From the NCBI GenBank assembly GCA_002305205.1, contig DBQJ01000021.1, positions 6,448-64,438 of the forward strand: a stretch of 57,991 bases of DNA. The letters run 5' to 3'. The translations under genes and the position numbers were made by a program. The DNA comes from a candidate division WWE3 bacterium UBA1397 (lineage in GTDB: Bacteria > Patescibacteriota > WWE3 > UBA101185 > UBA10185). The notes under the pieces were generated by a model. The model saw only the letters and a list, made by a program, of their open reading frames with translations, had not been told where the DNA came from and searched no databases. Numbering within the stretch: position 1 is the stretch's first letter; each line of letters begins with the position of its first letter. This document shows positions 1 to 57,991 of the stretch, piece by piece.

Positions 1-116
1 GCTAATATACATCCATTTGGTGTTTTATAAGCAGCTACGGCAATAGGCTTCCCTCTTAACTGGGGGTTTGCCTGTTGCTCTATAGTGGCAAAGCATGAAT
101 TTAAATCTATATGCAT
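1..116 (-). CDS. dinB: Y-family DNA polymerase IV, N-terminal fragment (gene runs off left edge)
   Basis: Reverse-complement translation from the ATG at 116-114 gives [39 protein letters not shown], the canonical DinB/UmuC N-terminus (MHIDxDxFFAS-EQ..NP.LRGKP.AV). Confidence 0.75.
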
Positions 117-151
117 TATTGTCGGTATCTTCGGGTTGAACCCGATATTAT

Positions 152-415
152 TCATGAACATATTTGGTCATCTCCAATCTGTTCTAAAGACCAGAATAAA
201 TTATCCGTGTTAAGAACCAGTTTAAAAAACAGATTCTCCGTTACAGCGGTGAATATATGAAATAGAGTTTTACCTTTTCTGAAAGAGTAATGAAGCCCTA
301 TCTTTTTAATGTGGTAGTTTCTTCCTTCCCAAAGGAGGGATATTGGAAAAGATGTGTTTTTCCTATGGTCATAATATAAGCTGACACTAATTGGGGTTTT
401 TATGTCCTGTATCAT
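152..415 (-). CDS. small hypothetical protein directly upstream of and co-oriented with dinB
   Basis: 87-aa ORF ending 36 nt before the dinB start. Pattern [16 protein letters not shown]...[10 protein letters not shown] resembles, from memory, small proteins found upstream of Y-family polymerases. Unverified. Confidence 0.45.
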
Positions 416-510
416 TTAAAATACCCGAAGGAAATACGAATATAATATCTTATATAATAGTCAGGGATTTTAATCAATGGGTATTTGTTAAATTCCGTGA
501 AAATGATAGC

Positions 511-1458
511 ATGAAAATTATGAAAACTATCATAGTAACGGGAGGCGCGGGGTTTTTAGGAAGTCATTTATGCGAATATCTATTGGAAAAAGGAGACAAA
601 GTCATTTGTTTAGATAATCTTTTCACAGGAAGCAAGGAAAATATTCACCACCTTTTATCCAATCCTAATTTCAGTTTTATAAACCATGATATTATAGACC
701 AGCTTTATCTTGATAATATAATAATTGATCAAATATATAACTTAGCTTGCCCCGCATCACCTATCCATTATCAGATTAACCCCGTAAGAACTATAAAAGC
801 CAATACAATTGGAGTAATTAATATTCTTGGTTTAGCAAAGAAACATAAAGCCAGGATTCTTCAAGCTTCAACCTCTGAGGTTTACGGAGACCCCCTAGTT
901 CATCCCCAGACGGAAGATTACAGGGGAAATGTAAATACAATAGGACCGAGAGCTTGCTATGATGAAGGTAAAAGAGTATCCGAAACTTTATTTTTTGATT
1001 ATCACCGTCAGCATAAATTGGAGATACGTATAATAAGAATATTTAATACCTACGGTCCTAGAATGGCTTTAGATGATGGAAGAGTAGTATCAAATTTCAT
1101 TCTCCAGGCATTAAAAGGAGAACCGATTACCATATACGGAGATGGTAAACAGACCAGATCTTTTTGTTACGTAGAGGACATGATCGGAGGAATTTATCTT
1201 CTCATGAACAAGGATAATTTTACGGGTCCCGTTAACGTTGGAAATCCAAATGAAATAAATTTACTTGATTTAGCTAATAGAATCATTGAATATACGGAAT
1301 CAAAATCCAAACTGGTATTTAAAGATCTTCCGGAGGATGATCCCAAACAAAGAAGACCTGATATTTCTCTTGCAAAAAAGGAACTAGGCTGGGAGCCAAA
1401 AACACATCTGGAAGAAGGTTTAAAGAAAACCATAGAATACTTTAGGACTAAAGTCTAA
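511..1458 (+). CDS. UDP-glucuronate decarboxylase / UDP-xylose synthase (NAD-dependent SDR epimerase/dehydratase)
   Basis: [11 protein letters not shown] Rossmann motif, YDEGKR catalytic region, [10 protein letters not shown], overall UXS-like. Start trimmed to ATG 511 ([12 protein letters not shown]). Confidence 0.85.
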
Positions 1459-1483
1459 ATATATTTCTGGCCCCTCAGTACCG

Positions 1484-1732
1484 TTATTTTCTGTACGCTT
1501 CAAAAGCAGCAGCTGCATCAGGATTAATTTCTTGAAGTAGTTCAATAACCTTACTTCTGATTAATATTCCATCTACAACACCGTCTTGAGCTACTTCATC
1601 AAGCCACGATTCAATTTCATTAGCAATCTTAATTCCCTCGTCTTCAGTACCCCCGGATTTGATTACAGCCTCCTCTATCTTTTTGGGATCAAAATCCTGA
1701 ACCTCACCGTTTTTCTTTAACACCTTATACAT
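1484..1732 (-). CDS. stand-alone ATP-cone domain protein
   Basis: 82 aa. VLKKNGEVQDFDPKKIEEAV...ILIRSKVIELL matches the ATP-cone pattern of NrdR/RNR N-termini. Confidence 0.65.
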   Translation of the reverse strand: MYKVLKKNGEVQDFDPKKIEEAVIKSGGTEDEGIKIANEIESWLDEVAQDGVVDGILIRSKVIELLQEINPDAAAAFEAYRK

Positions 1733-1805
1733 AGAAAATACACCCCCTTAGTTTATTTAATTGAAATAAATTAATTACTTTTTTCCTTAATATAAGTTAG
1801 TTGTA

Positions 1806-2183
1806 TTAATTACCTTTAGGTAAGTTTTCACAAGCAATACCATCCGCATCCCCATCCAATTTGTTGATATCATATCCGGCACCCCCGCATTTATCCAATA
1901 CTTCCTGAGCTTCGGGTTGCAGCTTAAAGCTGGCGCAGTTATAAATATCTTCTTTACAGCTTTCAAGAAGAAAATTTCCATTTGCATCCCTTTTTATTTT
2001 TGCCTCTTCCATACTTTGACCGGACATTATCTTTCCCAAATCCCAGTCATTATTTGTTAACTCCAATCCAAAAGCAGCTGCCAATAACACTAACAAACCT
2101 CCGAATAGAGGTTTAAGGAATTTTTTCTTTCCTTCGCTTGCGTCAGCTAAAGGTTTAAATTTAGGAATATTTAATTCTGCCAT
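1806..2183 (-). CDS. membrane-anchored Excalibur calcium-binding domain protein
   Basis: N-terminal TM helix. C-terminal NCASF...DKLDGDADGIACE matches the Excalibur DxDxDGxxCE motif. Confidence 0.7.
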   Translation of the reverse strand: MAELNIPKFKPLADASEGKKKFLKPLFGGLLVLLAAAFGLELTNNDWDLGKIMSGQSMEEAKIKRDANGNFLLESCKEDIYNCASFKLQPEAQEVLDKCGGAGYDINKLDGDADGIACENLPKGN

Positions 2184-2353
2184 ATACCTCCTTAAGAAAC
2201 GGAATAAAATAAATAAGCAACTACAAGAATAAGGAAGATTATTAGCAGAAGACGAAGAACTTTATTTCCTCTCATACGTTCCATATTGCTAACCATGAGT
2301 AAATCATAACACTTTATTTATATATGTATCAATATATGATGTAAAATATTAGT

Positions 2354-3163
2354 ATGAAAAAATTAAGTCAAGAACAAAAAGATAAAATAAAAGCAGGATT
2401 AGAATTGTTATGTGAGGAGAATACCACCTTGGATAAATTGCAAAAGCTTTCCGAATTAATCAAGGATACAAGTGCTCTGGCGGACAAGAAGATAAAACAG
2501 GTATTAGATATTGCTGATAGAGTTAGAAAAATACAGGAAGGGGATGTTATTTATCTTTCTCTGGAAAATCTTTCTGAGGATACTCCTAAGAAAAAAGATA
2601 GGAAGAAGCTCCTTCTTCTATTATTAAAAAATTGGAAGGATTTACAATCCGAGATTGAAAGAATACATCGAATACAAGAAACAGCTGCAGTATCAGGATT
2701 AACAAGTAAGGATAGTGTAGTAAAGACAGGTAAGACCTTACTAACCATGAAAGGACCTTTGGGAGCGGTTACCATTATTGCTGCTGGAATAGTGGCATTA
2801 ACTACATTTTTAAATAATAAAGCTGTAAATATTGAAGTTAAGAATTATGGATGTTCTCCTATCAGTACACATATGCAGAAGGATATAAATATACCGGGGT
2901 TAAAACTTCCTTCAGAAGATATAATTTCAGGAGAGCGGGGTCAGATTACAATACCCGGTATAGATATTAGCGTAGATTTGACTAAGAAGGGTGGCGCTAA
3001 AATAAAAGCTTTAAATTTTTCAAAAGAGTTTAATTATTCAGGAGAAATTAAGGACATAATTTATGATGGTAAATCTTTGATGGGAAAGAATAATATAATA
3101 AAATTGGGAGAGTCCAAAGACCACGAGTTAATAATTAATTGTGGCAGCAATATTAAAGGGTAG
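2354..3163 (+). CDS. hypothetical protein with one central TM helix
   Basis: 269-aa ORF with a coiled N-terminal half, the hydrophobic segment GAVTIIAAGIVALTTFL, and no recognisable motif. Confidence 0.5.
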   Translation: MKKLSQEQKDKIKAGLELLCEENTTLDKLQKLSELIKDTSALADKKIKQVLDIADRVRKIQEGDVIYLSLENLSEDTPKKKDRKKLLLLLLKNWKDLQSEIERIHRIQETAAVSGLTSKDSVVKTGKTLLTMKGPLGAVTIIAAGIVALTTFLNNKAVNIEVKNYGCSPISTHMQKDINIPGLKLPSEDIISGERGQITIPGIDISVDLTKKGGAKIKALNFSKEFNYSGEIKDIIYDGKSLMGKNNIIKLGESKDHELIINCGSNIKG

Positions 3164-3239
3164 TAGATAATGTTTTAGATTAAAAATTTATTGATTGGGT
3201 AGATCGACTGAGGTCTTTCTACGTGATATCATCTATTTT

Positions 3240-3545
3240 ATGCTGGATAGATTAATTGAACTTTTAGATCCGTGGGTTATCTTTGGTTTCTCAGCTCAGT
3301 TTGTATTTTTTCTAAGATTTGCAGTTCAGTGGTGGGTTTCAGAAAAGAAAAAAGAGAGTGTTATTCCCGTATCTTTCTGGTATTTAAGTATTGTTGGTAC
3401 ATTAATGATTCTTGTTTATTCCATAAAACGCAGGGATATAGTTTTTATAGCAGCTTCATGTCTTAATTCATTAATATATATAAGAAATCTTATCTTAATA
3501 TTCAGGAAGAAAGAGAAAGATAGAGCAGAAAGCAGTAATATATAA
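3240..3545 (+). CDS. lipid-A-disaccharide synthase N-terminal (LAB_N) family small membrane protein
   Basis: FGFSAQFVFFLRFAVQWWVSEKKKESVIPVSFWYLSIVG...YSIKRRDIVFI fits the LAB_N consensus. Start trimmed to ATG 3240. Confidence 0.6.
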   Translation: MLDRLIELLDPWVIFGFSAQFVFFLRFAVQWWVSEKKKESVIPVSFWYLSIVGTLMILVYSIKRRDIVFIAASCLNSLIYIRNLILIFRKKEKDRAESSNI

Positions 3546-3573
3546 ATATTCTGATTATTTTCAAATTAAATCT

Positions 3574-4281
3574 ATGATTAAAAGATACAGAAAGGATTCG
3601 GATATTTCTTATTCCCTGGGAATATCTCCTACTATAGAGCTTCTCAGAAATAGATCGATGGAAACAATAAAAGTGTATCTATCACCGGACGTTTCTGAAG
3701 ACAGCAAAGGAGTATCAGAGATAAAGAATATATGCCGTGAAAAAGGCATTTCCTGGGAAATTAATAAATCAGTCATGGATAGAATTTCAGTTACCGGCAA
3801 TACATATACTGCCGGAGTTTATAAGAAGTATACTTCTGATTTAGATCCTATGGGTAATCATATTGTATTGTTTGAACCTGCAGATATGGGTAATTTAGGT
3901 ACTATATGCAGAACTATGTATGCCTATGGATTTAAAGAATTGGCAATTATTAAACCTGCTGTAGATATATTTGATCCTAAAGTTGGAAGATCTTCTATGG
4001 GGGCTGTATATACGGTAAATTATAATTACTTTAATTCAATAGATGAGTATATCTCATTGTATAAACACACTAATTATTTCTTTGTTACTGATGGAGATAG
4101 TATTTTATCTAAAACTAATTTTAACAACCCTTATTCAATATTTTTTGGAAACGAAGGTAAGGGATTGCCCGCAGACGTCACAGATAAAGGAAAGCGTGTG
4201 AGAATACCACAGAGTTCATATGTTGATTCTTTAAATTTATCTGTTGCTGTTGGAATAGCACTCTATCAAATAAATCAGTAG
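3574..4281 (+). CDS. SpoU/TrmH-family RNA 2'-O-methyltransferase
   Basis: C-terminal SPOUT motifs FGNEGKGLP and SLNLSVAVGIALYQ, with an N-terminal substrate-binding domain. Confidence 0.8.
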   Translation: MIKRYRKDSDISYSLGISPTIELLRNRSMETIKVYLSPDVSEDSKGVSEIKNICREKGISWEINKSVMDRISVTGNTYTAGVYKKYTSDLDPMGNHIVLFEPADMGNLGTICRTMYAYGFKELAIIKPAVDIFDPKVGRSSMGAVYTVNYNYFNSIDEYISLYKHTNYFFVTDGDSILSKTNFNNPYSIFFGNEGKGLPADVTDKGKRVRIPQSSYVDSLNLSVAVGIALYQINQ

Positions 4282-4333
4282 TTTCTATCTTCAGTAAATA
4301 GACCTTATTGAAGATATATGTTAATAATTAATA

Positions 4334-5278
4334 ATGGAAATGTTCTTAAAGATTATCCTATATGTCTTTTCCTTTATTGTCCTTTGGTATGCTTCTGATT
4401 TGATTATTTCTTCAGTTGATAAGATGTCAAAATCAATAAAAATGTCACGCTTCGCCCTCTCCTTTTTTATTCTGGGAATGCTAACCTCCATGCCTGAAAT
4501 TGGTGTAGGAATAACTTCAATTATTGAGAATGACCCGCAGATATTCGTCGGAAATCTATTAGGCGGTGTTGTTGTCATATTCTTATTTATTATTCCTATG
4601 CTTGCAATATTTGGTAATGGGATAAATCTGACTAATAGAATGGACCCCGGAGCATTGTTTATGTCCCTCATTATTTGTGTAGCACCATCCTTTTTAGTAG
4701 CCGATAGAAAAATTGGTATATTTGAAGCTATTTTAATGATTCTCCTATATTTGATTACTTTTTACATTGTCCAAAGAAAACAAAACCTGGTTGAGAGCTT
4801 TGAATCAGCAGTAAAGAAAAACGGTAAACATAATTTAGTATCTTTTTTAAGAATATTGATAGGTTTGGTATTAATATTCTTTGTCAGTGATTTCATTGTT
4901 GAAAGAACAATGGAATTTTCAGAAATATTAAAAATATCTCCCTTTGTAATTAGTGTGGTGGTGCTATCCATAGGAACTAATTTACCCGAACTATTTATTG
5001 CTGTAAGGAGTTTAAAATCAAACAATAAGGATATTGCATTTGGAGACTATATCGGTTCTGCTACTGCCAACACTCTTATATTTGGAGTAATGGTTATGAT
5101 AAACGGAGGGGCTATAATCATTCCTAATCATTTCATCCAGAGATTTATATTTATATTTATTGGTCTTATTCTTTTCTATTTCTTTGCCCGATCAAAAAAC
5201 AGATTATCCAGAAAGGAAGCAGTTATTCTGCTTCTGTTATACCTATGTTTTATTGGTGTGGAATTAATCCTTAGTTAA
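4334..5278 (+). CDS. Na+/Ca2+ exchanger (CaCA) family membrane protein
   Basis: Two alpha-repeat motifs (GNLLGGVVV; GTNLPELFIAVRS ... GDYIGSATANTL) and about 10 TM helices. Confidence 0.8.
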   Translation: MEMFLKIILYVFSFIVLWYASDLIISSVDKMSKSIKMSRFALSFFILGMLTSMPEIGVGITSIIENDPQIFVGNLLGGVVVIFLFIIPMLAIFGNGINLTNRMDPGALFMSLIICVAPSFLVADRKIGIFEAILMILLYLITFYIVQRKQNLVESFESAVKKNGKHNLVSFLRILIGLVLIFFVSDFIVERTMEFSEILKISPFVISVVVLSIGTNLPELFIAVRSLKSNNKDIAFGDYIGSATANTLIFGVMVMINGGAIIIPNHFIQRFIFIFIGLILFYFFARSKNRLSRKEAVILLLLYLCFIGVELILS

Positions 5279-5281
5279 TAT

Positions 5282-5449
5282 TTAATTTATTCCCAGTATT
5301 ATTGTTATCTTATTCTCTTCCGTTTCAATTATTTCTTTCTCAATATCCTTTGTATATCTGAACGACAGTGATACTACCCCAAGGATGATAAAAGAAAGAC
5401 CGTAAAAGAAATATATATACTCTATCTCATTTGTTAGTAAATCGGGCAT
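5282..5449 (-). CDS. possible small membrane protein (55 aa, below the ORF-track cutoff)
   Basis: Hand translation gives MPDLLTNEIEYIYFFYGLSFIILGVVSLSFRYTKDIEKEIIETEENKITIILGIN. It has one TM helix and fills an otherwise empty gap. Confidence 0.3.
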   Translation of the reverse strand: MPDLLTNEIEYIYFFYGLSFIILGVVSLSFRYTKDIEKEIIETEENKITIILGIN

Positions 5450-5513
5450 TGTTCTAATTATACAGCAGGTATCTATGAAGATATTAATTTTTTAAAAATG
5501 TTAGAATCTTTTT

Positions 5514-6941
5514 ATGAAGATTGCTATATTTGCATCTTTCTCCCAGGGAAAGGGAGGGGGTGTGGGCAGAGTAACACACGAGTTAGCCGAAGCTATGTCC
5601 AGTAAAGGTCATAGTGTGTTGTTAGTTCAGCCGGGCAGGAAGACGGTAATTGAGCAGACAAATAATTTGAAGAAGCTATACATAAAAAGTATCGGTAATG
5701 GAGATATAGATCTTCCTTTGTTAACGATAAAGAATATTAAAACTGTATTCAAAGCTTTGGATGATTTATCCCCTGATATTGTTCATGTTCATGATCAAGG
5801 TTCTCTTCCGATGCTGGGTTTAGGGTGGGCTAAAAGCACCCGCACCCCATTTATAATGACAATACACATCCTCGCTACAAAAATAACTGATTTTGGAATG
5901 AGTGATGTATTCAAGAAATTAAAGTTTATGGTTACTCCTAAGATAGCTCTTTTATACTCAAATACTGTTTATAAAAATACGGATGCATTTATTGTATTAA
6001 ACGATGCTGCTGAGAAAGAAATGGCAAAAGTTGGATATTCGGACAACGTATATAAAATACCAAATGGTAGAAATATAAAGGTATTCAATCAATGCAGCAT
6101 ACCCGATGTTGAGAAAAAGGATAAAACACTAATATTCACAGGCCACTTAACTGCTAGGAAAAACCAGGATTATTTAATAGATGTGATGAAATACCTTCCT
6201 GACAATTACAATTTACTTTTGGTAGGAAAGCATCTGGATGAAGATTATTTATCTCAGATGAAGTTAAAAATAGAGAATAATCTTAGAGAATCATCAAATC
6301 GATGCGGAAAAGTATCTATTATGGGTGAAGTTGGATTCTCTAAAATACCTAAAGTATTGGAAAAGAGCCATTTATTTGTATCAGCATCAAAGATGGAGGT
6401 TCAAAGTTTAGCTGTTATCGAAGCATTAGCATCAGGAAAACCGGTGGTTGGTTTATCCAATGAAACGATAGATGAGCTTATTGATGATTCAGTAGGAAAA
6501 AGACTTGATAAAGATACAAGACCGAAGGAATTTGCTCACGAAGTGGAGAGAATATTAAATCTACCCAAAGACAAGTATCTAAATATGTGCGCAAATTGTA
6601 GGGAGAGGGTATCTAATTTGGACTGGAGTGTAATAGTAGATAGAACAGTTGAACTATATTCCTCTCTGTTAAGGGAAAAGGATAATACCAAGAATAAGGA
6701 TAGATGGGAAATATTAAAAGATATATTTCCAAAGGATTTAAATTCTGAAGTAGATATAAAAGTTATATCCAAATCAGTTGCTTTATTCTTTAAGGGTCAT
6801 AGAGTAGGGTTAAAGTGGAGGAGGTTTGTAGTAGGTTCTTTTATCGGGACAGCAATAATAATTATGTTATTCTTTGCCGAGCAGGGGGTAGAAAAGATAG
6901 ATAACCGTTTATCAAAATTTTTTGAAATATTAGATAGTTAA
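5514..6941 (+). CDS. GT4-family (GT-B) glycosyltransferase with C-terminal TM tail
   Basis: N-terminal GGGVGRV glycosyltransferase motif and the E-x7-E-like region VQSLAVIEALASGKPVV. C-terminal hydrophobic segment. Confidence 0.75.
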   Translation: MKIAIFASFSQGKGGGVGRVTHELAEAMSSKGHSVLLVQPGRKTVIEQTNNLKKLYIKSIGNGDIDLPLLTIKNIKTVFKALDDLSPDIVHVHDQGSLPMLGLGWAKSTRTPFIMTIHILATKITDFGMSDVFKKLKFMVTPKIALLYSNTVYKNTDAFIVLNDAAEKEMAKVGYSDNVYKIPNGRNIKVFNQCSIPDVEKKDKTLIFTGHLTARKNQDYLIDVMKYLPDNYNLLLVGKHLDEDYLSQMKLKIENNLRESSNRCGKVSIMGEVGFSKIPKVLEKSHLFVSASKMEVQSLAVIEALASGKPVVGLSNETIDELIDDSVGKRLDKDTRPKEFAHEVERILNLPKDKYLNMCANCRERVSNLDWSVIVDRTVELYSSLLREKDNTKNKDRWEILKDIFPKDLNSEVDIKVISKSVALFFKGHRVGLKWRRFVVGSFIGTAIIIMLFFAEQGVEKIDNRLSKFFEILDS

Positions 6942-6950
6942 TTACTTAGA

Positions 6951-7562
6951 TCAGAGTTTTTCTATTCTCATTTCGTCATTTGCGTATGATGATAGGGATG
7001 CTATTAATTCATTTTCTTTTGTATTTATATCCAGCCATTTATCTTCCTGATTTAAAGAGATGATTACGGGCATTCTCTCATGAATTTGTTCAACTATTCT
7101 ATTTGGTCTTGTTGTAATTATTGTATAAGAAAGGATAGTATTACCTTCATTATTTATCCACGATTCATATAATCCTGCAAAGGAAAATGTTTCTTGTGCG
7201 TTCAGTCTAATAAAATATGGTGTACTTTTCTTTCCTTCTTCTTTTTTCCACTCATAGAATCCCGAAGCAGGTACTAAACATCTTTTTTTCATGAAAGATC
7301 TTCTAAATGAAGGCTTTATATTTATACTTTCCGAACGGGCATTGATATTTTTAAAGCCGATCTTAGGATCTATTGCCCAAGATGGGATTAAACCCCATTT
7401 CATTAGATGAATTTCTTTCCCATCATTATTTATTACCACGGGGTGTATTGATCCGGGAAGGCATAGATAATTTGGTTCAAGTTTTGGCGTGTCTTTCAAA
7501 GATGTTTTTATAGAGTATCTTTTATATAGATCACCGGTATTTAATAAATATTTACCGCACAT
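6951..7562 (-). CDS. SOS response-associated peptidase (SRAP / YedK-HMCES family)
   Basis: N-terminal MCG(K/R)Y with catalytic Cys2, NARSE, and CLVPASGFYEW motifs. Confidence 0.85.
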   Translation of the reverse strand: MCGKYLLNTGDLYKRYSIKTSLKDTPKLEPNYLCLPGSIHPVVINNDGKEIHLMKWGLIPSWAIDPKIGFKNINARSESINIKPSFRRSFMKKRCLVPASGFYEWKKEEGKKSTPYFIRLNAQETFSFAGLYESWINNEGNTILSYTIITTRPNRIVEQIHERMPVIISLNQEDKWLDINTKENELIASLSSYANDEMRIEKL

Positions 7563-7623
7563 ATTTGGATTGTATCAAATATACGAATAAATACCGAATA
7601 CGAAACTGGGATAAATTGAGATA

Positions 7624-8262
7624 TTATTGTTTAGCAGCTTTTATTAATAAAAGCATTCCCAATAAAAAGCTTTTTTTCTCCAGTATTTTAAAATTATGTT
7701 TTTCCAATAATATCGGTAAAGATTTACTGGAGAATGTATGCAAATGGGCATGTTTCCAAACCTTTCCTTTGGATGAGGTCCACAGGAACCATATTATTCT
7801 AAATAAAATACTATTTGATGGTACTAAAACAATAAATATTCCTTGAGGAGATAAAACTCTTGATACCTCTTTTAGTATTTGATCAATATCAACACAATGT
7901 TCTAAGGATTCAATTGAATAAACAGCGCTGAATGTAGAGTTTTCAAAGGGTAGGGTATGAGCATCGGCCGTAATGAATTTTAGATAATCATTTCCCCTTA
8001 TTTTATTTGCATAATCCACGGAATCTTCTAAAACATCAATTCCTATTATATATGGGCATTGGGTGTATTTTTTGATTTTCTCTGTGAATAGACCATCAGA
8101 AGAACCGATATCTAATATTTTCCCATCTATTTTTTGTGATATTTTTTCAACTTCTTTAAATCTTCTACTATGCCAGAATCTTTGAAGGAGGTTTGTTCTT
8201 ATTGATTTATCATAATATCCGGGGGGAACGTAATCATAAATGTGTTTTTTATAATCTTGCAT
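7624..8262 (-). CDS. class I SAM-dependent methyltransferase
   Basis: ILDIGSSDG (motif I) and the layout of a Methyltransf_11-like fold. Confidence 0.8.
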   Translation of the reverse strand: MQDYKKHIYDYVPPGYYDKSIRTNLLQRFWHSRRFKEVEKISQKIDGKILDIGSSDGLFTEKIKKYTQCPYIIGIDVLEDSVDYANKIRGNDYLKFITADAHTLPFENSTFSAVYSIESLEHCVDIDQILKEVSRVLSPQGIFIVLVPSNSILFRIIWFLWTSSKGKVWKHAHLHTFSSKSLPILLEKHNFKILEKKSFLLGMLLLIKAAKQ

Positions 8263-8402
8263 ATATGTTTATTTTAAAATAGGAATATACATTTATAACA
8301 TAATGTTAGGCAGTATTACTAATAATTAAGTTTGATATTTATACACACATATATATCTATCTATTAAGATTGATTTAGATGCAAAATAGGGTAGGAATTA
8401 AT

Positions 8403-8651
8403 CTACAGAGATATTACTTCATCTCCCTCTCTAACCTTTTCCGTAACTTTAATTCCGATCTCCTGGCCTTTTTTAGCTTGGGAAATATTTTTATGATCTA
8501 CTTGCATTTCATTTACTTCCTGTTCAAAGCTTGAGATCTTTCCTTTTATTCTTATTCTATCTCCAATTTTCAAATCTCCGTTTAGTTTTATTATCCCTAC
8601 ATTTATATGATCAAAATAATGGGTTATTACCCCTATTTTCTTTTCTGTCAT
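8403..8651 (-). CDS. EF-Tu domain-2-like small beta-barrel protein
   Basis: IGVITHYFDHINVGIIKLNGDLKIGDRIRIKG...EGDEV resembles translation elongation factor-like barrel proteins. Start trimmed to MTEKK. Confidence 0.55.
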   Translation of the reverse strand: MTEKKIGVITHYFDHINVGIIKLNGDLKIGDRIRIKGKISSFEQEVNEMQVDHKNISQAKKGQEIGIKVTEKVREGDEVISL

Positions 8652-8775
8652 CTTATCTTTAACACCTCCTTTGTACATAACTTATATTTTATTCATTATA
8701 ACAAGAATAAAACGGTCAATATAATGATTGAGAATTTCTATCCCATTGTTGGTTAAAGTACTATAATCATGGTAT

Positions 8776-9096
8776 ATGAAAGGTGCTGTATTTGTAATCT
8801 TTCTTCCATTTATTCTTCCTATCATTGTTGTAGGAGTATTCATTATTAGAATTATACTGAAGGGAAGAAAGGAATCATGGAGAGGGGAAGTATTAAATAA
8901 ATCATATAATTCAAAAAAGGGTAGTTTTGAGGATAGTAAGAAGATAGAGCATTTTTATACTCTAGAAGTAAAAATGGAAAAAGGAAATATCAGAAACATA
9001 GCTGTATCAAGTCAATTTTATGATGAATGTGAGATAGGGGACAAGATAGAGAAACCATCCGGAGTTCTTTATCCCAGGAAGATACCTTATATATAA
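8776..9096 (+). CDS. hypothetical protein with N-terminal TM helix
   Basis: 106-aa ORF with a hydrophobic N-terminus. No motif recognised. Confidence 0.45.
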   Translation: MKGAVFVIFLPFILPIIVVGVFIIRIILKGRKESWRGEVLNKSYNSKKGSFEDSKKIEHFYTLEVKMEKGNIRNIAVSSQFYDECEIGDKIEKPSGVLYPRKIPYI

Positions 9097-9112
9097 AAGT
9101 AGCTTTAGTGTG

Positions 9113-9436
9113 CTAGATCAATCCTGAAAAAAGAAGTATTAAAGATATTAATGTAATTACTCCGAATATACCTACGGTTCTAGTAAATAGATTTACAGCT
9201 TCTTTCTTATTCCCTTCAATAAAGAGTATTACAGGTTGATAGAAAAATAGGAAAGCCATTATCGCTACAGAAAGTGTAAGTACAAATAGCATAATTAAGG
9301 GGGCGCCGAAAGTGTCAGGTTTATTTCTAAAAGGCTGAGTTGCCAAATTCATTACTAAGACAACTAGAATTATGTAAGAAGAAGCAGCAAGTGCATTAAT
9401 AATAGGATTCCTAGACATAAGGTAATTATAGACCAA
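9113..9436 (-). CDS. small integral membrane protein (3 TM)
   Basis: 107-aa ORF, hydrophobic throughout. Confidence 0.5.
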   Translation of the reverse strand: MVYNYLMSRNPIINALAASSYIILVVLVMNLATQPFRNKPDTFGAPLIMLFVLTLSVAIMAFLFFYQPVILFIEGNKKEAVNLFTRTVGIFGVITLISLILLFSGLI

Positions 9437-9582
9437 TTAAATATATTATGCTGTATTAAGAAGATTTAATTTACAAGTACAGATAAATATTTTTTTATGG
9501 CTCAGAAATAGTAATATTAATGTAATTGGTTAAATTGTACGAATTTTTCAAGTTTTTGAATACTTTAGGTTAGTAATACAAA

Positions 9583-10266
9583 TTAAAGAGGAATACTTTC
9601 GAGTGGGAAAAAATATGGCATAATTTCCATCAGATCTCCAATTAGGTCTAATATTATGCTTCCAATAATTGCTGACCAAATATTCGCAATAAAAGAATAA
9701 ATTAGTATATTTTTCAACCTATTTTCTTTAAACATAAATTTAATAAGAATCGCTTCAAAAATGATTACTATTAACTCCATAACTAAGAGCGGAACATAGC
9801 CCCGCGTTGGTAGAAGAATAGTTGCTAAATAAAAAGTGGGTACAGAAAGTAAATTCGCTGTTAATAAGATACGCAAAGCTTTTTTAGTTCTAAAGCCAAA
9901 AAAAACGAGAAATATTGGTATTTCCAAAAGCAATGTAATTGGTGTTATTTGTAACAACACTTTTATATGGTAAATAATAAAATTATCTGACGACAGATCT
10001 TTAAAACAGAACTTTATATCTCCCCCAAAAGAACTTCCATCTTGTTCAAGAAATCTATATTTAGGATTATTCTCATATTCTGCGCATCCATTATAAGTTT
10101 TAGGGCCAAAAGGTTCCTCACTGCTATAACTACATTCAACCATCATTTCGCTGGGATGGCATTTTGCAATGAAATAGTTTGGATTTGGTACATCAGCAAG
10201 AACTATTTTCGGAATAAAAGCCAATGGAAGAAAAAAGAGGAAAATATTAAATAATAATTTTTTCAT
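9583..10266 (-). CDS. membrane protein with signal peptide and Cys-rich ectodomain
   Basis: 227-aa ORF with an N-terminal signal-like helix and several C-terminal TM helices. It is the last host-composition gene before the island. Confidence 0.55.
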   Translation of the reverse strand: MKKLLFNIFLFFLPLAFIPKIVLADVPNPNYFIAKCHPSEMMVECSYSSEEPFGPKTYNGCAEYENNPKYRFLEQDGSSFGGDIKFCFKDLSSDNFIIYHIKVLLQITPITLLLEIPIFLVFFGFRTKKALRILLTANLLSVPTFYLATILLPTRGYVPLLVMELIVIIFEAILIKFMFKENRLKNILIYSFIANIWSAIIGSIILDLIGDLMEIMPYFFPLESIPL

Positions 10267-10305
10267 CGATCTCAGTGTATCATAACTCAGTTATATTAAG
10301 TACAG

Positions 10306-10353
10306 ATTGGCTCCCCATTGTTGTATTTATCCGAAGTTTAATACCCGTATTTG
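10306..10353 (+). repeat. attL-type junction; 48-bp direct repeat copy 1 (core + P' arm of A/C type)
   Basis: attggctccccattgttgtatttatccgaagtttaatacccgtatttg matches 25649-25696 at 45 of 48 positions (hand alignment). Confidence 0.85.
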
Positions 10354-10380
10354 CTTCCATCTAGCCTTTAGTGTTAATAT
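10351..10380 (+). promoter_or_regulatory. candidate sigma70-type promoter for the T-box-leuS transcript
   Basis: TTGCTT (10351-56), an 18-nt spacer, then an extended -10 TGtTAATAT (10372-80). Sequence inspection only. Confidence 0.35.
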
Positions 10381-10384
10381 GCTC

Positions 10385-10693
10385 ATGTTAGTGAAAACCG
10401 AATACACCTAAACGCTATGACTCGGAGTCCATGAATAACCAATAAATGGGGTCTAGCCGACGAGCGGCGGGAAGAACAGATACTTTGCAGAGTATCCCAG
10501 TAGAACCTGACGGAAGCCCCCGTTATCACAGGCTGAACTATAACCTTGCCAAGTTTCTTGGTTTCAAGAGTAGCCAATGAGCGTCTAACAGCGATGTTGG
10601 ACTAAAAGAGGGTGGTACCACGATATTGCGAAACCTATCGTCCCTCAGCATTATTTCTGTATTTTTACAGGCATAATGCTGGGGGATTTTTTT
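10385..10693 (+). promoter_or_regulatory. T-box leader (tRNA-sensing riboswitch) with intrinsic terminator
   Basis: T-box sequence AGAGGGTGGTACCACG at 10607-10622. F-box-like CCGTTA at about 10519. Two AGAGTA motifs. Terminator hairpin ccctcagcattat/ataatgctggggg (10642-10685) followed by a T-run. It lies immediately upstream of leuS. Confidence 0.75.
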
Positions 10694-10734
10694 GTTGTAC
10701 TAAGTTTATGCTTTAATTAAAGCAAGGAGATTAT

Positions 10735-12591
10735 ATGAAAAAAGAAAATAATGAAAATAGTGTATATGATTTTAAACAGGTAGAAGATAAGTGGTATAAG
10801 CAGTGGTACGGAAATAATATCTACGGTGTTCAGATAGATAGTACCAAGCCCAAGTTTTACTGTTTGGACACTTTTCCTTATCCTTCTGCTGATGGCGTAC
10901 ATATAGGATATGTCAAAAGCTTTGGAGGTATGGATGTTGTAGCCCGTTACAAACGAATGAAGGGTTTTAATGTTCTTTATGCAATGGGTTGGGACACACT
11001 TGGACTTCCAGCAGAAAACTACGCAATTAAAACTGGTATTCACCCAAGAGAAATAACCTACAAAAGCATTAAAAACTATAAGGAGCAGTTTAAGCACTTC
11101 GGTATTAGTTATGACTGGAACAGGGAAATAGATACAGCGGAGCCAATATATTACAGATGGACTCAATGGTTGTTTTTGCAAATGTACAAAAAAGGTTTGG
11201 CATACAAAAAGGAGTTTCCAGTTAATTGGTGCGAAAGCTGTAAAACCGTTATCTCAAACGAACAAGTTGTAGACGGAAAATGTGAAAGGTGCAAAGGTAC
11301 GGTCATACAAAAGCCATTACTGCAATGGTTTTTCAAAGTAAGTGCCTATAAAGAACGCTTGTACAAAGATACAGAAAAGCTTAACTGGGAAGAAAAATAT
11401 CTTAATCCGCACAGGAAATGGATTGAAGGTGTAAGAGATTGGTGCGTATCAAGACAAAGATATTGGGGTCCTCCTATACCAATTATTTATTGCCCAAAAT
11501 GTGGGGAAGTTCCTGTACCTGAAAAAGATTTGCCAGTTTTCTTGCCGATGAATGTAGATTTCACACCTACAGGTGAGCCACCCTTAGCTAAAGTAGACCA
11601 CTTTGTGAACACTACTTGCCCCAGGTGCGGCGAAGCAGCGAAGCGAGAGACTGACACCATGGACACTTTTGTGACTTCTGCATGGTATCAGTTTAGGTTT
11701 ACCGACCCAAATAATGACGATATGTTTGCATCACCTACTCAATTGGGTTATTGGGGTTGTGTCGACCACTATCAAGGAACTATTGAACATATTACAGCAC
11801 ATTTGATATATGCAAGGTTTGTAACGAAAGTTCTTTATGACGAAGGTCTCGTATCTTTTGACGAGCCTTTTCCTAAATACACACCTGTTGGATTACTTGT
11901 GGACAAAAGCGGTGAAAAATACTCTAAAAGATTGGGAAACGCTCCTGATACAAATGAACTGATTGCAAAATATGGTGGCGATTTGTTAAGACTTTCCTGT
12001 CAGTTTATTACCCCTTTTGATGACATCTCTCGCTGGGGAGAATCCGATATTGTAGGTGTTAAAAGGTTCTTTGATAGTGTATGGAACATCTTTGTGACTA
12101 AAGTTACTGATGATGTTGCAGAAGTACCTAGCAAAATAAGCTCTGACTTGAATAGACTTATAGGGGATGTAGAAGAAGCCATTGAAGCAATGAAGTTCAA
12201 TGTGGCAATTAGCAAGATGATGGTTTTTATTGCCTCTCTTAAAGACTTTGATACTGTCCCTGCTGAGGTGTGGGAAACATTTGTGAAACTTATTGCACCC
12301 TTCGCACCATTTGTTGCTGAGGAAATGTGGTCTCGCATGGGGTATACAACATCAGTACACTTAGCAAGTTTTCCGATTGTAAACAAAATCAGCTTGGAAC
12401 AGACTACTGTAAGAGTAAGTATTCAAGTTAATGGCAAACTTAAAGGTGTACTTGACCTTCCAGTAGGTGCTTCAAAAGAAGTTGCAGTTAAGGATTCGTT
12501 AGAAACAGAACGAGTTAGTCAGGTGTTAAAAGACAAGAACTATTCCGTTATTTATGTGCAGGATAAAGTTATTAACTTTGTGACTGAGTAG
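10735..12591 (+). CDS. leuS: leucyl-tRNA synthetase lacking the CP1 editing domain
   Basis: Colinear with bacterial LeuRS (PYPS..HIG., GWD.LGLPAE, NW.ES..TV.SNEQV, RDW.VSRQRYWG, ETDT.DTF, IEH...HL.Y.RF, C-terminal VNGK domain). Only 618 aa: RKWIEG joins directly to VRDWCVSRQRYWG. Confidence 0.85.
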   Translation: MKKENNENSVYDFKQVEDKWYKQWYGNNIYGVQIDSTKPKFYCLDTFPYPSADGVHIGYVKSFGGMDVVARYKRMKGFNVLYAMGWDTLGLPAENYAIKTGIHPREITYKSIKNYKEQFKHFGISYDWNREIDTAEPIYYRWTQWLFLQMYKKGLAYKKEFPVNWCESCKTVISNEQVVDGKCERCKGTVIQKPLLQWFFKVSAYKERLYKDTEKLNWEEKYLNPHRKWIEGVRDWCVSRQRYWGPPIPIIYCPKCGEVPVPEKDLPVFLPMNVDFTPTGEPPLAKVDHFVNTTCPRCGEAAKRETDTMDTFVTSAWYQFRFTDPNNDDMFASPTQLGYWGCVDHYQGTIEHITAHLIYARFVTKVLYDEGLVSFDEPFPKYTPVGLLVDKSGEKYSKRLGNAPDTNELIAKYGGDLLRLSCQFITPFDDISRWGESDIVGVKRFFDSVWNIFVTKVTDDVAEVPSKISSDLNRLIGDVEEAIEAMKFNVAISKMMVFIASLKDFDTVPAEVWETFVKLIAPFAPFVAEEMWSRMGYTTSVHLASFPIVNKISLEQTTVRVSIQVNGKLKGVLDLPVGASKEVAVKDSLETERVSQVLKDKNYSVIYVQDKVINFVTE

Positions 12592-12647
12592 GACTTGATT
12601 TTGCTTTACTATTTTACAAAGGGCACGCCGTTATGTAGGCTATTTTT

Positions 12648-13067
12648 ATGATAAATAGACGCTTAACGGTTGCCCAGCGTGTCTTCATTCAAAAATACAT
12701 TGAGACGGGTTCTTTAACCGAGGCAGCTTTAGTTGCTTATAAAGGTGTTAAAAACAGGCATACGGCGGCGGTAATTGGAAGTCAAAACATAAGAAAACCA
12801 GTAGTTACCCAACACTTGCAGAACTTTGATGAACGGTTTGAAATGTCCGATTACAAGCTGATTGAAAAACTTAAGCAAGCATTGGAAGCGTATAAGTATA
12901 TTTATAACCCTATTACCAATGAACAGATGAAAGTACCTGACTACTTTATTCAGTTGAAGGCTTTGGAGTTTATCTTTAAGCTTAAAAACTATTTTGCTTC
13001 GGTGGATAAAACGGAACCAGTAACCCACGGTATCGAAGTTAAGTTTCACTACAACAAGACAAAGTAA
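12648..13067 (+). CDS. terminase small-subunit-like HTH protein
   Basis: The N-terminus LTVAQRVFIQKYIETGSLTEAALVAYKGVKNRHTAAVIGSQNIRKPVV matches the Terminase_2-type pattern (LT.KQ..F...Y...N.T.AA..AGYS..TA...GS.LL..P.V). Confidence 0.55.
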   Translation: MINRRLTVAQRVFIQKYIETGSLTEAALVAYKGVKNRHTAAVIGSQNIRKPVVTQHLQNFDERFEMSDYKLIEKLKQALEAYKYIYNPITNEQMKVPDYFIQLKALEFIFKLKNYFASVDKTEPVTHGIEVKFHYNKTK

Positions 13068-13188
13068 ATCTGCTGTAGCCTTCTGGGTTCGGGGAGTCCC
13101 AGCAATCGAGCTGGGGTGTCTTCGCTTGTGAAAAGGGATTTCCAGGGTTACTAAGGCTGTAGGTGATAAAATCAGCTTATTAGATTAT

Positions 13189-14262
13189 ATGAGATTAGAT
13201 GTATCCCCCTTATGGGAAGAACTTAAAATATATGACCAGGTAAGTCTTGTAATGCAGCTGCTGGATTCGTTTTCCAAAGATACAAAGGATTTTACAAGAA
13301 AACTTGTACTTGTTAGGAATACAGACGATGAGGAGTCTGTTAAAAAGGATGCTTCATTATACGGATTCAGAAGCGAGGGAACATTGCTCGAACTGAAAAA
13401 TAATAAGGTTTTCAAAAGTTTCAGGAAAATCAGCAAAACTGCTTCACCATCGTATTCTGTGAAAATTGACTGGAAAAGTCTCCTAAAATATGCAGAAAAA
13501 CTTCACGATTTAGAGGCTGTGGATTCTTTCGCACTTGAAAGACCCAAAAAAAGTATGTTTCAGACCATAACCGAGATTACAAACAAGGAACATAGTAACG
13601 AGTTTGTGGTAACGGAAAAGATTTTAGGTACTTATTTTGACAATCCAGGGTTGGCACAAAAGCTAAGGAGAGAAGATAGCCCAGATACAAAAGCACCGTT
13701 CCTGACCGTTCTACGAGCCTTAGAACAGGAGAAAAAGATTCAATTGATGGAAATAGCCTTTGATTTTAGAAAACTTCCGTTACCTGCGAAAGATAAAGAT
13801 TTTGAAAGAGGAATACCTGTAGGTGAGGAAATAGAGTTTTTTACAGCAGAGCACTGTTTTGTAAATGTAAAAGTAATTGATGCTGCAACACTTAAAAAAG
13901 TATTTGGGACAACCAAGTCCGCCTATTTGGGAAAACCTAAACTATTTGAAAAACAAGGGTGGGGATATTTGCAGTATGGTAGTAGCAAGCCAGCAAAAAT
14001 AGGGAAGGTTTCGTCAAAACATTGGAAGCTGCTGGGGTTCACTTTTGATGTTTTAGGTGCAGAAAGAACAATACCTTCTGTTTTTGAAGAAATCGCAAAT
14101 AAGAAAGACCTGCAAAAATCAAAATCAGTAAACAGCATAGCCCCCATGGTATCGGTAATTGAATACGCCAATAAAGAACTGCAAAAAGGAAATAAACTCA
14201 AAGGTAGGTTAGCAATCGTTGTCGATGAAAAAAGAAATACTGTAAAGGCTACCATTGTTTAG
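13189..14262 (+). CDS. hypothetical protein (element A)
   Basis: 357-aa ORF with coding-like composition. No motif recognised. Confidence 0.5.
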   Translation: MRLDVSPLWEELKIYDQVSLVMQLLDSFSKDTKDFTRKLVLVRNTDDEESVKKDASLYGFRSEGTLLELKNNKVFKSFRKISKTASPSYSVKIDWKSLLKYAEKLHDLEAVDSFALERPKKSMFQTITEITNKEHSNEFVVTEKILGTYFDNPGLAQKLRREDSPDTKAPFLTVLRALEQEKKIQLMEIAFDFRKLPLPAKDKDFERGIPVGEEIEFFTAEHCFVNVKVIDAATLKKVFGTTKSAYLGKPKLFEKQGWGYLQYGSSKPAKIGKVSSKHWKLLGFTFDVLGAERTIPSVFEEIANKKDLQKSKSVNSIAPMVSVIEYANKELQKGNKLKGRLAIVVDEKRNTVKATIV

Positions 14263-14410
14263 AGTGCATTTTCCTTAATCATTTTTGGGGCTATCTGACT
14301 ATAGCCAGGATTCTGTTGCATTTACTTTGTAAACCCTGACCCATTTTTACTTAAAACACTCTCAAACCCTCCATTTATTTTGTTCAGTAAGGTCTCTTTA
14401 CAATAAACCT

Positions 14411-14674
14411 ATGAGACCAGAAAAGATTTATGAACAAAAGCCCTTCGCAATAAATGACATTGCACTTGCAGCAGCAGTTGTGTGTTTTCATCCATTGGTA
14501 GGTGTGGAAAAGTCTCCATTAAATCCACAAAAAGCGGTCTTCTTGTTTGAAGATTCTGAGCAGGTGCGGGAACTTGCTGATAAGTTTTGGAGAAAAGATT
14601 TGTTTGTTGAGGCTTCGGAATACTTTTCAAACATAAAGTTTTTGAAGGGGCGGATAAATGCCGAACATCTATGA
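14411..14674 (+). CDS. small conserved element protein (DUF5659-like by memory)
   Basis: 87 aa. Paralogous to 21989-22252 (shared ...LAA/LVAT...P...V.K..P.K.VF.F......Q...DKFWR..L.VE......N.K..K.R). Its stop overlaps the next start (ATGA). Confidence 0.5.
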   Translation: MRPEKIYEQKPFAINDIALAAAVVCFHPLVGVEKSPLNPQKAVFLFEDSEQVRELADKFWRKDLFVEASEYFSNIKFLKGRINAEHL

Positions 14675-14799
14675 GCGAAGTTGATGACAAAGCAATGTTG
14701 GAATACCTGCGTCAATTAGCGTGTTTCCTTCTGTCGCTGAGTGAAGGCAAGAAAGATGTGAGGAGAAAATATGAAAAAAGAACAAGAAAATCAAACTGA
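14671..14799 (+). CDS. micro-ORF (42 aa) conserved in all three elements
   Basis: Hand translation MSEVDDKAMLEYLRQLACFLLSLSEGKKDVRRKYEKRTRKSN. It shares the EYLRQ.A.FLL motif with 31316-31492 and DLADFLLSYF with 22255-22404, and is translationally coupled on both sides. Confidence 0.4.
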   Translation: MSEVDDKAMLEYLRQLACFLLSLSEGKKDVRRKYEKRTRKSN

Positions 14800-15658
14800 A
14801 AGTCCATTATCAAACTGGATAGTGTTTCCAAGAAGCATAGCCAGCTTATATAAAAACGGTGAAATCAACCGAGCAGAGTTTTTCGTATACTGCTACCTGC
14901 GTATTCAATGTAACCCATACGGAATCTGTACAACACATATGGAAGCAATTAGAGATGATGTCTTCGGAAAAGAAGGTGGTAAGAAATCAGTTTCCAAAAA
15001 CTATGTTAATAAAATACTTTTGTCCTTGAAAAGTAAGAGGTTGCTATTTTATTTGGATAGAACTGGGAGGTCAGGTTCGTTTGAGGTTCATTTTCCTGAT
15101 TTTATCGACCCTACCAAGAAAATCACCAGCATCGAACACTTGTTTATCAAGGAGGCAAGTCAGCAGGAGATTGGTGCTGTAGATGACAAAAAGTCAGAGG
15201 ATAGTACAGAGGTTGAAGTAAAAAATCAGAAGTTGGTAGTGCCAGATAATGTTGATTTAGCTATTAAACAGGGTATTAATGAATCTGGAGAGTTCAGAGG
15301 TTATAATAACGATACCGATACTCAAAAGAAGATTGAAAATACCGATTTATCGGTTTCTTATAAAGTAGGAAGCAAAGACAGGGAAAGAACCGATACCGAT
15401 TATGTGTGTAAAAACCCTACCGATAGTTTCATACCGACACTTTATGAGGAAGAAACAGCTAAATCGATAGCTGAAAGCGTTGGAGAAAAATGCATGGATA
15501 GATATCTTGGGCTGATTAAAAAAGGTTATTTCTGGGTTTTGGAGAAAGCATACGGTGAGTACAGCGAAGATGTCGGGAAAGGCAATAAAATAGATGTACC
15601 CGCCGCTTATATAAACGGAATAATTATTAGGATTCTTAAAGAAAGAATCGGAAAGTAA
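14771..15658 (+). CDS. winged-helix-like DNA-binding protein (putative replication/regulatory protein), paralog of 31464-32348
   Basis: 295 aa. The N-terminal 115 aa are clearly homologous to the element C copy (WI.FPR.I.S.YKNGEINR.E......LR.Q.NPYGI...LEAIR.DVFGK...NYVNKILLSLK.KR). C-terminal AYINGIIIRILKE is DnaD-like. Confidence 0.6.
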   Translation: MKKEQENQTESPLSNWIVFPRSIASLYKNGEINRAEFFVYCYLRIQCNPYGICTTHMEAIRDDVFGKEGGKKSVSKNYVNKILLSLKSKRLLFYLDRTGRSGSFEVHFPDFIDPTKKITSIEHLFIKEASQQEIGAVDDKKSEDSTEVEVKNQKLVVPDNVDLAIKQGINESGEFRGYNNDTDTQKKIENTDLSVSYKVGSKDRERTDTDYVCKNPTDSFIPTLYEEETAKSIAESVGEKCMDRYLGLIKKGYFWVLEKAYGEYSEDVGKGNKIDVPAAYINGIIIRILKERIGK

Positions 15659-15682
15659 CAATTTCTGCTTAGTTTTTGAAAT

Positions 15683-17266
15683 ATGTATGGATTAGAAGAA
15701 CTAAAACCAAAAGTTGGAACAAAACTGAAAGCTGTTGATTATGAAAGAGTCAGCACGCCTGGACAGGTTGTAAACGGTCATTCAATGGAGGTGCAGAAAA
15801 AGATGTTCACTACGCTTGTCGAACAGCACGATATTGAGGTTCTTAAAACATTTGAAGACCCTGGACGTTCTGCAAGAGATTTGAATAGGCGTGACATAGA
15901 AGAACTGATGGATTTTTGTGATGATAATGCCGCAGTACTTGATGTTGTTTTTGTACAAGATACTTCACGGCTTTGTCGCAATGTTCAAGACCACTTAGCC
16001 CTCAAAGCCTTCTTGAAGAAGCGTAATATAAAACTTATTCCTTTAGACGGTTATTTTGGAGAGGGAGACGAAGCGGAGTTTGCAGATGTTGTGGTGGCGG
16101 CTATAAATCAGCTGGAAAGCCGTAGAACTGCGAAAAAAACAAAAAGAGTAATGAAGGCTCTTGCTGAGAAGGGTATAAAACCTGGGATGTCAGGGATAGG
16201 CTATCTAAACTCATACCAGAAAGACAAACCCATATACCCAGACCCCGAACGCCGATACTTTATTTATGATATTTACGAGCTATGGTTGACAGGTAATTAT
16301 TCCGTTGCCAGTATCGCTGATATTGAGTTTTCAAAAGGATTTCGTACAAAAAGTGGCGGAAAAGTTCAGAAAAACACAATTACCAATATCCTCAAAAATA
16401 TACTTTATGCAGGTGGTTTGAAATATGATGGCGTAGAATATGAAAAGGCGGCACATGAAGCCATCGTTCCACCTGACTGGTACAACCGCTCTCTTGCTAT
16501 GTTTGAGAAGAAAAACAAAGGTGCCAACCGAAACAGAAAACATACAACCTTATTAGCAGGTTATTGCTACTGCTTAAAATGTGGTCGTCAGATGGCGGCT
16601 GAGTATCACCCACGGGCAAACTACTATTCTTGTGGCAGTTGTGAAAAGACCAATGTACCACTTGAAAAAGTTGACAAGAAAGTGCGGGCTTTCTTTCATG
16701 GTACTGTGTTTTCTGAAAAAGCATTGGAAAATCTACGAAATGTTTTATATGAAGTCAAAGCCGAGCAAGGCATTAGTGTTCCTGAACAACTTAAAACACT
16801 TAGACAAAGGCGAGATATTTTGGATAAAAAAATGAAGCAGCTTGAAGATAAGATGTTTGGTGGTGATGACCTCGTCGATTCCGAAAGACTAAAAGAACGC
16901 TACAAGCCCCTTAAAGAGGAACTTAAACAGGTAGATGAGCAAATAGCCCAGATGGATAAACCCTCAACTACTCTTAAAGATTCTGAGATTGAAAAAGTCA
17001 TCAAAGGTATGCGGAACATTGGTGAGCTTTATGATGCCATGACAAAGATTCAGCAAAAGCAGTTTTTACGCTTTTTTATTTCAAAGGCTTTCTTGGAAAA
17101 GGAACGGCTGATAACGAGTTTTGAGTATGTACCAGAGTTTAAGGCTTTAATATCAAGAGACTTGGTTCGTATAAAGTCCAATTGGCTCGCTTGCTGGAAC
17201 GATTTTCGTACATTAGAAATAGAGAGTTTTGTTTATGAGGAAGCTTTAGCAGTATTAAGCGCATAA
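15683..17266 (+). CDS. large serine recombinase (element A)
   Basis: Resolvase catalytic domain (AVDYERVSTPGQ with the catalytic Ser; DTSRLCR), recombinase domain, Cys4 zinc ribbon (CLKCG...CGSC), and coiled coil. The last 22 codons lie beyond the core at 17191. Confidence 0.9.
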   Translation: MYGLEELKPKVGTKLKAVDYERVSTPGQVVNGHSMEVQKKMFTTLVEQHDIEVLKTFEDPGRSARDLNRRDIEELMDFCDDNAAVLDVVFVQDTSRLCRNVQDHLALKAFLKKRNIKLIPLDGYFGEGDEAEFADVVVAAINQLESRRTAKKTKRVMKALAEKGIKPGMSGIGYLNSYQKDKPIYPDPERRYFIYDIYELWLTGNYSVASIADIEFSKGFRTKSGGKVQKNTITNILKNILYAGGLKYDGVEYEKAAHEAIVPPDWYNRSLAMFEKKNKGANRNRKHTTLLAGYCYCLKCGRQMAAEYHPRANYYSCGSCEKTNVPLEKVDKKVRAFFHGTVFSEKALENLRNVLYEVKAEQGISVPEQLKTLRQRRDILDKKMKQLEDKMFGGDDLVDSERLKERYKPLKEELKQVDEQIAQMDKPSTTLKDSEIEKVIKGMRNIGELYDAMTKIQQKQFLRFFISKAFLEKERLITSFEYVPEFKALISRDLVRIKSNWLACWNDFRTLEIESFVYEEALAVLSA

Positions 17267-17330
17267 TTACCCCACACCTTCACACACTATATCTCTAACC
17301 TTTTTATCCTTATAGTTGTAGAATGGGGCT

Positions 17331-18131
17331 ATGGCGTTGTCCAAACGGCTTAGATTCAAAATATTCGAAAAGTATAACTTTACTTGTCAGTATTGTGGTA
17401 GGAAACCTCCCGAGGTTGTACTTGAGGTAGACCATGTGGTTTCTAGAAAAGATGGTGGGTTAGATGAAGAGATGAACCTTATTTGCAGTTGTTTTGATTG
17501 TAACCGAGGAAAGCGTGAAACATCGTTAGACATCCAAAAAATAAAAAATCAGAACTTTAAGAAAGAGCTGGAATATCTCGAAGAGAGACAGCAGCAACTT
17601 GAAGCTTACTATAACTTTATAAAGCGTAAAGAAGAACTAGAGAATGAAGAGCTGTCTGTATTTCAAAGAGCTTGGGAAGATTCATCTCAGGGAGAGAACT
17701 CCTTAACTGACCACGGTTTGAACGAGATAAGGAAGTTAAAAGAAGCTTATCCAACTGAATTAGTATTAGAGGCAATTAAGCTGGCGTGGAAAAATGAAAA
17801 AGTAGCTAATAATGAGAAGTTTAGATATATGTGCGGAATATTAAAGAATAAGCAGCGGATAAGTGAGGACCCCGAAACCGAAGAACATGTAAGGATAGAG
17901 ATGAAGAAGTTTTTTGAAGGGTGGAATCATTATAGTAATAGAAGTGGTTTTGGTCCTGTTACAGTAGATTATAACCTGAAAAATGAGATTGCCGAAATCT
18001 TTAAGTTTGGTTGGTCTTATACTGATATTGCGGATTATGTAAAAGAAACCTTTGATTTTCATCATTACGATTACAGTTATCAACTAACGAAGTTACTTAA
18101 GCAGGATAAAAGGATATATAAGCACGATTAA
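17331..18131 (+). CDS. HNH endonuclease fused to a DnaD-like C-terminal region
   Basis: CQYCG...VDHVVSRKDGG...NLICSCFDCNRGK (HNH). C-terminal LVLEAIKLAWKNEK...FRYMCGILKNK resembles replisome-organiser/DnaD C-terminal repeats. Confidence 0.75.
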   Translation: MALSKRLRFKIFEKYNFTCQYCGRKPPEVVLEVDHVVSRKDGGLDEEMNLICSCFDCNRGKRETSLDIQKIKNQNFKKELEYLEERQQQLEAYYNFIKRKEELENEELSVFQRAWEDSSQGENSLTDHGLNEIRKLKEAYPTELVLEAIKLAWKNEKVANNEKFRYMCGILKNKQRISEDPETEEHVRIEMKKFFEGWNHYSNRSGFGPVTVDYNLKNEIAEIFKFGWSYTDIADYVKETFDFHHYDYSYQLTKLLKQDKRIYKHD

Positions 18132-18385
18132 ATCTTTATCAATAATATAACCCGTTTTTAACTTCAATAAAGTAATATACTATGATAATATAGGGTTAAT
18201 GCCTAATCCCACTGCTACAGCTATGACTTATTCAGTTATTCTTACAAACAATCTACCCGCCCAACAAATAACTCAAGTGGTTGAGGATTGGAAGGTATGT
18301 AGGATTCTTTCCCCAGAAGAACTAAGGTCAAAAGCAATAGACGAAGATGCAAAGAATGTAAAAAGTACAAATAAAGACAAGCAAA

Positions 18386-19435
18386 CTAAGCTTGAGAGCC
18401 AGAAGAGTTTATCGGGGCTTTCCACTCAGGGTCTCCACTAATTAACGAAAAACTATTATCTTCAATTATTTTTATTTGGGGGTTCCCCGAGTCGTTTAGA
18501 AGTGCAGTTTTTCTAATATATAGTTCCCATATCAAGTTACTAAGTTTATTTATATCTGTTTCTGTTAGTTTGTTTTCTCCTTCAGTGGAGAAGTAACTTG
18601 TTAAATCACAAATGAATCCAGAGCTACATAAGGTAGAATCTTTTAAGTCATCAATCCCTATCAGTCTTCCGTGAGATAAAGTCTTAGTGGGGTCTGTAAA
18701 AATAGTGAAAGAATCATAAGTTAAGTTTGGATATGTAATCTTCTTTCTGTTGAGGATTTTCTTGGCAATATTTTCTGATAACTCAAGTTCATTTAGAGAT
18801 GTAGCATAAATATCATAGTTATACTGTCGTAAAAAGGTTAGGCTAGCTTCATTTTTTGCAGGAAATATGGACTTTGCATCTTTAAGTAGCTTTTCTACTG
18901 CTTTAGTTATTAAGTAACCTGGTTTAGAAAACTTACGACCTTGATTATCCGATAAAGCCATTTGGGGGTCTATTGGTCCCAACTCTGCATTGTCGCATAA
19001 GATTATTTTATCTGCTCCTAATGAAACCATAGTTGCAGCACTTTTAGCTAACCTAGGTACTATTACTCTAAACTCTTTTATGTCGTTTCTAGATACATAA
19101 GTTTGGCAAACATTAATTATTCTTTCTGCTGAGGTTGCGTATCCACCACCACTATTTAATATTAGGTCTAATCCATGCAGGTTTGAAGGTGTCCTCAGTA
19201 TATCTTCTATCATTACGGAATCATCATCGTTTATAAAAGAAAACGGAGAACCGTTAGCTGTTGAAGCAAAGTATGTTATGGTCCTTCTTTTAGTTAGAGT
19301 TTCGATATCTTTTATTATTTGGGTACATTTTTTTATGGATGAATCGTAGCTTTTTTGCGTCTGCAACTCTTGCATTAAAGACATTTGTACAGGTAATTGT
19401 TTATTCTGTTGTGGCTGGTTATCGGTGGGTGGCAT
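18386..19435 (-). CDS. SDH-family Clp-fold serine protease
   Basis: ITYFAS...GLDLILNSGGGYATSAERII...VIVPRLAKSAATMVSLGADKIILCDNAELGPIDPQ matches the serine dehydrogenase proteinase / ClpP-class consensus. Confidence 0.7.
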   Translation of the reverse strand: MPPTDNQPQQNKQLPVQMSLMQELQTQKSYDSSIKKCTQIIKDIETLTKRRTITYFASTANGSPFSFINDDDSVMIEDILRTPSNLHGLDLILNSGGGYATSAERIINVCQTYVSRNDIKEFRVIVPRLAKSAATMVSLGADKIILCDNAELGPIDPQMALSDNQGRKFSKPGYLITKAVEKLLKDAKSIFPAKNEASLTFLRQYNYDIYATSLNELELSENIAKKILNRKKITYPNLTYDSFTIFTDPTKTLSHGRLIGIDDLKDSTLCSSGFICDLTSYFSTEGENKLTETDINKLSNLIWELYIRKTALLNDSGNPQIKIIEDNSFSLISGDPEWKAPINSSGSQA

Positions 19436-19505
19436 AACAGGCTCATTATAACTCTTTATTTCAGAACTTATAAGCCTTATCGATGCTGCTATAAGACATT
19501 AGTAG

Positions 19506-19697
19506 CTATTTGTTTCTAACTTTTTTAATTACTGTTGCCACGATTTCGATTACAAACGCAACAAAAAACAAAAGTGTAATCAATCCTAATGGGAAAAACT
19601 CGGGAAAAATATTGGATATGGTAGCACTAACTAACCATCCGATAAGAAAAACCAACCATCCAAGCTTTTTATTTGTTGGTATTGAAAAATAGCTCAT
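19506..19697 (-). CDS. small two-TM membrane protein
   Basis: 63-aa hydrophobic ORF, in an operon with the flanking minus-strand genes. Confidence 0.45.
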   Translation of the reverse strand: MSYFSIPTNKKLGWLVFLIGWLVSATISNIFPEFFPLGLITLLFFVAFVIEIVATVIKKVRNK

Positions 19698-19706
19698 ATA
19701 ACCCTC

Positions 19707-20168
19707 CTAGTAAAAATATTTATTATCTTCAAAGTATTTCTTATACTCTGTTCTTATATTTTCTAGTCTTACTGTAGCTACATTTGTATTTTGACCAAAT
19801 CCTCTAAGTTCGTACTCTCCTGTAGCTAGTTTATAAATCAAAGCGGTAAACATTTTGTCTGGTTTATTCACAAATATGATTTCAAGTTGTTTTCCTCCTG
19901 CTAAAGAGTTGTTTTCTTCGTATACAATAAAAGGACTTTCATAATAACTATTATCATAATCGCTTAAACCATTAGAAGTTTTACTACTTGATGTTTTTAG
20001 GTATTCATTTAATCGCTCTCTTAAGAACATTGCTTCTGCATTGTTAAAATAAGGGCTTTCATTTGTTGTTATCTGTGAAGGAGTTGGGTTCTTTGTATTA
20101 CTAAGTAAAAGTAATCCGCTAAGAGCCGTAATGCCTATAATTAAGGGTATTATGATTTTCTTTTTCAT
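19707..20168 (-). CDS. secreted/anchored hypothetical protein
   Basis: 153 aa with an N-terminal signal/anchor (MKKKIIIPLIIGITALSGLLLL). Only 4 nt from the upstream gene. Confidence 0.55.
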   Translation of the reverse strand: MKKKIIIPLIIGITALSGLLLLSNTKNPTPSQITTNESPYFNNAEAMFLRERLNEYLKTSSSKTSNGLSDYDNSYYESPFIVYEENNSLAGGKQLEIIFVNKPDKMFTALIYKLATGEYELRGFGQNTNVATVRLENIRTEYKKYFEDNKYFY

Positions 20169-20171
20169 CTT

Positions 20172-20696
20172 TCAGTCTTTTCTACCAATTATGTACAACA
20201 TTAGCATTAAAATCCCATATCCAATCAAAATGATGGTACCGAATATTTGAAACTTATCTAAGAGGATTAAAAAGATGACAATAGGTATAAAAATGATTCC
20301 TATACCTAGGGTAATATGAAGAAGCGTTTTCCAAAAACTTTTTGTGCTAATAAGTGCCGACATTTTACCGATACTTGTTATGCTGACTTCGTGCGTTTCT
20401 TTAAGATAACTTTTATTGTTATTGAAAATACTTTCCCAATTATTTTTAGTACCCGTTTCTTTCCATAAATAATAAACTCCATAGAGTAATAAAAAGACGA
20501 CAACAAAGCTTCCACCTTCTAAAATCTGCCCTACTCCTTGTACTTCTAGCGTTTCATTTTCATGGTTATATCCCCACCCGAATGATTCTCCTAACCAATA
20601 TCTAATCTGATAAAAACCTGAAAACAAATAAATAATCAGTACAAGCCAAAATATCCATTTTATTAATCTTTCACCTAAACTATCTTTTCGCGGCAT
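20172..20696 (-). CDS. integral membrane protein (4 TM), first gene of the element B minus-strand operon
   Basis: 174-aa ORF. Its start codon directly abuts the structured leader. Confidence 0.6.
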   Translation of the reverse strand: MPRKDSLGERLIKWIFWLVLIIYLFSGFYQIRYWLGESFGWGYNHENETLEVQGVGQILEGGSFVVVFLLLYGVYYLWKETGTKNNWESIFNNNKSYLKETHEVSITSIGKMSALISTKSFWKTLLHITLGIGIIFIPIVIFLILLDKFQIFGTIILIGYGILMLMLYIIGRKD

Positions 20697-20806
20697 AAAA
20701 AAGGGACCACTTCCTTGTCCCTAGCCGCGAAGCATTGAGTCCAGAGGGAAGTAGCCCCTTTTCGGACTCAACGCTTTTTAAGCGTATACTTTTTTCGCGG
20801 CTAGGT
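20697..20806 (-). ncRNA. structured 5' leader, copy 1 (candidate cis-regulatory RNA, unassigned class)
   Basis: On the minus-strand RNA: P1 CCUAGCCGCGAA/UUCGCGGCUAGG; P2 GCGUUGAGUCC/GGACUCAAUGC. The loop AAAAGGGGCUACUUCC pairs with GGAAGUGGUCCCUUUU directly before the AUG. The G-U pairs exist only on the minus-strand reading. Confidence 0.55.
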
Positions 20807-21152
20807 TGTAATGAGCCCATTATCTCACTATAAGCATTTTCTGACTATATTTTTTCTATAAAGGGAAAGCGTATAAACTACACGTAGCGATTGAGATTAT
20901 TTCAATAGGTTTGTATTAATATAACTGTTATTATTCCTTGTAGTTAAGGGATAGGTATTAAAATACATTAAAAATAAAAAAATGCTTTATAAAGGGTATA
21001 GATTACATACTCTTTAACCTATATATCCTATTATTTACACCTATTATTTTCCATCAAAGGTGTGATGCTATGACCCGATTAAGACCAACGGGGGTGTGTA
21101 AACTTGAGCTACCCGTACCCTATATAACCTGAAATAGTATAATTGCCTTATT

Positions 21153-21929
21153 ATGACGATGAATATTAAGCTTTCCCCAAAGGTTTCCTTCAATGAAGTT
21201 GATGACCATGACCGCATGTTTTGTTTACTCCTTGCATTTCATTCTAGCTTTCAAAAGGATATAAACGATGCTAGAAAAGTACTCAATATTAAACAAATAG
21301 TAGATTACCCTAAAGACGCAACAATGTCTGATTTAATAAGGTTGTTTTCCCGAACAGTTAAAGGCTCCTCACTTGATAAAGTTACTGAGTCCCTAATGAG
21401 AAAATACGAACTCACAGATAATTGGAAATATTCAATAAAATCAGCTCTTGTTACAAACACCTTATTAGTTCCCGAGGATATCGAACCAATGTTTATCTCT
21501 TTACCTAGCCGTACTAAACCCCTTATATTAGAGATTTTAGAGACAGATGACCCGAAGTTGAAAGAATACCTTATTACTAAAAGATTGTTTGAGGCATATA
21601 AATACCCTTCTATTGAGATTAGAAGGCAAGTCTCTATTAATGAGATAAAAACTTGGTTAACTAAGCATAAAGATGTTTTCGACCTTTTACAGATGGAAGT
21701 GCCTCGAAAGAACACAGTGAGTATAGAGGAAAAAACATTTTATTGGGGAACTATGGTTGCTCTTAATACGCATGAAGGTAAGAAACCCGAATATACTAAA
21801 CTATGTACTATGTTTAACGATGCCTTTGACCCTCAAGAGATTCCTTTTGAAGTACCAGATGAGGCCGCGTTAAGAACACATTACATGACTTATCTTAAAT
21901 CCTTAAAAAATCGCGGTATGCCCGCATAA
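21153..21929 (+). CDS. hypothetical protein (element B)
   Basis: 258-aa ORF. No motif recognised. Confidence 0.5.
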   Translation: MTMNIKLSPKVSFNEVDDHDRMFCLLLAFHSSFQKDINDARKVLNIKQIVDYPKDATMSDLIRLFSRTVKGSSLDKVTESLMRKYELTDNWKYSIKSALVTNTLLVPEDIEPMFISLPSRTKPLILEILETDDPKLKEYLITKRLFEAYKYPSIEIRRQVSINEIKTWLTKHKDVFDLLQMEVPRKNTVSIEEKTFYWGTMVALNTHEGKKPEYTKLCTMFNDAFDPQEIPFEVPDEAALRTHYMTYLKSLKNRGMPA

Positions 21930-21988
21930 ATACCTGTTCGTTAACTAGGTCTTTTATCAAAGTATTAATCACGATTTAGATTAAGCTT

Positions 21989-22252
21989 ATGATTTATGAA
22001 AATAAACATAAGCCTGAAAATGAGAACAATTATTACAACACCTCTGATTTATATCTTGTTGCAACCTTAACTCTTTGGTATCCCATTGAGAGTCTAGACA
22101 AAACAAATCCCGAAAAAACCGTTTTCAACTTTCTTTTTACCGAAGATTTCCAAAAAACTTTAGATAAATATTGGCGTAATGAACTTTTAGTTGAACCTAA
22201 AGCATTACTTAATAACCTCAAAGTAATCAAAACTAGGTTATATGAGGAGTAA
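21989..22252 (+). CDS. small conserved element protein (DUF5659-like), paralog of 14411-14674
   Basis: 87 aa: DLYLVATLTLWYPIESLDKTNPEKTVFNF...DKYWRNELLVEPKALLNNLKVIKTRL. Confidence 0.5.
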   Translation: MIYENKHKPENENNYYNTSDLYLVATLTLWYPIESLDKTNPEKTVFNFLFTEDFQKTLDKYWRNELLVEPKALLNNLKVIKTRLYEE

Positions 22253-22254
22253 GC

Positions 22255-22404
22255 ATGCTTTCGGAAAGTTTATTACTTGAACTTACTCAGTTATTCAAAG
22301 AGGAGTTCAGTATTGAACTAACAAAAGAGGATACAAAGGATTTAGCAGATTTTTTGTTGAGTTATTTCTCGTTGCTGCTAGGTATAGGTGAAGGATATGA
22401 ATAA
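22255..22404 (+). CDS. micro-ORF (49 aa), element B counterpart of the conserved micro-ORF
   Basis: Hand translation MLSESLLLELTQLFKEEFSIELTKEDTKDLADFLLSYFSLLLGIGEGYE. Same position (directly after the DUF5659-like gene) as in element A. Confidence 0.35.
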   Translation: MLSESLLLELTQLFKEEFSIELTKEDTKDLADFLLSYFSLLLGIGEGYE

Positions 22405-22615
22405 CGATAAACGACTTGATATCAATAGACTTTGTTATTTCGTGGACCTTTACTGTAAAAAAGTTGATTTAGGTTCGAAGTATTTTATGTTGCGAGTAGA
22501 AGCTCTTAGAAAAGGTGACAAAGAAAAAGTTGAATACATAGAAAACATGTTACTAAAACCTGCTGATATTCAAGCCGAATATGCAGCAAAGAAGATTTTG
22601 CAAGTATTAAGTTAA
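22397..22615 (+). CDS. hypothetical small protein
   Basis: 72 aa from ATG 22397 (the track starts at GTG 22388). Confidence 0.4.
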   Translation: MNNDKRLDINRLCYFVDLYCKKVDLGSKYFMLRVEALRKGDKEKVEYIENMLLKPADIQAEYAAKKILQVLS

Positions 22616-22629
22616 CAGGAAATATTTTT

Positions 22630-23994
22630 ATGAAAAATGTAGATGAAGAAATATATGAAGAAATATATGAAGATGAAAATCTAGATAGTTTCCCAATAGA
22701 TACATCAATATTTAAGCCCATGGGTGCTAGTGACATTATCCGTATTTTGGAACCCACAATTAAACAAGATAATACTAATAAGTTTTTGGTGTTTGCTGCG
22801 ATGCTAAATGCATACACAGAAGAAAATCAGATGAATATTGCTTTTATTGCTCCCTCTAGCTCGGGTAAGAGTCATATACCCCATGAGGTATCCATGTTAT
22901 TTCCGAAAGAAGACATCATAATGCTGGGGTCTGCCTCCCCAACAGCCTTTTATCATGACATGGGTGCTTATGATAAAGAAACTAATACACTAACAGTTGA
23001 TTTGGAAAGAAAAATAGTTATCTTTTTAGACCAACCGAACACTGCATTATTGGAGAGGTTAAGAGCACTCTTGTCTCATGATGAAAAGGAAGTAAAAAAC
23101 AAAATAACCGATAAAAGTGAGAAAAAAGGTATGAGAACTAAGAATGTTATTTTGCGTGGGTTCTCAACATTCGTGTTCTGTACTGCGGGTCTAAAAGTAG
23201 ATGAGCAGGAAAGTACAAGGTTTTTACTTTTAAGTCCTGAAATAAATCAAGAAAAAATCCGTGAAGCTGTATTGCAAAGGATTCGCAAGGGTTCCGACTC
23301 TGAAAGCTTTTATAAGATATTAAACTCCGACCCAGAAAGGAAGTTACTTAAACAAAGAATATTAGCCATAAAACAAGCTCACATTATAGATATAAAAATA
23401 CATAATCCAAATCTGGTTGAGGAGATGTTTTTTCAAAGGCAAAAGAAGTTAAAACCCCGTGACCAGAGAGATATTGCGAAGATTATGAACATAATAAAAT
23501 CGTTTGCATTGATTAATTATTGGTTTAGGGAAAAGGATGGTTTAAGCATAGTAGCTAATGACGAAGATATCAAAAATGCATTTGAAATATGGGATTCTTT
23601 ATCAGATGCTCAATCTTTAGGGTTACCTCCTTATATTTACGATTTATATAATGATGTGATTGTTGCTGAGTTTCATAAGGTTAACGATAAGAATATTGGT
23701 GTTCCAGTAGGCTTAACACGCGGCAGAATCTCATCTACCCATTATGAAGTATATGGTCGATATATTGCTGATTGGCAATTACGCCAAATAATAACCATGT
23801 TAGAAACAGCTGGTCTTATTTATCAGGAGGCTGACGAAATAGATAAAAGGAAAATGTTAGTCTATCCAACTTTTGCCAAAAAGGAGTCCCGTTCAAATAA
23901 TAGTGAGGTGATAGGTGGGGTTCTAGCAGATTTAGACAATCCTGAGGGTTTACTTGATATTTTCGATGGAAATCTCCCCGATTTAGATATATAA
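22630..23994 (+). CDS. P-loop NTPase, putative replication helicase/primase-type protein
   Basis: Walker A APSSSGKS, candidate Walker B VIFLDQP, and a C-terminal winged-helix-like region. Its position just upstream of the recombinase is as in integrative plasmids. Confidence 0.5.
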   Translation: MKNVDEEIYEEIYEDENLDSFPIDTSIFKPMGASDIIRILEPTIKQDNTNKFLVFAAMLNAYTEENQMNIAFIAPSSSGKSHIPHEVSMLFPKEDIIMLGSASPTAFYHDMGAYDKETNTLTVDLERKIVIFLDQPNTALLERLRALLSHDEKEVKNKITDKSEKKGMRTKNVILRGFSTFVFCTAGLKVDEQESTRFLLLSPEINQEKIREAVLQRIRKGSDSESFYKILNSDPERKLLKQRILAIKQAHIIDIKIHNPNLVEEMFFQRQKKLKPRDQRDIAKIMNIIKSFALINYWFREKDGLSIVANDEDIKNAFEIWDSLSDAQSLGLPPYIYDLYNDVIVAEFHKVNDKNIGVPVGLTRGRISSTHYEVYGRYIADWQLRQIITMLETAGLIYQEADEIDKRKMLVYPTFAKKESRSNNSEVIGGVLADLDNPEGLLDIFDGNLPDLDI

Positions 23995-24087
23995 TTACTG
24001 TGCGTTCAGGAATACTATTGGATTTTTTTATGCCTCCATTGGTACAGAACCCAATAGTTCTGAACGCGACCAGTGGGGGCATATTTT

Positions 24088-25701
24088 ATGAAAAAAGCAT
24101 TAATATTTTGTAGAGTAAGTTCAAAGGAACAAGAAGAAACGGGCTACTCTTTACCTGCCCAGAAAAAACTTCTTGAAGATTACTCAATCCAACACGACTA
24201 TATAGTTGCCAAAGTATTTTCCATATCAGAATCCGCTAGCGGTGAAAAACAAAGAAAAATATTTAATGAGATGTTAGCTTACCTCGAGAAGAATCACATA
24301 GATATTTTAGTAGTTGAAAAAACTGACCGTCTTACAAGAAATCATCGGGATGCTGTTGAAGTAGATAAATGGATAAATAAGGATTCAAATAGACAAGTTC
24401 ATTTTGTTAAAGAAAACTTTGTTCTACATAAGGACTCAAAATCTAATGAAAAGTTTATATGGAACATTAAGGTTTCAGTTGCTCAATATTACATTGATAA
24501 CTTGAGTGAGGAAGTTAAAAAGGGACAGAAAGAAAAGCTTTCACAAGGTTGGCTACCTACAAAACCGCCCATAGGATACAAAACAATTGGTGAAAAAGGA
24601 CATCGTATACATGTAGTTGATGAAATCACAAAACCATTAGCAATCAAAATGTTCAAATACTATGTTTCAGGTAATTATTCTTTAGAGAGACTCGCCACTA
24701 AGTTATATGAGGAGGGTTTGAGGTCCGTTAATGGTAAGAAGGTTCCTAAAAGTAGAATCCATGAATATTTATCCGACCCATTTTACATTGGTATGAATAG
24801 GTGGAACGGTAAGCAAAGTAATGGTAATCAAGAAACATTTATAGATAAGGATATATTCAACAAAGTCCAGTTACTGCTAAAAGGCAAAACAACACCAAAG
24901 GTTAATAAACATGATTTTCCATTTAAGGGACAGGTAAAATGTGCTGAGTGTAAAGGTTTAGTAACTTGGGAAATCCAAAAAGGTACTAATTATGGTCATT
25001 GTAACCATTACAGACCATGTTCACAACTAAAGTGGGTAAAAGAAAAGAACTTGGAAAATCAAGTAAAGCCATCTATAGCAGCTCTTAAGGTGAAAAATGA
25101 ACGGTTGCTGGATTGGATACGTAGGGCATTAAAAGAAACCCATTACGAGGAATCACGACAATATGAGAATGTATCCAAAAGCCTCCAGGAAAGAGACGAA
25201 CAGCTTAAAAAGAGATTAAGTGCTCTTTATATCGACAAACTAGATGGAAAGATAACTGAAGATTTCTATCAGGAAAAGTTTCAGGAGTTTACAGGCGAAA
25301 GAAACGAACTAGTAGAGCAAAGAAAGAAGCTCAATACTAAAGATAATAGCTTTTATGAGAAAACTACTGCTTTATACGATGTTGCTCAAAAAGGGATTGA
25401 TATATACGAAGCATCTAAAGAGTTTAGGAAACGCCGATTAATAAAACTTATTTTTACTGATATGACCCTTAATAACGGAATCCTTGATTTTGCATATACC
25501 AAGCCATATAGAATGTTACGCAGGGCTGTGGAAGAAACTAACGGTTCGAAAATAGCTGAAAACCCTACTTTTATGGAAAATATTTTCGAACTTAAGGATT
25601 TTGGCGATGTTAAAGCAAAAATGGAGTCTTTAGGCGTTGATTGTTCTAATTGGCTCCCCATTGTTGTATTTATCCGAAGTTTGATACCTGTATTGGTATA
25701 A
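24088..25701 (+). CDS. large serine recombinase (element B)
   Basis: ALIFCRVSSKEQ (catalytic Ser), EKTDRLTRN, recombinase domain, zinc ribbon CAECKG...CNHY..C, and coiled coil. The ORF crosses the core at 25649. Confidence 0.9.
   Translation: MKKALIFCRVSSKEQEETGYSLPAQKKLLEDYSIQHDYIVAKVFSISESASGEKQRKIFNEMLAYLEKNHIDILVVEKTDRLTRNHRDAVEVDKWINKDSNRQVHFVKENFVLHKDSKSNEKFIWNIKVSVAQYYIDNLSEEVKKGQKEKLSQGWLPTKPPIGYKTIGEKGHRIHVVDEITKPLAIKMFKYYVSGNYSLERLATKLYEEGLRSVNGKKVPKSRIHEYLSDPFYIGMNRWNGKQSNGNQETFIDKDIFNKVQLLLKGKTTPKVNKHDFPFKGQVKCAECKGLVTWEIQKGTNYGHCNHYRPCSQLKWVKEKNLENQVKPSIAALKVKNERLLDWIRRALKETHYEESRQYENVSKSLQERDEQLKKRLSALYIDKLDGKITEDFYQEKFQEFTGERNELVEQRKKLNTKDNSFYEKTTALYDVAQKGIDIYEASKEFRKRRLIKLIFTDMTLNNGILDFAYTKPYRMLRRAVEETNGSKIAENPTFMENIFELKDFGDVKAKMESLGVDCSNWLPIVVFIRSLIPVLV
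25649..25696 (+). repeat. 48-bp direct repeat copy 2 (core + P' arm), inside the 3' end of the element B recombinase gene
   Basis: attggctccccattgttgtatttatccgaagtttgatacctgtattgg. See copy 1. Confidence 0.85.
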
Positions 25702-25741
25702 AAACCAACAAAAAATCACTATTTACTTATCCACGAGCCTT

Positions 25742-25760
25742 ATATTCAATATATGAATAT
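25742..25760. promoter_or_regulatory. candidate ArsR operator palindrome
   Basis: ATATTCA-atata-TGAATAT: 7-bp perfect inverted arms overlapping the arsR start codon. Confidence 0.4.
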
Positions 25761-26061
25761 GAGTTCATATAACTGTTGTAAGCCAGACGAACATACTTAT
25801 AGACAGGTAACTACTATATCCTCACTTCTAAAACTTGTTGGAGAAGAAAGTAGATTGAAGATTCTCTGTATTTTGATGAAGGGTCAGCATTGTGTTTGTG
25901 AGATATTGGAACATCTTAAACTTTCCCAAAGCCTTGTATCCCATCATCTTCAGGACCTTAAAACAGCAAGTTTAATAGTGGATGAGAAAAAAGGTCAGTA
26001 TGTCTATTACTCATTAACGGAAGAAGGTAAAAGGGTTACAAAGTTAATTTTCCAATTATAA
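25753..26061 (+). CDS. arsR: ArsR/SmtB-family metalloregulator
   Basis: LKILCILMKGQHCVCEILEHLKLSQSLVSHHLQDLKTASLI is the classic ArsR HTH with a CVC site, plus an N-terminal CC pair. Confidence 0.85.
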   Translation: MNMSSYNCCKPDEHTYRQVTTISSLLKLVGEESRLKILCILMKGQHCVCEILEHLKLSQSLVSHHLQDLKTASLIVDEKKGQYVYYSLTEEGKRVTKLIFQL

Positions 26062-26063
26062 CT

Positions 26064-26753
26064 ATGAAAAACCTAACTATTGAATGGAAGCATTATGATA
26101 AGCAAGGAAAGACCTGCATACGATGTACCGATACTGGTAAATCTTTAAGGCAGTTATTTACCGAAATAGGTGATTTACCGGAGTTAAAAGATGTAAAGAT
26201 TAGTTTCATTGAAACGAAGTTATCGGAAAACCAAATGTCAGAGTCAAACAGCCTTCTACTAAATGGCGTGCCTATTGAAGATTTGATTGGAGCAACAATT
26301 TCTCATAACGCTTGTGACTCGTGTTCGGACCTTGCGGATAGCGACTGTTATTGTAGAGCAGTTACTGTAGAAAACATTACTTATGAAAGCATACCTGTTG
26401 AGCTGATTAAAAAAGCGGTCTTAAAAGTATTAAACGCTCCAGATTCTAATAAATTGAAAGGAGTAAATATGAACATTCAAGTATTGGGTTCCGGCTGTCC
26501 CACCTGTAAAAAGTTACACGAGATTACCAAACAAGCCGTTAAGGAGTTAAACCTTTCTGTAGAAGTAGATTACATAACCGATGTTACAAAGATAATAGAA
26601 ATGGGTGTAATGAGTAGCCCCGTCCTTGCTGTTAATGGTAAACCGGTGATGGTAGGTTTTACCCCTGATATAGATAAGATTAAAGGGGCGATTTCAATGG
26701 GAATAATAAACAGTAATACTTCTGGTGGTTGTAGTTGCGGAGGAAATTGTTAA
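26064..26753 (+). CDS. DUF2703-like domain fused to a thioredoxin-fold redox-active disulfide protein (Thioredoxin_3 type), Cys-rich tail
   Basis: N-terminal half: IEWKHYDKQGKTCIRC...CDSC...CYCRAV.VE...YESIPVELI. C-terminal half: IQVLGSGCPTCKKL...GVMSSPVLAVNGKPV. Tail: GGCSCGGNC. Confidence 0.7.
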   Translation: MKNLTIEWKHYDKQGKTCIRCTDTGKSLRQLFTEIGDLPELKDVKISFIETKLSENQMSESNSLLLNGVPIEDLIGATISHNACDSCSDLADSDCYCRAVTVENITYESIPVELIKKAVLKVLNAPDSNKLKGVNMNIQVLGSGCPTCKKLHEITKQAVKELNLSVEVDYITDVTKIIEMGVMSSPVLAVNGKPVMVGFTPDIDKIKGAISMGIINSNTSGGCSCGGNC

Positions 26754-26755
26754 TT

Positions 26756-27736
26756 ATGGACATTTTCAGCCCGCTACAGTTGTTTGCAGACCTTGTTACA
26801 TACCATTTGTTAGGTGTGGTACCCCATTCCTATCTTGGGGATACCATAAACTTCTTTATCTACGATGTTCTAAAAATAGGGCTTCTCCTTGTAGCTATAA
26901 ATTATTTAATGGCTGTGGTGCGTTTCTACTTCCCAATGGAGAAAGCACGGGACATACTTACTAAACGCAGATGGTATGGATTGGATTATTTACTAGCCGC
27001 TTTGCTCGGAGTAGTGACCCCATTTTGTTCGTGTTCATCTATTCCATTATTTATCGGGTTTGTCGGCGCGGGTATTCCTCTTGGTGTAACCTTCGCTTTT
27101 CTTATTAGCTCGCCTTTAATAAATGAGGCGTCCCTTTATTTATTCCCAGCTATGTTTGGTATGAAAGTGACAATTATTTACAACCTGATTGGAATAGCTG
27201 TTGCGGTATTAGGTGGCTTAATAATACAAAAGCTAAATGTTGAAAGGTTTGTTAAACCGGAGCTGTTAAAGTTTAAGTCAAAGCAACAGGTTATTATAGA
27301 AAACGGAGGTTCCCCCCTCCCTTTCAAAGAGTTAATTAAGTATTTCTGGAAAGATGGAATGAGCATAACCAAGAATGTTTTCCCCTATGTTGTTTTAGGG
27401 GTTAGCGTTGGTGCTTTAATACACGGCTTTGTTCCAGCATCTTTAGTTGAAAAATATCTGTCGGCAAGGACTATATGGGCGATACCATTAGCTGTTTTAC
27501 TTGGGGCACCTTTATACGCAAACTCTGTAAGTGTAATACCTGTAATGGAAGCCCTAGTTGGAAAGGGCGTCCCTTTGGGGACAGCATTAGCCTTTATGAC
27601 ATCTATTGTTACAATTTCAATCCCCGAAGCTCTGATTTTGAAAAAGGTAATGAGATGGCAACTACTGGCTACCTTTTTTGGCATTACTGTTGCTGGAATA
27701 ATAGTGATGGGTTATATACTTAATATAGTTATTTGA
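26756..27736 (+). CDS. ArsP_1/DUF318-type permease
   Basis: About 8 TM helices with the hallmark TPFCSCSSIPLF motif. The arsR / thioredoxin-like / permease gene order is a recurrent conserved cluster. Confidence 0.75.
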   Translation: MDIFSPLQLFADLVTYHLLGVVPHSYLGDTINFFIYDVLKIGLLLVAINYLMAVVRFYFPMEKARDILTKRRWYGLDYLLAALLGVVTPFCSCSSIPLFIGFVGAGIPLGVTFAFLISSPLINEASLYLFPAMFGMKVTIIYNLIGIAVAVLGGLIIQKLNVERFVKPELLKFKSKQQVIIENGGSPLPFKELIKYFWKDGMSITKNVFPYVVLGVSVGALIHGFVPASLVEKYLSARTIWAIPLAVLLGAPLYANSVSVIPVMEALVGKGVPLGTALAFMTSIVTISIPEALILKKVMRWQLLATFFGITVAGIIVMGYILNIVI

Positions 27737-27746
27737 AAGAGGTTAT

Positions 27747-28238
27747 ATGGCTAAAAATCTTTTCAGACTACAGACAACCGTTTTGTTAGTTGGAACATTA
27801 TTTGCTTGGTTTACTGTCTATACCGATTTTTCCCGTTTCTATAATCTATATGGTTCTCTGACCAGAATATCCGGTTGTACTATACCTAATCCTGTTACAA
27901 CACCTTGTTTTTACGGGGCATTTGCGTTCCTGTTAGGTTTTATTTGGTCCTTTAACATCCTTAAAAAGGTTCTGAAAGACGAAACTGTGGTTAGTGAGCA
28001 AAGGAATCTAGGGTATCTGTTAGTTGCAGGCACACTATTTGCCTGGGGCAACTTTTCTTACGAACTAATAAAATACTATACTGCAACAACTGCCGTGAAG
28101 GTATCTTGTTCTGGGGTAGCTACAAACAATGTATTTTTAACTTCCTGCTTTTATGGCTCCGTTATCTTCCTGGCAGCTCTAATCATTTCTACAGTTATAA
28201 GAAAAAGTGTTTTACGAATAAAACCCGAGGCAAACTGA
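27747..28238 (+). CDS. 4-TM membrane protein made of two internal repeats, each with a Cys pair
   Basis: Repeat 1 LVGTLFAWF...SGCTIPNPVTTPCFYGAFAF. Repeat 2 VAGTLFAWG...CSGVATNNVFLTSCFYGSVIF. Confidence 0.55.
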   Translation: MAKNLFRLQTTVLLVGTLFAWFTVYTDFSRFYNLYGSLTRISGCTIPNPVTTPCFYGAFAFLLGFIWSFNILKKVLKDETVVSEQRNLGYLLVAGTLFAWGNFSYELIKYYTATTAVKVSCSGVATNNVFLTSCFYGSVIFLAALIISTVIRKSVLRIKPEAN

Positions 28239-28242
28239 AAAA

Positions 28243-29364
28243 TTAGTTTGTAAGGTTATATTCAATAAAAGAAGAATCATCATATTTTCCATTCTGCATC
28301 CTATGAGAGATTCCATCTGATTTTAGCTTAACCTCGACCTTTAGTTTTCCATTAGCATTTTGAAAATCTTGCGGTGTTACTTTATACAGAAAGTACGGTT
28401 TTTCGGAAAAAGCATTAGCTCCTCTGGTTTGTGTATAGAAAGCAGTAAAATCCGGCGAGTTAGATGAGAATAAATAGTACAGTTTCTTATCCTCTTTTAA
28501 GTTTGTTCCGGTAGCAGCGATAAAAAGATAATCTCCAGCCTTCAGGTTTGTTGATGAAGTTGTAACCGTGTATTTCTCCGGACCCGTGTAACCATTTGAT
28601 GCAGATTGTTTCACAATGGTTCCTAAATCATCGTACACCTCACTAATAATTGGGTACTGTTGGTCATTGATACCGTAATAAACTTGACTATCTTCCGCAT
28701 TAGTTTCCTTTTCTCCGGCTAGCAGTTCCTTTATTGTTGGTTTATATCTGTTGTTTATGGCTTGTTGGTTAAATGCAGAATAATCTGGATTTTGCTCAAG
28801 ATTGTTTTCGATATTAAAATCTGTGTTTGCTTTGTTTAAGGTGTTCCAACTAGCCATTTTTGCCGGATAGGTTTCGTTAGCGTATTTATTCCACATTTCA
28901 TCTGTCATCTGGTTGTTGTAATAGGCACGCATATTATCAAGATATTCTTTATCTAACGCATAAAGTTGTTTTTTTTCGTCTAGCCGGTTGTTGATTAGCT
29001 CTGTGAACTTCTCCCAAGCCTGCGGGTCTATCTTTGCCGCTTGTTCTGTTAAATCAACGGATTTTTTAAGGTTAGTATTTAAGTTGTTTTCAAAAAGGTT
29101 TATAGCTTCTAATCCTTTTTCAGAACGGATTATAGTTCCCTTAACATAGTCGCTAATTGCTAGGTCTTTTATTGAATAAATTGACGCTGCTTCGGCTGAT
29201 TGGTGAAGCAAGTCTCTGGCATTGTTAATATCGGCAAATACTCGCTTTTGCTGATAAGCATCACGGGCGTTCAAATAAGTACCCGCTACAAACAGCCCTG
29301 CAAAACCTAAACAAAAAACAACAAATATAACTCCAAGTATTTTCAAGATTTTCTTAACTTTCAT
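28243..29364 (-). CDS. N-terminally anchored extracytoplasmic protein
   Basis: 373 aa with a single N-terminal TM. Its start overlaps the upstream gene's stop by 4 nt. Confidence 0.55.
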   Translation of the reverse strand: MKVKKILKILGVIFVVFCLGFAGLFVAGTYLNARDAYQQKRVFADINNARDLLHQSAEAASIYSIKDLAISDYVKGTIIRSEKGLEAINLFENNLNTNLKKSVDLTEQAAKIDPQAWEKFTELINNRLDEKKQLYALDKEYLDNMRAYYNNQMTDEMWNKYANETYPAKMASWNTLNKANTDFNIENNLEQNPDYSAFNQQAINNRYKPTIKELLAGEKETNAEDSQVYYGINDQQYPIISEVYDDLGTIVKQSASNGYTGPEKYTVTTSSTNLKAGDYLFIAATGTNLKEDKKLYYLFSSNSPDFTAFYTQTRGANAFSEKPYFLYKVTPQDFQNANGKLKVEVKLKSDGISHRMQNGKYDDSSFIEYNLTN

Positions 29365-29819
29365 TTTAGAGCCTCCTTTTTGAATAAAGAAAATAAATAG
29401 AAAAGATAAAAAGATGCAGCCAAATCTAACGGCACCCAGGTGCTTCTTGGAAGTTCCGGAACAACAAATGGATTAAATAAAACAAGAATGGAGATTAAAC
29501 CAAATAACCTAATGTCTGAAACATACTTTTTATACCTTACAAGAAGGTAGGAACCTATCACGATAGTGAAAAGTCGCAGGGCATCGTAATAATCAAAATC
29601 GTAATCGTCCGCTTCAAATGGGAGCACCGCCAACAGATACATACCACATAGCGGTAACAAGCATAATTGTGCAAGTTTGTTTAGGTTATTTTTAGTAAAT
29701 AACGATGAAATAAAGTGCTTTATCTTAATAAAATTATCTCGAAATAACAGCACAACTACAGGGATTCCAATGAAGAATAAAATAGGCAATATAGTGTTGT
29801 ATACCGTACTTTCTGACAT
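29361..29819 (-). CDS. integral membrane protein (4 TM), first gene of the element C minus-strand operon
   Basis: 152-aa hydrophobic ORF whose start abuts the structured leader. Confidence 0.55.
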   Translation of the reverse strand: MSESTVYNTILPILFFIGIPVVVLLFRDNFIKIKHFISSLFTKNNLNKLAQLCLLPLCGMYLLAVLPFEADDYDFDYYDALRLFTIVIGSYLLVRYKKYVSDIRLFGLISILVLFNPFVVPELPRSTWVPLDLAASFYLFYLFSLFKKEALK

Positions 29820-29930
29820 AACAAAGGGACTACCTTCTTCGTAGCCCTAGCTTGTCAGCATTGAACCCTCGGAAAGGTAGCCCCTTCGTAGGTTCAATGC
29901 CTTTTAAGTCGGCGTGACTGACAAGCTAGG
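29820..29930 (-). ncRNA. structured 5' leader, copy 2 (same architecture as 20697-20806)
   Basis: P1 CCUAGCUUGUCAG/CUGACAAGCUAGG; P2 GCAUUGAACC/GGUUCAAUGC. The loop AAGGGGCUACCUU pairs with AAGGUAGUCCCUU just before the AUG. A TATAAT box lies 14 nt upstream (29950-29945, minus strand). Confidence 0.55.
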
Positions 29931-30143
29931 TTTTTACTTCTCTGATTATATCGTCATTAGGCTATATAGCATAGGATTTTAATAAAATGTGTAAGGATTA
30001 CACCCTTTTTGCCTATTTAGCCTATTCAAAAATATAAGTGCAAAGTGTATGGATATAACCGGTTATGTGTATTTTGAGCCTCGAAAATTGAACTATCCCT
30101 ACCCCATACACCCCTAATTATTGTTACGATGTAAAATAAAACT

Positions 30144-31154
30144 ATGAAAACTGAATCTAGCAATGATTCGGTGTCTTGGAAAACGGACGCCGGAGAAGAT
30201 GGCACTCTGTTTCGAATGTGGAGATTCTTCTCAAATATCAGCGACAGCCTATTATTAAAAGTTGCAATCAACAAGGAGTTTGGTCAGGATGTCGGAGAAA
30301 TACGAGATAAGTTAAGTATTGATGTGACACGGCTGCGTTCACTTCTTTTGAAGAAGATTTCTAACCCTAGGGTTCTATATTATGCTTTACGCTATAAAAA
30401 CGACCTACCAAAAGACGAAAGTGGTTATGTTGAGGGAAACGAAAGCTATGAACAGGAATACGACGGATTGGGTGCAAAAGAACCTAGATATCTTAAAGAC
30501 ACCGATGCAGCCGCATTGTTACTAGGATTAAAAGAGTTAGGTGTCCTTGAAAAGGAGTATGTTTCGAAGAATGTTGAAGATGATGTAGCAAAGTTGCTGA
30601 AAAAATACCATTTAAGTTATAGGTACTTTCGTCGTGTAGAGAGTATAGTTTTGTATAACGATTTCCCACCTGTACCTGCTTTGTGGGATATGGACTATAG
30701 AGATTTTGTAGGTGATGACTTAACAAAAGAGGACCGCAAAAAATTAGAACCGTTGCTCAAGAATATGGATAAAGAGTTTAAGGCGACGCTAGATACAGAG
30801 GTTTACCGAACGCCCGTTACTTACTTTGATAAGGATAAAAAATGCGTTGTTGTTGAGATATATCCGGACACTTCTTTAGAGCTATTCAAAAGTAAAAATT
30901 ACAAATCTAAACTATTAGAGTTTCAGAAATTACTTTTAGGTTATAGATACACAGATATTAGTTACGATGGCTATGCCGATGCTCTTTACTATTACTTTAC
31001 AACATATAAACATATGAGCCAGAAAGAGGCTTTGTCAAAGATGAAGAAAATCTATGGTCGTAAATATGTTAAGGGTTTTGATAGCGAGGTGACGGCGAGA
31101 GCAAGTACAAGAAAACGCCGATTTGAAAAATACGCTAAAGACATAAGTGAGTAA
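30144..31154 (+). CDS. hypothetical protein (element C)
   Basis: 336-aa ORF. No motif recognised. Confidence 0.5.
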   Translation: MKTESSNDSVSWKTDAGEDGTLFRMWRFFSNISDSLLLKVAINKEFGQDVGEIRDKLSIDVTRLRSLLLKKISNPRVLYYALRYKNDLPKDESGYVEGNESYEQEYDGLGAKEPRYLKDTDAAALLLGLKELGVLEKEYVSKNVEDDVAKLLKKYHLSYRYFRRVESIVLYNDFPPVPALWDMDYRDFVGDDLTKEDRKKLEPLLKNMDKEFKATLDTEVYRTPVTYFDKDKKCVVVEIYPDTSLELFKSKNYKSKLLEFQKLLLGYRYTDISYDGYADALYYYFTTYKHMSQKEALSKMKKIYGRKYVKGFDSEVTARASTRKRRFEKYAKDISE

Positions 31155-31159
31155 TCTAC

Positions 31160-31195
31160 CTAACGCCAGCGATAACCTACAGCGTTAGCATTTTT
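31160..31195 (+). terminator. candidate intrinsic terminator after 30144-31154
   Basis: Stem ctaacgc/gcgttag followed by cattttt. Confidence 0.45.
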
Positions 31196-31275
31196 CCCTA
31201 TTCCATAGTGCTACTCTAAAAATTGCTAGAAAAGTTTTCACCGCCTGGGGGTTGTGGTAACACAAAGCGGGTTTG

Positions 31276-31304
31276 ACCGACCTCCCCCAGGGGTCGGTTT
31301 TTTA
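31276..31304 (+). terminator. candidate terminator/attenuator hairpin upstream of the element C micro-ORF
   Basis: Stem accgacc/ggtcggt with the loop tcccccagg, followed by tttttt. The loop can also pair with cctggggg at 31244-31251. Confidence 0.4.
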
Positions 31305-31315
31305 TAAGCAAAAAT

Positions 31316-31492
31316 ATGAGCGAAAAAGCAAATGTACAAAAAAAGAATAAGGAAAATGATACGCAAATTGTAAGTGACCAAGATATGGCTGAATACCTTC
31401 GACAGTTTGCCGCTTTTTTACTAACGGTATTTTCTGAAAATAAAATTATTTCTGGGGGTCGCTATGGCGAATGCGAAACAAATAAAAAATGA
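31316..31492 (+). CDS. micro-ORF (58 aa), element C counterpart of the conserved micro-ORF
   Basis: Hand translation contains MAEYLRQFAAFLLTVFSENK, matching MLEYLRQLACFLLSLSEGKK of element A. It overlaps the start of the next gene. Confidence 0.4.
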   Translation: MSEKANVQKKNKENDTQIVSDQDMAEYLRQFAAFLLTVFSENKIISGGRYGECETNKK

Positions 31493-32348
31493 GGAAAACC
31501 TTTTATCTGATTGGATAGCATTTCCCAGAAAAATCTCAAGTATGTACAAGAATGGTGAGATAAACAGACCGGAGTACCTTGTTTGTTTACACTTACGGCT
31601 TCAAGCTAATCCCTATGGAATAAGCTCTACTTGCCTAGAGGCAATAAGAAATGATGTGTTTGGAAAGAGTACGGGTCATAAAGGTGTAACTCTAAATTAT
31701 GTAAATAAAATACTACTTTCCTTAAAGCGTAAGAGGATGTTGTACTATCAAGACAGGGCTGGGAGGTCAGGTTCGTTTGAGATTCGCTTTGCCGATTTTA
31801 TTGACCCTAACAAGAACATTACTGATATAAAACACCTATTTGAAAGTGACTATAGTAAGAGAAGTAGCACACCTTTGAGAGTATCCGTATCAGAGGTTAC
31901 TGCAGAACTCAAAGAAGAAAATCAGAGGTTTGAAAATCCAATAAATGAGGGGGTGAAAACTAACGAAGATGTTGGTGCAAAGGGAATAATCACAGGTTAT
32001 AATAATGATACCGATATACAAAACAAGATTGAAAATACCGATATATCGGTTTCTTATAAAAAGGGAGATGGGGAAAAACCACTACCCGAGTATGTGTGTA
32101 GAAACCCAACCGATAGTTTCGCACCGAACGGGTATGAGGAAAACACAGCTAAAGAAATTGCGGGTGGGATTGGCGAAAAATGTATGGACCGATACCTAGC
32201 CCTTATACGGAAGGGTCAGTTTGGTGTTTTGGAAAAAGCGTTTGGAGAGTTTAAGGAAGACTTGGAGAATGGAAAAAACCCTAGTGATAAGCCCGCTTAC
32301 CTTAACAGCATAATTACAAGAATGCTTAAAGAAAAAATTGGAAAATAG
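31464..32348 (+). CDS. winged-helix-like DNA-binding protein, paralog of 14771-15658
   Basis: 294 aa. See 14771-15658. Confidence 0.6.
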   Translation: MANAKQIKNEENLLSDWIAFPRKISSMYKNGEINRPEYLVCLHLRLQANPYGISSTCLEAIRNDVFGKSTGHKGVTLNYVNKILLSLKRKRMLYYQDRAGRSGSFEIRFADFIDPNKNITDIKHLFESDYSKRSSTPLRVSVSEVTAELKEENQRFENPINEGVKTNEDVGAKGIITGYNNDTDIQNKIENTDISVSYKKGDGEKPLPEYVCRNPTDSFAPNGYEENTAKEIAGGIGEKCMDRYLALIRKGQFGVLEKAFGEFKEDLENGKNPSDKPAYLNSIITRMLKEKIGK

Positions 32349-32354
32349 TTTTAT

Positions 32355-33890
32355 ATGTATGGTTTAGAAGAACTAAAACCAAAAATAGGAACAAGATTAA
32401 AAGCCGTCGATTACGAGCGTGTAAGCACGCCTGGTCAGGTAATAAACGGGCATTCGATGGAAGTGCAAAGAAAACTTTTTACAACTCTAGTAGAGCAACA
32501 CGATATTGAAGTTCTCAAAACTTTTGAGGACCCAGGGAAATCTGCCAGAAATCTTAATCGAAGGGACATTGAGGAGCTTATGGATTTTTGTGATGACAAC
32601 TCTGACCTTTTGGATGTTGTTTTTGTGCAGGATACCTCAAGGCTTTGTAGAAATGTAGCCGACCATTTAGCCTTAAAAGCATTTCTGAAAAAAAGAGATA
32701 TAAAACTCATCCCGCTTGATGGTTACTTTGGCGATTCTGATGAGGGTGAGTTTGCGGATATTGTTGTTGCAGCAATTAACCAGCTTGAAAGTAGAAGAAC
32801 AGGTAAGAAAACAAAGCGTGTAATGCTAGCACTCGCAGAAAAGGGTTTGAAACCAGGAATGGCTCCACTTGGCTACCTAAACTCCTATCAAAAGGATGTT
32901 CCGATTAAACCAGACCCCGAAAAGAAGCATTTTATTTACTGTATTTATGAGATGTGGCTAACCGGAAGCTACTCTGTAAAAGCAATCGCTGATATCCAAT
33001 TTGAAAAGGGCTTTCGTTCTAAAGAAGGTAAGCAAGTTCAAAAAAATACGATAACAAATATCCTAAAAAATATACTCTATGCTGGTGGATTATTTTACGA
33101 CGGAATAAAATATGAAAAAGCGATGCACGAAGGTATAGTTCCTTTGGATTGGCATTACCGTTCTCTTGCTATGTTTGAAAAGAAAAACAAAGGTGCAAAT
33201 CGAAATAGAAAATATGTAACGCTGTTAGCCGGATATGCCACTTGTCTGAAGTGTGGAAATCAAATGTTTGGTGAATATCATCCAAAAGGTAATTATTATC
33301 GCTGTCAGCATTGTGCAAAAACTAATGTTTCCCTTGAAGATGCCGACGATAAAGTTTCAGCCTTCTTTCACGGAACCGTATTTACAGAAGAAGCCTTGCG
33401 TAAGTTAAGGGATGCGCTCTACGAGGTCAAAAAGGACCAAGGCTCGAGTGTTCCAGAACAGCTAAAGACTTTAAGGCAACGAAGGGACGCTCTGGACAAG
33501 AAAATGCGAGTAATTGAGGACAAGATGTTCTCCGGTGATGAGTTAGTGGATTCTGAACGCTTAAAAGGTAGATATCAGCCACTAAAGGATGAGTTGAGGA
33601 TTGTGGAAGGTCAAATTAAAGACCTAGATAAGCCTTCTACCAATCTTAAAGATTCCGAGATTGAGAAGATTATCAAAGGTTTGAGAAACATTGGTGACCT
33701 TTACGATGCAATGACCAAGCCACAACGAAAGCAGTTTATAAGGTTTTTTATCTCAAAAGCATTTCTGGAGAAGGAGCGGGTTGTAACGAGTTTTGAGTTC
33801 GTACCAGAGTTTGAGGCTTTAGTTACAAGGGATTTAGTTCGTATAAGGGCTAATTGGCTCCCCCGCGTGGATTCGAACCACGAACCTTGA
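32355..33890 (+). CDS. large serine recombinase (element C), 3' end antisense to tRNA-Asn
   Basis: 56 of the first 61 residues are identical to the element A enzyme (hand count), with the same domain layout. The ORF ends PRVDSNHEP, encoded by the complement of the tRNA T-arm. Confidence 0.9.
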   Translation: MYGLEELKPKIGTRLKAVDYERVSTPGQVINGHSMEVQRKLFTTLVEQHDIEVLKTFEDPGKSARNLNRRDIEELMDFCDDNSDLLDVVFVQDTSRLCRNVADHLALKAFLKKRDIKLIPLDGYFGDSDEGEFADIVVAAINQLESRRTGKKTKRVMLALAEKGLKPGMAPLGYLNSYQKDVPIKPDPEKKHFIYCIYEMWLTGSYSVKAIADIQFEKGFRSKEGKQVQKNTITNILKNILYAGGLFYDGIKYEKAMHEGIVPLDWHYRSLAMFEKKNKGANRNRKYVTLLAGYATCLKCGNQMFGEYHPKGNYYRCQHCAKTNVSLEDADDKVSAFFHGTVFTEEALRKLRDALYEVKKDQGSSVPEQLKTLRQRRDALDKKMRVIEDKMFSGDELVDSERLKGRYQPLKDELRIVEGQIKDLDKPSTNLKDSEIEKIIKGLRNIGDLYDAMTKPQRKQFIRFFISKAFLEKERVVTSFEFVPEFEALVTRDLVRIRANWLPRVDSNHEP

Positions 33891-33929
33891 AGTTAACAGC
33901 TTCCTGCTCTACCGTTGAGCTACAGGGGA
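33855..33929 (-). tRNA. tRNA-Asn (GUU), CCA encoded
   Basis: Hand-folded cloverleaf: acceptor UCCCCUG/CGGGGGA, D arm GCUC..GAGC, anticodon loop CUGUUAA, T arm CGUGG-UUCGAAU-CCACG, discriminator G, then CCA. Confidence 0.9.
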
Positions 33930-33983
33930 ATAATGGCTTTTGCATGTTATCACAGGATTAATATGTGTTCAACGATTCAATAC

Positions 33984-34850
33984 TTACTCCGTTTTATTTT
34001 CTATACCTATACTCTTTTTTAATACGTAAACGGAGATTAATAAATTCAAAAATAATACTAAGAGCATAAAATAACCTATATTTATACCACTAAGAACATA
34101 CAAAACATAAAGTATTAAGGGTATGGTAGAAGTGTGTGCTGTAATCTGAAAAGACTCTTTATAACTGATCTTATTCTTCACTATAGTAGCTATAAATAAA
34201 AACAATAAGGATACAGCCGGGAAATAAAATAAACAGTATATGGATATTAGTATGAAGGAAATGATTAAAGCAACAGGTACTATAGCAATAAGAAATACAG
34301 TTACATAAATTTTGGCATTATCTATGTATTTACTAATCCCTTCTTTATTTATCTCGCTGTCAGGCATATTTTCTACAGGATATGCTCTTATACCCTCTGT
34401 ATCCCTATATATAACATTTACATCGTTGACTAATACTAATGTTTTCATATTTTCTAAATCTTCTATCACACCGTTTCTATAGAAAACAACCGAATTTTTT
34501 ATCTCAGTATTTATACCTTCTTTACTTTCATAACGTTTCATTTCCTCAGGAATAGGTATATAGAAAGGGTCGGGTTTGTTTAATTCCCATTTCCCATCCT
34601 TTATCTTAAGAACAAAATCATCGGGTACTGATTTACTTACATTCAATAAAACTTTATCCAAAGTTTTTTTTAGATTAGGTATGGTAAAACCCAATCTGAT
34701 GGAAAAGATAAGAGAAATGAAGAAAATTAAAAACAGCAGATATTTAATAGAAAATCCTACATTTGTTCTAATCAAATCTCTGTAATAAATTGGACTAGTA
34801 CAGCTTTTCTTGAATACATAAATAAAAGCCTTTATCTTTCTCATAGGCAA
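33984..34850 (-). CDS. polytopic membrane protein (DUF1189-like by memory)
   Basis: 288 aa. The N-terminal FKKSCTSPIYYRDL...FSIKYLLFLIFFISLIF pattern and C-terminal TM cluster fit. Host-like composition. Confidence 0.45.
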   Translation of the reverse strand: MPMRKIKAFIYVFKKSCTSPIYYRDLIRTNVGFSIKYLLFLIFFISLIFSIRLGFTIPNLKKTLDKVLLNVSKSVPDDFVLKIKDGKWELNKPDPFYIPIPEEMKRYESKEGINTEIKNSVVFYRNGVIEDLENMKTLVLVNDVNVIYRDTEGIRAYPVENMPDSEINKEGISKYIDNAKIYVTVFLIAIVPVALIISFILISIYCLFYFPAVSLLFLFIATIVKNKISYKESFQITAHTSTIPLILYVLYVLSGINIGYFMLLVLFLNLLISVYVLKKSIGIENKTE

Positions 34851-34901
34851 ATTATATCAGAGTTTGCTTTCTTTTATAATATAGACTACTATCTATATGT
34901 T

Positions 34902-35207
34902 ATGAATAAAAATAATAAAAAACAAAGTGAAAATACATCCTCATACTGCACTAAATGCTTCGGGTCTCTAGGTGTAGCATCCAGGATGAAGATATACCTT
35001 TTTATAAAAAAATCAGGAAAATCGGATGTAAATCGTATAGTAAAACATATAAACCTTAGACAACCTACTGTATCTTACCACCTTAAAGATATGAAAATAC
35101 TCGGTCTTTTGAACAGTGTGAGAAAAGGGAAAAGGATATATTACTCAATTAATAAGAATTGTCCTATCAATCACTCACATTGTGTATTAGGGGATTTAAA
35201 TATTTAA
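34902..35207 (+). CDS. ArsR-type winged-helix regulator preceding the suf operon
   Basis: VNRIVKHINLRQPTVSYHLKDMKILGLL HTH, N-terminal CTKC and C-terminal C..NHSHC Cys/His clusters. Its stop is 2 nt before sufC. Confidence 0.65.
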   Translation: MNKNNKKQSENTSSYCTKCFGSLGVASRMKIYLFIKKSGKSDVNRIVKHINLRQPTVSYHLKDMKILGLLNSVRKGKRIYYSINKNCPINHSHCVLGDLNI

Positions 35208-35208
35208 T

Positions 35209-35919
35209 ATGCTTAAAGTAAAAGAACTATCAGTAGAAATAGAAAATAATCTAATATTAAATAACATTAATCTTGAGATACCTGACGGAGAAATACATGT
35301 TCTTATGGGCAAGAACGGTTCCGGTAAAAGCACATTAGCTCAAACGATAATGGGAAATCCCATGTGTAAGATATCCTCAGGAGAAATATATTTCAAAGGT
35401 AAAAATATATCTGATCTAAATACTGAGAATAGGGCAAAGCAAGGGATATTTTTATCATTCCAAAACCCCATAGAAATACCGGGGGTAAATATATTTGGAT
35501 ATCTCCGTACTATTTATAATCAAACACATGAGAATAAACTATCTCCCGTAAAATTTAGAGAACATACTAAAAAATATCTGGAAATGCTTGATTTAAAAGA
35601 TGATATATACAATCGTTTCCTAAATGAAGGTTTTTCCGGAGGAGAGAAGAAAAAACTGGAACTTCTTCAATGTTTAGTATTAGAACCCAGACTAATCATC
35701 CTAGATGAAATTGACAGCGGTTTGGATGTGGAGGCATTAAAAATAATCGGGGAGGTATTGAATAGAATAGAAAATACTACAATATTAATAATTACCCATT
35801 ATGCCAGAATATTGAAATATTTATCCCCTTCCCGAGTGCATATTATGAGCGAAGGGACAATAATAAAGAGCGGAGACATCAATCTAATTGATCAGATAGA
35901 GGAAAAAGGATTTAAATAA
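35209..35919 (+). CDS. sufC: Fe-S cluster assembly ATPase SufC
   Basis: Walker [13 protein letters not shown] signature FSGGEKKK, Walker [13 protein letters not shown]. Confidence 0.9.
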
Positions 35920-37256
35920 TGCCGGGGGAAGCAAGAAGGGGATTAAGCAGACAAGTAGTAGAAGAGATATCGTCATTGAAAAATGAACCAAAGTGGATGA
36001 GAGATTATAGACTGAAATCATTTGCATATTTTACAGAGAAAGAAATTCCAGATTGGGGTCCTGATTTATCTAAAGTAGATTTTAACGATATCTGTTATTA
36101 TCTAAAACCACTGGATAAAGAGAAAAGAGATTGGAACGAAGTACCGGAGAAGATAAAAAAAACATTTGAAGTATTAGGCATTCCACAGGCTGAAAGAGAT
36201 TATCTGGCAGGTGTAAAAGCCCAGTATGATTCTGAAGTTGCATATTCCTCACTGCAAAAGGAAGCTGAGGAAGAGGGTGTAATTTTTTTATCAATGGATC
36301 AGGCATTAAAAAAATACCCCTCTTTAGTACAGGAGCATTTTGGAAAATTAATTCCTTTCTCAGATAATAAATTCTCTGCTTTAAATAGTGCTGTTTGGTC
36401 CGGAGGTTCTTTTGTATATATTCCCAAGGGAGTAAAAGTAAAAAGACCATTGCAGGCATACTTCCGTCTTAATGCCAGGAATATGGGTCAGTTTGAAAGG
36501 ACATTGATAATTGCCGATGAGAATTCCTTTGCTCATTACATAGAAGGATGTACAGCCCCCGTTTACTCTGCTGATTCCCTGCATGCTGCAGTAGTAGAAG
36601 TTTATGTAAAGAAAAATGCCCGTTTAAGATACACAACAATACAGAATTGGTCAGGTGATGTTTATAACTTAGTGACTAAGAGAGCCGGAGTGGAAGAAAA
36701 TGGTGTAATGGAATGGGTTGATGGAAATTTAGGTTCAAGAGTAACAATGAAATACCCCTCGTGTTATTTAATAGGAAAAGGCGCAAGAGGCGAAATGCTT
36801 TCTTTGTCCTATGCAGGAGAAAATCAGAATCAAGATGCCGGAGCAAAGATGGTTCATTTAGCACCAAATACCTCATCAATAATAGTATCCAAATCAGTAT
36901 CTCAAAAAGGAGGTGTATCCAGCTATAGAGGTTTAGTTGAGATGTCCCCAATAGCATACAATTCCAAATCTCATGTTGAGTGCGATGCACTTATTCTTGA
37001 TTCAAAGTCCTTTTCTAATACTTATCCTGTAATGAGAAATAATAACAATACATCTTATATAGAACACGAAGCTTCCGTAAGCAAAGTATCGGATGAAAAA
37101 ATATTTTATTTAATGAGCAGGGGTTTGAGTAAATCCGAAGCTATGGGACTTATTGTTTCGGGATTTATTGAACCCATTATAAAAGATCTTTCCATGGAAT
37201 ATGCAGTAGAACTAAATAATCTAATTAATATGGAAATGGAAGGAAGTGTAGGATGA
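35919..37256 (+). CDS. sufB: Fe-S cluster assembly scaffold SufB
   Basis: [37 protein letters not shown], and C-terminal FYLMSRGL...A..LIV.GF are typical of SufB. Confidence 0.9.
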
Positions 37257-37879
37257 AAATAGAAACTATTAATATAAATAATAATATAAATACATACAAA
37301 GCGACTGAAGACACCCAATATATATTACAAATGGATACAAGTAATAATAAATATAAATCAATTAATGAAATATCTATAGATTTTATACTGGCAAAAGAAG
37401 ATGTAAATCTACAAATAATTGGGCCTATGATTATTCGAGAAGAGCAGAATATAAAAATAAGTATTCAGGTAAAACATATGGTTCCCAATACATCATGTGA
37501 AGTTTTAATTAAGTCAGTAATATTTCCTCACTCTTCATTGGATTTTCTGGGAAGAATATATATAGACAATCATTCTAGAAATACAACTGCTTCCCTCAAA
37601 GATAACTCTCTTTTGATAGGCGAAGGAGCTAGGAAATACTCCAGACCTGTATTGGAAATACATAACAATGAGGTAAAAGCATCCCACGGCTCTGCATCAG
37701 GAAATATTGATCCTCTTTCTTTATATTATTTACAAAGCAGGGGATTAAACAAGTCTCAGTCGGAGAATATTCTAATAGAAGGTTTTCTTGATGATTTGAT
37801 AAATAGAATAAACGATAGAGGTATTAGAGATAAGTTAATAAAAGAGTTAAAATTCAAGGAGAAAGAACCAATTATATGA
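37253..37879 (+). CDS. sufD: short SufD-family protein
   Basis: 208 aa. C-terminal [23 protein letters not shown]...LIEGF matches the SufB/D core. Overlapping start/stop with its neighbours. Confidence 0.75.
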
Positions 37880-39090
37880 AAGATGTTAGAAAAGACTTTC
37901 CAATACTAAATAGAACGGTTAACGGTAGCCCTTTGATTTATCTAGATAATGCAGCTACATCTCAGAAACCTAAAGAAGTAGTAGATAAGATAGTAGAATA
38001 TTATTATAAATATAATTCTAATGTACATAGAGGAATACATACATTGAGTGAAGAATCAACAGAGATGTATGAAGGAGCAAGAAAATTGATTTCTGATTTT
38101 ATAGGGGCTGATAACCCAAGAGAAATATTATTTACCAAGGGTACAACAGAATCCCTCAATAGAATAGCTGAAAGATGGGTTCCGGCAAATTTAAAAAGGG
38201 GAGATGTAATATTGTTAAGTGATCTTGAACATCACAGTAATATAATTCCATGGCAGAAGGCTGCGGAAAGGATAGGAGCAGAAATTAATTATATTAATAC
38301 TGATGATAATGGAGAAATAACCATAGAAGAAGTAAAGAAGATGATAAGTGACAAGGTTAAGTTGATATCCATTTCCCATGCATCAAATGTATTAGGGACA
38401 ATAGTTCCAATAAAAGAAATATGCAAATTAGCACATGATAAGGGTATATATGTTTGTGTAGACGGCGCACAGGCAGCCCCCCATCTTAAAATTAATGTTC
38501 AGTCCCTGGGTTGTGATTTCTATGCGTTTTCTTCACATAAAATGCTTGGTCCTATGGGAGTGGGAGTCCTATGGGCTAAAGAAAAAATATTAAAGGAATT
38601 AGAGCCCTATGAATATGGAGGGGGTATGATAGATGAAGTATCTTTTAAAAATGCTGCTTGGGCGGAAATTCCAATTAGATTTGAAGCCGGCACACCTAAT
38701 GTATCCGGAGCAGTAGGTTTAGGAGCCGCAGTAACTTATTTATCCAATATTGGTATGGATAATATCAGAAATCATGAAATAGAGTTAAGCAAATATCTAC
38801 TGGAAGGGCTGAAAGAAATTAAAGGCATAAATATAATTGGTCCCAGAGAAGCTGATAAAAGAACCGGATTAATATCGTTCTATTTTTTAAATATACACTC
38901 TCATGATATTGCTTCGGTGTTAAATACATTGGGTATAGCTGTAAGATCGGGTTACCACTGTGCTATGCCTTTACACAATAAATTAAACATACCTTCAACT
39001 GTTAGAGTTAGTTATTACCTTTATAATACAAAGGAAGAGCTGAATACTTTACTCAATGGTATAAAGAAAGCACTAGATATTTTATCTTAA
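37876..39090 (+). CDS. sufS: cysteine desulfurase SufS
   Basis: LDNAATSQKP, HHSNIIPWQ, and SSHKMLGPMGVGVLW (PLP Lys). The catalytic Cys loop SGYHCAMP is present. Confidence 0.9.
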   Translation: MKDVRKDFPILNRTVNGSPLIYLDNAATSQKPKEVVDKIVEYYYKYNSNVHRGIHTLSEESTEMYEGARKLISDFIGADNPREILFTKGTTESLNRIAERWVPANLKRGDVILLSDLEHHSNIIPWQKAAERIGAEINYINTDDNGEITIEEVKKMISDKVKLISISHASNVLGTIVPIKEICKLAHDKGIYVCVDGAQAAPHLKINVQSLGCDFYAFSSHKMLGPMGVGVLWAKEKILKELEPYEYGGGMIDEVSFKNAAWAEIPIRFEAGTPNVSGAVGLGAAVTYLSNIGMDNIRNHEIELSKYLLEGLKEIKGINIIGPREADKRTGLISFYFLNIHSHDIASVLNTLGIAVRSGYHCAMPLHNKLNIPSTVRVSYYLYNTKEELNTLLNGIKKALDILS

Positions 39091-39094
39091 AATT

Positions 39095-39460
39095 ATGCAT
39101 GATATAAAAAGAGATGAGATTATGGATTTGTATAAGAACCCTCATAACAAAGGTTATATGAGCAAGCCCACAGTCTCAGTATCCAAGAAAAATCCTATGT
39201 GTGGAGATGAGGTCAATCTACAGTTGAAGATTGATAATGGAATAATTACTGATGCTAAGTTTGATGGAAATGCCTGTTCCGTAAGTATAATTTCATCCTC
39301 TGTTCTTACGGATTATATAATTGGTAAATCTATAAATGAAGTTAAAAAGATAAAGAAGAACGATTTGTTAAAATTAATAGACATGAATTTATCTACCAGT
39401 AGAATATCGTGTGCCTCAGTAGTATTTTCTGCATTACAAAATGCATTGGAGGATTTATGA
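39095..39460 (+). CDS. sufU: SufU/IscU-type sulfur-transfer scaffold
   Basis: YKNPHNKG...NPMCGDE...GNACSVSIISSS...ISCASV matches the SufU Cys ligand pattern. Confidence 0.8.
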   Translation: MHDIKRDEIMDLYKNPHNKGYMSKPTVSVSKKNPMCGDEVNLQLKIDNGIITDAKFDGNACSVSIISSSVLTDYIIGKSINEVKKIKKNDLLKLIDMNLSTSRISCASVVFSALQNALEDL

Positions 39461-39669
39461 ATATAGATAAGAATACAAACTTAGGAGAATTGATTAAGGA
39501 ACACCCCGAGACAGTAGAAATATTTATGGATTATGGTATGCATTGTGTGGGATGTGTTGCCAGTGCTTACGATACAATAGAACAGGGAGCAAAAGTACAT
39601 GGGTTAAGCGATGAAGATATTGAGGAAATGGTTCAGAGACTAAAAGAAGTAATTAGATATAAAGAGTAA
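39457..39669 (+). CDS. DUF1858 / hybrid-cluster-associated redox disulfide domain protein
   Basis: LGELIKEHPETVEIFMDYGMHCVGCVASAYDTIEQGAKVHG. ATGA overlap with sufU. Confidence 0.65.
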   Translation: MNIDKNTNLGELIKEHPETVEIFMDYGMHCVGCVASAYDTIEQGAKVHGLSDEDIEEMVQRLKEVIRYKE

Positions 39670-39687
39670 TTATTTTAGGAGGATATT

Positions 39688-39924
39688 ATGGATGAGAATA
39701 AAAGAAAAATAGTTAGGGTCGAAATAGATTCCAAAGCATGTATTTCATGCGGTACTTGTACTGTATTAGCTCCAAAGGCATTTGAAATAGATGATCAGGG
39801 TCATTCCATAGTTAAAGATTCATGGAAAGAATTAAGTGATGAGGAAATAATAAAAGCAGCAAAAGCATGTCCTTCAGAAGCAATAATGTTATTTGATGAA
39901 GAAGGGAAAAGAATGGAATTATGA
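39688..39924 (+). CDS. small ferredoxin (single [4Fe-4S]/[3Fe-4S] type)
   Basis: CISCGTC..LAPKAF.ID...ACPSEAI. Confidence 0.75.
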   Translation: MDENKRKIVRVEIDSKACISCGTCTVLAPKAFEIDDQGHSIVKDSWKELSDEEIIKAAKACPSEAIMLFDEEGKRMEL

Positions 39925-40265
39925 ATTATCAAATAACTTCAGACAATATGGAACTAACACCAAGTATGGAAGTATTGACCAAACAAAAATTTGAAAGATT
40001 AGAGAATAAAGTTAAAGAATATCCGGAAGATACTAAGTATGCCAGGGTAGTTATAAACACCGTACCTGATAATAAATTTTTAGTTAGGGCAAAGTTTAAA
40101 GTTGGGGGAAAAGAATACTTTTCAGACGAAACAGATTATTCGGTTGAGGGAGCTTTAATAAAGACGGTAGAGGAAATATTTCAAATGATGGAAAAAGAGA
40201 AAAGCAAGGAAAAAAGAACAAAAGTAGATATTATAGATTCTGTGATTGAAGAAATGTCCCAATAG
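39921..40265 (+). CDS. hpf: ribosome hibernation promoting factor (short HPF/RaiA family)
   Basis: MNYQITSDNMELTPSMEVLTKQKFERLE... and the S30AE-family pattern. Confidence 0.8.
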   Translation: MNYQITSDNMELTPSMEVLTKQKFERLENKVKEYPEDTKYARVVINTVPDNKFLVRAKFKVGGKEYFSDETDYSVEGALIKTVEEIFQMMEKEKSKEKRTKVDIIDSVIEEMSQ

Positions 40266-40308
40266 CAGTAAAATTCATAAACTTAGACAGGAAGGTGTGC
40301 ATAAACTA

Positions 40309-40384
40309 GGGTGATTAGCTCAATTGGTAGAGCAAGCGTCTTATACACGCTCGGTTCCTGGTTCGAGTCCAGGATCACCCACCA
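40309..40384 (+). tRNA. tRNA-Ile with genomically encoded UAU anticodon, CCA encoded
   Basis: Hand fold: GGGUGAU/AUCACCC acceptor, GCUC-AAUUGGUA-GAGC, anticodon arm AGCGU-CUUAUAC-ACGCU (anticodon UAU), T arm CCUGG-UUCGAGU-CCAGG, discriminator A. Confidence 0.85.
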
Positions 40385-40387
40385 TAT

Positions 40388-41263
40388 TTACAAAACAGAT
40401 AATTCCAGTTTATTTGATTCCTCAGGTTTATTAATATATTGGAGATATTTCTCTGTAGTAGTTATTCTTTTATGGCCTGCTATTTTTGATAAGAAAGAAA
40501 CATTAACTCCGTTTTTTAAATGATGGGCTATAAAAGTATGTCTGAGATCATTGACCTTGGCATTCTCCACCCCTGCTATTTTAAAATATCTATCTATTGT
40601 TGATCTGATATTTCTAACTAATAAAGGTTTACCGCTTTTAGTAATAAATACATACTTTGAATTTTCCACTGAAGGCCTTTCGTTTGTTAAATACTTATTC
40701 AAAGTATCGGCAGCAATCTTATTAACCGGAATATTTCTGGCTTCTTTATTGTTTTTCTTAGGTACAAATAATGTGCCTTCCTCTTCCTTCAAATTTAAAT
40801 GTTCTAATTCTATTTCGGATAATTCAGATATAGATACTCCAAGTTGTAATAATACTTCAAGCATGGTGTAAGTTCTTGTATCAGTTCTTGCGACATCCCT
40901 TAATGCCCCGTACTCCATTTTGGATAATATTCTGGGTGCTTTTAAATCTACCTTAGGATGTTTTAATTCCATGGATATATCTGTTTTCATATATCCTTTG
41001 GAATGAAGAAATCTAACATATGTTCTGGCAGCATTTGTTTTTCTTGATATAGATTTCGGAGTGTAGTTTTGAGCAGATAAGGAATTCATGAATTCCTGTA
41101 TATGAGATGACTGTATGTCATCGGTTAAAGATATGTTCTTATCGGCTAAATACTTGTTTAGCTGTTCTATATCTTTTTTATAGGCCACAAGGGTAGCTTC
41201 CGATTTTCCTTCGGATTTTAACTGTTCAATGAAGTTTTTATGAGCTATTTCAAGTTTTATCAT
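40388..41263 (-). CDS. XerC/XerD-like tyrosine recombinase
   Basis: N-terminal SAM-like core-binding domain. C-terminal ARNIP...LRHTFIAHHL...GHKRITTTEKYL (R..H-R-H..Y catalytic set). Start trimmed to MIKLEIAH. Confidence 0.8.
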   Translation of the reverse strand: MIKLEIAHKNFIEQLKSEGKSEATLVAYKKDIEQLNKYLADKNISLTDDIQSSHIQEFMNSLSAQNYTPKSISRKTNAARTYVRFLHSKGYMKTDISMELKHPKVDLKAPRILSKMEYGALRDVARTDTRTYTMLEVLLQLGVSISELSEIELEHLNLKEEEGTLFVPKKNNKEARNIPVNKIAADTLNKYLTNERPSVENSKYVFITKSGKPLLVRNIRSTIDRYFKIAGVENAKVNDLRHTFIAHHLKNGVNVSFLSKIAGHKRITTTEKYLQYINKPEESNKLELSVL

Positions 41264-41371
41264 TTTAATTATTTGTCGTGGGGGCAGTAAATAAGCCAAG
41301 GCAATAAACTCTATGGGGTATATTACCATTGGTGTTTTGAAGTGTCAATTATTCGTCTATAATCAATAATA

Positions 41372-41764
41372 ATGTCATTGGTTAAACGTATTAAATATGT
41401 ATCCGTTATTGTATTATTGGCAGTTATCTGTATCGGTATTGTTAAATCAACTCTTGGTGTTTTTGGCGGAAGACAGCGTTTTAAGGAGCTTGAAGACGAA
41501 GTGTTATCCCTTAAGAGTGAGAAGATTCAACTTGAAGAAAGTATTAAATATAAAGAAACAAGTGAATTTATTGAAGAGAAAGCAAGAAACGAGTTAAATA
41601 TGATAAAGCCGGGAGAAAAGGTTTATGTGATTTCTTCTCCGGACAGCCTTATAAGAGTAAATAAATCAGTATTATCTGAAAAAAACGATCGTTCTTATCT
41701 CAATAACAGCAGAAAAGATGATAATGACCCTAATTGGTACATGTGGTACAAGCTGTTTTTTTGA
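41372..41764 (+). CDS. septum formation initiator (FtsB/DivIC family)
   Basis: N-terminal TM, a coiled coil, and FIEEKARNELNMIKPGEKVYVI. Confidence 0.7.
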   Translation: MSLVKRIKYVSVIVLLAVICIGIVKSTLGVFGGRQRFKELEDEVLSLKSEKIQLEESIKYKETSEFIEEKARNELNMIKPGEKVYVISSPDSLIRVNKSVLSEKNDRSYLNNSRKDDNDPNWYMWYKLFF

Positions 41765-41815
41765 CACCCTCCCCCTTATTTGTTAGAGTATCTACGCTGA
41801 CAAATGTTCATTTGA

Positions 41816-41889
41816 CGCGGGGTGGAGGAACGGCACCTCACCGGGCTCATAATCCGGGGGTCCTGGTTCGAATCCAGGCCCCGCAACCA
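41816..41889 (+). tRNA. initiator tRNA-fMet (CAU)
   Basis: CGCGGGG...CCCCGCAACCA with the C1:A72 mismatch, anticodon loop CUCAUAA on a G/C-rich stem, and T arm CCUGG-UUCGAAU-CCAGG. Confidence 0.85.
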
Positions 41890-41955
41890 AATATAGTAAT
41901 AAAATATTCCTTTAAAAAAAATTAAATCATAAGGTATAATGCTTGTACTTGCTAA

Positions 41956-42031
41956 GCCAACGTAGCTCAGGGGTTAGAGCGGGCGTTTCATAAGCGCTAG
42001 GTCGGTGGTCCGAGTCCACCCGTTGGCACCA
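41956..42031 (+). tRNA. tRNA with CAU anticodon (elongator Met, or Ile2 if lysidinylated)
   Basis: GCCAACG/CGUUGGC acceptor, anticodon loop UUCAUAA, T arm GGUGG-UCCGAGU-CCACC, A73, CCA. Confidence 0.8.
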
Positions 42032-42082
42032 TTACCTATTTTCCCCGTCATTTTTTAGCGGGCTTGTGATAATATTCATTAT

Positions 42083-43105
42083 ATGCATTTAGATAACACC
42101 CAAAGCAGGAAAAGAATATTAACCGGAGATAATGCGAGTGGAAAATTACACCTCGGACATTATGTAGGTTCATTGGAAAATAGAGTAAAACTACAAAATG
42201 AATATGATACGTTTATTGTAATTGCAGATATGCATACTTTTGCTTACCCCAAATATTTTAGCGATCCCTCCACGATATCCGATTCAGTCTACCAGGTAGC
42301 CATAGATAATTTAGCAGTAGGTTTAGATCCTAAAATATCAAATATATTTGTTGAATCTTCAATACCTGAGATATATGAATTAGCTCTGATATTTTCTATG
42401 CTAATCTCATACAACAGAAACTTGAGAAACCCAACCATAAAAGATGAGATAAGAGATAAAGAAATGGGAGATAATTATTCTTTGGGGTTTATTAATTTCC
42501 CTGTAATGCAGGTTGCTGATATTCTGTGTGTAAAAGCAGACGCCGTACCCGTTGGAGAAGACCAACTCCCCCACTTGGAATTAACAAACGAGGTAGTAAA
42601 AAGATTTAATAGTACATATGGAAATGTGTTTAAGGATGTTAATCCAATAATCGGCAGAGTAAAAAGGTTAGTAGGAACAGACGGTAGTTTTAAAATGACA
42701 AAAACCCTAGGAAATACCATTTATTTAGGTGAAACAAGAGAATCTTTAAAAGAAAAAATAATGAAAATGTATACAGATCCTAATAGAATACACCCAACCG
42801 ATCCGGGACAGGTTGAAGGTAATCCTGTTTTTATATATCACGATGCATTTAATCCGAATAAGGATGAAGTGCAGGATTTAAAAGATAGATATACAAAAGG
42901 TAAGGTAGGAGACATTGAGGTTAAAGATAAACTATTTAATGCCCTTGATTCCTTTTTGTTACCGATTAGAGAAAGAAGAAGATACTATGAAGATAACGTT
43001 AAGTTAGTTAAGGAGATATTAGCGGAGGGTACACAAAAAGTCAGACAAGAAGCCAGAAATACTTTGGATGAGGTACGAGATAAGATGATGCTCCATCGTT
43101 TTTAG
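42083..43105 (+). CDS. trpS: tryptophanyl-tRNA synthetase
   Basis: TGDNASGKLHLGHY (HIGH), GEDQLPHLELTNEVVKRFN, KMTKT (KMSKS). About 340 aa, class Ic size. Confidence 0.85.
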   Translation: MHLDNTQSRKRILTGDNASGKLHLGHYVGSLENRVKLQNEYDTFIVIADMHTFAYPKYFSDPSTISDSVYQVAIDNLAVGLDPKISNIFVESSIPEIYELALIFSMLISYNRNLRNPTIKDEIRDKEMGDNYSLGFINFPVMQVADILCVKADAVPVGEDQLPHLELTNEVVKRFNSTYGNVFKDVNPIIGRVKRLVGTDGSFKMTKTLGNTIYLGETRESLKEKIMKMYTDPNRIHPTDPGQVEGNPVFIYHDAFNPNKDEVQDLKDRYTKGKVGDIEVKDKLFNALDSFLLPIRERRRYYEDNVKLVKEILAEGTQKVRQEARNTLDEVRDKMMLHRF

Positions 43106-43192
43106 AATATAATACTCAGGCGTATGAATAATAAATCGTTTGGAAAAATGGTATAAATTATCAATTTTATACACAAAGAAGGAATAGTGAAA

Positions 43193-45040
43193 ATGAATAA
43201 GAATAATAAAAAAACAATAAAAAACAACAGTAAAGGGAAAGCTGTCAGAAAACCTTCCCTTCACAATAATATATTTTTCTATCTCATGGTATTTTTCTTT
43301 ATACTGCTATTGTTTGATTTTATTGGAAGCGGTGATCAGGTAAACAGCAAGGTATCTATAGGTGAAGTATTGAATAGAATACAAAAAGATGCAGTACAGG
43401 ATGTTACAGTTTCGGGAGATAAGATAGAGATTTTATTAAGAGATGGTTCCACAATTATCTCCGAGAAAGAAAGCAGTATTTCATTTGATGAAATATTAAA
43501 GAATAATAATATTGATCGTACTAAGATTATAGGTGAGTATAAAGTAGTACATAGAGTTTCCTTTGATCAGATAATAACGCCTTTATTAATGTTTGGTTTT
43601 CCTCTTCTTATCCTATTTTTTATCTTTAGACAAATACGAGGACAGAATGGAGAATTAATGTCTTTTGGGAAATCAAGAGCCAGAGTATTTGATAAAAATA
43701 AATCAAAGATTACATTTAGTGACGTAGCTGGAAGTGAAGAAGCAAAGAAAGAGATGATGGAAATAGTAGATTTTTTAAAGAGTCCTGAGAAATATCGTTT
43801 ATTGGGGGCAAGAACTCCCAAAGGAGTATTGTTAGTAGGACCTTCGGGTGTTGGGAAAACTCTTTTAGCAAAAGCTATTGCCGGTGAAGCAGGAGTTCCG
43901 TTTTTTAGTGCTGCGGGAAGTGAGTTCATGGAAATGTTAGTGGGAGTCGGATCTTCAAGAGTTAGAGATCTTTTTAGAATGGCAAGAGAAAGTCAGCCAA
44001 GCCTTATCTTCATAGATGAAATAGATGCTATTGGAAGACAAAGAGGAATGGGTATAGGAGGGGGGCACGATGAAAGAGAACAAACCCTTAATCAGATATT
44101 AATAGAAATGGACGGTTTTGATACCAGAACGGATGTAATTGTATTGGCAGCTACCAATAGACCGGATATGCTCGATCCGGCATTAGTAAGACCGGGAAGA
44201 TTTGATAGACGAATAACCATACCACTGCCTGATTTAAAAGATAGGGAAGAAATTATTAAAATTCATATGAAAGGCAAACCTGTATCGGACGAAGTAGATA
44301 TTGAAAAGACAGCCAAGAAAACAGTAGGATTTAGCGGCGCTGATATTGAGAATATGTTAAATGAGTCTGCAATACTGGCTGCCAGGGAAGATAGGAAAAC
44401 AATTCTTCAGAAAGATATTGAAGAGGCAGCTTTAAAAGTTACACTTGGTTCAGAAAGGAAAACGATGCAGACGGAAGAAGAGAGAAGAATGACTGCTTAT
44501 CATGAGGCCGGTCATGCTTTAGTTGCAGCTAACCTGAAAGATATGGACCCTGTTTCCCGCGTTTCCATTGTTGCCAGGGGCGGTTCACTGGGGCATACAA
44601 GTTTTCCCCCCGAAAGAGACCGATATAACGAAACAAAGACAAGATTGATATCAATAATCACAACATCCTTAGGGGGAAGGGCTGCAGAAGAAGTAATTTT
44701 TAATGAACTAACGATTGGGGCCTCAGATGATATAAGTAGAGCTACAAAACTAGCCAAAAGAATGGTAACCGAATTTGGTATGAGCAGCCTTGGTCCTATT
44801 AATTATGATATTGCAGGAGGAGGCATGTGGCTGGCAAGAGATTTTGACGAAGGTTTTCAGATCAGCGATGAAATGGCTGCAAAAGTAGATTTGGAAATAA
44901 AGAAAATAATGGATTCTTGTTATTCTAAAGCTAAGGAAATAATCTCAGAGAAGAAACATATTCTTGGGAAGATAACCGATCGCCTGATGGAAAAAGAGAC
45001 AATAGATGCAGAAGAATTTAAAGAATTGATAGAAGAATAG
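43193..45040 (+). CDS. ftsH: ATP-dependent zinc metalloprotease FtsH
   Basis: Two N-terminal TM helices, AAA+ Walker A GPSGVGKT, Walker B IFIDEID, SRH, and the zinc motif HEAGHA. Confidence 0.9.
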   Translation: MNKNNKKTIKNNSKGKAVRKPSLHNNIFFYLMVFFFILLLFDFIGSGDQVNSKVSIGEVLNRIQKDAVQDVTVSGDKIEILLRDGSTIISEKESSISFDEILKNNNIDRTKIIGEYKVVHRVSFDQIITPLLMFGFPLLILFFIFRQIRGQNGELMSFGKSRARVFDKNKSKITFSDVAGSEEAKKEMMEIVDFLKSPEKYRLLGARTPKGVLLVGPSGVGKTLLAKAIAGEAGVPFFSAAGSEFMEMLVGVGSSRVRDLFRMARESQPSLIFIDEIDAIGRQRGMGIGGGHDEREQTLNQILIEMDGFDTRTDVIVLAATNRPDMLDPALVRPGRFDRRITIPLPDLKDREEIIKIHMKGKPVSDEVDIEKTAKKTVGFSGADIENMLNESAILAAREDRKTILQKDIEEAALKVTLGSERKTMQTEEERRMTAYHEAGHALVAANLKDMDPVSRVSIVARGGSLGHTSFPPERDRYNETKTRLISIITTSLGGRAAEEVIFNELTIGASDDISRATKLAKRMVTEFGMSSLGPINYDIAGGGMWLARDFDEGFQISDEMAAKVDLEIKKIMDSCYSKAKEIISEKKHILGKITDRLMEKETIDAEEFKELIEE

Positions 45041-45050
45041 GCGAATATAT

Positions 45051-45830
45051 ATGTTGATTGATTCTCACTGTCATATTATTGATCCTAGATTAAAGAAAGA
45101 TATTCCCCAGCTTCTTAATGAATCCAGAGAGTCGGGGGTAACTAAATTAATCAGTATCGGTACGTCCCTATCCAATAGTTCCGATACTTATCTTAGGATT
45201 AAAGAATATCCGGAAATATATTCAAGTGTTGGTGTTTATCCCCATGAAGATAAGGAAATACCACAGAAAGATATATTCAAAGGTTTAGATGAATTGATTA
45301 AAAATGATAATGAAGGAAAGATAGTTGCTGTAGGGGAATGCGGACTAGATATATCTGACTACGAAAATCCTAGATCTTTGGAAGAACAGGAAAAAATATT
45401 TATTGCACAGATAGAATTATCAATAAAACACGATTTACCTCTAGTAATTCACAATAGAAATTCAGATGACAGAGTATTTTCAATATTAGAAGGATATAAA
45501 AATAATATTAAGGGAATTGCTCATTGTTTTACTTCAGCATGGGAATCAGCAGTAAAATATTTGGATCTTGGTTTTTATATTTCTTTTTCAGGAATAATTA
45601 CATATCCCTCAAGAAATGATCTGAGAGAAGTGTTAAGAAATATACCTGAGGATCGTATATTGTTTGAAACTGATTCTCCCCATCTTCCTCCCCAGGGTCA
45701 CAGAGGAGAAATAAACTATCCTAAATATGTTAGAATCGTGGCAGAAACAGCTTCCCAGATAATTAAAAAACCATTTCTGGAAGTATGCCGTATATCATAC
45801 GAAAATACTTGCCGTATTTTTAATATATGA
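45051..45830 (+). CDS. tatD: TatD-family metal-dependent hydrolase
   Basis: IDSHCH, GECGLD, and VIHNR...HCF...ETDSP motifs. Confidence 0.85.
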   Translation: MLIDSHCHIIDPRLKKDIPQLLNESRESGVTKLISIGTSLSNSSDTYLRIKEYPEIYSSVGVYPHEDKEIPQKDIFKGLDELIKNDNEGKIVAVGECGLDISDYENPRSLEEQEKIFIAQIELSIKHDLPLVIHNRNSDDRVFSILEGYKNNIKGIAHCFTSAWESAVKYLDLGFYISFSGIITYPSRNDLREVLRNIPEDRILFETDSPHLPPQGHRGEINYPKYVRIVAETASQIIKKPFLEVCRISYENTCRIFNI

Positions 45831-47368
45831 AGGAATTTATTGAAAAACATGACAAATTAACACATAGAATATTTGAAATGACTTTGGGGATATTAACCTG
45901 GTCTTTATTAACATCACCCATATGGCTTGGTGTGATATATCCCAAAGCAATTGTTTATATTCTTACTTTTTTTACAGTATTCTGGTCTTATCTAGCTGTA
46001 AAACACACCATAGGATTAATCAGAGGTTATAAAAAATATAAGGAAGAGGAAAAGATTGATTGGTACGATGAATATAAAAAATTAGATTATTCTGTATTAC
46101 CTGATCCTATTACCCTCCCTGAAAGCAAAGAATCTATAAGACATATGATATTGATACCCGCTGTTAATGAACCCGAATCAGTTTTGAGAGAATCCATAGA
46201 TAGTATTTTCAATCAAACATTTCCTGTAAATCAGATAGTATTGGTTTATTCAATTGAAGAGAAATATTCTAAGGAAACTTGTGAAACGATAGAAAGGATT
46301 GTAGGAGATCGCAAGTCTAAATTGTACAAGTTTATGATGTTTGTACATCCCTTCGGTATTGAAGGAGAGGCCATAGGAGCTGCGGCAGCAAACAGAACAT
46401 GGGGTGCAAAACATGCTGTTGAAGAATTAAAATCCTCAGGAGAAAACATTAGGAATTATATTTTCAGTACTATAGATTCAGATCATGTGTTATATCCTCA
46501 GTATATATCAAGACTTACCCATCTCTATCTAAGTACACCAAGAAGAGATAATCACTACTTCTCTACAGCAGTTCACCTGTTTGATAATAATCTATGGAGA
46601 GTTCCAATGATGATGAGAATTGAGGCAAACGCTGTTACTATGGGAAGTCTATCAGACTGGAGTGCATCAAAGAGAAAACTTAAAGATACATTTTCCTCAT
46701 ATTCTTCGTCTCTTCAAACATTGATAGACGCAAATTACTGGGATGTTACTCTGGGTGTAGACGACACCATATTTTATTGGAGATCACTTTTTGTTAGAAA
46801 CGGTGATTTTGAGGGGGTCCCTCACTATGTTCCCTATTCAGCGGATGCTGTTGAAGGCAGCAACTATGTTGATTCTCATATAAGGATGTATAAGCAGTTG
46901 TTGAGATGGGGCTGGGGAGCTATAGATTTCCCCCTTTCTATGAAAGAATTCTTAAAAAATGAAAAAATCCCGCGTTCCTTAAAAGTATCATGGTTTTTCA
47001 AACATATGGAAAGGAGAGTTATATTAATAAATATTGTATTTCTGATTACCTTCGGATTTGGTTTGGTAACTTTAGTTAACCCATATGTTAAACAGTCTAA
47101 CTTCGCATATAGTCTACCCGATATTATGAGTATTATCCTCACATTTACTCTTGTATTTTTAGTACCCGGATCATATCTAAGAATGAAGCTGGTAAAACCT
47201 ATGCCTAAAAATTGGCCTATATACAGGAAAGCCTTAACGTTGATGGAGGGTCCTTTGATAATGCTTAACTTATTAACATATTCTTTTATTCCCTGGGTGC
47301 ATGCTCAGACAAAAATGCTTCTTGGTAAAAAGATGAAAGATCTTTATCATACCCCTAAGGTTAGATGA
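45827..47368 (+). CDS. membrane-embedded GT2-like glycosyltransferase
   Basis: ILIPAVNEP...IDSIFNQTFP (GT-A start) and TIDSDH (DxD-like), flanked by N- and C-terminal TM helices. Confidence 0.6.
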   Translation: MKEFIEKHDKLTHRIFEMTLGILTWSLLTSPIWLGVIYPKAIVYILTFFTVFWSYLAVKHTIGLIRGYKKYKEEEKIDWYDEYKKLDYSVLPDPITLPESKESIRHMILIPAVNEPESVLRESIDSIFNQTFPVNQIVLVYSIEEKYSKETCETIERIVGDRKSKLYKFMMFVHPFGIEGEAIGAAAANRTWGAKHAVEELKSSGENIRNYIFSTIDSDHVLYPQYISRLTHLYLSTPRRDNHYFSTAVHLFDNNLWRVPMMMRIEANAVTMGSLSDWSASKRKLKDTFSSYSSSLQTLIDANYWDVTLGVDDTIFYWRSLFVRNGDFEGVPHYVPYSADAVEGSNYVDSHIRMYKQLLRWGWGAIDFPLSMKEFLKNEKIPRSLKVSWFFKHMERRVILINIVFLITFGFGLVTLVNPYVKQSNFAYSLPDIMSIILTFTLVFLVPGSYLRMKLVKPMPKNWPIYRKALTLMEGPLIMLNLLTYSFIPWVHAQTKMLLGKKMKDLYHTPKVR

Positions 47369-47374
47369 TAACCT

Positions 47375-48859
47375 ATGAAGATTAATCAAAGAACATTAAA
47401 CATCACAAGACAGTTTATCTCTCAATTCAAAGATAAAAATATTACTTTAAGTACATTGAGTATACTTATAATCTCTTTCCAATTTATTTACATATTCTTT
47501 CGTTCCAAATATCTTAATGCAGAAATTCCCCTGTGGTATACAAGATTATGGGGTGACAACTGGCTGGCTCCTAAATCTGCAATATATATTATTCCAGCGG
47601 TATCTTTTCTAGTGTTTGTATTTGGATTACTCCTTATATTATTTAATAGGTACTATATAAAATATTTTCGCGGATTGATCTGGAGCGCAGTTCTTTTTTG
47701 TATATCATTTCTAACCTACTCGTTAATTACAATTGTTCATAATTCCTCAATATTTTTTAAACCGGCCGTCAACCCTAATCTAATACCCCTTTTTATACCT
47801 CTAATACTAAGTTTTCTTTTAACATTCTTAATAGTTCCTTACTTTATTGAATTTGCACAGAATAAAAGAATAGTGACCAGTCCCCAAATGCATCAACACC
47901 CGGGAATGGTCTTAGAAGCACCTTCAGCGAGAGGGGGAGGCGTGGTGTACGGATTAATATTTCTACTCTTATCAATATTGTTTGTTGGTATTCCCCAGCA
48001 CTTCACAGGGATTTTTCTTTCAATCCTTATGATAATAGGTTTAAGTATAATTGACGATTATCAGAACACACATCCTTTATCCCCCCTCAAAGTATTTGAG
48101 AATCCTTTTCTAAGATTATTTCTTCTTCTTCTTTCTGTAATACCTACTGTTCTATCAGGTATACTAATCATTGAGGTAACCAACCCCCTGGGAGACCTTC
48201 TCATACTTACCAGTATTCATAAAGCTTTGCCTGCAGTAATTACTATTCTATGGATCGTTTGGGTGATGAATGTACTTTCATGGTCTAACGGTATAGATGG
48301 ACAGTACTCAGGAATTATAGGGATAGCTTCCTTAGCAGTAATGTTTTTGGCTTTAAGGTTCAAACCGTTGGAATCTATTCATACACAAATCGCTATCCTG
48401 GCAGCAATAAGCGCCGGAAGCGCTTTTGGTTTGTCTAAATATAATTGGCACCCATCAAAGATTATGTGGGGTTTTGGAGCTATGACAGCAGGTTTATTAA
48501 TTGCAGCTTTATCTATATCAGTTAAAGGAAAGATTATTACTTCAGTCTTGATAATATTAATTCCCTTTATGGATGCTGTTGTTACTGTGATTAGAAGATT
48601 AATACAAGGAAAAAATCCCTTGAGCGGAGACAGGGGTCACTTACATCATCTTCTTTTAGACAGGGGATGGAATGTACAAAAAATAGCCAGATTCTATTGG
48701 ATCACTACAGCAGTATTTGCTTTGATAGGTCTTCTGACACCTGAGAGATATGCAATACAAACTGCAATGATCATAGTGGGATTAGTTGCTTTTATAATAG
48801 TTCTAATGAATGTAAGATCAGGATTAAACAGGAAAGAGAAACTAAAATTTGAGAGATAA
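47375..48859 (+). CDS. MraY/WecA-family polyprenyl-phosphate sugar-1-phosphate transferase with long N-terminal TM extension
   Basis: IIDDYQN, NVLSWSNGIDGQYSG, and MDAVVTVIRR..QGKNPLSGDRGHLHH motifs of the GT4 (MraY-like) family. Confidence 0.75.
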   Translation: MKINQRTLNITRQFISQFKDKNITLSTLSILIISFQFIYIFFRSKYLNAEIPLWYTRLWGDNWLAPKSAIYIIPAVSFLVFVFGLLLILFNRYYIKYFRGLIWSAVLFCISFLTYSLITIVHNSSIFFKPAVNPNLIPLFIPLILSFLLTFLIVPYFIEFAQNKRIVTSPQMHQHPGMVLEAPSARGGGVVYGLIFLLLSILFVGIPQHFTGIFLSILMIIGLSIIDDYQNTHPLSPLKVFENPFLRLFLLLLSVIPTVLSGILIIEVTNPLGDLLILTSIHKALPAVITILWIVWVMNVLSWSNGIDGQYSGIIGIASLAVMFLALRFKPLESIHTQIAILAAISAGSAFGLSKYNWHPSKIMWGFGAMTAGLLIAALSISVKGKIITSVLIILIPFMDAVVTVIRRLIQGKNPLSGDRGHLHHLLLDRGWNVQKIARFYWITTAVFALIGLLTPERYAIQTAMIIVGLVAFIIVLMNVRSGLNRKEKLKFER

Positions 48860-49268
48860 CTCCCCACGGAGGGCGGGCTGGAAAGTGAACTATATGCTGT
48901 ATTTTCATCATGATATAGGGAATACCCTTTTTTTCTTTATTAAATATCGCAGGGCCTGTTATTGCATCCGGTAGTACTGATGCTATACCACATAAGAATA
49001 TATTTATTGATAATAGAGGATCTTTAATCACCCACAAAGTCAGTAAAGTAAAAAACAAACCTATTCCAACACCAATAGATAAATCAGCTATAACTTTAAG
49101 TGGATAGTATGGGTCTGTTTTTCCTTCCTCCGACTCTATACAAAAATCCCAATGAGGAACTAAATCTCCAAGGAAATGCAGGAAGAATGAAGTTGGCACA
49201 GCAATAAGAGGTTCCTTTACTGAAACTGCTACCGCTATTCCTACCAGAGTATGGGGAGTTAAAAGCAT
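48792..49268 (-). CDS. membrane-bound metal-dependent hydrolase (DUF457/YdjM-like)
   Basis: HTLVGIAVA...HFLGDLVPHWD...DAITGP pattern with 4 TM helices. Confidence 0.6.
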   Translation of the reverse strand: MLLTPHTLVGIAVAVSVKEPLIAVPTSFFLHFLGDLVPHWDFCIESEEGKTDPYYPLKVIADLSIGVGIGLFFTLLTLWVIKDPLLSINIFLCGIASVLPDAITGPAIFNKEKKGIPYIMMKIQHIVHFPARPPWGVISQILVSLSCLILILHSLELL

Positions 49269-49377
49269 ATGGAAAAGATGATATATATTTTCTACCTATT
49301 TAGCAAATTGTTATTGTTAAATACATTTCATTTTCTTTTAATCTCGATTGTGTTCTAATTAATTGTCGGGGTTCTCT

Positions 49378-50031
49378 ATGAGAATACTCTTAATTGATGA
49401 AAGCGGATTATTAGATAGTTATTACCATGACTTTAGAGATAACTATGTAGTTGATTTTGTACACGATAGTATTGAAGGACAGTATCTATTCGAAGTGAAT
49501 GAATATGATGCTGTAGTAATGGGGCCATGTATAAAACCAAACGAGATCCCTAACATCAACAAAAATACAGTATCTGTTGCTGTTACATACGATAATGAGG
49601 ATTCAAACAATAGGATATCTTTATTAAATTCCGGGGTAGATGTATGTCTTAAAGAGCCTGTTCATTATCCTGAACTAGATGCACAGATAAAGGTATTAAT
49701 AAAGAAAGCCAGAAGTATATCAACAGATAAAATAAGTGTGGGTAATGTAAGTTTATATCCTTTGCAGAAATGTGTTTATATAGGATCTAGAAGTATAAGA
49801 CTAAGGAGGAAGGAATATGAAATACTCCAATATCTATTCTTTAATATAAATAAAATAGTTTCTAAAGAAGAGCTTTTAGAACATATATGGGACGATGGTT
49901 TATGTGTGTTTTCAAATACTGTTGAGGTGCAGATTAGAAATCTTAGACTTAAGCTTAAAAAATATAAGGTATACAATCTTGTACAGACAGTAAAAGGATT
50001 TGGTTATTTGATAAAGAAATCAGATTTGTGA
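49378..50031 (+). CDS. OmpR/PhoB-type response regulator with degenerate receiver domain
   Basis: The C-terminal winged helix LRRKEYEILQYL...VSKEELLEHIWD...NTVEVQIRNLRLKL...GFGY is typical. The receiver reads YDAVVMGP where D-L-x-L-P with the phospho-Asp is expected. Confidence 0.7.
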   Translation: MRILLIDESGLLDSYYHDFRDNYVVDFVHDSIEGQYLFEVNEYDAVVMGPCIKPNEIPNINKNTVSVAVTYDNEDSNNRISLLNSGVDVCLKEPVHYPELDAQIKVLIKKARSISTDKISVGNVSLYPLQKCVYIGSRSIRLRRKEYEILQYLFFNINKIVSKEELLEHIWDDGLCVFSNTVEVQIRNLRLKLKKYKVYNLVQTVKGFGYLIKKSDL

Positions 50032-50061
50032 AATTTCGAAAAAAACCCTATTATTCAATGA

Positions 50062-51006
50062 ATGATATATACTATTTATCAAATTATTAGGACAGCAAGG
50101 CCCAGACAATGGCTAAAGAACGGAAGCATTTTTGCTGCCCCTGTACTGGCAGGAGTTTTGTTTGCTGATAATAAATTGTACCTTTTAATTCAGGCCTTTA
50201 CTTCATTTTGTATTCTTTCCTCCGGAGCATATTTTTTAAACGATATATTGGATGCACCCAGAGATAGGCAGCACCCTATCAAGAAAAACAGGCCCATAGC
50301 ATCAGGAGCATTATCTCCGAAAACCGCTTGGTTCTTTGTATTTATATTTATTCTTTCCCCCATAATTTACTCTTTTATTTTCCTAGGGACTTACTTCACA
50401 CTGTCTATGATTATTTATATCGTTATACAGCTATGCTATTCCTTATATTTTAGAAATATAATTATTTTAGATTCTTTGGTTGTGGCTTCTGGATTTGTAA
50501 TCAGGGTATTTGCCGGTGGTTTTGCATCAAATACATCTATTTCATCCTGGCTTACTCTAACCACCATAGGTATATCGTTACTAATGGCATTTGGAAAAAG
50601 AAGATCAGAGAAGACCATTCTTGCTAAATTGAGTACACCTAATTTTCAACCTGACACACGTGCAACATTAAAACACTATCCGGATAATCTGTTGGACAGT
50701 ATGATCACTATGTTTGCATCTTATACTGTTGTTACTTATTCACTTTTTGCTTTTCAGACATCCCCCAAAGGTGTAAGTAAAGTACTGTCTGATTTTCTTC
50801 CATCAATTTTAAAAGGACCTAAATGGATGATGTTAACTATTCCTTTAGTTATCTACGGAGTAGCCAGGTATCTCTATATTATTTATGAAAAAGGAGAGGC
50901 AGAATCTCCGGAGAGAGTTCTTCTATCAGATAAATCCATTCTATTTACTGTAATATTGTGGGGGGCAATGGTTATGGGAATTATTTATTTAGTTCCTTTG
51001 GGATAG
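50062..51006 (+). CDS. UbiA-family prenyl-phosphate phosphoribosyltransferase (DPPR-synthase-like)
   Basis: RPRQWLKNGSIFAAP...SSGAYFLNDILDAPRDRQHPIKKNRPIASG matches the decaprenyl-phosphate phosphoribosyltransferase subfamily pattern. Confidence 0.7.
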   Translation: MIYTIYQIIRTARPRQWLKNGSIFAAPVLAGVLFADNKLYLLIQAFTSFCILSSGAYFLNDILDAPRDRQHPIKKNRPIASGALSPKTAWFFVFIFILSPIIYSFIFLGTYFTLSMIIYIVIQLCYSLYFRNIIILDSLVVASGFVIRVFAGGFASNTSISSWLTLTTIGISLLMAFGKRRSEKTILAKLSTPNFQPDTRATLKHYPDNLLDSMITMFASYTVVTYSLFAFQTSPKGVSKVLSDFLPSILKGPKWMMLTIPLVIYGVARYLYIIYEKGEAESPERVLLSDKSILFTVILWGAMVMGIIYLVPLG

Positions 51007-51013
51007 GTTGAGA

Positions 51014-51235
51014 TCAATTATCTTTATTTACCGTTTCAGTTGATTCTTTTACTACTTCTATTATTCTAATTACTTCCTTAATTTCTTGTTTAGGACATTT
51101 ACAATCAGTTGCAGAAAGGACTTGATTGTCTTTCTCCATCTTTATAACAGGCAAGGATACTAATGGTAGTACAAGCATAGAGAGAAGAAACATACCTAGG
51201 AGTGAGTCAAATGCTAATTTAAATATTTTATTCAT
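51014..51235 (-). CDS. small membrane-anchored protein
   Basis: 73-aa ORF with an N-terminal TM. Overlaps the upstream gene's stop. Confidence 0.4.
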   Translation of the reverse strand: MNKIFKLAFDSLLGMFLLSMLVLPLVSLPVIKMEKDNQVLSATDCKCPKQEIKEVIRIIEVVKESTETVNKDN

Positions 51236-51794
51236 TTTCTTCCTCCATCATATATTTAGAATCGGGATCGTATTCTGCTTCATGTGATTTTGTTATTTTT
51301 ATCTCATGATCTATATCAGATATAAATAATACAGTAATAACTATTGTGAATGTTAGGATAAGGAAAAACACCCAAGTATAAAGGATATTGAAAAAAGCCA
51401 TGAAAGCAGATACAGTCAGCATTAAGTATAGATAGGAAAGCCAAACAGCTCCTTTAGAATAAATATGGAATGAGTTTTGAATAAGAGAGTCAGCTCTGAG
51501 TGAAAATAATTTTGCAGTTAGGGAAGGTTTTATATGGGAATCATGAAAGATCAAGGATTTAATTACTATAATAATTAAACCAATTATTACGATTCCTGAC
51601 ATTGCCAGTATGGAATAAGAGTTTACCTCAATATAGTCATTTTTATCTGCAAATACTATTCCCGATGTTAAAATCTCAAAATCTGCATTTAAGTTTCTGG
51701 CTATCAGAATAACACTAATCAAACGGGACATGAACAACACAAGTGCAGGAAATATAGCTTCATCTATCAATTTTATTAATATGCGTGAGAACAT
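51228..51794 (-). CDS. integral membrane protein (4-5 TM)
   Basis: 188-aa hydrophobic ORF. Confidence 0.5.
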   Translation of the reverse strand: MFSRILIKLIDEAIFPALVLFMSRLISVILIARNLNADFEILTSGIVFADKNDYIEVNSYSILAMSGIVIIGLIIIVIKSLIFHDSHIKPSLTAKLFSLRADSLIQNSFHIYSKGAVWLSYLYLMLTVSAFMAFFNILYTWVFFLILTFTIVITVLFISDIDHEIKITKSHEAEYDPDSKYMMEEENE

Positions 51795-51818
51795 ATGGGC
51801 TGATATGATATTACTACC

Positions 51819-53156
51819 ATGCTGATCAAACAGTCAATAAAAGAAATATTATCACGCCCGTACTTTTCCCTATTATCCTTGATGGTGTTGGCATTGCCAT
51901 TGATCGTTAGTAGTAATACTAATGAGCTGTTTGAGTTTCCCAAAACATATCTTCTATATGTACTGGGAAGCATATTGATAATGATATTTATCATAGAGAG
52001 CATAGTTAAGTGCAACGATATATGTATTAAGAAAGATACATTGGTCAGGAATACTTATTATCACTTACCTGTAATTTTATTTGTATCCTCAGTGATAATA
52101 TCAACAATATTTTCCTCCCATACCTATACTTCTGTATGGGGTTACTATTCCCGTGCAAATGGGGGATTAGTGTCTTTCTTAATATTTGCAGCAATATATA
52201 TAACTATAGTAAATAAGTTTAAGATCGGTGATTTTATCCAAATAAATAAAATAATAGCAATATCAGTTATTCCCGTAAGTATATTGGGAATATTTCAGTA
52301 TTACGGTATTTTATCTGATCCGGTTGTCAGAGTTTATTCTACTTTTGGGCAGCCCAACTGGCTTGCTCAATATTTGGTTATGATTCTTCCTTTTGTTTTA
52401 TATTTATTTATTAAAGAAAGTAAATATATATGGTTAGTGATATTTATAATGGGCTACTCTTGTTTATGGTTTACTTACTCAGTATCGGGTATCTTAGGAT
52501 TTGCTGTTGTTTCATTATCCTCAATTTTCGTTTTTCTAAAAGATAAATTATTAAATAGAAATACAATAATCAAACTAATAATTATATATACAATACTTGG
52601 TTTAATATCTTTTCTTAATCTGGGTATTTTTAAAGATAGGATTAATGATGTATTAATGGATATGAAAATATGGAATAAAGATAATACCAATGTTGGGTAT
52701 GAAGCTGATAGAGATACGGATGATATTAAAATAGATACTTCTATAAGTGAGGAATATAAAATATCAGACCCCGGTTTTATAAGAATAGGTTTATGGAAGG
52801 GTGCTTATAATCTTTGGGCATCCTCCATAAAAAATATTATATTAGGAACCGGTCCTGAGACTTTTCCCTATGAATTTCAGGATTACAGGATACTAAGTCT
52901 TAACTATTCCTCAGAGTGGAATTATGTTTTTAATAAGCCCCATAATTATTATCTGCAGTTATTATCCGAAATGGGTTTAATAGGTATAATCTCTTATGTT
53001 TTTTTAATAATTAGTGTTTTCAGAAGGATTCCTCATCGTTTAATGCCGGGTATGATAGGTTTTCTATTTACCAATATATTCGGATGGCCTGTTCTAGTAA
53101 CCTCGCTGCTCTTTTGGATTTATATTTCGGAAGACAGGAGAAAGGCAGGTGTATGA
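51819..53156 (+). CDS. O-antigen ligase / Wzy_C-family polytopic membrane protein
   Basis: About 11 TM helices and a large external loop, with GTGPETF...HN.YLQLL.E.G..G near the C-terminus as in O-antigen ligase-like proteins. Confidence 0.65.
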   Translation: MLIKQSIKEILSRPYFSLLSLMVLALPLIVSSNTNELFEFPKTYLLYVLGSILIMIFIIESIVKCNDICIKKDTLVRNTYYHLPVILFVSSVIISTIFSSHTYTSVWGYYSRANGGLVSFLIFAAIYITIVNKFKIGDFIQINKIIAISVIPVSILGIFQYYGILSDPVVRVYSTFGQPNWLAQYLVMILPFVLYLFIKESKYIWLVIFIMGYSCLWFTYSVSGILGFAVVSLSSIFVFLKDKLLNRNTIIKLIIIYTILGLISFLNLGIFKDRINDVLMDMKIWNKDNTNVGYEADRDTDDIKIDTSISEEYKISDPGFIRIGLWKGAYNLWASSIKNIILGTGPETFPYEFQDYRILSLNYSSEWNYVFNKPHNYYLQLLSEMGLIGIISYVFLIISVFRRIPHRLMPGMIGFLFTNIFGWPVLVTSLLFWIYISEDRRKAGV

Positions 53157-53734
53157 AGAAGATATTAATTGTATTAATCATTTCTCTGGAATGTATATTT
53201 TTACATGTGGTAAGTAAATATTATAAAGCTGATGTTTTGTATATAAAATCAAAGGGTTATTTAAATGACTTAAAAGTTGGTGAAGCACTATCATTAATAA
53301 ATAAGTCAATCGAACTTAATCCTCATGAACCCAATTATCTTAAGGAAAGAAGTAAAATAAAAATAGTGTCGCTTATTTACAACAAATATGATTACGAAGA
53401 AAGAAAAACAGGTGCTTTATTTGATATGCAAAAATCCATTGAATTAAACCCAAATAATTTAGTAACAGCCAGGAATTTAATTCCCCTTTATTATTTTCTT
53501 TCTTATAAGGAATTATATTCCAACTCAAGTGATAATTTAGATGGGAAATATTTGAATATTGCAAGGGAATATTACAGATATATAAAAGAAAGATATAGAA
53601 ATGATGCCGGGGTTGTTTTATCTGTTGCAAGATATGAGAAAAAACTAGGTTTGAATAATGACTTTAATGAAAGCATGGAGATGATTAAAAAACTTAGGCC
53701 CGATCTTCTTGAATGGCACGAAGTGTTTAAATAA
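53153..53734 (+). CDS. TPR-repeat protein with N-terminal anchor
   Basis: ATGA-coupled to the ligase gene. Repeated A..L....IELNP.N segments. Confidence 0.6.
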   Translation: MKKILIVLIISLECIFLHVVSKYYKADVLYIKSKGYLNDLKVGEALSLINKSIELNPHEPNYLKERSKIKIVSLIYNKYDYEERKTGALFDMQKSIELNPNNLVTARNLIPLYYFLSYKELYSNSSDNLDGKYLNIAREYYRYIKERYRNDAGVVLSVARYEKKLGLNNDFNESMEMIKKLRPDLLEWHEVFK

Positions 53735-53743
53735 CCGGAAGTA

Positions 53744-54925
53744 TTATTCCTCTATAGATGTGTATTCTGAGGAAACCCAGCCGGTAAGAGTGGAAGAAAC
53801 CTTTATTTTTATCCATCCTGATTTTTCTTCCAAGACAGGATATTTTTCACCTGTGTTTACTTTCCCGATTTCTTTTCCGGATAAAGAGCCACTGTCCCTT
53901 ACTCTAAGCCATCCGTTCGGAGTTTGTTTAATAACTGCTGTTTTTCCTAAGCTAACATTTCCGGATATAGTTGATAATGCCTCACTTGCTTCTTTAGTAA
54001 GTCCCTTGCCTTCAGACAGCTTGCCTAAATACGCTCCTTTTTTAAGCTCTCCCATAGCTTTCCTATCCTCATCAGATTTAATAATGTTTCCGTCTTTATT
54101 GAAAATATTACCCTTGTAATCAAGGAAGAAATCGAAAACCTGATCTTTTATACCCAGGGAATTATCTATATTCAAACCTCTGGTTTTATTCCAATATACA
54201 ACTGCTTTGGCCCAAGATTCGGTGTCCGAATATATAAGCGGATTATCTGTTGAAATATCATATAGGTTTGATGAGTTCTCAAACAGAGAAGGTTTTTCTG
54301 ATACAGGATAAGGGAATAACTTTATACTTCCATTTAGAACATATCCTTTTTGGATGGATATTTCCGCAGTTTGAGATTCATAATTGGGATGGGATATTGC
54401 TATTGTATAATTCCCCGGACTTATGTTATCTGAAGAAAAGGGAGTTTTACCTACTTCAGATCCGTCTATATATACAGTAGCACCGGAAGGTTCTGATATC
54501 ATCCTAAGTGTGTTTCCTGAACCATTCTTTTCAAACCAAAACTCCTGTCCAGAGGAAAAGGTATCTGATACCCCCAAATCCCTTATCAAAGCAACCACAT
54601 GCAAGGTTCCGTTATCTGCCGGTATGAAGTTAGCGGTTGTTTGATACTGTCGTGAATCAGTTTTTATGGTAATTGTTTTATTCCCGGGTTTTAAATCTTT
54701 TGATGTATAGGGTGTTTCACCAATCTTTTCACCGTCAATGATTACTTCGGCTTGGCTATAAACAGTCTCAACTGTTAATCCAGCTTTACCGTTTTTATTT
54801 AAAATAGTTTCAATTACCTTTCCTCCGAAGAAAACGACCAGACCTATTCCGATAATTCCCAGAACATAAATCAAGGCTGTGGAATATTTATTTTCTCTGT
54901 TGTTAATGATAGTAGTTACTGCCAT
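53744..54925 (-). CDS. PEGA-domain / SH3b-domain surface protein
   Basis: N-terminal TM, two PEGA-like modules (VIIDGEKIGETPY; SGATVYIDGSEVGKTPF), and a C-terminal SH3_3-like GWLRVRDSGS...GWIKIKV...GWV. Confidence 0.7.
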   Translation of the reverse strand: MAVTTIINNRENKYSTALIYVLGIIGIGLVVFFGGKVIETILNKNGKAGLTVETVYSQAEVIIDGEKIGETPYTSKDLKPGNKTITIKTDSRQYQTTANFIPADNGTLHVVALIRDLGVSDTFSSGQEFWFEKNGSGNTLRMISEPSGATVYIDGSEVGKTPFSSDNISPGNYTIAISHPNYESQTAEISIQKGYVLNGSIKLFPYPVSEKPSLFENSSNLYDISTDNPLIYSDTESWAKAVVYWNKTRGLNIDNSLGIKDQVFDFFLDYKGNIFNKDGNIIKSDEDRKAMGELKKGAYLGKLSEGKGLTKEASEALSTISGNVSLGKTAVIKQTPNGWLRVRDSGSLSGKEIGKVNTGEKYPVLEEKSGWIKIKVSSTLTGWVSSEYTSIEE

Positions 54926-54994
54926 GGTTTATATGTAAGTTAGCACGTGGATGGTAAAATATCAATATCAGTTGTTCCTTGTTATTCTTTTAAC

Positions 54995-55069
54995 GGCCTG
55001 GTCGCCAAGTGGTAAGGCAAGGGTCTGCAAAACCCTTATTCGCGGGTTCGATTCCCGCCCAGGCCTCCA
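54995..55069 (+). tRNA. tRNA-Cys (GCA), CCA encoded
   Basis: GGCCUGG/CCAGGCC acceptor, anticodon loop CUGCAAA, T arm GCGGG-UUCGAUU-CCCGC, discriminator U. Confidence 0.9.
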
Positions 55070-55095
55070 AGAATTATTTATTAGTTAATACCGGA

Positions 55096-56925
55096 ATGAA
55101 ATCTGAGGAAATACTGAAAAAATATTTAAATTATTATATTAGTAAAGGTCATAAACAGATACCTAATGTGTCCTTAGTTCCGGAAGGAGATTCAACATTA
55201 TTGTTTGTCAATTCGGGCATGTTTCCCTTAGTCCCGTACCTATCAGGAGAACCACATCCTTTGGGCAAGAGGTTAGTAAATGTACAAAGATCTCTGCGTT
55301 TTGAAGATATTGAGGATGTGGGAAATACAAACAGACATACAATAGCTTTTCATATGCTTGGTAACTGGAGTTTAGGAGATTATTTTAAGAAAGAACAGCT
55401 TCTTTGGATTTATGAGTTCCTTATAGAGGGTTTAAAACTGGATCCGAATAAATTATTTGCTACTGTTTTTGCCGGAGATGAATACGCACCTAAAGATGAG
55501 GAATCAGCGGAGATAATAAAGGAAGTTATGAAAAAATACGGAATTGATGCCAGCGAAGGTGTAAGAATATTTCCTTGCGGAAGAAAAGATAACTGGTGGC
55601 AGAGAGGAGAATCCATAGGGGAATTAGGAGGTCCTGATTCCGAAATATTTTATTATGTTGGAGAAGGAAGTTATGAAGGCAAATCTCCAAGTGAAAATCA
55701 AGATGAGTTTCTAGAAATAGGGAATTCAGTATTTATGCAGTATAGAAAAATAGATGGGGGATGGGAACCATTGTCACAAAGGAATGTTGACTTTGGAGGG
55801 GGTTTGGAAAGACTTGCTTTGGTAACACAAGGAAGAAAAGATATTTTTGAAACTGATAACTTTTGGCCTTTGATCGATAGAATACAAAAAATATCAGGAA
55901 GAGATTATCATGAAAGTTCAGAGGTAAAAAGATCAATGAGGATATTAGCCGATCATATGAGAGCATCCGTTATGTTAGCTATGGATGGGGTGCTTCCGGG
56001 TAATAAAGATCAGGGATACATTCTAAGGAGAATTATTAGAAGAATGATAAAGATAGGAAGAAATATTGGAGTGGAAAAAAATATACCTTCAATGCTTATT
56101 GATGAAACTGTTTCTATATTAAGTTGGCTATACCCGAGTTTGAAAGATAAAGAAACTGGAATAATAAATATATTTAGTACAGAAGAAGAGAAGTTCTTTA
56201 AAGTTTTATCACTGGGAATAAAAGAATCTGAAAAGATTATATCAAAACTGAATGACAAAGATTTTAATGATCCCGATAAATTAGCTGATTTATCATTTAA
56301 TTTATTCCAATCTTTAGGCTACCCGCCTGATATATTTCTGGAGGATATGAAGAATAAAGGAAAGTATATTGATTCAAGAGGTTTTAATAAGGCCGTAGAT
56401 AGTAAATTTAAAAAGCATCAGGAATTATCCAGATCAGGTTCTGAAATGAAATTCAAAGGAGGATTAATGGATCAAAGTGAGAGAACTGTTAAATATCATA
56501 CCGCTACTCATATACTTCAAAGAGGTCTTATTAACATACTTGGAAATCATATATGTCAGCTGGGAAGTAATATAACTAATGAACGATTGAGATATGATTT
56601 TCCTAATCCTGCTAAACTTACTGATCAACAAATTAAAGAATTGGAGAATTATTTTAACGATATTGTTATTAGAAAGATTCCGGTTAATTTTATAATAATG
56701 CCAAAAAGGAAAGCCCAAGAAATTGGAGCGATGTATCTTAAGAATGAAAGCTATCCCGATGAAGTTAAGGTATATTACATCGGTGATAGTATTGAAAAAG
56801 CTGTTAGTAAGGAATTCTGCGGAGGTCCCCATGTTCAAAACACTTCTGAATTAGGAGGAATAGAAATATACAAACAAGAGAAAATAGGGGATGGAAAGAT
56901 GAGAATCTATGCGAGATTTAAATAA
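55096..56925 (+). CDS. alaS: alanyl-tRNA synthetase, short form without C-Ala domain
   Basis: The catalytic core (FVNSGM, RHHT-like NRHTIAFHMLGNWS.GDYFK) and the editing domain His/Cys motifs (HTATHIL; CGGPHV) are present. About 609 aa from ATG 55096. The track's extension overlaps tRNA-Cys. Confidence 0.85.
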   Translation: MKSEEILKKYLNYYISKGHKQIPNVSLVPEGDSTLLFVNSGMFPLVPYLSGEPHPLGKRLVNVQRSLRFEDIEDVGNTNRHTIAFHMLGNWSLGDYFKKEQLLWIYEFLIEGLKLDPNKLFATVFAGDEYAPKDEESAEIIKEVMKKYGIDASEGVRIFPCGRKDNWWQRGESIGELGGPDSEIFYYVGEGSYEGKSPSENQDEFLEIGNSVFMQYRKIDGGWEPLSQRNVDFGGGLERLALVTQGRKDIFETDNFWPLIDRIQKISGRDYHESSEVKRSMRILADHMRASVMLAMDGVLPGNKDQGYILRRIIRRMIKIGRNIGVEKNIPSMLIDETVSILSWLYPSLKDKETGIINIFSTEEEKFFKVLSLGIKESEKIISKLNDKDFNDPDKLADLSFNLFQSLGYPPDIFLEDMKNKGKYIDSRGFNKAVDSKFKKHQELSRSGSEMKFKGGLMDQSERTVKYHTATHILQRGLINILGNHICQLGSNITNERLRYDFPNPAKLTDQQIKELENYFNDIVIRKIPVNFIIMPKRKAQEIGAMYLKNESYPDEVKVYYIGDSIEKAVSKEFCGGPHVQNTSELGGIEIYKQEKIGDGKMRIYARFK

Positions 56926-56940
56926 AGAGAATTTAGAATA

Positions 56941-56967
56941 TTGACACTCTGATATATTGAGTGCTAT
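56941..56967. promoter_or_regulatory. CIRCE-like HrcA operator overlapping a TTGACA/-10 promoter
   Basis: TTGACACTC-N9-GAGTGCTAT versus the consensus TTAGCACTC-N9-GAGTGCTAA. 50 nt upstream of groES. Confidence 0.6.
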
Positions 56968-57017
56968 ATATTTCATGCTGTATTTAGTGTTCAAATATTT
57001 TAAGGAGGTAAGATTTT

Positions 57018-57323
57018 ATGTCAGCACCATTAAATAAAATAAAACCGTTATTTGATTACTTGCTTATAGAACCATTAAGCAGGGAGACGACACTTCCTTC
57101 CGGTATTGTTATACCCGATACTGCTAAAGAAAAACCTCAGGAGGGAAAGATCATATCCATAGGATCAGGTAAAAGAGATGAAAAGGGTAATAAAATACCC
57201 ATGGAAGTTAAAGCCGGAGATATTGTTATGTATAAAAAATGGGGAGGAACTGAAATAAAAGTTGAGGGTAAAGAATTCTTATTAGTTAAAGAAGAGGATA
57301 TTTTAGCAGTAATTGAAGGTTAA
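57018..57323 (+). CDS. groES: co-chaperonin GroES
   Basis: IKPL.D..LIEP....T..GIVIPD.AKEKPQEGK...G.G, 101 aa, with a strong AAGGAGG RBS. Confidence 0.9.
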   Translation: MSAPLNKIKPLFDYLLIEPLSRETTLPSGIVIPDTAKEKPQEGKIISIGSGKRDEKGNKIPMEVKAGDIVMYKKWGGTEIKVEGKEFLLVKEEDILAVIEG

Positions 57324-57342
57324 TTTATAGGAGGAATTTATA

Positions 57343-57991
57343 TGGCAGCTAAAAAAATAATATATGGAGAAGATGCAAGATCAAAATTAAAATCAGGAGT
57401 AGATGCATTGGTTCGAGCAGTATCAACTACTTTAGGTCCCAGAGGAGGGAATGTAGGATTAGAAAAAAGCTGGGGAACGCCCCAGGTTGTACATGACGGA
57501 GTTACTGTTGCTAAAGAAATTGAACTTGAGGATAAATTTGAAAATATGGGAGCACAGATAGTTAAGGAAGCTGCTTCAAAAACAAACGATGTAGCAGGAG
57601 ACGGCACCACTACATCAGTTGTTCTATCCCAGGCGATAGTAGAATCCGGATTAAAAAATATATCTACAGGTACTAATGCAATGATTTTAAGAAAAGGACT
57701 GGAAAATGCCTGCGATAAGGTTGTTGAAGAAATATCAAAGTTATCCAAGAAGATATCAAGCAAAGAAGAAAAAGCTCAAGTAGCTACTATATCGGCTCAG
57801 AATGCTGAAGTAGGCAAACTGATAGCAGAAGCAATGGAAAAAGTAGGAAACGAAGGAGTAATTACTGTAGAAGAATCAAAAGGATTTGAACTTGAATTGG
57901 AATACAAGGAGGGAATGCAGTTTGATAAGGGATACGCTTCTCCTTATTTTGTTACTAATGCAGAAAAGATGGAATCAGTAATTGAAGATCC
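57343..57991 (+). CDS. groEL: chaperonin GroEL, N-terminal part (runs off right edge)
   Basis: Hand translation [39 protein letters not shown]...AGDGTTT. Not in the ORF track because it is open-ended. Confidence 0.9.

What the first reader, a model, noticed from the sequence alone, without database searches (positions are those of the whole stretch)
10306..33863. Three serine-recombinase elements stacked head-to-tail at the 3' end of tRNA-Asn
Four sites share the core ATTGGCTC:
- 10306: host flank | core | arm X.
- 17191: recombinase A | core | arm Y.
- 25649: recombinase B | core | arm X'.
- 33853: recombinase C | core | tRNA-Asn body.

Arms X (10317-10353) and X' (25660-25696) are 34/37 identical. 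The two recombinases whose excised attP would carry these arms (A and C) are close paralogs, with 56 of the first 61 aa identical. Recombinase B is unrelated apart from NWL and would pair with the different arm Y.

This is the junction pattern expected for a tandem array: B-core-P'(A) ... RecA-core-P'(B) ... RecB-core-P'(C) ... RecC-core-B'(tRNA). It implies repeated capture at one tRNA site by two recombinase lineages that use the same crossover sequence. Large serine recombinases normally need an intact attB, so stacking at hybrid att sites is unusual. The order of arrival cannot be deduced from the junctions.
Basis: partly seen in the sequence, partly recalled or inferred. Interest (0 to 1): 0.75.

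Follow-up and report, generated by a model that had tools for sequence, protein, structure and literature searches.

The report
Stacked serine-recombinase elements at tRNA-Asn
Three small mobile DNA elements sit one behind the other at the end of a tRNA-Asn gene of an uncultured WWE3-type bacterium. Each carries its own serine recombinase gene, and that gene runs across the element's own attachment site. The same site is empty or filled differently in sister strains, so serine recombinases here target a tRNA gene and stack, which is textbook behaviour only for tyrosine integrases.

Summary
The core ATTGGCTC lies on the + strand at 10306, 17181 (not 17191), 25649 and 33853. The last three copies each sit inside the 3' end of a large serine recombinase (LSR) gene, and the fourth overlaps the 3' end of tRNA-Asn(GTT).

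Contigs from about 17 other samples carry identical flanking proteins. They show the exact predicted empty site, single-element sites and at least six other arrays, so this is a live integration hot spot.

New points:
- The core shared by all lineages is TGGCTC. It encodes Trp-Leu in every recombinase and is the complement of tRNA positions 71-76 (GAGCCA).
- Each recombinase ORF crosses its own attP. Integration therefore replaces its last 14-25 codons with the neighbour's arm or with the tRNA (tail PRVDSNHEP).
- Both recombinase lineages belong to large, mainly CPR families that sit against tRNA-Asn.
- Left target arms from 22 junctions show no conservation. The target appears to be core plus tRNA half, which explains the stacking.

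Caveats: a 34-bp exact repeat makes junctions 1 and 3 dependent on assembly. No excised circle was found.

This is a new variant of a known kind.

The parts
10306..10313 (+). Junction 1: host flank | core ATTGGCTC | P' arm of element A. The shared core TGGCTC is 10308-10313; the proposed crossover dinucleotide TC is 10312-10313.
   Evidence: the same flank plus core is seen in L002-L011
10314..10364 (+). Arm X, the P' arm of element A. It holds the distal half-site TATTTATCCGAA and 16 codons plus a stop (PIVVFIRSLIPVFASI*). These codons would complete RecA in the excised circle.
10314..17188 (+). Element A, 6.9 kb. Genes: LeuRS-like 10735-12591, small-terminase-like HTH 12648-13067, 357-aa ORF 13189-14262, DUF5659 14411-14674, 295-aa winged-helix protein 14771-15658, and RecA.
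   Evidence: A 91% identical copy lies next to the same flank in another sample (L002).
15683..17266 (+). RecA, a large serine recombinase of the A/C lineage. Its own coding sequence ends at Trp-Leu (17183-17188). Codons 17189-17266 come from element B and give a Y-type tail.
17181..17188 (+). Junction 2: RecA 3' end (P arm of A) | core | P' arm of B.
   Evidence: It lies inside one contig of an independent assembly (L063).
17189..17266 (+). Arm Y, the P' arm of element B. It encodes ACWNDFRTLEIESFVYEEALAVLSA*, the native tail of B-type recombinases.
17189..25656 (+). Element B, 8.5 kb. Genes: HNH endonuclease 17331-18131, SDH-type protease 18386-19435 (-), membrane ORFs 19707-20696 (-), 258-aa ORF 21153-21929, DUF5659 21989-22252, 454-aa P-loop-like ORF 22630-23994, and RecB.
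24073..25701 (+). RecB, a large serine recombinase of the B lineage (the database start is 24088). Its own coding sequence ends at Trp-Leu (25651-25656). The last 14 codons come from element C's arm X'.
25649..25656 (+). Junction 3: RecB 3' end | core | P' arm of C.
25657..25701 (+). Arm X', the P' arm of element C. It encodes PIVVFIRSLIPVLV*.
25657..33860 (+). Element C, 8.2 kb. Genes: ArsR 25753-26061, DUF2703/thioredoxin 26064-26753, ArsP-type permease 26735-27736, membrane ORF 27747-28238, 373-aa ORF 28243-29364 (-), DUF6804 29361-29819 (-), 336-aa ORF 30144-31154, 294-aa winged-helix protein 31464-32348, and RecC.
32355..33890 (+). RecC, a large serine recombinase of the A/C lineage. Its own coding sequence ends at Trp-Leu (33855-33860). 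The last 9 codons (PRVDSNHEP*) are the antisense of the tRNA acceptor and T arms.
33853..33860 (+). Junction 4: RecC 3' end | core | tRNA body.
33855..33929 (-). tRNA-Asn(GTT), intact. Positions 71-76 (GAGCCA) are the complement of the core TGGCTC.

Best explanation
Window 10306-33860 is a tandem array of three small integrative elements (6.9, 8.5 and 8.2 kb). They are inserted at the 3' end of the tRNA-Asn(GTT) gene of a WWE3-like (CPR/Patescibacteria) bacterium.

**Shown**
- Each element carries a large serine recombinase gene at its right end.
- That gene runs across the element's own attP. The crossover region is the pair of codons Trp-Leu (TGG CTC), which is the complement of tRNA positions 71-76.
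- The last 14-25 codons of the native protein are encoded at the element's left end.
- After integration, each recombinase ends in whatever lies to its right. RecC ends in the tRNA (PRVDSNHEP). RecB ends in C's arm. RecA ends in B's arm.
- The site is empty, singly occupied or differently stacked in sister strains.

**Inferred**
- Strand exchange is a 2-bp staggered cut, most likely at TC (tRNA A72/G71).
- The recombinase's own ...TGGC then rebuilds the tRNA's G73-CCA end.
- The enzymes recognise essentially the core plus the tRNA half of the target. The junction next to the tRNA therefore stays a usable target after every integration.
- Elements pile up there with the newest next to the tRNA, giving the order A, then B, then C.
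- Recombination between any two junctions can remove or reshuffle blocks.
For: **LSR identity**
- Pfam Resolvase + Recombinase hit all three proteins.
- The catalytic R-V-S motif and four zinc-ribbon Cys are invariant in the A/C family.
- The family profile hits the TP901-1 integrase N-terminal domain (4e-23) and the A118 integrase C-terminal domain (1e-9, profile positions 181-478).
- An AF2 model of a B-family member shows the N-terminal domain, recombinase domain, zinc ribbon and coiled coil.

**Site-specific insertion**
- The exact empty site is present in L006.
- L016 and L004 hold single elements. Other stacks occur in L002+L012, L005+L018, L003, L014 and L021.
- All of these contigs carry 100% identical flanking proteins.
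- An A-like element (91% nt identity) lies next to the same flank in another sample.

**ORF across attP**
- Every recombinase at this locus reads xWL through TGGCTC.
- X-type and Y-type tails keep their length. Their pN/pS is 0.14-0.43 with pS of 0.4-0.8.
- B-family proteins with Y-type tails have a median length of 558 aa, against 525-534 aa for those with tRNA tails.

**Family-wide tRNA-Asn targeting**
- 16 of 23 RecC homologs carry long tRNA read-through tails. So do 77 of the best 120 RecB homologs, counting long and short forms; the control is 1 of 120.
- tRNA-Asn abuts the recombinase gene in WWE3, other Patescibacteria and a complete TM6 genome.

**Half-site target**
- 22 distinct left arms next to X-type P' arms carry at most 0.38 bit per position.

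**attP symmetry**
- The dyad axis falls at or next to TC in 11 of 13 reconstructed sites. Perfect 8-10-bp distal inverted repeats are present.

**Stacks elsewhere**
- L057, the contig holding P0182 and P0011, and L034 and L035.
Against: - No excised circular form was found. The attP pattern gave 0 hits in viral contigs.
- No A/C recombinase with its own X-type tail appears among the homologs.
- Junctions 1 and 3 share a 34-bp exact repeat, and an independent k=31 assembly breaks there. The order flank-A...B-C rests on the original assembler.
- The dyad axis in A/C and D types lies on a base, not between two bases. The crossover dinucleotide is therefore not pinned down.
- The 22 left arms come from different hosts and recombinase orthologs. 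Each enzyme could have co-adapted to its own arm.
- Canonical LSRs do not recombine attP with attL or attR (PMC3783163).
- L013 and L014 show an X-like arm on an element that ends in a B-like recombinase.
Confidence: 0.8

Rival explanations
1. The three-element order is an assembly choice. The chromosome carries only flank-[C]-tRNA, and A+B is a separate 15.3-kb circular co-integrate. Alternatively, both states coexist and interconvert by recombination between junctions 1 and 3.
For: - Junctions 1 and 3 share a 34-bp exact repeat.
- Logan contigs of the same run (SRR5321232) are exactly window 10310-25678 (A+B) and 25653-40358 (C plus host). They break inside that repeat.
- Single C-like occupancy exists elsewhere (L016).
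Against: - A 34-bp repeat is spanned by ordinary reads, and the arms differ from base 35 onward.
- An A-like element lies directly next to the same flank inside one contig from another sample (L002).
- Even in this reading, A and B are stacked, because junction 2 is inside a contig.
Confidence: 0.12
2. The array was not built by successive integrations into hybrid sites. It arose either by insertion of a pre-formed multi-element circle or by homologous recombination between strains that carried different single elements.
For: - Modules are shared and shuffled. A and C share a 2.4-kb right-hand module at 70% nt identity.
- L016 is a mosaic of B cargo and C backbone, and L021 carries C cargo.
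- Flanks are identical between strains.
Against: - Every junction falls exactly at the 6-8-bp core inside a recombinase 3' end. This is the signature of site-specific exchange, not homologous exchange.
- Stacks with other lineage combinations recur in other hosts.
Confidence: 0.15
3. The elements are fixed relics. Their recombinases have lost their native C-termini and are inactive, and the variation between strains reflects old events only.
For: - All three recombinases carry foreign tails.
- No circular form was found.
- Recombinase-less segments exist at the site (L018, L024).
Against: - At least eight configurations occur among contigs whose flanking proteins are 100% identical.
- The recombinase ORFs are intact, and the tails show purifying selection.
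Confidence: 0.05

Closest known systems
SCC/SCCmec composite islands driven by CcrAB or CcrC at the 3' end of rlmH (orfX) in staphylococci (own knowledge)
   Same: - Large serine recombinases drive both.
- Insertion is at the 3' end of a conserved gene, which stays intact.
- A short direct repeat marks every junction.
- Cassettes lie in tandem head to tail, including cassettes without a recombinase.
- Blocks can be lost or exchanged between junctions.
   Different: - The target here is a tRNA gene, not rlmH.
- There is a single recombinase per element, at the element's end, and its ORF crosses attP. The ccr genes are internal.
- NCBIfam CcrA, CcrB and CcrC scores are 35-71 bits against cut-offs of 700-900.
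- The host is a CPR bacterium.
Tandem genomic islands and 'accretion' at tRNA genes by tyrosine integrases (Islander/TIGER class)
   Same: - The tRNA 3' end is the target and the tRNA is regenerated.
- Arrays are strain-variable.
- Islander reports 125 tandem arrays of two or more islands (PMC4383910).
   Different: - The enzyme family differs. No tyrosine integrase was found in 10306-33860.
- Only 6-11 nt are duplicated, rather than a tRNA fragment.
[quoted passage not shown]
SSV-type integrases of archaeal fuselloviruses (own knowledge)
   Same: attP lies inside the integrase ORF and the target is a tRNA gene. Integration therefore splits the integrase gene, and the intact gene exists only in the circular form.
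   Different: - SSV-type integrases are tyrosine recombinases of archaeal viruses.
- There the gene is cut into two large parts. Here only the last 14-25 codons are exchanged, and a full catalytic protein remains.
Phage large serine integrases (A118/LI, TP901-1, phiC31, Bxb1)
   Same: - The domain architecture is the same.
- attP is about 50 bp and quasi-palindromic, with distal inverted repeats.
- The core shared with attB is short.
   Different: - Canonical enzymes read both attB half-sites and do not use attL or attR as targets (PMC3783163).
- Their attP lies outside the int ORF.
- They are not known to target tRNA genes.
Integration-dependent immunity of mycobacteriophages such as BPs (own knowledge)
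   Same: attP lies inside a gene's 3' end, so integration changes the protein's C-terminus and thereby its behaviour.
   Different: There the affected gene is the repressor, the integrase is a tyrosine recombinase, and the effect (loss of a degradation tag) has been shown. Here an effect of the tail swap is only a hypothesis.

Membership tests
Large serine recombinases (serine integrases) | N-terminal resolvase-type catalytic domain with the serine nucleophile | tested here: met
   PF00239 hits RecA, RecB and RecC with E-values of 1e-22 to 2e-24. R22 and V23 are invariant and S24 is nearly invariant in the A/C family. The profile hits the TP901-1 integrase N-terminal domain at 4e-23.
Large serine recombinases (serine integrases) | Recombinase domain followed by a zinc ribbon with an inserted coiled coil | tested here: met
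   PF07508 hits all three proteins. C297, C300, C317 and C320 are invariant. The A118 integrase C-terminal domain (4kis) matches profile positions 181-478. The AF2 model shows long paired helices at 337-441 between zinc-ribbon strands.
Large serine recombinases (serine integrases) | Short quasi-palindromic attP centred on a 2-bp crossover, with only short identity to attB | tested here: inconclusive
   Dyad symmetry with 8-10-bp distal inverted repeats was found. Identity to attB is 6-11 nt. The axis lies between T and C in B types but on the C in A/C and D types.
Large serine recombinases (serine integrases) | Catalysis of attP x attB exchange, with directionality controlled by an RDF | not testable with these tools
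   No RDF could be recognised. The 294/295-aa winged-helix protein next to RecA and RecC is only a candidate.
SCC cassette chromosome recombinases (CcrA/CcrB/CcrC) | Score above the NCBIfam equivalog cut-off | tested here: not met
   The best score is 71 bits against cut-offs of 700-900.
SCC cassette chromosome recombinases (CcrA/CcrB/CcrC) | Integration at the 3' end of rlmH | tested here: not met
   The target is tRNA-Asn.
tRNA-targeting genomic islands of the tyrosine-integrase class | Tyrosine integrase (PF00589) carried on the island | tested here: not met
   No such hit was found among the ORFs of 10306-33860. The only Phage_integrase gene nearby is a host XerC/D-like gene outside the array.
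tRNA-targeting genomic islands of the tyrosine-integrase class | Island bounded by the tRNA gene and a displaced tRNA fragment | tested here: not met
   Only tRNA positions 71-76 plus 2-5 nt are repeated.
SSV-type integrases | attP inside the integrase ORF, with a tRNA gene as target | tested here: met
SSV-type integrases | Tyrosine recombinase fold and catalytic residues | tested here: not met
   The proteins are serine recombinases.

The most novel reading that the evidence does not exclude
The recombinase gene straddles attP, so the element makes a different recombinase isoform in each topological state. The circle makes the native tail. An element next to the tRNA makes a tRNA-encoded tail. 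Inside a stack, an element makes the neighbour's tail.

The tail swap could be a built-in state sensor. It could set stability or directionality, taking over part of the role of an RDF, and it could couple an element's mobility to the identity of its downstream neighbour.

Together with a target that needs only the tRNA half, this would make the tRNA-Asn 3' end an open-ended, integron-like cassette rack in CPR bacteria.
Probability: 0.25. Interest if true: 0.85.

Novelty: new variant of a known kind. Interest (0 to 1): 0.65.

Why it matters
**tRNA targeting by serine recombinases.** Serine integrases are the workhorses of genome engineering. They are described as needing two specific half-sites and as not using tRNA genes (PMC4383910; PMC3783163). 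Here two deep lineages, with thousands of relatives mainly in CPR bacteria, use the 3' end of tRNA-Asn.

**A relaxed target.** These enzymes appear to need only the tRNA half of the target. They tolerate occupied sites and rebuild the tRNA's CCA end from their own Trp codon. If confirmed, this gives a natural class of integrases with a near-universal, conserved landing site.

**Mobile DNA in small genomes.** It would also explain how tiny CPR genomes collect and reshuffle mobile cargo at one locus. The cargo here includes a LeuRS that appears to lack its editing domain and a metal or arsenic resistance module.

**A testable switch.** It provides a test case for regulation by swapping the end of a gene on integration.

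Tried and rejected
- **Excised circles.** The attP patterns for A/C-type and B-type elements gave 0 hits in viral contigs. Contigs with Y-tailed or X-tailed recombinases have no terminal overlap. Several contigs of about 6.4 kb looked like possible circles, but the one I checked (L064) is a chromosomal junction with tRNA-Asn.
- **Failed exact-protein look-ups.** Two look-ups failed because of start-codon choice: DUF1189 as 288 aa and RecB as 542 aa.
- **Backbone proteins.** PHROGs gave nothing for them apart from the small-terminase-like HTH and the HNH endonuclease. AF2 plus Foldseek of the 294-aa protein gave only a generic winged helix (E >= 0.019). The elements therefore cannot be assigned to phage satellite, plasmid or IME.
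- **Left-arm mimicry.** I considered that P arms might mimic the host left arm so that attB is regenerated. This holds only for the D type, where 22 nt are identical. It does not hold for A/C (10 of 20) or B (7 of 20) by inspection, so I dropped it as a general explanation.
- **Alternating lineages.** I considered whether stacking requires neighbours of different lineages, as in the A/C-B-A/C order here. L013 and L014 show B-like next to B-like, so this is not a rule.
- **Literature.** Searches for serine recombinases at tRNA genes, or in CPR bacteria, found no description.
Full report
**1. The observation**

ATTGGCTC lies on the + strand at 10306, 17181, 25649 and 33853. A fifth copy lies on the - strand at 11140.

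The 8-mer count alone is not remarkable: 1.82 matches are expected and 4 of 100 shuffles reach 5. The placement is what matters. The copies at 17181, 25649 and 33853 lie on the coding strand inside the last 40-90 nt of three long ORFs: 15683-17266, 24073-25701 and 32355-33890. The copy at 33853 also overlaps the 3' end of tRNA-Asn(gtt), which lies at 33855-33929 on the - strand.

Sites 1, 3 and 4 share ATTGGCTCCCC. Sites 1 and 3 share 34 nt exactly. GC steps up at both outer borders.

**2. The genes**

All three ORFs are large serine recombinases (LSRs).
- Each has Pfam Resolvase plus Recombinase.
- In the RecA/RecC family the R-V-S catalytic motif and four zinc-ribbon cysteines are invariant.
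- The family profile matches the TP901-1 integrase catalytic domain (4e-23). It also matches the A118 integrase C-terminal domain over profile positions 181-478 of 514.
- RecA and RecC are 79% identical. RecB is a distant LSR, 21-23% identical to them, so it is not unrelated.

The cargo differs between the elements.
- Element A carries a LeuRS that scores above the TIGR00396 cut-off but is 618 aa against a model of 843 positions. It also carries a small-terminase-like HTH, a DUF5659 protein and a 295-aa protein.
- Element B carries an HNH endonuclease, an SDH-type protease, membrane proteins, a DUF5659 protein and a 454-aa protein.
- Element C carries ArsR, a DUF2703/thioredoxin protein and an ArsP-type permease.

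A and C share only the first 38 nt (the arm) and a 2.4-kb right-hand module, which holds the 294/295-aa gene and the recombinase. The 294-aa protein has a generic winged-helix N-terminal domain.

**3. The site in sister strains**

I looked up the two host genes that flank the array by exact protein sequence. This returned contigs from about 17 samples.
The two flanking genes there are next to each other.
- L016 holds one C-like element, and L004 holds one element of another lineage (D).
- L002+L012, a single 59-kb contig, holds an A-like element 91% identical to A next to the same flank. A recombinase-less segment and a C-like element follow.
- L005+L018, L003, L014 and L021 hold further combinations.

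At least eight configurations therefore exist behind identical flanking proteins. This is a live hot spot, and the 23.5 kb is not core genome.

The host is related to candidate division WWE3. The right flank is syntenic with WWE3 MAGs at 55-74% amino-acid identity, including a tRNA-Ile(tat).

**4. Anatomy of the junctions**

Across all recombinases at this locus the invariant core is TGGCTC. It is read as Trp-Leu, in the contexts NWL, TWL, DWL and LWL. It is the complement of tRNA positions 71-76, GAGCCA. The base before TTGGCTC varies (A or C) and follows the recombinase, so the exchange lies to its right.

Every recombinase ORF continues past the core into whatever follows.
- The tRNA gives PRVDSNHEP.
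- X-type arms give PIV(V/A)FIR(S/T)LIPVFA(S/T)I.
- Y-type arms give A-x-W-(N/D)-D-F-R-T-(L/M)-EIES... over 25 codons.

In the window RecA therefore carries B's tail, RecB carries C's tail and RecC carries the tRNA tail.

The tails behave as coding sequence. Their length and stop position are conserved. Their pN/pS is 0.14-0.43, with synonymous divergence of 0.4-0.8. The native full-length recombinase is therefore encoded only across attP, that is, in the excised circle. Predicted native lengths are 518 aa for RecA, 553 aa for RecB and 516 aa for RecC.

An AF2 model of a Y-tailed B-family protein puts the crossover inside a helix. That helix follows a 30-residue disordered linker after the zinc ribbon. 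The tail forms two more helices at pLDDT 65-73.

**5. Reconstructed attP sites**

Joining each recombinase end to its own left arm gives quasi-palindromes with perfect 8-10-bp distal inverted repeats, for example TTCGTATA...TATACGAA. The dyad axis is on the last C of TGGCTC in 8 of 9 A/C-type elements and in the D-type element. It is between T and C in two B-type elements.

The D-type arm differs from the tRNA immediately after that C. TC is therefore the only dinucleotide near the axis that all lineages share with the target. I take TC (tRNA A72/G71) as the most likely crossover, with an uncertainty of one base.

Everything to the left of TC then comes from the element. The recombinase's TGGC supplies the tRNA's discriminator G73 and its CCA end. 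In a host whose tRNA-Asn gene lacks an encoded CCA, the recombinase reads Leu-Leu instead of Trp-Leu (L064).

**6. The families**

RecC has few close relatives (23 at E <= 1e-20). Most of them (16 of 23) end in ...NWLPRVDSNH(E/Q)P or a variant, which is read-through into a tRNA.

RecB has 3618 relatives at E <= 1e-20. Among the best 120:
- 77 end in tRNA read-through (the regex control gives 1 of 120);
- 11 have Y-type tails, with a median length of 558 aa against 525-534 aa for the tRNA-tailed group;
- 2 have X-type tails.

In species-representative genomes the A/C family abuts tRNA-Asn(gtt) in WWE3, in other Patescibacteria and in a complete TM6 genome. X-like arms lie 6-11 kb upstream of those recombinases.

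Many of the best 150 hits of a profile search over 1.84 billion representatives also end in tRNA-derived peptides.

Stacks occur elsewhere too:
- L057 holds another LSR lineage followed by an A/C-type element next to a tRNA.
- One 36-kb contig holds a B-family recombinase with an X-like tail (P0182) and an A/C recombinase with a tRNA tail (P0011).
- L034 and L035 each hold two LSRs.

**7. Why stacking works**

A metagenome scan for the X-type arm returned 25 contigs. The 22 distinct sequences to the left of the core are unrelated to each other, with at most 0.38 bit per position.

The simplest reading is that these enzymes recognise the core and the tRNA half and tolerate any left arm. After an integration, the junction recombinase-end|core|tRNA still offers that half, so the next element can enter there. 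This predicts that the newest element lies next to the tRNA, giving the order A, then B, then C.

This step is inferred. Canonical serine integrases do not use attL or attR as targets (PMC3783163), and the left arms come from different hosts.

**8. Caveats**

- An independent k=31 assembly of run SRR5321232 yields window 10310-25678 and window 25653-40358 as separate contigs. They break inside the 34-bp repeat shared by junctions 1 and 3. Junction 2 is inside a contig and is therefore solid.
- Junctions 1 and 3 could in principle be resolved as chromosome flank-[C]-tRNA plus a 15.3-kb circle holding A and B. Only reads can decide this. A and B are stacked in either case.
- No circular form was found.

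**9. Comparison with known systems**

The closest working analogue is the SCC composite island of staphylococci. It shares LSRs, the 3' end of a conserved gene as target, a repeat at each junction, and cassettes without recombinases. These proteins are not Ccr recombinases, however, and the target is a tRNA.

The closest architectural analogue is the SSV-type archaeal integrase, where attP lies inside int and the target is a tRNA. That enzyme is a tyrosine recombinase.

Tandem islands at tRNA genes are common for tyrosine integrases. [quoted passage not shown] My searches of the held library found no later description, but that library is incomplete.

**10. Verdict**

It is a new variant of a known kind: LSR-driven integrative elements whose recombinase gene spans attP, which target the 3' end of tRNA-Asn and which stack.

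Interest is 0.65. The finding is surprising for specialists in serine integrases and in CPR mobile elements, and it is directly testable. It rests on sequence inference only, and the function of the tail swap is unknown.

Noticed in passing
window 10735-12591: Element A carries a leucyl-tRNA synthetase. It scores 621.9 bits against TIGR00396 (cut-off 548.4). It is only 618 aa against a model of 843 positions and matches in three stretches, so the CP1 editing domain appears to be missing. This is a mobile, editing-less LeuRS as cargo.
   Followed up: partly
window 40309-40384, 41816-41889, 41956-42031: The host encodes a tRNA-Ile with anticodon TAT, which is unusual in bacteria, and two tRNA-Met genes close by. 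The same tRNA-Ile(tat) lies near the site in WWE3 MAGs.
   Followed up: no
L006, L004; window 10292-10313: The host left arm of the 'empty' site is identical for 22 nt (TATATTAAGTACAGATTGGCTC) to the 3' end of the D-type recombinase gene. The empty site may hold a fossil of an earlier recombinase end.
   Followed up: partly
L013/L014 (reverse complement) 1340-1520; L049: A B-type Y arm runs for about 110 bp. A second ATTGGCTC and an X-like arm then follow, yet the element ends in a B-like recombinase. This is either a secondary insertion site or a chimeric element.
   Followed up: partly
L018 locus coordinates 4203-7424; L024 242-2895: Recombinase-less segments sit between two core copies. One, next to the tRNA, carries adh_short, Mrr and DUF3800 plus two short ORFs, the tRNA-proximal one (110 aa) ending beside the tRNA. 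The other is a 2.6-kb segment between two X-like arms in a WWE3 MAG. They are decayed or cassette-like members of the arrays.
   Followed up: partly
L016 and L021 compared with window 18131-19475 and 28244-29412: Cargo is shuffled between lineages. The single element in L016 combines an X-type arm, B-type cargo (83% nt identity) and a C-type backbone (79%). A B-like element in L021 carries C-type cargo (78%).
   Followed up: partly
window 17161-17172 and 10327-10338; also L016, L057, L027: The distal attP half-site motif TTCGTATA / TATACGAA also serves as codons. It reads Val-Arg-Ile in the recombinase body (V495, R496 and I497 are invariant or nearly so in the family) and Ile-Arg-Ser/Thr in the tail.
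   Followed up: partly
L028, L033, L034, L035: In MAGs labelled Gammaproteobacteria or Woesebacteria, related recombinases are followed by tRNA-Asn-like 3' halves. ARAGORN does not call these as tRNAs, so they may be displaced tRNA fragments or decayed targets.
   Followed up: no
window 25753-28238: Element C carries a metal or arsenic-type module: an ArsR regulator, a DUF2703/thioredoxin protein, an ArsP/SaoE-like permease and a membrane protein.
   Followed up: no

What the first reader, a model, noticed from the sequence alone, without database searches (positions are those of the whole stretch)
20697..20806. Unassigned structured leader RNA with an SD-sequestering loop (copy 1), supported by compensatory changes against copy 2
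Reading the minus strand as RNA gives: CCUAGCCGCGAA-[19 nt, ...CUUAAAAA]-GCGUUGAGUCC-G-AAAAGGGGCUACUUCC-CUCU-GGACUCAAUGC-UUCGCGGCUAGG-GACAA-GGAAGUGGUCCCUUUU-UU-AUG.

Features of the fold:
- P1 is 12 bp.
- P2 is 11 bp and includes one G-U pair.
- The P2 loop can pair over 16 positions with the stretch that contains the likely SD (AAGGAAG) and ends 2 nt before the start codon.

Three of these pairs are G-U, which would be A-C/C-A mismatches on the other strand. That argues for an RNA transcribed with the operon. Against copy 2, the inner part of P1 is completely different yet still complementary (CGCGAA/UUCGCG versus UUGUCAG/CUGACAA). P2 and the loop-tail helix also change in a compensated way.

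A 13-16-bp loop-tail helix is too long to coexist fully with P2 as a simple H-type pseudoknot, so alternative conformers (a switch) are likely. A GATAAT -10 box lies 12 nt upstream of P1. I cannot match this to fluoride, preQ1, SAM-II/V, guanidine, ZTP, c-di-GMP or NAD-II consensus sequences from memory.
Basis: seen in the sequence. Interest (0 to 1): 0.7.

Follow-up and report, generated by a model that had tools for sequence, protein, structure and literature searches.

The report
New structured mRNA leader, CPR elements
A roughly 115-nt, unclassified, strongly folded RNA leader sits just before the first gene of an accessory operon in mobile elements and phages of tiny uncultured (Patescibacteria-type) bacteria, and one of its loops can pair with the ribosome-binding region, so it most likely controls translation of that operon.

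Summary
**Observation:** confirmed to the base.
- Copy 1 is window 20694-20805 (-). Copy 2 is 29817-29930 (-).
- Both fold far better than shuffles (z = -5.4 and -5.3).
- I collected 14 distinct versions, in six sequence types. They come from Patescibacteria-type MAGs (WWE3, Saccharibacteria), metagenomes and two IMG/VR contigs.

**Structure:**
- Each version has its own -10 box 12-18 nt upstream.
- Each has a three-way junction of P1, a small P1a hairpin and P2.
- Each has an invariant loop, AAGGGGCUAC.
- That loop complements an invariant tail, GU(A/G)GUCCCUUU, plus the purine-rich SD-like tract ending 1-3 nt before AUG.

**Covariation:**
- 98.8% of cells are paired, against 84.5% in shuffles.
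- 22 of 43 pairs change on both sides.
- There are 56 G·U cells against 2 A·C cells, which fixes the mRNA-sense strand as the folding strand.
- The loop-tail helix is 99.5% paired, with three covarying pairs.
- Two rival local hairpins perform no better than shuffles.

**Classification:** no Rfam 15 family matches, even at E <= 10.

**Interpretation:** the downstream first gene differs between copies, so the leader is a portable promoter-leader module. Most likely it is a cis-acting translational control element. The loop sequesters the SD/start region as a pseudoknot, and a linker-tail hairpin that displays the SD is the competing state. The trigger is unknown, and a metabolite riboswitch looks unlikely.

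**Verdict:** a new RNA family of a known general kind.

The parts
20819..20847 (-). Copy 1 promoter-like site: TAGTCA, 17-nt spacer, TG-extended GATAAT (-10 at 20824-20819).
   Evidence: All 14 homologues have a -10-like hexamer ending 12-18 nt before P1.
20794..20805 (-). Copy 1, P1 5' strand: CCUAGCCGCGAA.
   Evidence: P1 is 100% paired, and 9 of its 12 pairs change on both sides.
20780..20791 (-). Copy 1, P1a small hairpin: AAGU-AUAC-GCUU, the third arm of the junction.
   Evidence: Its sequence differs in each type but stays complementary: 5 of 5 pairs covary.
20764..20774 (-). Copy 1, P2 5' strand: GCGUUGAGUCC.
   Evidence: P2 is 97.4% paired, and 5 of its 11 pairs change on both sides.
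20747..20762 (-). Copy 1, loop L2 pairing segment: AAAAGGGGCUACUUCC. It holds the invariant AAGGGGCUAC followed by an anti-SD-like pyrimidine run.
20732..20742 (-). Copy 1, P2 3' strand: GGACUCAAUGC.
20720..20731 (-). Copy 1, P1 3' strand: UUCGCGGCUAGG. It continues directly from P2, so the two helices can stack coaxially.
20715..20721 (-). Copy 1, linker: GG of the P1 3' end plus GACAA. GGGAC can pair with GUCCC of the tail to form hairpin P3, which leaves the SD-like tract in its loop.
   Evidence: -6.4 kcal/mol here, and -9 to -11.5 in types B, C and D.
20699..20714 (-). Copy 1, tail: GGAAGUGGUCCCUUUU. It comprises the SD-like purines, the invariant GU(A/G)GUCCCUUU, and the start of the U-run.
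20172..20696 (-). Copy 1, gene 1 (AUG at 20696-20694): a 174-aa predicted membrane protein. It opens an operon with 19707-20168 (secreted fam0 protein), 19506-19697, and 18386-19435 (SDH/ClpP-like protease).
29945..29950 (-). Copy 2, -10 box: TATAAT.
29820..29930 (-). Copy 2 leader. Segments: P1 29930-29919 with 29857-29846; P1a 29918-29908; P2 29900-29890 with 29868-29858; L2 pairing segment 29887-29873; linker 29845-29838; tail 29837-29823.
   Evidence: P3 of this copy is flagged terminator-like.
28243..29819 (-). Copy 2 operon: a 152-aa DUF6804 membrane protein (29361-29819) and a 373-aa secreted protein (28243-29364, ATGA overlap). Neither is related to the first gene of copy 1.

Best explanation
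**What it is.** A cis-acting 5' leader RNA of about 110-120 nt. It controls translation initiation of the first gene, and through coupling the rest, of the accessory operon of Patescibacteria-type integrative elements and phages.

**How it is made.** Transcription starts at a dedicated (extended) -10 promoter a few nt upstream of P1.

**The scaffold.** P1 and P2 form a coaxial rod of about 23 bp. The small hairpin P1a branches from its 5' strand, giving a three-way junction. This rod presents the 19-22-nt loop L2.

**The OFF state.** L2 carries AAGGGGCUAC followed by a pyrimidine, anti-SD-like run. It base-pairs with the purine SD-like tract, GUAGUCCCUUU and the first U's before the AUG. This pseudoknot hides the ribosome landing site.

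**The ON state.** The tail can instead pair with the linker just 3' of P1, which is a near-copy of L2 (GGGCUAC, GGACUAC or GGGAC). That hairpin, P3, displays the SD-like tract in its loop and leaves the U-rich spacer and the AUG free.

**What flips it.** Unknown. My inference is that whatever occupies or removes L2 shifts the tail from L2 to the linker. Candidates are a trans-acting RNA or protein of the element or host, or cleavage of the rod (for example by RNase III). A small metabolite seems less likely.

**Shown:**
- the helices and their covariation;
- the folding strand;
- the promoter and AUG placement;
- the modular context.

**Inferred:**
- SD function of the purine tract;
- repression by the pseudoknot;
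- the P3 ON state;
- the trigger.
For: **Structure is real**
- 98.8% of 582 cells are paired, against 84.5% in shuffles (0 of 500 reach it), and against 31-56% when partners are slid.
- 22 of 43 pairs change on both sides. By helix: P1 9 of 12, P1a 5 of 5, P2 5 of 11.
- RNAalifold independently recovers the outer part of P1 and all of P2.

**It is RNA of the mRNA strand**
- 56 G·U against 2 A·C cells.
- No open frame is conserved across the leader.

**It is a leader**
- All 14 versions have a -10 box ending 12-18 nt before P1.
- In all 14, an AUG follows 1-3 nt after the tail.
- In L156 the AUG opens a 47-codon ORF whose stop overlaps the next gene's start (AUGA), next to GAGGAGG.

**Loop-tail pairing**
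- 14-18 bp and -24 to -27 kcal/mol in every version.
- 99.5% paired against 97.6% in shuffles (0 of 500).
- Three pairs in the SD-like tract change on both sides, passing through U·G intermediates.
- The rival local hairpins inside L2 and inside the tail are no better than shuffles: 90.3% against 89.9%, reached by 200 of 500 shuffles.
- Two changes break those rival hairpins but keep the pseudoknot: y1 = A in W1 and L130, and x3 = C in L154. Here x1-x4 are the four loop bases after CUAC, and y1-y4 are their tail partners just 5' of GURG.

**Competing hairpin P3**
- It exists in all six types despite different linkers and registers.

**The function ends at the start codon**
- Near-identical type B leaders precede five unrelated first genes.
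- The first genes of copy 1 and copy 2 are unrelated.
Against: - No expression or probing data exist.
- The SD-like tract is 12-13 nt from the AUG, whereas clear SDs in this window lie 4-7 nt away. Most genes in the window have no SD at all, so the SD role is not certain.
- Nine of the 15 loop-tail pairs never vary. The covarying ones are pyrimidine-purine positions, where three of the four combinations pair, so support for the pseudoknot is modest (both-sided pairs: 15 of 500 shuffles reach the observed count).
- A 15-bp helix cannot form fully in a 20-nt loop closed by P2 with 2-nt connectors. Only part of it can coexist with P2.
- P3 is weak (about -3 kcal/mol) in L137 and in types E and F.
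- The alignment used for pair counting was fitted by hand to the structure. It is essentially ungapped in P1, P2 and the pseudoknot.
- Diversity is limited: 14 sequences in six types, found partly with patterns that required the loop and tail words. That could exaggerate their invariance.
Confidence: 0.55

Rival explanations
1. Constitutive 5' module with no switching. The 5'-terminal rod protects the mRNA from 5'-end-dependent decay. The loop-tail pairing simply sets a fixed, low translation rate that is insulated from whatever cargo gene lies downstream. On this reading the leader is a portable expression cassette, and it also serves as a homologous-recombination hinge between backbone and cargo.
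For: - P1 starts a few nt after the predicted transcription start.
- The same leader precedes unrelated first genes.
- L123 is a mosaic: type-A-like in P1 and P2, type-B-like in loop and tail.
- No conserved junction nucleotides suggest a ligand pocket. J2 is UUAAAA in types A-D but CGA or CGG in types E and F.
Against: - Conserved complementarity of the linker to the tail (P3), together with the L2/linker twin arrangement, is what one expects of two alternative states.
- The strict invariance of the loop and tail cores, while every stem drifts freely, suggests more than a simple occluding helix.
Confidence: 0.15
2. A small-molecule or ion riboswitch. The three-way junction plus pseudoknot would be the aptamer, and ligand binding would stabilise or disrupt the SD-sequestering pseudoknot.
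For: - Complex architecture: a three-way junction plus a pseudoknot with an invariant core that contains an invariant G·U.
- It is a GC-rich leader (46-52% GC) in a window of 34.6% GC.
- SD-sequestering pseudoknots are typical of several riboswitch classes (established knowledge: preQ1-II, SAM-II, SAM-V).
Against: - No Rfam riboswitch family matches, even at E <= 10.
- Outside the two pseudoknot strands, no unpaired nucleotide is conserved across all six types.
- The downstream genes are unrelated membrane or secreted proteins and defence-like cargo, not a coherent metabolic or transport function.
- Distribution is narrow and confined to mobile elements.
Confidence: 0.12
3. A transcription attenuator or small-RNA generator. 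The linker-tail hairpin P3, or the loop-tail helix, followed by the U-run would act as an intrinsic terminator just before the AUG. The alternative pairing would decide between read-through and release of a roughly 115-nt RNA.
For: - P3 of copy 2 (GGGCUAC-GAAGAAG-GUAGUCC followed by CUUUGUU) is called terminator-like by the scan.
- Types A, B, D and L123 have a GC-rich P3 directly followed by 5-6 U.
Against: - P3 is weak and set 3 nt back from the U-run in types E and F, and it is broken in L137.
- Copy 1 is not called terminator-like on this strand.
- The U-run is only 4-6 nt long and doubles as the spacer to a strictly conserved AUG.
- The covarying pairs involve the SD-like purines, which a terminator does not need.
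Confidence: 0.1
4. A trans-acting regulatory RNA. The leader, or a processed fragment of it, would use the anti-SD-like L2 loop to pair with the identical tail of sister elements or with other mRNAs. That could produce cross-talk or exclusion between co-resident elements.
For: - Two elements in the same window carry identical loop and tail cores.
- Loop and tail are invariant across all types while the stems drift, as expected if they must match partners in other molecules.
Against: - In the loci carrying the motif, every extra tail-like or loop-like word looks like chance: one 10-mer inside a coding region in L126, and two stray 8-mers.
- The strict placement in front of an AUG is explained by action in cis.
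Confidence: 0.05
5. A DNA-level element, such as a recombination site, a single-strand origin, or a protein operator made of inverted repeats.
For: - It lies in the divergent control region of elements that carry large serine recombinases.
- The outer P1 arms (CCTAGC/GCTAGG) are conserved in four of the six types.
- Cargo differs immediately to one side of it.
Against: - 56 G·U against 2 A·C cells, so the duplex and the opposite strand would carry mismatches.
- Orientation and distance to the AUG are fixed in all instances.
- The outer P1 sequence is itself replaced by compensated sequences in types D, E and F, so it is not a sequence-specific operator.
- The motif stays intact inside integrated elements, so it is not attP.
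- In the IMG/VR contigs it follows a terminase-like gene, and no recombinase is seen on those short contigs.
Confidence: 0.03

Closest known systems
SD-sequestering pseudoknot riboswitches (preQ1-II, SAM-II, SAM-V, guanidine-III)
   Same: - A 5' leader in which a hairpin loop pairs with the downstream SD region as a pseudoknot, so that RNA folding gates translation.
- The pseudoknot strands are conserved while the stems covary.
   Different: - No covariance-model match.
- Much larger: a 23-bp rod plus a third arm.
- The loop-tail complementarity, at 14-18 bp, is too long for a compact H-type knot.
- No conserved junction nucleotides and no coherent gene function; confined to mobile elements.
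IncIalpha/IncB plasmid repZ/repA leader pseudoknot controlled by antisense RNA (established knowledge, from memory)
   Same: - A mobile-element mRNA leader in which a stem-loop's loop pairs with a sequence next to the ribosome-binding site.
- A leader ORF can couple translation to the next gene, as the short ORFs do in L155 and L156.
- A trans-acting RNA that binds the loop flips the state, which is the kind of trigger I favour here.
   Different: - In those plasmids the pseudoknot activates translation and is only a few bp long.
- Here the pairing covers the SD-like tract itself, which predicts repression.
- No antisense promoter or antisense RNA has been shown here.
- The downstream genes are not replication genes.
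Phage leaders processed by RNase III (lambda N leader, T7 early sites) and RBS-occluding 5' UTRs opened by RNase III (E. coli adhE) (established knowledge, from memory)
   Same: - A phage or prophage mRNA leader with a near-continuous duplex of more than 20 bp close to the 5' end.
- Cutting that duplex would detach an inhibitory segment from the ribosome-binding site.
   Different: - Cleavage has not been tested.
- The rod carries a branch (P1a).
- No sequence similarity.
5'-terminal stabiliser stem-loops (E. coli ompA 5' UTR, B. subtilis phage SP82 and ermC leaders) (established knowledge, from memory)
   Same: A very stable helix starting within a few nt of the 5' end of an mRNA.
   Different: Those elements need no loop-to-RBS complementarity, no third arm, and no competing linker hairpin.
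RNA thermometers (FourU, ROSE)
   Same: SD purines can pair with a downstream or upstream U/C-rich run. The tail can fold on itself as AAGGAGG/CCUUUUU.
   Different: - That local hairpin has no support beyond chance.
- No Rfam match.
- The main helices, at -50 kcal/mol, are far too stable to melt physiologically.

Membership tests
Any Rfam 15 family (4227 models) | Covariance-model score at or above the family's gathering score. | tested here: not met
   - The whole window yields only four tRNAs.
- Copy 1 ±120 nt at E <= 10 gives only noise. The best hit is a plastid psbJ 3' UTR at 17 bits against a gathering score of 53.
- Copy 2 gives nothing.
- Loci carrying types C, D, E and F give nothing at E <= 1.
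Pseudoknot riboswitches (preQ1-II, SAM-II/V, fluoride, ZTP, guanidine-III, c-di-GMP-II, NAD-II) | Family-specific conserved pocket nucleotides and architecture, as encoded in the Rfam models. | tested here: not met
   No match, even at E <= 10.
Pseudoknot riboswitches (general kind) | Association with genes for the synthesis, transport or detoxification of a single ligand. | tested here: not met
   The first genes belong to at least seven unrelated families of small membrane proteins, secreted proteins or short ORFs. Further cargo is RM systems, an SDH protease, AlbA_2 and SocA.
Pseudoknot riboswitches (general kind) | Ligand-dependent structural change. | not testable with these tools
   Needs in-line probing or SHAPE with candidate ligands.
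Cis-regulatory SD-sequestering leader (general kind) | Transcribed as the 5' UTR of the regulated gene, on the same strand, with a fixed position relative to the start codon. | tested here: met
   - A -10 box ends 12-18 nt before P1 in 14 of 14 versions.
- An AUG follows 1-3 nt after the tail in 14 of 14.
- The promoter and transcription start are predicted, not mapped.
Cis-regulatory SD-sequestering leader (general kind) | Conserved base-pairing between an upstream segment and the SD/start region, supported by covariation. | tested here: met
   - 99.5% paired, with 3 pairs changing on both sides. 0 of 500 shuffles reach the observed percentage paired or the covariation score.
- Support is modest because 9 of the 15 pairs are invariant.
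Cis-regulatory SD-sequestering leader (general kind) | The purine tract functions as the SD, and pairing lowers translation. | not testable with these tools
   - AAGGAGG or GAGGAGG is present in L126, L134, L153 and L154.
- The spacing to the AUG is 12-13 nt, against 4-7 nt for the clear SDs of the window.
Intrinsic terminator / attenuator | GC-rich hairpin immediately followed by a U-run, conserved across the family. | tested here: inconclusive
   - Called in copy 2 but not in copy 1 on this strand.
- P3 is -9 to -11.5 kcal/mol in types B, C and D, and only about -3 in L137, E and F, where it is offset from the U-run.
RNA thermometer (FourU / ROSE type) | A weak local hairpin pairing the SD with a nearby pyrimidine run. 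| tested here: not met
   The local tail hairpin is no better than shuffled or slid controls, and it is broken (A·C) in W1 and L130. There is no Rfam match.
Integron attC/attI-like or other single-strand DNA recombination site | Conserved recombination boxes (for example GTTRRRY), an associated tyrosine integrase, and a position at cassette boundaries irrespective of translation signals. | tested here: not met
   - No such boxes in the sequence.
- The neighbouring recombinases are large serine recombinases.
- The motif is always fused to an AUG on the sense strand.
- The G·U asymmetry is 56 to 2.
Self-cleaving ribozymes common in phages (twister, hammerhead, pistol, hatchet, HDV-like) | Match to the family model and its catalytic core. 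| tested here: not met
   No Rfam match at E <= 10.

The most novel reading that the evidence does not exclude
The leader is a genuine two-state RNA switch specific to Patescibacteria phages and integrative elements. Its invariant loop, with its invariant G·U, would be read by a dedicated trans factor: an element- or host-encoded RNA or protein, or a ligand bound within the pseudoknot. That factor would decide when a prophage's surface-protein and defence cargo is translated. The same roughly 150-bp promoter-leader cassette would also serve as the recombination hinge through which unrelated cargo operons are swapped exactly at the start codon.
Probability: 0.2. Interest if true: 0.75.

Novelty: new variant of a known kind. 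Interest (0 to 1): 0.6.

Why it matters
**A rare regulatory handle in Patescibacteria (CPR).** These bacteria are largely uncultured, and I found no literature on lineage-specific cis-regulatory RNAs or on the regulation of their mobile elements.

**What this motif offers:**
- It is well defined, supported by covariation, and carries a specific, testable pairing scheme.
- It sits at the control point of the accessory operon of prophage-like elements. That operon encodes surface proteins and defence-like genes.
- It is compact (about 115 nt) and modular, and it functions in front of unrelated genes. That makes it attractive as an expression or regulatory part for the few tractable Saccharibacteria systems.
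- It can serve as a marker for finding this class of elements in metagenomes.

**If a trigger exists,** it would reveal how such elements time cargo expression.

**If no trigger exists,** the motif is still a clean natural example of a portable translation-insulating leader.

Tried and rejected
2. **Too strict a pattern.** The 3'-half pattern found nothing in IMG/VR.
3. **Search that did not depend on loop or tail.** A scan with the type E/F P1 words returned only chance hits in GC-rich viral contigs, besides L155 and L156. A GTGG-tail variant pattern found nothing.
4. **Protein route in IMG/VR.** The downstream fam0 protein has no relatives there.
5. **fam0 does not require the motif.** Several fam0 loci lack it: L135, L139, L141, L145, L148 and L160-162.
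6. **CDS start pairing with the P1 3' strand.** This is significant only in type A (W1 and L130, 0 of 200 shuffles) and absent elsewhere, so it is not a family feature.
7. **Local hairpins inside L2 and inside the tail as the "real" pairings.** They are no better than controls.
8. **Extra tail-like targets in trans.** There is only one 10-mer, inside a coding region in L126.
9. **Coding explanation.** There are stops in all frames in most versions.
10. **Other databases.** blastn against INPHARED phages and PLSDB plasmids found no match. Four literature searches found nothing relevant. PHROGs and Pfam gave no function for the flanking backbone genes or for fam0.
Full report
**1. Checking the observation**

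- RNAfold gives P1 and P2 stacked, with a small side hairpin. The energy is -51.9 kcal/mol against -31.7 ± 3.7 for shuffles, so z = -5.4.
- The second copy, at 29817-29930(-), folds the same way, with z = -5.3.
- The two copies are 80% identical. The inner part of P1 is entirely replaced but still complementary, and P2 carries two doubly compensated pairs.
- The 16-nt stretch of the P2 loop is fully complementary to the stretch ending 2 nt before the AUG, at -26.2 kcal/mol.
- A covariance model built from the two copies finds no third copy in the window.

**2. Is it a known RNA?**

No.

- Rfam 15 at gathering thresholds finds only tRNAs in the window.
- Permissive scans (E <= 10) of both copies return only noise.
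- Loci carrying the most divergent relatives return nothing at E <= 1.

**3. Relatives elsewhere**

- DNA-pattern scans found the motif in MAGs of candidate division WWE3 and of Saccharibacteria.
- They also found it in nine metagenome contigs.
- Looking up contigs that encode homologues of a downstream protein added more, including a new sequence type D.
- A scan of IMG/VR added two still more divergent types, E and F.
- In all there are 14 distinct sequences in six types.
- The nearest full-length relatives of the LeuRS-like protein at 10735-12591 that carry a source name are mostly labelled Patescibacteria.

**4. Anatomy and covariation**

I aligned the 14 sequences by hand into the segments listed below. 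I loaded this alignment with N as a gap placeholder, and MAFFT kept it column for column.

Segments, 5' to 3':
- P1 5' strand
- P1a hairpin
- junction J2
- P2 5' strand
- loop L2
- P2 3' strand
- P1 3' strand
- linker
- tail
- spacer
- AUG

Results for the full structure:

| Measure | Observed | Control |
|---|---|---|
| Cells forming a standard pair | 98.8% | 84.5% in shuffles (0 of 500 reach it) |
| Same, partners slid by 1-3 columns | | 31-56% |
| Pairs changed on both sides | 22 of 43 | |

- P1 is 100% paired, and 9 of its 12 pairs covary. This includes its outer part, which is CCUAGC/GCUAGG in types A-C but CUUAGC/GCUAAG, AUCCGC/GCGGAU and CUCAGC/GCUGAG in types D, E and F.
- All 5 pairs of the small P1a hairpin covary. 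P1a has a different sequence in every type.
- 5 of the 11 pairs of P2 covary.
- RNAalifold, run on the model-derived alignment, independently predicts the outer part of P1 and all of P2.
- G·U cells outnumber A·C cells 56 to 2, so the folding strand is the sense strand of the downstream genes.
- No reading frame is conserved across the leader.
- Caveat: the alignment was fitted to the structure. It has no gaps in P1, P2 or the loop-tail columns apart from one placeholder (L137, in P2), so there is little room for bias.

**5. The loop-tail interaction**

- The loop core AAGGGGCUAC and the tail core GU(A/G)GUCCCUUU are invariant in all six types, even though every stem has drifted.
- Their duplex is 14-18 bp and -24 to -27 kcal/mol everywhere.
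- The four loop positions after CUAC, and their partners just 5' of GUAG in the purine-rich SD-like tract, do vary:
  - U-A, U·G, C-G at the first position;
  - U-A, C-G at the second;
  - C-G, U·G, U-A at the third.
- The helix is 99.5% paired. No shuffle reaches its percentage paired or its covariation score, and 15 of 500 reach its three both-sided pairs.
- These are pyrimidine-purine positions, so the support is real but modest.
- I tested the obvious rivals: a hairpin within L2 (AAGGGG/CCUUUC) and a hairpin within the tail (AAGGAGG/CCUUUUU). Together they score 90.3% paired against 89.9% in shuffles.
- Two natural changes break those hairpins while preserving the loop-tail pairs.
- Energetically, the P1/P2 fold (-50 to -55 kcal/mol) beats a fold in which L2 and the tail form an ordinary long hairpin (-35 to -42). 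The tail must therefore dock on a pre-formed loop, as a pseudoknot.
- The connectors to P2 are only 2 nt and 2-5 nt long, so a 15-bp helix cannot form completely while P2 is closed.

**6. A competing hairpin**

- In all six types, the linker just 3' of P1 is complementary to the tail core. It is GGGAC in type A; GGGCUAC or GGACUAC in types B and D; GGGACUA in type C; and ACUAC in types E and F.
- This pairing gives a local hairpin, P3, whose loop is always the SD-like purine tract.
- P3 is worth:
  - -9 to -11.5 kcal/mol in types B, D and L123;
  - -6.4 in type A;
  - about -3 in L137, E and F.
- The linker is thus a near-twin of L2, and the two compete for the same tail.
- That overlap of constraints also explains why the loop and tail are frozen in sequence.
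- In copy 2, P3 followed by CUUUGUU is flagged terminator-like. This property is not conserved across the family, so I rank attenuation below translational control.

**7. Context**

- Every version has its own -10 box: TATAAT in 10 of 14, and TG-extended in several. It ends 12-18 nt before P1.
- In every version an AUG follows 1-3 nt after the tail.
- The window carries three large serine recombinases (15683-17266, 24073-25701, 32355-33890).
- It also carries a 46-nt direct repeat at 10306-10351 and 25649-25694.
- In addition, a tRNA-Asn gene is overlapped by the 3' end of the third recombinase gene.
- Together these look like a tandem array of integrative elements.
- In all loci with enough flank, the leader lies in a divergent control region:
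  - On one side are backbone genes ending in a serine recombinase, 1-5 kb away.
  - On the other side are the leader and an operon.
- That operon consists of:
  - a variable first gene (at least seven unrelated families of small membrane proteins or short ORFs);
  - usually a secreted protein family with a C-terminal "LAGGKE...PDK...YELRGF" domain;
  - defence-like cargo, including restriction-modification systems, an SDH/ClpP-like protease, AlbA_2 and SocA.
- The first genes of copy 1 and copy 2 are unrelated.
- Leaders of type B that are about 95% identical or more precede five different first genes.
- In the two IMG/VR contigs the leader follows a terminase-large-subunit-like gene and opens a 33- or 47-codon ORF. 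In L156 the stop of that ORF overlaps the start of the next gene (AUGA), beside a GAGGAGG.
- The conserved module therefore ends at the start codon, which fits a role in translation initiation.

**8. Weak points**

- Most ORFs in this window have no SD-like tract, and many have a TATAAT-like box within 25 nt of the start.
- The clear SDs lie 4-7 nt from their starts. The leader's purine tract is 12-13 nt from its AUG.
- The tract reaches AAGGAGG or GAGGAGG in four versions, so an SD role is plausible but unproven.
- The pseudoknot core might also act by changing the effective SD-to-AUG distance. I cannot exclude this reading.
- Nothing identifies the trigger.
- Outside the two pseudoknot strands, no unpaired nucleotide is conserved across all types, and the downstream genes share no function. 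I therefore consider a metabolite riboswitch unlikely.
- I favour a macromolecular input (an RNA or protein that binds L2, or cleavage of the 23-bp rod), or no switching at all.

**9. Verdict**

- It is a new family of structured mRNA leader. It is so far confined to mobile elements and phages of Patescibacteria-type bacteria, and it belongs to the known general kind of SD/start-sequestering cis-regulators.
- Its architecture is distinctive: a long coaxial rod with a side arm, a long loop-tail pseudoknot with an invariant core, and a twin linker that offers an alternative SD-displaying hairpin.

Noticed in passing
window 10306-10351 and 25649-25694; recombinase genes 15683-17266, 24073-25701, 32355-33890; tRNA-Asn 33855-33929: A 46-nt direct repeat (95.7% identical) has its second copy at the 3' end of the middle serine-recombinase gene. 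The third recombinase gene overlaps tRNA-Asn by 36 nt. Modules 14807-17188 and 31503-33860 are 69.5% identical. Together this looks like a tandem array of two or three integrative elements with att-like repeats.
   Followed up: partly
window 10735-12591 (+): A 618-aa LeuRS-like class I tRNA ligase. It lacks the editing domain (PF13603) that the full-length Patescibacteria LeuRS hits carry. It lies between the 46-nt repeats, so it may be element cargo or a truncated paralogue.
   Followed up: partly
window 10641-10686: An inverted repeat with 21-nt arms (86% complementary, 4-nt loop), about 50 nt upstream of the LeuRS-like gene.
   Followed up: no
window 40309-40384 (+): ARAGORN calls a tRNA-Ile with anticodon TAT. 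From memory, this is uncommon in bacteria, which usually decode AUA with a modified CAT tRNA. Two tRNA-Met genes lie nearby (41816-41889, 41956-42031).
   Followed up: no
whole window (48 long ORFs): Only about a third of the ORFs have any SD-like tract within 25 nt of the start. Many have a TATAAT-like box immediately upstream, which suggests frequent leaderless or very short-leader mRNAs. Window GC is 34.6%.
   Followed up: partly
window 20686-20696 and 20794-20801 (also L130): In type A leaders, the P1 5' strand words GCCGCGAA(AA) recur at codons 1-4 of gene 1. They can pair with the P1 3' strand (-15.6 kcal/mol, 0 of 200 shuffles). This is absent from the other types.
   Followed up: yes
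window 19707-20168 (-); L122 3247-4335; L123 3807-4283; alignment A5: A secreted or membrane-anchored protein family with a conserved C-terminal "LAGGKE..I.F..PDK.F...Y....G.YELRGF" domain. It has 40 homologues in the large protein collection and no Pfam or PHROG match. It usually sits second in the leader-controlled operon, but it also occurs without the leader.
   Followed up: partly
L156 655-796 (-); L155 2-130 (-): In the two IMG/VR contigs, the AUG after the leader opens only a 47- or 33-codon ORF. In L156 its stop overlaps the next gene's start (AUGA), beside GAGGAGG, which suggests translational coupling through a leader ORF.
   Followed up: partly
L126 1599-1608 (-): A second exact copy of the tail 10-mer GTAGTCCCTT lies in codons 6-9 of the fam0 gene, 558 nt downstream of the leader's own tail. 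It is probably chance, and it appears only in this locus.
   Followed up: partly

What the first reader, a model, noticed from the sequence alone, without database searches (positions are those of the whole stretch)
29820..29930. Second copy of the structured leader, in front of non-homologous genes in element C
The RNA reads: CCUAGCUUGUCAG-[17 nt, ...CUUAAAAG]-GCAUUGAACC-UACG-AAGGGGCUACCUU-UCCGAG-GGUUCAAUGC-UGACAAGCUAGG-GCUACGAAG-AAGGUAGUCCCUU-UGUU-AUG.

The blocks conserved with copy 1 are CCUAGC, CUUAAAA, the GGGGCUAC loop core, UCAAUGCU, GCUAGGG and GUCCCUUU. A TATAAT box lies 14 nt upstream of P1.

The downstream genes (a 152-aa 4-TM protein and a 373-aa anchored protein) show no obvious similarity to the genes behind copy 1. 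The leader, not the cargo, is therefore the conserved unit. That would fit a regulatory cassette that the elements attach to exported or membrane cargo. The loop core CUACCUU resembles the 16S 3' tail (anti-SD mimic).
Basis: seen in the sequence. Interest (0 to 1): 0.6.

Follow-up and report, generated by a model that had tools for sequence, protein, structure and literature searches.

The report
Mobile-element leader RNA masking start codon
The stretch is a real, unclassified folded RNA leader with its own promoter. Small integrating DNA elements of ultra-small (Patescibacteria) bacteria place it in front of many unrelated genes, and it most likely gates their translation by pairing its top loop with the bases just before the start codon.

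Summary
On the minus strand, 29930-29817 reads exactly as described and folds far better than shuffles (-51.5 kcal/mol, z -6.1).

It belongs to a conserved RNA family:
- 20 of 86 genomes of the window's family carry it.
- It occurs sporadically elsewhere in the phylum.
- There are 41 model matches in metagenomes and two on viral contigs.
- No Rfam family matches.

Covariation supports P1, P2 and a 16-17-bp loop-to-tail helix. That helix ends one base before the AUG. A TATAAT box precedes every copy.

Similarity between copies stops at the start codon. More than 15 unrelated proteins follow the leader, mostly membrane or secreted. In other scaffolds the same core pairing directly precedes large serine recombinase genes. 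17 of 24 copies lie within 5 kb of such a gene.

The loop-tail helix is too long to coexist with a closed P2. A short local hairpin competes for the same tail. I therefore read it as a two-state translational gate belonging to the mobile element. The trigger is unknown.

"Exported cargo only" and "anti-SD mimic" hold only partly.

The parts
29945..29950 (-). -10 promoter box TATAAT, 14 nt upstream of P1
   Evidence: Read. A TATAAT box (often TGnTATAAT) lies about 8-14 nt before P1 in all 22 aligned loci. Its columns are invariant or nearly invariant. The generic two-hexamer scan did not list it, and there is no good -35.
29918..29930 (-). P1 5' strand, CCUAGCUUGUCAG
   Evidence: Fold. 11 of 12 P1 pairs show changes on both sides across 21 distinct sequences. 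12 of 12 do so in 32 metagenome sequences.
29901..29917 (-). Bulge J1/2 with a mini-hairpin and CUUAAAAG
   Evidence: Fold. It varies in length and sequence across the family and is absent in L045 and L084. The CUUAAAA block is therefore shared only among close relatives.
29890..29900 (-). P2 5' strand, GCAUUGAACC(U)
   Evidence: 10-11 of 11 pairs covary.
29873..29889 (-). Loop strand of the long loop-tail helix, ACGAAGGGGCUACCUUU
   Evidence: RNAduplex gives -27.7 kcal/mol and 17 contiguous pairs. The helix covaries. The extension into the A-run and U-run is kept in 72-98% of sequences.
29858..29868 (-). P2 3' strand, (G)GGUUCAAUGC
29846..29857 (-). P1 3' strand, UGACAAGCUAGG
29827..29847 (-). 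Alternative local hairpin GGGCUAC-GAAGAAG-GUAGUCC, followed by CUUUGUU (terminator-like)
   Evidence: Listed by the terminator scan. Linker-tail complementarity tracks the tail type (CUAC with GUAG, CAAC/AUAC with GUUG). It beats shuffled linkers in most members, with a mean z of -1.6.
29821..29837 (-). Tail strand of the long helix, GAAGGUAGUCCCUUUGU; it ends 1 nt before the AUG
   Evidence: Against G126's leader there is a compensatory C-G versus A-U pair.
29817..29819 (-). AUG start codon of the first cargo gene
   Evidence: A start codon lies 0-4 nt after the U-run in about 60% of family members.
29361..29816 (-). Rest of the 152-aa multi-TM protein (DUF6804)
28243..29364 (-). 373-aa N-terminally anchored protein; overlaps the previous gene by 4 nt and has its own GGAGG
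20694..20805 (-). Copy 1 of the same leader family, in the neighbouring element
   Evidence: 97.1 bits.

Best explanation
The stretch is the 5' leader of an mRNA made from its own promoter. It is a member of an uncatalogued RNA family carried by large-serine-recombinase integrative elements of Patescibacteria.

The RNA starts a few bases before P1 and first folds into a long P1-P2 hairpin. The roughly 21-nt top loop of that hairpin is complementary, over 16-17 bp, to the tail that runs up to one base before the AUG.

When this loop-tail helix forms, it buries the whole ribosome landing region, so translation is off. A helix this long cannot fit in a loop closed by an intact P2. It must therefore trade against part of the P1-P2 rod.

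A short local hairpin (linker with tail) is a second competitor. It leaves the U-run and the AUG free, so translation is on.

The leader is thus a two-state translational gate that the element uses for accessory genes and, in relatives, for the integrase itself.

Shown here: the three helices, the promoter box, the position relative to the start codon, the modularity, and the link to recombinase elements.

Inferred: that it acts on translation, which state is on, and that something shifts the balance. Candidates for that something are folding kinetics, temperature or ions, an element or host factor, or a ligand.
For: The structure is real.
- Folding z-score is -6.1.
- 97.6% of cells are paired, with 26 of 36 pairs showing double changes; 0 of 500 shuffles reach this, and slid controls fall to 35-55% paired.
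- The result repeats on 32 metagenome sequences.

The loop-tail helix is real and reaches the start codon.
- Distal pairs covary CCUU:AAGG, CCCU:AGGG and UUCC:GGAA.
- CUAC:GUAG exchanges with CAAC:GUUG (18 UA and 14 AU, with no mismatch, although the search pattern allowed mismatches).
- The A-run:U-run extension holds for 5 pairs and includes C-G and G-C replacements. One of these is the C/G versus A/U pair that accounts for two of the six differences between copy 2 and G126.
- In L010 and L011 the AUG itself pairs with CAU in the loop.

The start-codon geometry fits translational control.
- A start codon follows 0-4 nt after the U-run in about 60% of members.
- In L009, L012, L014, L016, L017 and L020 this AUG opens a short upstream ORF. 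That ORF ends at or overlaps the start of the main gene, which fits translational coupling.

Sequence-based initiation context.
- There is no canonical SD at normal spacing.
- A crude count finds an SD-like word upstream of only about 21% of long ORFs in this genome, so accessibility of the start region should matter.

A competing local hairpin covaries with the tail.

In the recombinase-leader group the tail follows P1 by 0-1 nt. P1 and P2 covary, and RNAalifold picks the alternative fold. This indicates two exclusive states.

Every copy has a TATAAT box just upstream.

The diversity of following genes argues for a generic, element-owned control module.
Against: The steric argument against coexistence of P2 and the 17-bp helix is geometric reasoning, not a model.

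For copy 2, the nested alternative fold without P1 and P2 is 7.6 kcal/mol less stable than the P1-P2 fold. Switching is therefore not obviously balanced in this subtype.

The tail hairpins followed by a U-run also look like terminators.

About 40% of members have their start codon 20-100 nt further downstream, with their own SD. Direct masking of the start cannot be the whole story for those.
Confidence: 0.55

Rival explanations
1. Transcription attenuator. The tail hairpin plus the U-run acts as an intrinsic terminator just before the gene. That hairpin could be the local linker-tail stem or the loop-tail helix itself. The alternative pairing acts as antiterminator, so control is over read-through rather than ribosome access, or over both.
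For: The scan lists GGGCUAC-GAAGAAG-GUAGUCC followed by CUUUGUU as terminator-like. The A-run, G+C-rich helix and U-run layout is the classic terminator layout. Local hairpins of -9 to -15 kcal/mol occur in about a quarter of members.
Against: In many members the local stem has only 4-5 bp and is separated from the U-run by CCC. In the recombinase group only 3 U follow the helix. Both pairings of the tail look terminator-like, so it is unclear which would be the 'on' state. A start codon fixed 0-4 nt after the U-run leaves no room for a separate ribosome site, which points to translation.
Confidence: 0.17
2. Constitutive 5' element without switching. A 5'-terminal hairpin would protect the mRNA from 5'-end-dependent decay, insulate cargo expression, and simply damp translation to a fixed low level.
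For: The RNA starts only a few bases before a 23-bp hairpin. The very diverse cargo fits a generic expression cassette.
Against: A stabiliser needs neither the strongly conserved loop sequence nor the covarying loop-tail helix. It also does not need the covarying competitor hairpin or the conserved G-U wobble, seen in 19/21 and 32/32 sequences.
Confidence: 0.08
3. Ligand-sensing riboswitch. The loop-tail helix with its conserved G-U and flanking A/U runs would form a pocket for a small molecule or ion.
For: The architecture resembles pseudoknot riboswitches that hide the ribosome site. Core nucleotides are strongly conserved, and no Rfam family accounts for it.
Against: Nearly all conserved bases sit inside a regular helix, and the junction is not conserved and can be absent. 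The genes controlled are functionally incoherent: DUF6804, DUF4352, a GDSL lipase, SHOCT and serine recombinases. That is unlike metabolite riboswitches.
Confidence: 0.07
4. Discrete small RNA of about 115 nt, ended at the U-run. It would act in trans, for example on other copies, on recombinase mRNA, or as a partner or decoy of an element protein. Downstream genes would be read only by leak-through.
For: It has its own promoter, a compact fold and a 3' U-run. Several copies per genome carry partly cross-complementary loops and tails.
Against: The fixed position of a start codon right after the U-run, and the upstream ORFs coupled to the main genes, are features of a cis leader. No separate promoter for the cargo genes is evident.
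Confidence: 0.06
5. DNA-level site: a recombination or operator palindrome, or a terminator for the opposite strand.
For: It has long inverted repeats next to recombinase genes. On the + strand the hairpin is followed by TTTTT. Cargo is exchanged exactly at its 3' edge.
Against: Arms vary freely while staying complementary, with many G-U pairs that would be A-C mismatches on the other strand. The loop-tail pairing is non-nested. The att cores of these elements were placed elsewhere, at the tRNA-Asn end, by earlier unchecked notes.
Confidence: 0.04

Closest known systems
repZ/repA leader pseudoknot of IncI-alpha and IncB plasmids (Rfam RF01087, PK-repZ)
   Same: It is the mRNA leader of a mobile element. 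The loop of an upstream hairpin pairs with bases next to the start region of the controlled gene. A short leader ORF is translationally coupled to the main gene in some members.
   Different: In the plasmids the pseudoknot is short and activates translation, and an antisense RNA sets the state. Here the helix is 16-17 bp and covers the region up to -2, which should block initiation. No antisense RNA is shown. There is no covariance-model match; the only PK-repZ hit (E 0.3, L045 87-232) lies away from the leader.
Pseudoknot riboswitches that hide the ribosome site (preQ1-II, SAM-II, SAM-V)
   Same: A loop-to-3'-tail pairing sequesters the translation start region. The element is a compact 5' leader.
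   Different: There is no Rfam match and no conserved unpaired pocket. The helix is far longer, and the controlled genes have no common function.
Kinetically or structurally gated leaders of mobile-element genes (hok mRNA of plasmid R1; IS10 fold-back inhibition; IS200 tnpA 5' stem-loop)
   Same: The start region of an element gene, including recombinase or transposase genes, is buried by long-range pairing. Alternative folds decide expression.
   Different: The sequence family and the organisms are different. Here the masking partner is presented in the loop of a pre-folded 5' hairpin, and the cassette carries its own promoter. It is also reused for many cargo genes.
LOOT RNA motif (Rfam RF03000) and lysM-TM7 motif (Weinberg et al. 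2017, PMC5737381)
   Same: Both are structured RNAs of unknown or cis-regulatory role found in the same bacteria. LOOT occurs on the same G126 contig, 7.3 kb from that genome's leader and between recombinase genes.
   Different: The LOOT instance has an unrelated sequence and fold. Neither model matches the leader, even at E 10.

Membership tests
Any Rfam 15 family (including LOOT RF03000, lysM-TM7, PK-repZ RF01087, preQ1-II, SAM-II/V) | Covariance-model match at or near the family's gathering score | tested here: not met
   The whole window at gathering score gives only tRNAs. The stretch 29600-30150 at E<=10 gives nothing on the minus strand. Six related loci at E<=1 give nothing over the leaders. 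LOOT has no match in the window's genome and is found in G126 only at another place.
Patescibacteria serine-recombinase-element leader RNA (uncatalogued family, defined here by models R1 and R2) | Full-length match to the model: P1, P2, loop A-run+GGGGCWAC, tail GUWGUCCC+U-run | tested here: met
   Copy 2 scores 104.4 bits, E 7.6e-22, over model positions 1-113. Copy 2 was among the sequences the models were built from. Independent members score 39-108 bits.
Patescibacteria serine-recombinase-element leader RNA | Own -10 box directly upstream | tested here: met
   TATAAT at 29950-29945. The box is invariant in 22 of 22 aligned loci.
Patescibacteria serine-recombinase-element leader RNA | Location on an element with a large serine recombinase | tested here: met
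   The recombinase gene at 32355-33890 lies about 2.5 kb away. 17 of 24 copies lie within 5 kb of one.
Translational operator that masks the start region | Conserved pairing that covers the bases just upstream of the start codon | tested here: met
   A 17-bp helix pairs 29873-29889 with 29821-29837, and the AUG is at 29819. Covariation is shown.
Translational operator that masks the start region | A measurable effect on ribosome binding or protein yield | not testable with these tools
   Needs toeprinting or reporter assays.
Metabolite riboswitch | Conserved unpaired nucleotides that can form a ligand pocket | tested here: inconclusive
   The conserved bases are almost all within the loop-tail helix. 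The junction J1/2 is variable or absent. A conserved G-U is present.
Metabolite riboswitch | Association with genes of one coherent pathway | tested here: not met
   At least 15 unrelated protein families plus recombinases follow the leader.
Intrinsic-terminator attenuator | G+C-rich stem immediately followed by a U-run, conserved across members | tested here: inconclusive
   Met in copy 2. Weak in many members, where the stem is 4-5 bp with a CCC spacer.
Intrinsic-terminator attenuator | Transcripts that end at the U-run | not testable with these tools
DNA recombination site (attC-like or att) | Conserved double-strand sequence symmetry or folded-DNA site at cassette borders, with the matching integrase | tested here: not met
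   The arms covary freely with G-U pairs and strand asymmetry. The recombinases are serine type, and earlier unchecked notes place the att cores elsewhere.

The most novel reading that the evidence does not exclude
The leader could be a sensor or partner RNA of the mobile element's life cycle. It would be a new class in which a pre-folded apical loop captures the nascent 3' tail. The resulting helix would at once terminate transcription and mask the start codon, and a signal tied to the element's state would set the balance. That signal could be excised versus integrated state, an element protein such as the recombinase or its wHTH neighbour, or host stress. The same switch would then decide both integrase and cargo expression. 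The 5'-truncated third copy (genome contig C15) would be such an 'always off' form.
Probability: 0.15. Interest if true: 0.85.

Novelty: new variant of a known kind. Interest (0 to 1): 0.6.

Why it matters
Patescibacteria make up a large share of bacterial diversity, yet almost nothing is known about how they or their mobile elements regulate genes.

This leader is a compact promoter-plus-RNA cassette with well over 50 distinct natural variants and strong covariation. Integrating elements reuse it for surface and membrane accessory genes, and also for their serine integrases.

If it is a true two-state gate, it offers three things:
- a testable handle on when these elements express integrase and cargo;
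- a natural example of regulation by steric competition between a hairpin and a loop-tail helix;
- a portable control part for organisms that are only now becoming culturable.

Tried and rejected
- **MAFFT alignment.** Alignment of the first 2-4 copies misplaced a gap in P1. For the seed model R1 I removed one A from copy 1's A-run so that P1 aligned. All later alignments come from the models.
- **Strict DNA pattern.** Over 401 phylum genomes it found only the window's genome and G126. The covariance models were needed to see the family.
- **PHROGs.** No hit for ten proteins of the two elements.
- **Literature.** Two full-text searches found no description of this RNA.
- **Structural homology of the 152-aa and 174-aa proteins.** I did not run the large homology searches or structure predictions. 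BLASTP shows no similarity and only the 152-aa protein hits DUF6804. The cargo census already excludes a simple operon duplication, so the answer would not change the verdict.
- **Resemblance of the tail GGUAGUCC to 16S rRNA around position 800.** I considered it from memory and dropped it as a post-hoc 8-mer match.
- **Short antisense RNA.** I considered one with a promoter in the tail complement and set it aside, because no good -10 is present and the cargo 5' ends are not conserved.
- **RNA-guided recombinase.** I considered this and set it aside, because cargo genes lie between the leader and the recombinase in the window's family.

Full report
**1. What is in the sequence**

The feature lies on the minus strand.

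A TATAAT box sits at 29950-29945, 14 nt before P1.

RNAfold gives two stacked helices:
- P1: 29930-29918 with 29857-29846.
- P2: 29900-29890 with 29868-29858.

A 17-nt bulge lies on the 5' side between them. The fold energy is -51.5 kcal/mol, against -29.8 +/- 3.6 for shuffles (z -6.1, 0 of 200 as good).

Copy 1 (20805-20694) folds alike. The window holds only these two copies. The genome holds a third copy, truncated at its 5' side, on another contig.

**2. It is a conserved RNA family, not a chance palindrome**

I built a seed model from four copies (R1). It found full-length matches in 20 of 86 genomes of the window's family, spread over 17 of 51 genera.

A second model from 22 sequences (R2) gave:
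- matches in 22 of 134 genomes of the class;
- matches in 12 of 401 evenly sampled genomes of the phylum, three of them outside the class.

A DNA pattern for the core found 2 viral contigs and 93 metagenome stretches. Of the loci returned, 41 match R2, and 32 of those are distinct.

The organism is a Saccharibacteria-type Patescibacterium. One matching record is titled uncultured Candidatus Saccharibacteria. The genome is 0.73 Mb at 34% G+C.

No Rfam family matches at gathering score, at E<=10 over the region, or in related loci.

It is a different RNA that occurs elsewhere on the same G126 contig.

**3. Three helices are supported by covariation**

On 21 distinct genome sequences:
- 97.6% of cells form standard pairs.
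- 26 of 36 pairs show changes on both sides; no shuffle of 500 reaches this.
- Sliding the partner by 1-3 columns drops pairing to 35-55%.
- By helix, the pairs that covary number P1 11 of 12, P2 10 of 11, and loop-tail 5 of 13.

The 32 metagenome sequences repeat this result. There the core letters were fixed by the search pattern. The two free W positions always paired (18 U-A, 14 A-U, no mismatch), and the distal pairs outside the pattern covary (C-G 22, U-A 9).

A G-U wobble inside the core is kept in 19 of 21 and 32 of 32 sequences. It would be an A-C mismatch on the other strand, so the sense-strand RNA is the folded molecule.

**4. The loop-tail helix runs up to the start codon**

RNAduplex pairs 16-19 bases of the loop with the tail, at -24 to -33 kcal/mol.

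In copy 2 the loop strand is ACGAAGGGGCUACCUUU (29889-29873). It pairs with GAAGGUAGUCCCUUUGU (29837-29821), one base before the AUG at 29819.

The five pairs beyond GGGG (A-run with U-run) are kept in 72-98% of sequences. They include non-A-U replacements.

The clearest case is the leader in G126. It differs from copy 2 at 6 of 114 positions, and two of those form a compensatory pair in this extension: loop C with tail G, against A with U.

In L010 and L011 the AUG itself pairs with CAU in the loop.

**5. Two states rather than one knot (inference)**

A 17-bp helix is about 48 A long. The loop has only about 4 bases left to reach back to the closing pair of P2. The full helix and a closed P2 therefore cannot coexist.

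The linker from P1 to the tail is also short, 3-14 nt, while P1 and P2 together span about 60 A.

A second partner for the tail exists. The linker, together with the last Gs of P1, forms a local hairpin with GUAGUCC. In copy 2 this is 29847-29827, and the scan lists it as terminator-like.

Across the family the linker follows the tail type: CUAC goes with GUAG, and CAAC or AUAC with GUUG. The hairpin beats shuffled linkers in most members (mean z -1.6).

For copy 2, the nested alternative (loop-tail helix without P1 and P2) is 7.6 kcal/mol less stable than the P1-P2 fold.

**6. The leader is the portable unit**

Identity between copy 2 and copy 1 is 71% in the leader and at the random baseline on both sides.

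Copy 2 and G126's leader are 95% identical. Their upstream flanks are 69-75% identical, and their downstream flanks are at baseline.

The copy-2-type leader stands before three different proteins:
- the 152-aa DUF6804 protein in this window;
- a 362-aa anchored protein in G126, whose C-terminal domain matches copy 1's second gene (E 5e-20);
- a 193-aa protein in L105.

Over 22 genome loci the first genes fall into at least 15 unrelated groups. Most have TM segments. They include zinc-ribbon/DUF4352 proteins, a GDSL lipase and a SHOCT protein.

In six loci the AUG after the leader opens an ORF of 8-46 codons. That ORF ends at or overlaps the start of the main gene, which has a strong SD.

**7. 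Link to serine recombinase elements**

The window carries three large serine recombinase genes.

17 of 24 leader copies lie within 5 kb of such a gene, and 19 lie within 10 kb. In 11 cases the recombinase lies downstream in the same orientation.

Among pattern hits that do not fit R2, the same core pairing sits in other hairpin scaffolds with their own TATAAT box. It lies 0-96 nt upstream of recombinase genes in at least 21 loci. All 10 proteins tested carry Resolvase, Recombinase and zinc-ribbon domains.

In one such group of nine:
- P1 and P2 covary.
- The tail follows P1 by 0-1 nt.
- RNAalifold prefers the alternative fold.

I found this link before reading earlier notes of this scan, which describe similar recombinase leaders in other genomes. 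Those notes are unchecked leads, not evidence.

**8. Most likely mechanism**

The element's promoter makes an mRNA that begins at P1, and the P1-P2 hairpin forms first.

The tail then either stays free or sits in the weak local hairpin, which leaves the start region open. Alternatively it zips onto the loop, which buries the region from -2 to -18.

The 16S 3' end is canonical (CCUCC). A crude count finds an SD-like word upstream of only about a fifth of long ORFs, and none at normal spacing here. Access to the U-rich start region should therefore decide initiation.

The incoherent cargo argues against a metabolite riboswitch. It favours a generic gate owned by the element.

What shifts the balance is unknown. 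I put 0.55 on a cis-acting translational gate. The rivals are:

| Rival | Confidence |
|---|---|
| Attenuator | 0.17 |
| Passive stabiliser | 0.08 |
| Ligand riboswitch | 0.07 |
| Discrete small RNA | 0.06 |
| DNA-level site | 0.04 |

**9. Limits**

The steric argument is not a 3D model. Covariation counts rest on model-fitted alignments, although the slid controls and the free W positions speak for them.

Noticed in passing
Genome contig C15:2469-2592, minus strand (outside the window; same sequence as L061 4952-5075): A third copy of the leader whose 5' half is replaced by unrelated sequence, so the 5' strands of P1 and P2 are missing. The loop motif, the 3' strands, the tail and the U-run are intact. 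It can only form the loop-tail hairpin. A 306-aa membrane protein homologous to L026's follows it.
   Followed up: partly
L041, L062, L063, L066, L073, L078, L086, L091, L093 (and L039, L047, L054, L076, L082 in another scaffold): Leaders with the same A-run+GGGGCAAC / GUUGUCCC+U-run core lie directly upstream of large serine recombinase genes. They have a different hairpin scaffold, with an extra hairpin inside the loop and the tail 0-1 nt after P1. Two mutually exclusive folds both show covariation.
   Followed up: partly
Window about 30003-30030 (read on the minus strand), and the same position in L005, L007, L008: A direct repeat AATAGGMTAMATAGG lies about 85-105 nt upstream of the leader. 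It is conserved between loci whose flanks otherwise diverge. It could be an operator, or the promoter region of the divergent 336-aa gene.
   Followed up: no
L012, L014, L016, L017, L020, L026 (70-110 nt downstream of their leaders): A conserved box UGCGUCAUCCAU lies inside the short upstream ORF. It could pair with the SD region GGGUGAU of the following zinc-ribbon/DUF4352 gene. That would be a second masking hairpin, opened by translation of the short ORF.
   Followed up: no
Window 29817-29935, + strand: Read on the opposite strand, the hairpin is followed by TTTTT. It would therefore also act as an intrinsic terminator for antisense transcription coming out of the cargo genes.
   Followed up: no
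G126:C4:11730-11844 (L133 831-945, minus strand): A LOOT RNA (Rfam RF03000, 70.8 bits) sits between two serine recombinase genes on the same contig as G126's leader, in front of a roughly 200-aa ORF. LOOT may be another leader used by these elements.
   Followed up: partly
L078 1880-1950: A tRNA gene lies antisense under the 3' end of the recombinase ORF (469-1965). This is the same arrangement as at tRNA-Asn in the window (33855-33929).
   Followed up: no
Whole genome: Only about 21% of ORFs of at least 200 codons (first-ATG starts, a crude measure) have an SD-like word within 22 nt upstream, although the 16S 3' end is canonical.
   Followed up: no

What the first reader, a model, noticed from the sequence alone, without database searches (positions are those of the whole stretch)
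33853..33929. Recombinase ORFs run across the crossover, so integration state rewrites their C-terminal tails (and RecC ends antisense inside tRNA-Asn)
In all three enzymes the codons AAT TGG CTC (N-W-L) are the att core, and everything after them is encoded by whatever DNA lies across the junction.

In the integrated state:
- RecA ends NWL-ACWNDFRTLEIESFVYEEALAVLSA, encoded by element B DNA.
- RecB ends NWL-PIVVFIRSLIPVLV, encoded by element C DNA.
- RecC ends NWL-PRVDSNHEP, encoded by the complement of the tRNA T-arm and overlapping the tRNA by 36 nt.

After excision:
- RecA would instead end NWL-PIVVFIRSLIPVFASI (10314-10364).
- RecC would end NWL-PIVVFIRSLIPVLV.
- RecB would gain the 25-aa acidic tail.

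The near-identity of the two PIVVFIRSLIPV-encoding arms is compatible with selection at either the DNA level (attP half-site) or the protein level. This could be a built-in integration/excision switch. It is conceptually similar to SSV-type archaeal integrases, whose gene is split by integration, but I do not know of it for large serine recombinases. The core is therefore constrained by both the tRNA 3' end (GAGCCA) and the protein coding.
Basis: partly seen in the sequence, partly recalled or inferred. Interest (0 to 1): 0.7.

Follow-up and report, generated by a model that had tools for sequence, protein, structure and literature searches.

The report
Serine integrase genes spanning their attP
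Three small mobile elements sit head-to-tail at a tRNA-Asn gene, and each one's large serine integrase gene runs across its own recombination crossover, so the enzyme carries a conserved C-terminal tail only when the element is excised, an arrangement shared by many relatives in candidate-phyla-radiation bacteria.

Summary
Three large serine recombinase (LSR) genes are RecA 15683-17266, RecB 24073-25701 and RecC 32355-33890. Each reads through AAT TGG CTC into DNA that belongs to something else: the next element's left end, or the antisense of tRNA-Asn (36-nt overlap).

Homology breaks exactly at the core at four junctions (10306, 17181, 25649, 33853). This defines a tandem array of three integrative elements.

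The arrangement is a family trait. Every RecA/RecC homologue with a readable 3' end, and most of the 120 best RecB homologues, keep a [W/L]-L core codon pair followed by one of three tails: tRNA-antisense, a neighbour's tail, or a conserved "excised-state" tail.

The excised-state tail looks protein-selected. For PIQNFIRSL[ILV]PVF[AV], in-frame pN/pS is 0.37-0.48 against 1.1-1.7 in the other two frames, and only 1 of 1000 column shuffles did as well. The RecB-type tail is a roughly 30-aa helical module.

So integrated and excised states make different isoforms. What the tail does (integration, directionality or stability) is inferred, not shown.

I found no LSR precedent. The concept is known from Mx8 IntP/IntX, SSV1 and mycobacteriophage integration-dependent immunity, so this is a new variant of a known kind.

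The parts
10306..10313 (.). Junction J1: core ATTGGCTC between the chromosomal flank and the left end of element A (attL of the array)
10314..10364 (+). P' arm of element A. In frame with TGG CTC it encodes PIVVFIRSLIPVFASI plus TAG, the tail RecA would carry when excised.
15683..17266 (+). RecA, a 527-aa large serine recombinase. The last 25 codons plus the stop (17189-17266) are element B DNA.
17165..17174 (+). P-arm half-site motif GTTCGTATAA, which also encodes V-R-I of RecA
17181..17188 (.). Junction J2: core between element A and element B
17189..17266 (+). P' arm of element B. It encodes ACWNDFRTLEIESFVYEEALAVLSA plus TAA, RecB's own excised-state tail of the xxWxxFRT type.
24073..25701 (+). 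RecB, a large serine recombinase 24% identical to RecA. It is 542 aa from the GTG start. The database protein P0024 is 537 aa, which fits a start at the ATG at 24088. The last 14 codons plus the stop are element C DNA.
25649..25656 (.). Junction J3: core between element B and element C
25657..25701 (+). P' arm of element C. It encodes PIVVFIRSLIPVLV plus TAA, RecC's own excised-state tail.
32355..33890 (+). RecC, a 511-aa large serine recombinase 78% identical to RecA. The last 9 codons plus the stop are the antisense of tRNA-Asn.
33837..33846 (+). P-arm half-site motif GTTCGTATAA, which encodes V-R-I of RecC
33853..33860 (.). Junction J4: core ATTGGCTC, the complement of tRNA positions 71-76 (GAGCCA) plus 2 nt of trailer. 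The inferred crossover lies in TGGCTC.
33861..33890 (+). Integrated-state tail of RecC, PRVDSNHEP plus TGA, read from the complement of the tRNA acceptor and T arms
33855..33929 (-). tRNA-Asn(GUU), intact, with CCA encoded. It provides the B' arm of attB.

Best explanation
The window holds three small integrative elements: A 10306-17188, B 17189-25656 and C 25657-33860. They inserted one after another at the 3' end of tRNA-Asn in a candidate-phyla-radiation (WWE3-like) genome. Each was inserted by its own large serine recombinase, encoded at the element's right end.

The attP site of each element lies inside the 3' end of its recombinase gene:
- The P arm (GTTCGTATAA...) encodes ...L-V-R-I-x-x-N.
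- The crossover core TGGCTC encodes W-L and is the complement of the tRNA 3' end GAGCCA.
- The P' arm encodes the rest of the protein.

Only the circular, excised form therefore encodes the complete protein with its conserved tail. That tail is about 14 aa (PIQNFIRSLxPVF) for the RecA/RecC type and about 25-36 aa, helical, of the xxWxxFRT...PE...LL type for the RecB type. After integration the ORF instead reads into the antisense of the tRNA, or into the P' arm of whichever element integrated earlier to its right.

Shown here: the anatomy, its conservation across two LSR families, and purifying selection on the excised-state tail in the recombinase reading frame.

Inferred: because the tail can only be made from the excised form (or by chance in arrays), it must act in the excised state, most likely in integration or in regulating the enzyme. 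Excision must then be carried out by the tail-less isoform.
For: LSR identity:
- Pfam Resolvase + Recombinase domains.
- Four invariant Cys, a coiled-coil hairpin in the AF2 model, and Foldseek top hits to the SPbeta, Bxb1, phiC31 and LI integrases.
- A phmmer hit to A118 integrase 4KIS covering RecC residues 224-476.

Junction anatomy:
-.

Family-wide conservation:
- 19 database homologues and about 30 loci all keep VRIxxxWL and then diverge into tRNA-antisense or other tails.
- RecB has 3607 database homologues at E <= 1e-30. Of the 120 best hits (whose tails I read), 47 have clear tRNA-antisense tails, 10 have the conserved long tail, and 2 have an A/C-type tail.
- A 28%-identical LSR reads into tRNA-Lys in the same way.

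Crossover position:
- attL and attR share only TGGCTC.
- The attP symmetry centre is the last C of TGGCTC: 0.467 of positions complementary, against 0.357 for the next-best centre.
- TTCG motifs lie 5 bp further from the core in P' arms than in the tRNA arm. This matches the LSR rule quoted in PMC11722253.

Protein-level selection:
- For 17 distinct P' arms, entropy by codon position is 0.76 / 0.52 / 1.17.
- pN/pS is 0.48 in frame against 1.14 and 1.34 out of frame.
- Codons 9-14, beyond the half-site motif, give 0.34 against 1.2-2.0.
- Mann-Whitney p = 0.0023, and only 1 of 1000 column shuffles reached the observed value.
- The B-type tail gives 0.55 against 0.83 and 1.15, and it is better conserved than the linker before it.
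- AF2 predicts three helices at residues 516-552 with pLDDT 73-78. The first helix spans the core.
Against: - No excised circle or empty attB was recovered. No contig closed on itself and the viral-contig scan found nothing.
- The crossover is inferred from comparing junctions, not mapped experimentally.
- Part of the tail (F-I-R-S, F-R-T) is encoded by the TTCG half-site, so DNA-level and protein-level constraints overlap there.
- AF2 gives no confident structure for the short RecA/RecC-type tail (pLDDT below 50), although the alignment carried almost no tail information.
- The pairwise pN/pS counts are not phylogenetically independent, and the B-type DNA sample is small (5-7 sequences).
- No functional difference between the isoforms has been shown.
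Confidence: 0.8

Rival explanations
1. Directionality switch. The conserved tail holds the enzyme in integration mode, for example by acting on the coiled-coil or zinc domain. Its removal on integration yields an isoform that can recombine attL x attR without a separate directionality factor. The att state itself would then set the direction of the reaction.
For: - The tail is made only in the excised state, yet it is under purifying selection.
- Excision must be catalysed by the tail-less isoform. This follows from the anatomy.
- C-terminal elements of LSRs are implicated in directionality. An SprA 'extreme C-terminal element ... molecular toggle switch' is cited in PMC11722253.
- No obvious RDF was found among the Pfam-annotated genes of the three elements.
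Against: - There are no functional data.
- RDFs are small and diverse, and could be among the many unannotated ORFs.
- In tandem arrays the recombinases carry foreign tails, which muddies a clean switch.
- AF2 gave no docking information.
Confidence: 0.25
2. Stability or dosage control. The excised-state tail acts as a degradation or instability signal, or otherwise tunes enzyme level. This would parallel mycobacteriophage integration-dependent immunity, where the viral form of the protein carries a C-terminal tag that integration removes.
For: - The RecA/RecC-type tail is short, strongly hydrophobic and ends in non-polar residues (...PVFA...PVLV).
- A precedent exists for state-dependent C-terminal tags (PMC8092301).
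Against: - The RecB-type tail is a 30-aa amphipathic helical module rather than a short tag.
- After codon 14 the extreme C-termini vary freely, which is unlike a terminal degron.
Confidence: 0.12
3. Incidental overlap. attP simply sits at the end of the gene in very compact elements. The functional protein ends near W-L, and the tail's conservation reflects only DNA recognition of the P' half-site.
For: - The F-I-R-S and F-R-T residues coincide with the TTCG half-site motif, and V-R-I with its inverted copy.
- Integrated-state tails are arbitrary, some as short as 2 residues, yet the genes stay intact.
- The short tail is predicted to be disordered.
Against: - Variation is three-periodic, and synonymous changes are in excess only in the recombinase frame. 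These include first-position synonymous changes CGA/AGA and TTG/CTG.
- Conservation extends 42 nt (A/C type) to about 100 nt (B type) past the core. That is well beyond a roughly 25-bp LSR half-site.
Confidence: 0.15
4. Not separate mobile elements. The repeats come from local duplication or mis-assembly.
For: The repeated 8-11-bp core and the 42-nt arm could in principle arise by duplication.
Against: - RecA and RecC are only 78% identical, and RecB is 24% identical to them.
- Cargo differs completely between the three segments.
- The same architecture recurs in independent assemblies from several phyla.
Confidence: 0.02

Closest known systems
Myxophage Mx8 IntP/IntX
   Same: attP lies inside the integrase coding sequence. 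Integration creates a recombinant gene with a new 3' end, so the prophage and phage forms of the integrase differ at the C-terminus (PMC6070905). From memory, the target is a tRNA gene.
   Different: Mx8 Int is a tyrosine recombinase. Here the enzyme is a large serine recombinase with a short core. From memory, the swapped segment is 14-36 residues here against about 112 in Mx8.
SSV1-type archaeal integrases
   Same: The recombination site is embedded in the integrase gene, so the integration state changes the gene (from memory; reviewed in PMC8371274, which I listed but did not read in detail).
   Different: SSV integrases are tyrosine recombinases, and integration splits the gene into two large parts. 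Here only the C-terminal tail is exchanged and the catalytic and DNA-binding domains stay intact.
Integration-dependent immunity of mycobacteriophages
   Same: [quoted passage not shown] Some attB sites overlap tRNA 3' ends, with the tRNA transcribed toward the truncated gene (PMC8092301).
   Different: There the affected gene is the repressor, the integrases are tyrosine-type, and the removed segment is an ssrA-like tag. Here the affected gene is the recombinase itself.
Canonical phage large serine integrases (phiC31, Bxb1, A118/LI, SPbeta SprA, R4)
   Same: Same domain architecture and fold. Short att sites with an offset of the outer half-site motif between attP and attB.
   Different: In the one classic case I could check, phage R4, the attP core lies 27 nt upstream of the start codon of the integrase gene, not inside it. 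Targeting a tRNA 3' end and embedding attP in the gene are not features I could find described for LSRs.
Tycheposons and other tRNA-associated islands
   Same: Successive integrations at one tRNA site build tandem arrays, with older elements pushed away from the tRNA and decaying. A minority of these elements use large serine recombinases (bioRxiv 10.1101/2020.12.28.424599).
   Different: No gene-embedded attP or isoform change is described there, and the hosts are cyanobacteria.

Membership tests
Large serine recombinase (serine integrase) | N-terminal resolvase-type catalytic domain with the nucleophilic serine | tested here: met
   PF00239 matches all three proteins (E 1e-22 to 2e-24). R22-V23-S24 is conserved in the family.
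Large serine recombinase (serine integrase) | Recombinase domain followed by a zinc-ribbon domain with an embedded coiled-coil | tested here: met
   PF07508 hits. Invariant C297, C300, C317 and C320. AF2 shows a long helical hairpin at 337-441 in P0097. Foldseek E-values of 1e-19 to 1e-13 to the SPbeta, Bxb1, phiC31 and LI integrases. 4KIS matched by sequence.
Large serine recombinase (serine integrase) | Short att sites, with a crossover at a central dinucleotide and the outer motif 5 bp further out in attP than in attB | tested here: inconclusive
   The shared core is only TGGCTC, and the attP symmetry centre falls on its last C. TTCG motifs start 16 nt after the core in P' arms against 11 nt in the tRNA arm (rule quoted). 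The cleavage positions have not been mapped experimentally.
Large serine recombinase (serine integrase) | Excision requires a separate recombination directionality factor | not testable with these tools
   No known RDF family was recognised among the element genes. RDFs have no common signature.
Gene-embedded attP with a state-dependent integrase isoform (Mx8 IntP/IntX type) | attP core lies inside the integrase ORF, and integration gives a new 3' end | tested here: met
Gene-embedded attP with a state-dependent integrase isoform (Mx8 IntP/IntX type) | Tyrosine recombinase chemistry | tested here: not met
   The enzymes are serine recombinases. The resemblance is therefore in logic, not in family membership.
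Integration-dependent immunity | attP inside the repressor gene, and the viral form carries a C-terminal degradation tag | tested here: not met
   The interrupted gene is the recombinase. No -AA type tag is present and the tail termini vary.
tRNA-targeting integrative element in a tandem array | Direct repeats of the tRNA 3' end bound each unit, the tRNA stays intact, and a recombinase sits at the element end | tested here: met
   Four core copies, an intact tRNA-Asn, and three recombinases. The same site is occupied in at least 17 related loci.

The most novel reading that the evidence does not exclude
These CPR large serine integrases carry a built-in directionality toggle that needs no RDF. 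The conserved C-terminal module is encoded across attP, so it exists only in protein made from the excised circle, where it enforces integration. Integration physically deletes the module from the gene, leaving an isoform competent for attL x attR excision. The DNA state would then program the direction of its own recombinase.
Probability: 0.25. Interest if true: 0.85.

Novelty: new variant of a known kind. Interest (0 to 1): 0.62.

Why it matters
Serine integrases are leading tools for inserting large DNA segments, and how their direction is controlled is the central question in the field. So far the answer has been separate RDF proteins acting on the coiled-coil.

This is a large, uncultivated clade of LSRs. 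The RecB type alone has thousands of database homologues. In every member examined, the gene spans attP and a selected C-terminal module is present only in the excised state. That offers a natural experiment in cis-encoded control of an LSR.

The clade also shows LSRs targeting the conserved 3' end and T-arm of tRNA genes. That would explain the spread of this lineage across tRNAs and across phyla with tiny genomes. The elements carry notable cargo, including an aminoacyl-tRNA synthetase and an ArsR/ArsP-family (arsenic-resistance-like) gene set.

If the tail proves functionless, the finding is still a clean new example of att-site and coding-sequence overlap. It would also warn annotators that the C-termini of these proteins in databases are mostly tRNA antisense.

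Tried and rejected
1. Phage R4 as an LSR precedent. I recalled that its attP lay inside sre. The GenBank records show the attP core at 254-265 and ORF469 starting at 292, so attP is upstream of the gene. Rejected.
2. Literature. I ran eight completed full-text searches and tried several papers. I found no description of an LSR gene spanning attP, or of CPR LSR elements at tRNA genes. Older J Bacteriol papers are not held.
3. Excised circles. No contig had terminal overlaps. L027 and L028 overlap linearly rather than as circular permutations. The viral-contig scan found no relatives.
4. Long-tail proteins on contigs of 7-8 kb (L048-L050). There was no tRNA and no closure, so I cannot say whether they are in the attP state or in arrays.
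5. AF2 of RecC fused to its own tail. The tail scored pLDDT below 50, which is uninformative because the alignment rows carry tRNA tails.
6. Symmetry of the attB sites and of the RecB-type attP. The signal was weak or absent, and B arms are not conserved.
7. T-box at Rfam gathering threshold. There was no hit. It appeared only below threshold.
Full report
**1. What is in the window**

ARAGORN and Rfam find an intact tRNA-Asn(GUU) at 33855-33929 on the minus strand. AATTGGCTC occurs exactly three times, at 17180, 25648 and 33852, where 0.46 is expected by chance. A fourth copy, GATTGGCTCCCC, lies at 10305.

Each of the three exact copies is read as N-W-L near the end of a long ORF:
- RecA, 15683-17266
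- RecB, 24073-25701
- RecC, 32355-33890

All three proteins have Pfam Resolvase + Recombinase domains. RecA and RecC are 78% identical, and RecB is 24% identical to them. RecC's stop lies 36 nt inside the tRNA on the opposite strand.

**2. The four core copies are att junctions of a tandem array**

- To the left of the cores at 17181 and 33853, the RecA and RecC genes are alike. To the right they are unrelated.
- To the right of the cores at 10306 and 25649, the DNA is 88% identical over 42 nt. To the left it is unrelated.

This is the pattern expected for chromosome | A | B | C | tRNA. Each unit carries its recombinase at the right end and a P' arm at the left end.

Cargo differs completely between the units:
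- A: a class I aminoacyl-tRNA synthetase.
- B: an HNH protein and a ClpP-like protease.
- C: ArsR, DUF2703-thioredoxin and ArsP.

The gene to the right of the tRNA is a DUF1189 protein. The same neighbour appears in related genomes.

The core ATTGGCTC is the complement of tRNA positions 71-76 (GAGCCA) plus two trailer bases. This follows directly from the sequence.

**3. The arrangement is a family trait**

RecC has 19 close database relatives (45-78% identity), from CPR bacteria where a source is named. The loci fetched come from WWE3, Saccharibacteria, Woesebacteria and TM6 (Dependentiae) genomes, plus MAGs labelled otherwise.

In every one with a readable end, the protein keeps ...LVRIxxxWL. 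W501 and L502 are invariant. After that the sequences diverge:
- Most continue as PRVDSNH[EQ]P, PGLDSNQQP and similar. This is the antisense of the acceptor and T arms of a tRNA-Asn that overlaps the ORF end.
- Some stop after two residues (WLPD*, WLRR*), because that particular tRNA gives an early stop.

RecB has 3607 database homologues at E <= 1e-30. I read the C-termini of only the best 120:
- 47 end in clear tRNA-antisense tails.
- 61 fall in a mixed class that includes many ending 2-3 residues after [W/L]-L.
- 10 carry a conserved long tail.
- 2 carry a RecA/C-type tail.

A 28%-identical LSR reads into tRNA-Lys in the same way. No member with a readable 3' end stops before the core.

**4. 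Where the crossover is**

In 12 related elements with an identifiable left junction, attL and attR share only TGGCTC plus a few bases to its right. The bases to its left differ. In the window, element B shares only ATTGGCTC with the tRNA.

Across 12 reconstructed attP sites, the best centre of inverted symmetry is the last C of TGGCTC. There, 0.467 of positions are complementary, against 0.357 for the next-best centre.

The P arm carries GTTCG[TG]ATAA, which encodes V-R-I. The P' arm carries its inverse, TTAT[AC]CGAA, which encodes F-I-R-S. The tRNA arm carries TTCGAA, the T-loop, 5 bp closer to the core.

That 5-bp offset between attP and attB is the published rule for the second DNA-binding domain of serine integrases (PMC11722253).

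It has not been mapped experimentally.

**5. Is the excised-state tail a protein or only a DNA site?**

I picked P' arms by DNA similarity to the window's arm, not by their peptides. This gave 17 distinct sequences. All stay open for 14 codons, with consensus P-I-Q/V-N/V-F-I-R-S-L-[ILV]-P-V-F-[AV]. After that they vary in length and sequence up to the stop.

| Measure | Result |
|---|---|
| Column entropy at codon positions 1 / 2 / 3 | 0.76 / 0.52 / 1.17 |
| pN/pS in frame, 17 sequences | 0.48 |
| pN/pS in frame, 13 closest sequences | 0.37 |
| pN/pS in the other two frames | 1.1-1.7 |
| pN/pS, codons 9-14 only (beyond the half-site motif) | 0.34 in frame, 1.2-2.0 out of frame |
| Third positions more variable (Mann-Whitney) | p = 0.0023 |
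| Column shuffles reaching the observed pN/pS | 1 of 1000 |

Synonymous first-position changes (CGA/AGA, TTG/CTG) also occur.

For the RecB-type tail:
- Ten database proteins, the window's element B and three loci share [WLM]L-x-x-W-x-x-F-R-T-x-x-W-...-P-E-...-L-L.
- In-frame pN/pS is 0.55, against 0.83 and 1.15 out of frame, in five sequences.
- The tail is better conserved than the 30 residues before the core: 0.38 against 0.26 mean pairwise identity.

AlphaFold2 of one long-tail protein (P0097) gives a confident LSR body and a disordered linker at 493-514. Three short helices follow at 516-552 with pLDDT 73-78, and the first of them spans the core. Integration would cut this module in two.

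The model of RecC joined to its own 14-residue tail was uninformative, with pLDDT below 50.

I conclude that the tail is translated and selected as protein. I note that the F-I-R-S and F-R-T residues are also constrained as DNA.

**6. How it most likely works**

Shown: the gene spans attP. The excised circle encodes a complete enzyme with a conserved tail. The integrated copy encodes the same enzyme with an arbitrary tRNA-antisense tail or a neighbour's tail.

Inferred:
- The tail can only be made from the excised form (or by accident in arrays). Its selection must therefore come from a role in that state, such as integration into a new host, or control of enzyme activity or level.
- Excision must be done by the tail-less isoform.
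- Arrays probably grow at the tRNA side. B arms are not conserved, so the previous element's P arm plus the tRNA can serve as attB. Element C would then be the newest (compare tycheposons).
- Internal junctions J2 and J3 have P-type arms on both sides. Single internal elements may therefore be hard to excise, whereas J1 x J4 could release the whole array. This is speculation.

Three functional readings remain open:
- a directionality toggle,
- a stability or dosage signal,
- no function.

I rate these 0.25, 0.12 and 0.15. The remainder is some other role in integration.

**7. Comparison with what is known**

The enzymes are members of the large serine recombinase family by domain content, invariant residues and fold.

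Embedding attP in a gene so that integration rewrites the C-terminus is known for three systems:
- Mx8 integrase (PMC6070905).
- SSV-type integrases (from memory).
- Repressors of mycobacteriophages with integration-dependent immunity (PMC8092301).

All of these involve tyrosine recombinases.

I checked the one LSR case I thought I remembered, phage R4. Its attP core lies 27 nt upstream of the integrase start codon, not inside the gene. Eight full-text searches found no description of an LSR gene spanning attP, or of these CPR elements. The library lacks most subscription journals, so absence there is weak evidence.

A role for the extreme C-terminus of an LSR in directionality has been proposed for SPbeta SprA, as cited in PMC11722253. 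That makes the toggle idea reasonable, but it is not evidence for it here.

**8. Verdict**

The protein-versus-DNA question is resolved in favour of protein-level selection. The functional switch is untested.

This is a new variant of a known kind. Interest is 0.62.

Noticed in passing
window 10408-10648 and 10735-12591: Element A carries a class I aminoacyl-tRNA synthetase gene (PF00133 plus the anticodon-binding domain, 618 aa). It is preceded by a full-length T-box-like leader scoring 49.4 bits, E 7e-10, which is below Rfam's gathering score of 93. This would be a mobile, T-box-regulated synthetase in a CPR genome.
   Followed up: partly
window 25753-27736: Element C carries ArsR-family, DUF2703 + thioredoxin and ArsP-permease genes, which look like an arsenic or organoarsenical resistance cassette.
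   Followed up: partly
window 40309-40384; also L003 19359-19434 and L004 21191-21265: A tRNA-Ile with anticodon UAU is present. From memory, this anticodon is uncommon in bacteria. It recurs near the same locus in related WWE3 genomes.
   Followed up: no
L022 122, 677, 1591; L043 691-1605; L003 242; L004 396; L002 5014: Extra TGGCTC cores followed by P'-like arms lie to the left of the recombinase-bearing element. They bound short segments (0.5-2.6 kb) with cargo but no recombinase and no P arm. They may be decayed older elements or non-autonomous units.
   Followed up: partly
L007 ~11480-11515, L023 ~11495-11530, L012 ~11477-11515; L002 11504 versus 12275: In some loci the recombinase reads into only the 3' part of a tRNA-Asn. 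The homology stops in the anticodon loop, and ARAGORN calls no tRNA there. L002 has such a fragment 770 bp before the real tRNA. This suggests a second kind of insertion or duplication at the same tRNA.
   Followed up: no
L018 7051-8604 with tRNA-Lys at 8563-8637: A distant LSR (28% identity) in a Berkelbacteria genome ends ...GSWRAVWDSDPRRSP, reading antisense into tRNA-Lys. The layout therefore extends to another lineage and another tRNA.
   Followed up: partly
L007, L008, L010, L015, L016, L017 (core at about 11474 in the 21-kb loci): Near-identical recombinase 3' ends (identical or near-identical P arm) are followed by at least five different right-hand sequences. The same element type therefore sits next to different neighbours, or in different states, in different samples.
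   Followed up: no
window 12648-13067 and 17331-19435: Element A encodes a terminase-small-subunit-like HTH protein. Element B encodes an HNH protein and a ClpP-like SDH protease. Most other element genes have no Pfam match, including the conserved ~295-aa gene just upstream of RecA and RecC (14771-15658 and 31464-32348).
   Followed up: no
database proteins P0003-P0019, P0025-P0143: Most deposited C-termini of these recombinases (...PRVDSNHEP...PRLDSNQQP and similar) are translations of tRNA antisense. Protein lengths and C-terminal 'conservation' in databases therefore reflect the tRNA, not the enzyme.
   Followed up: yes
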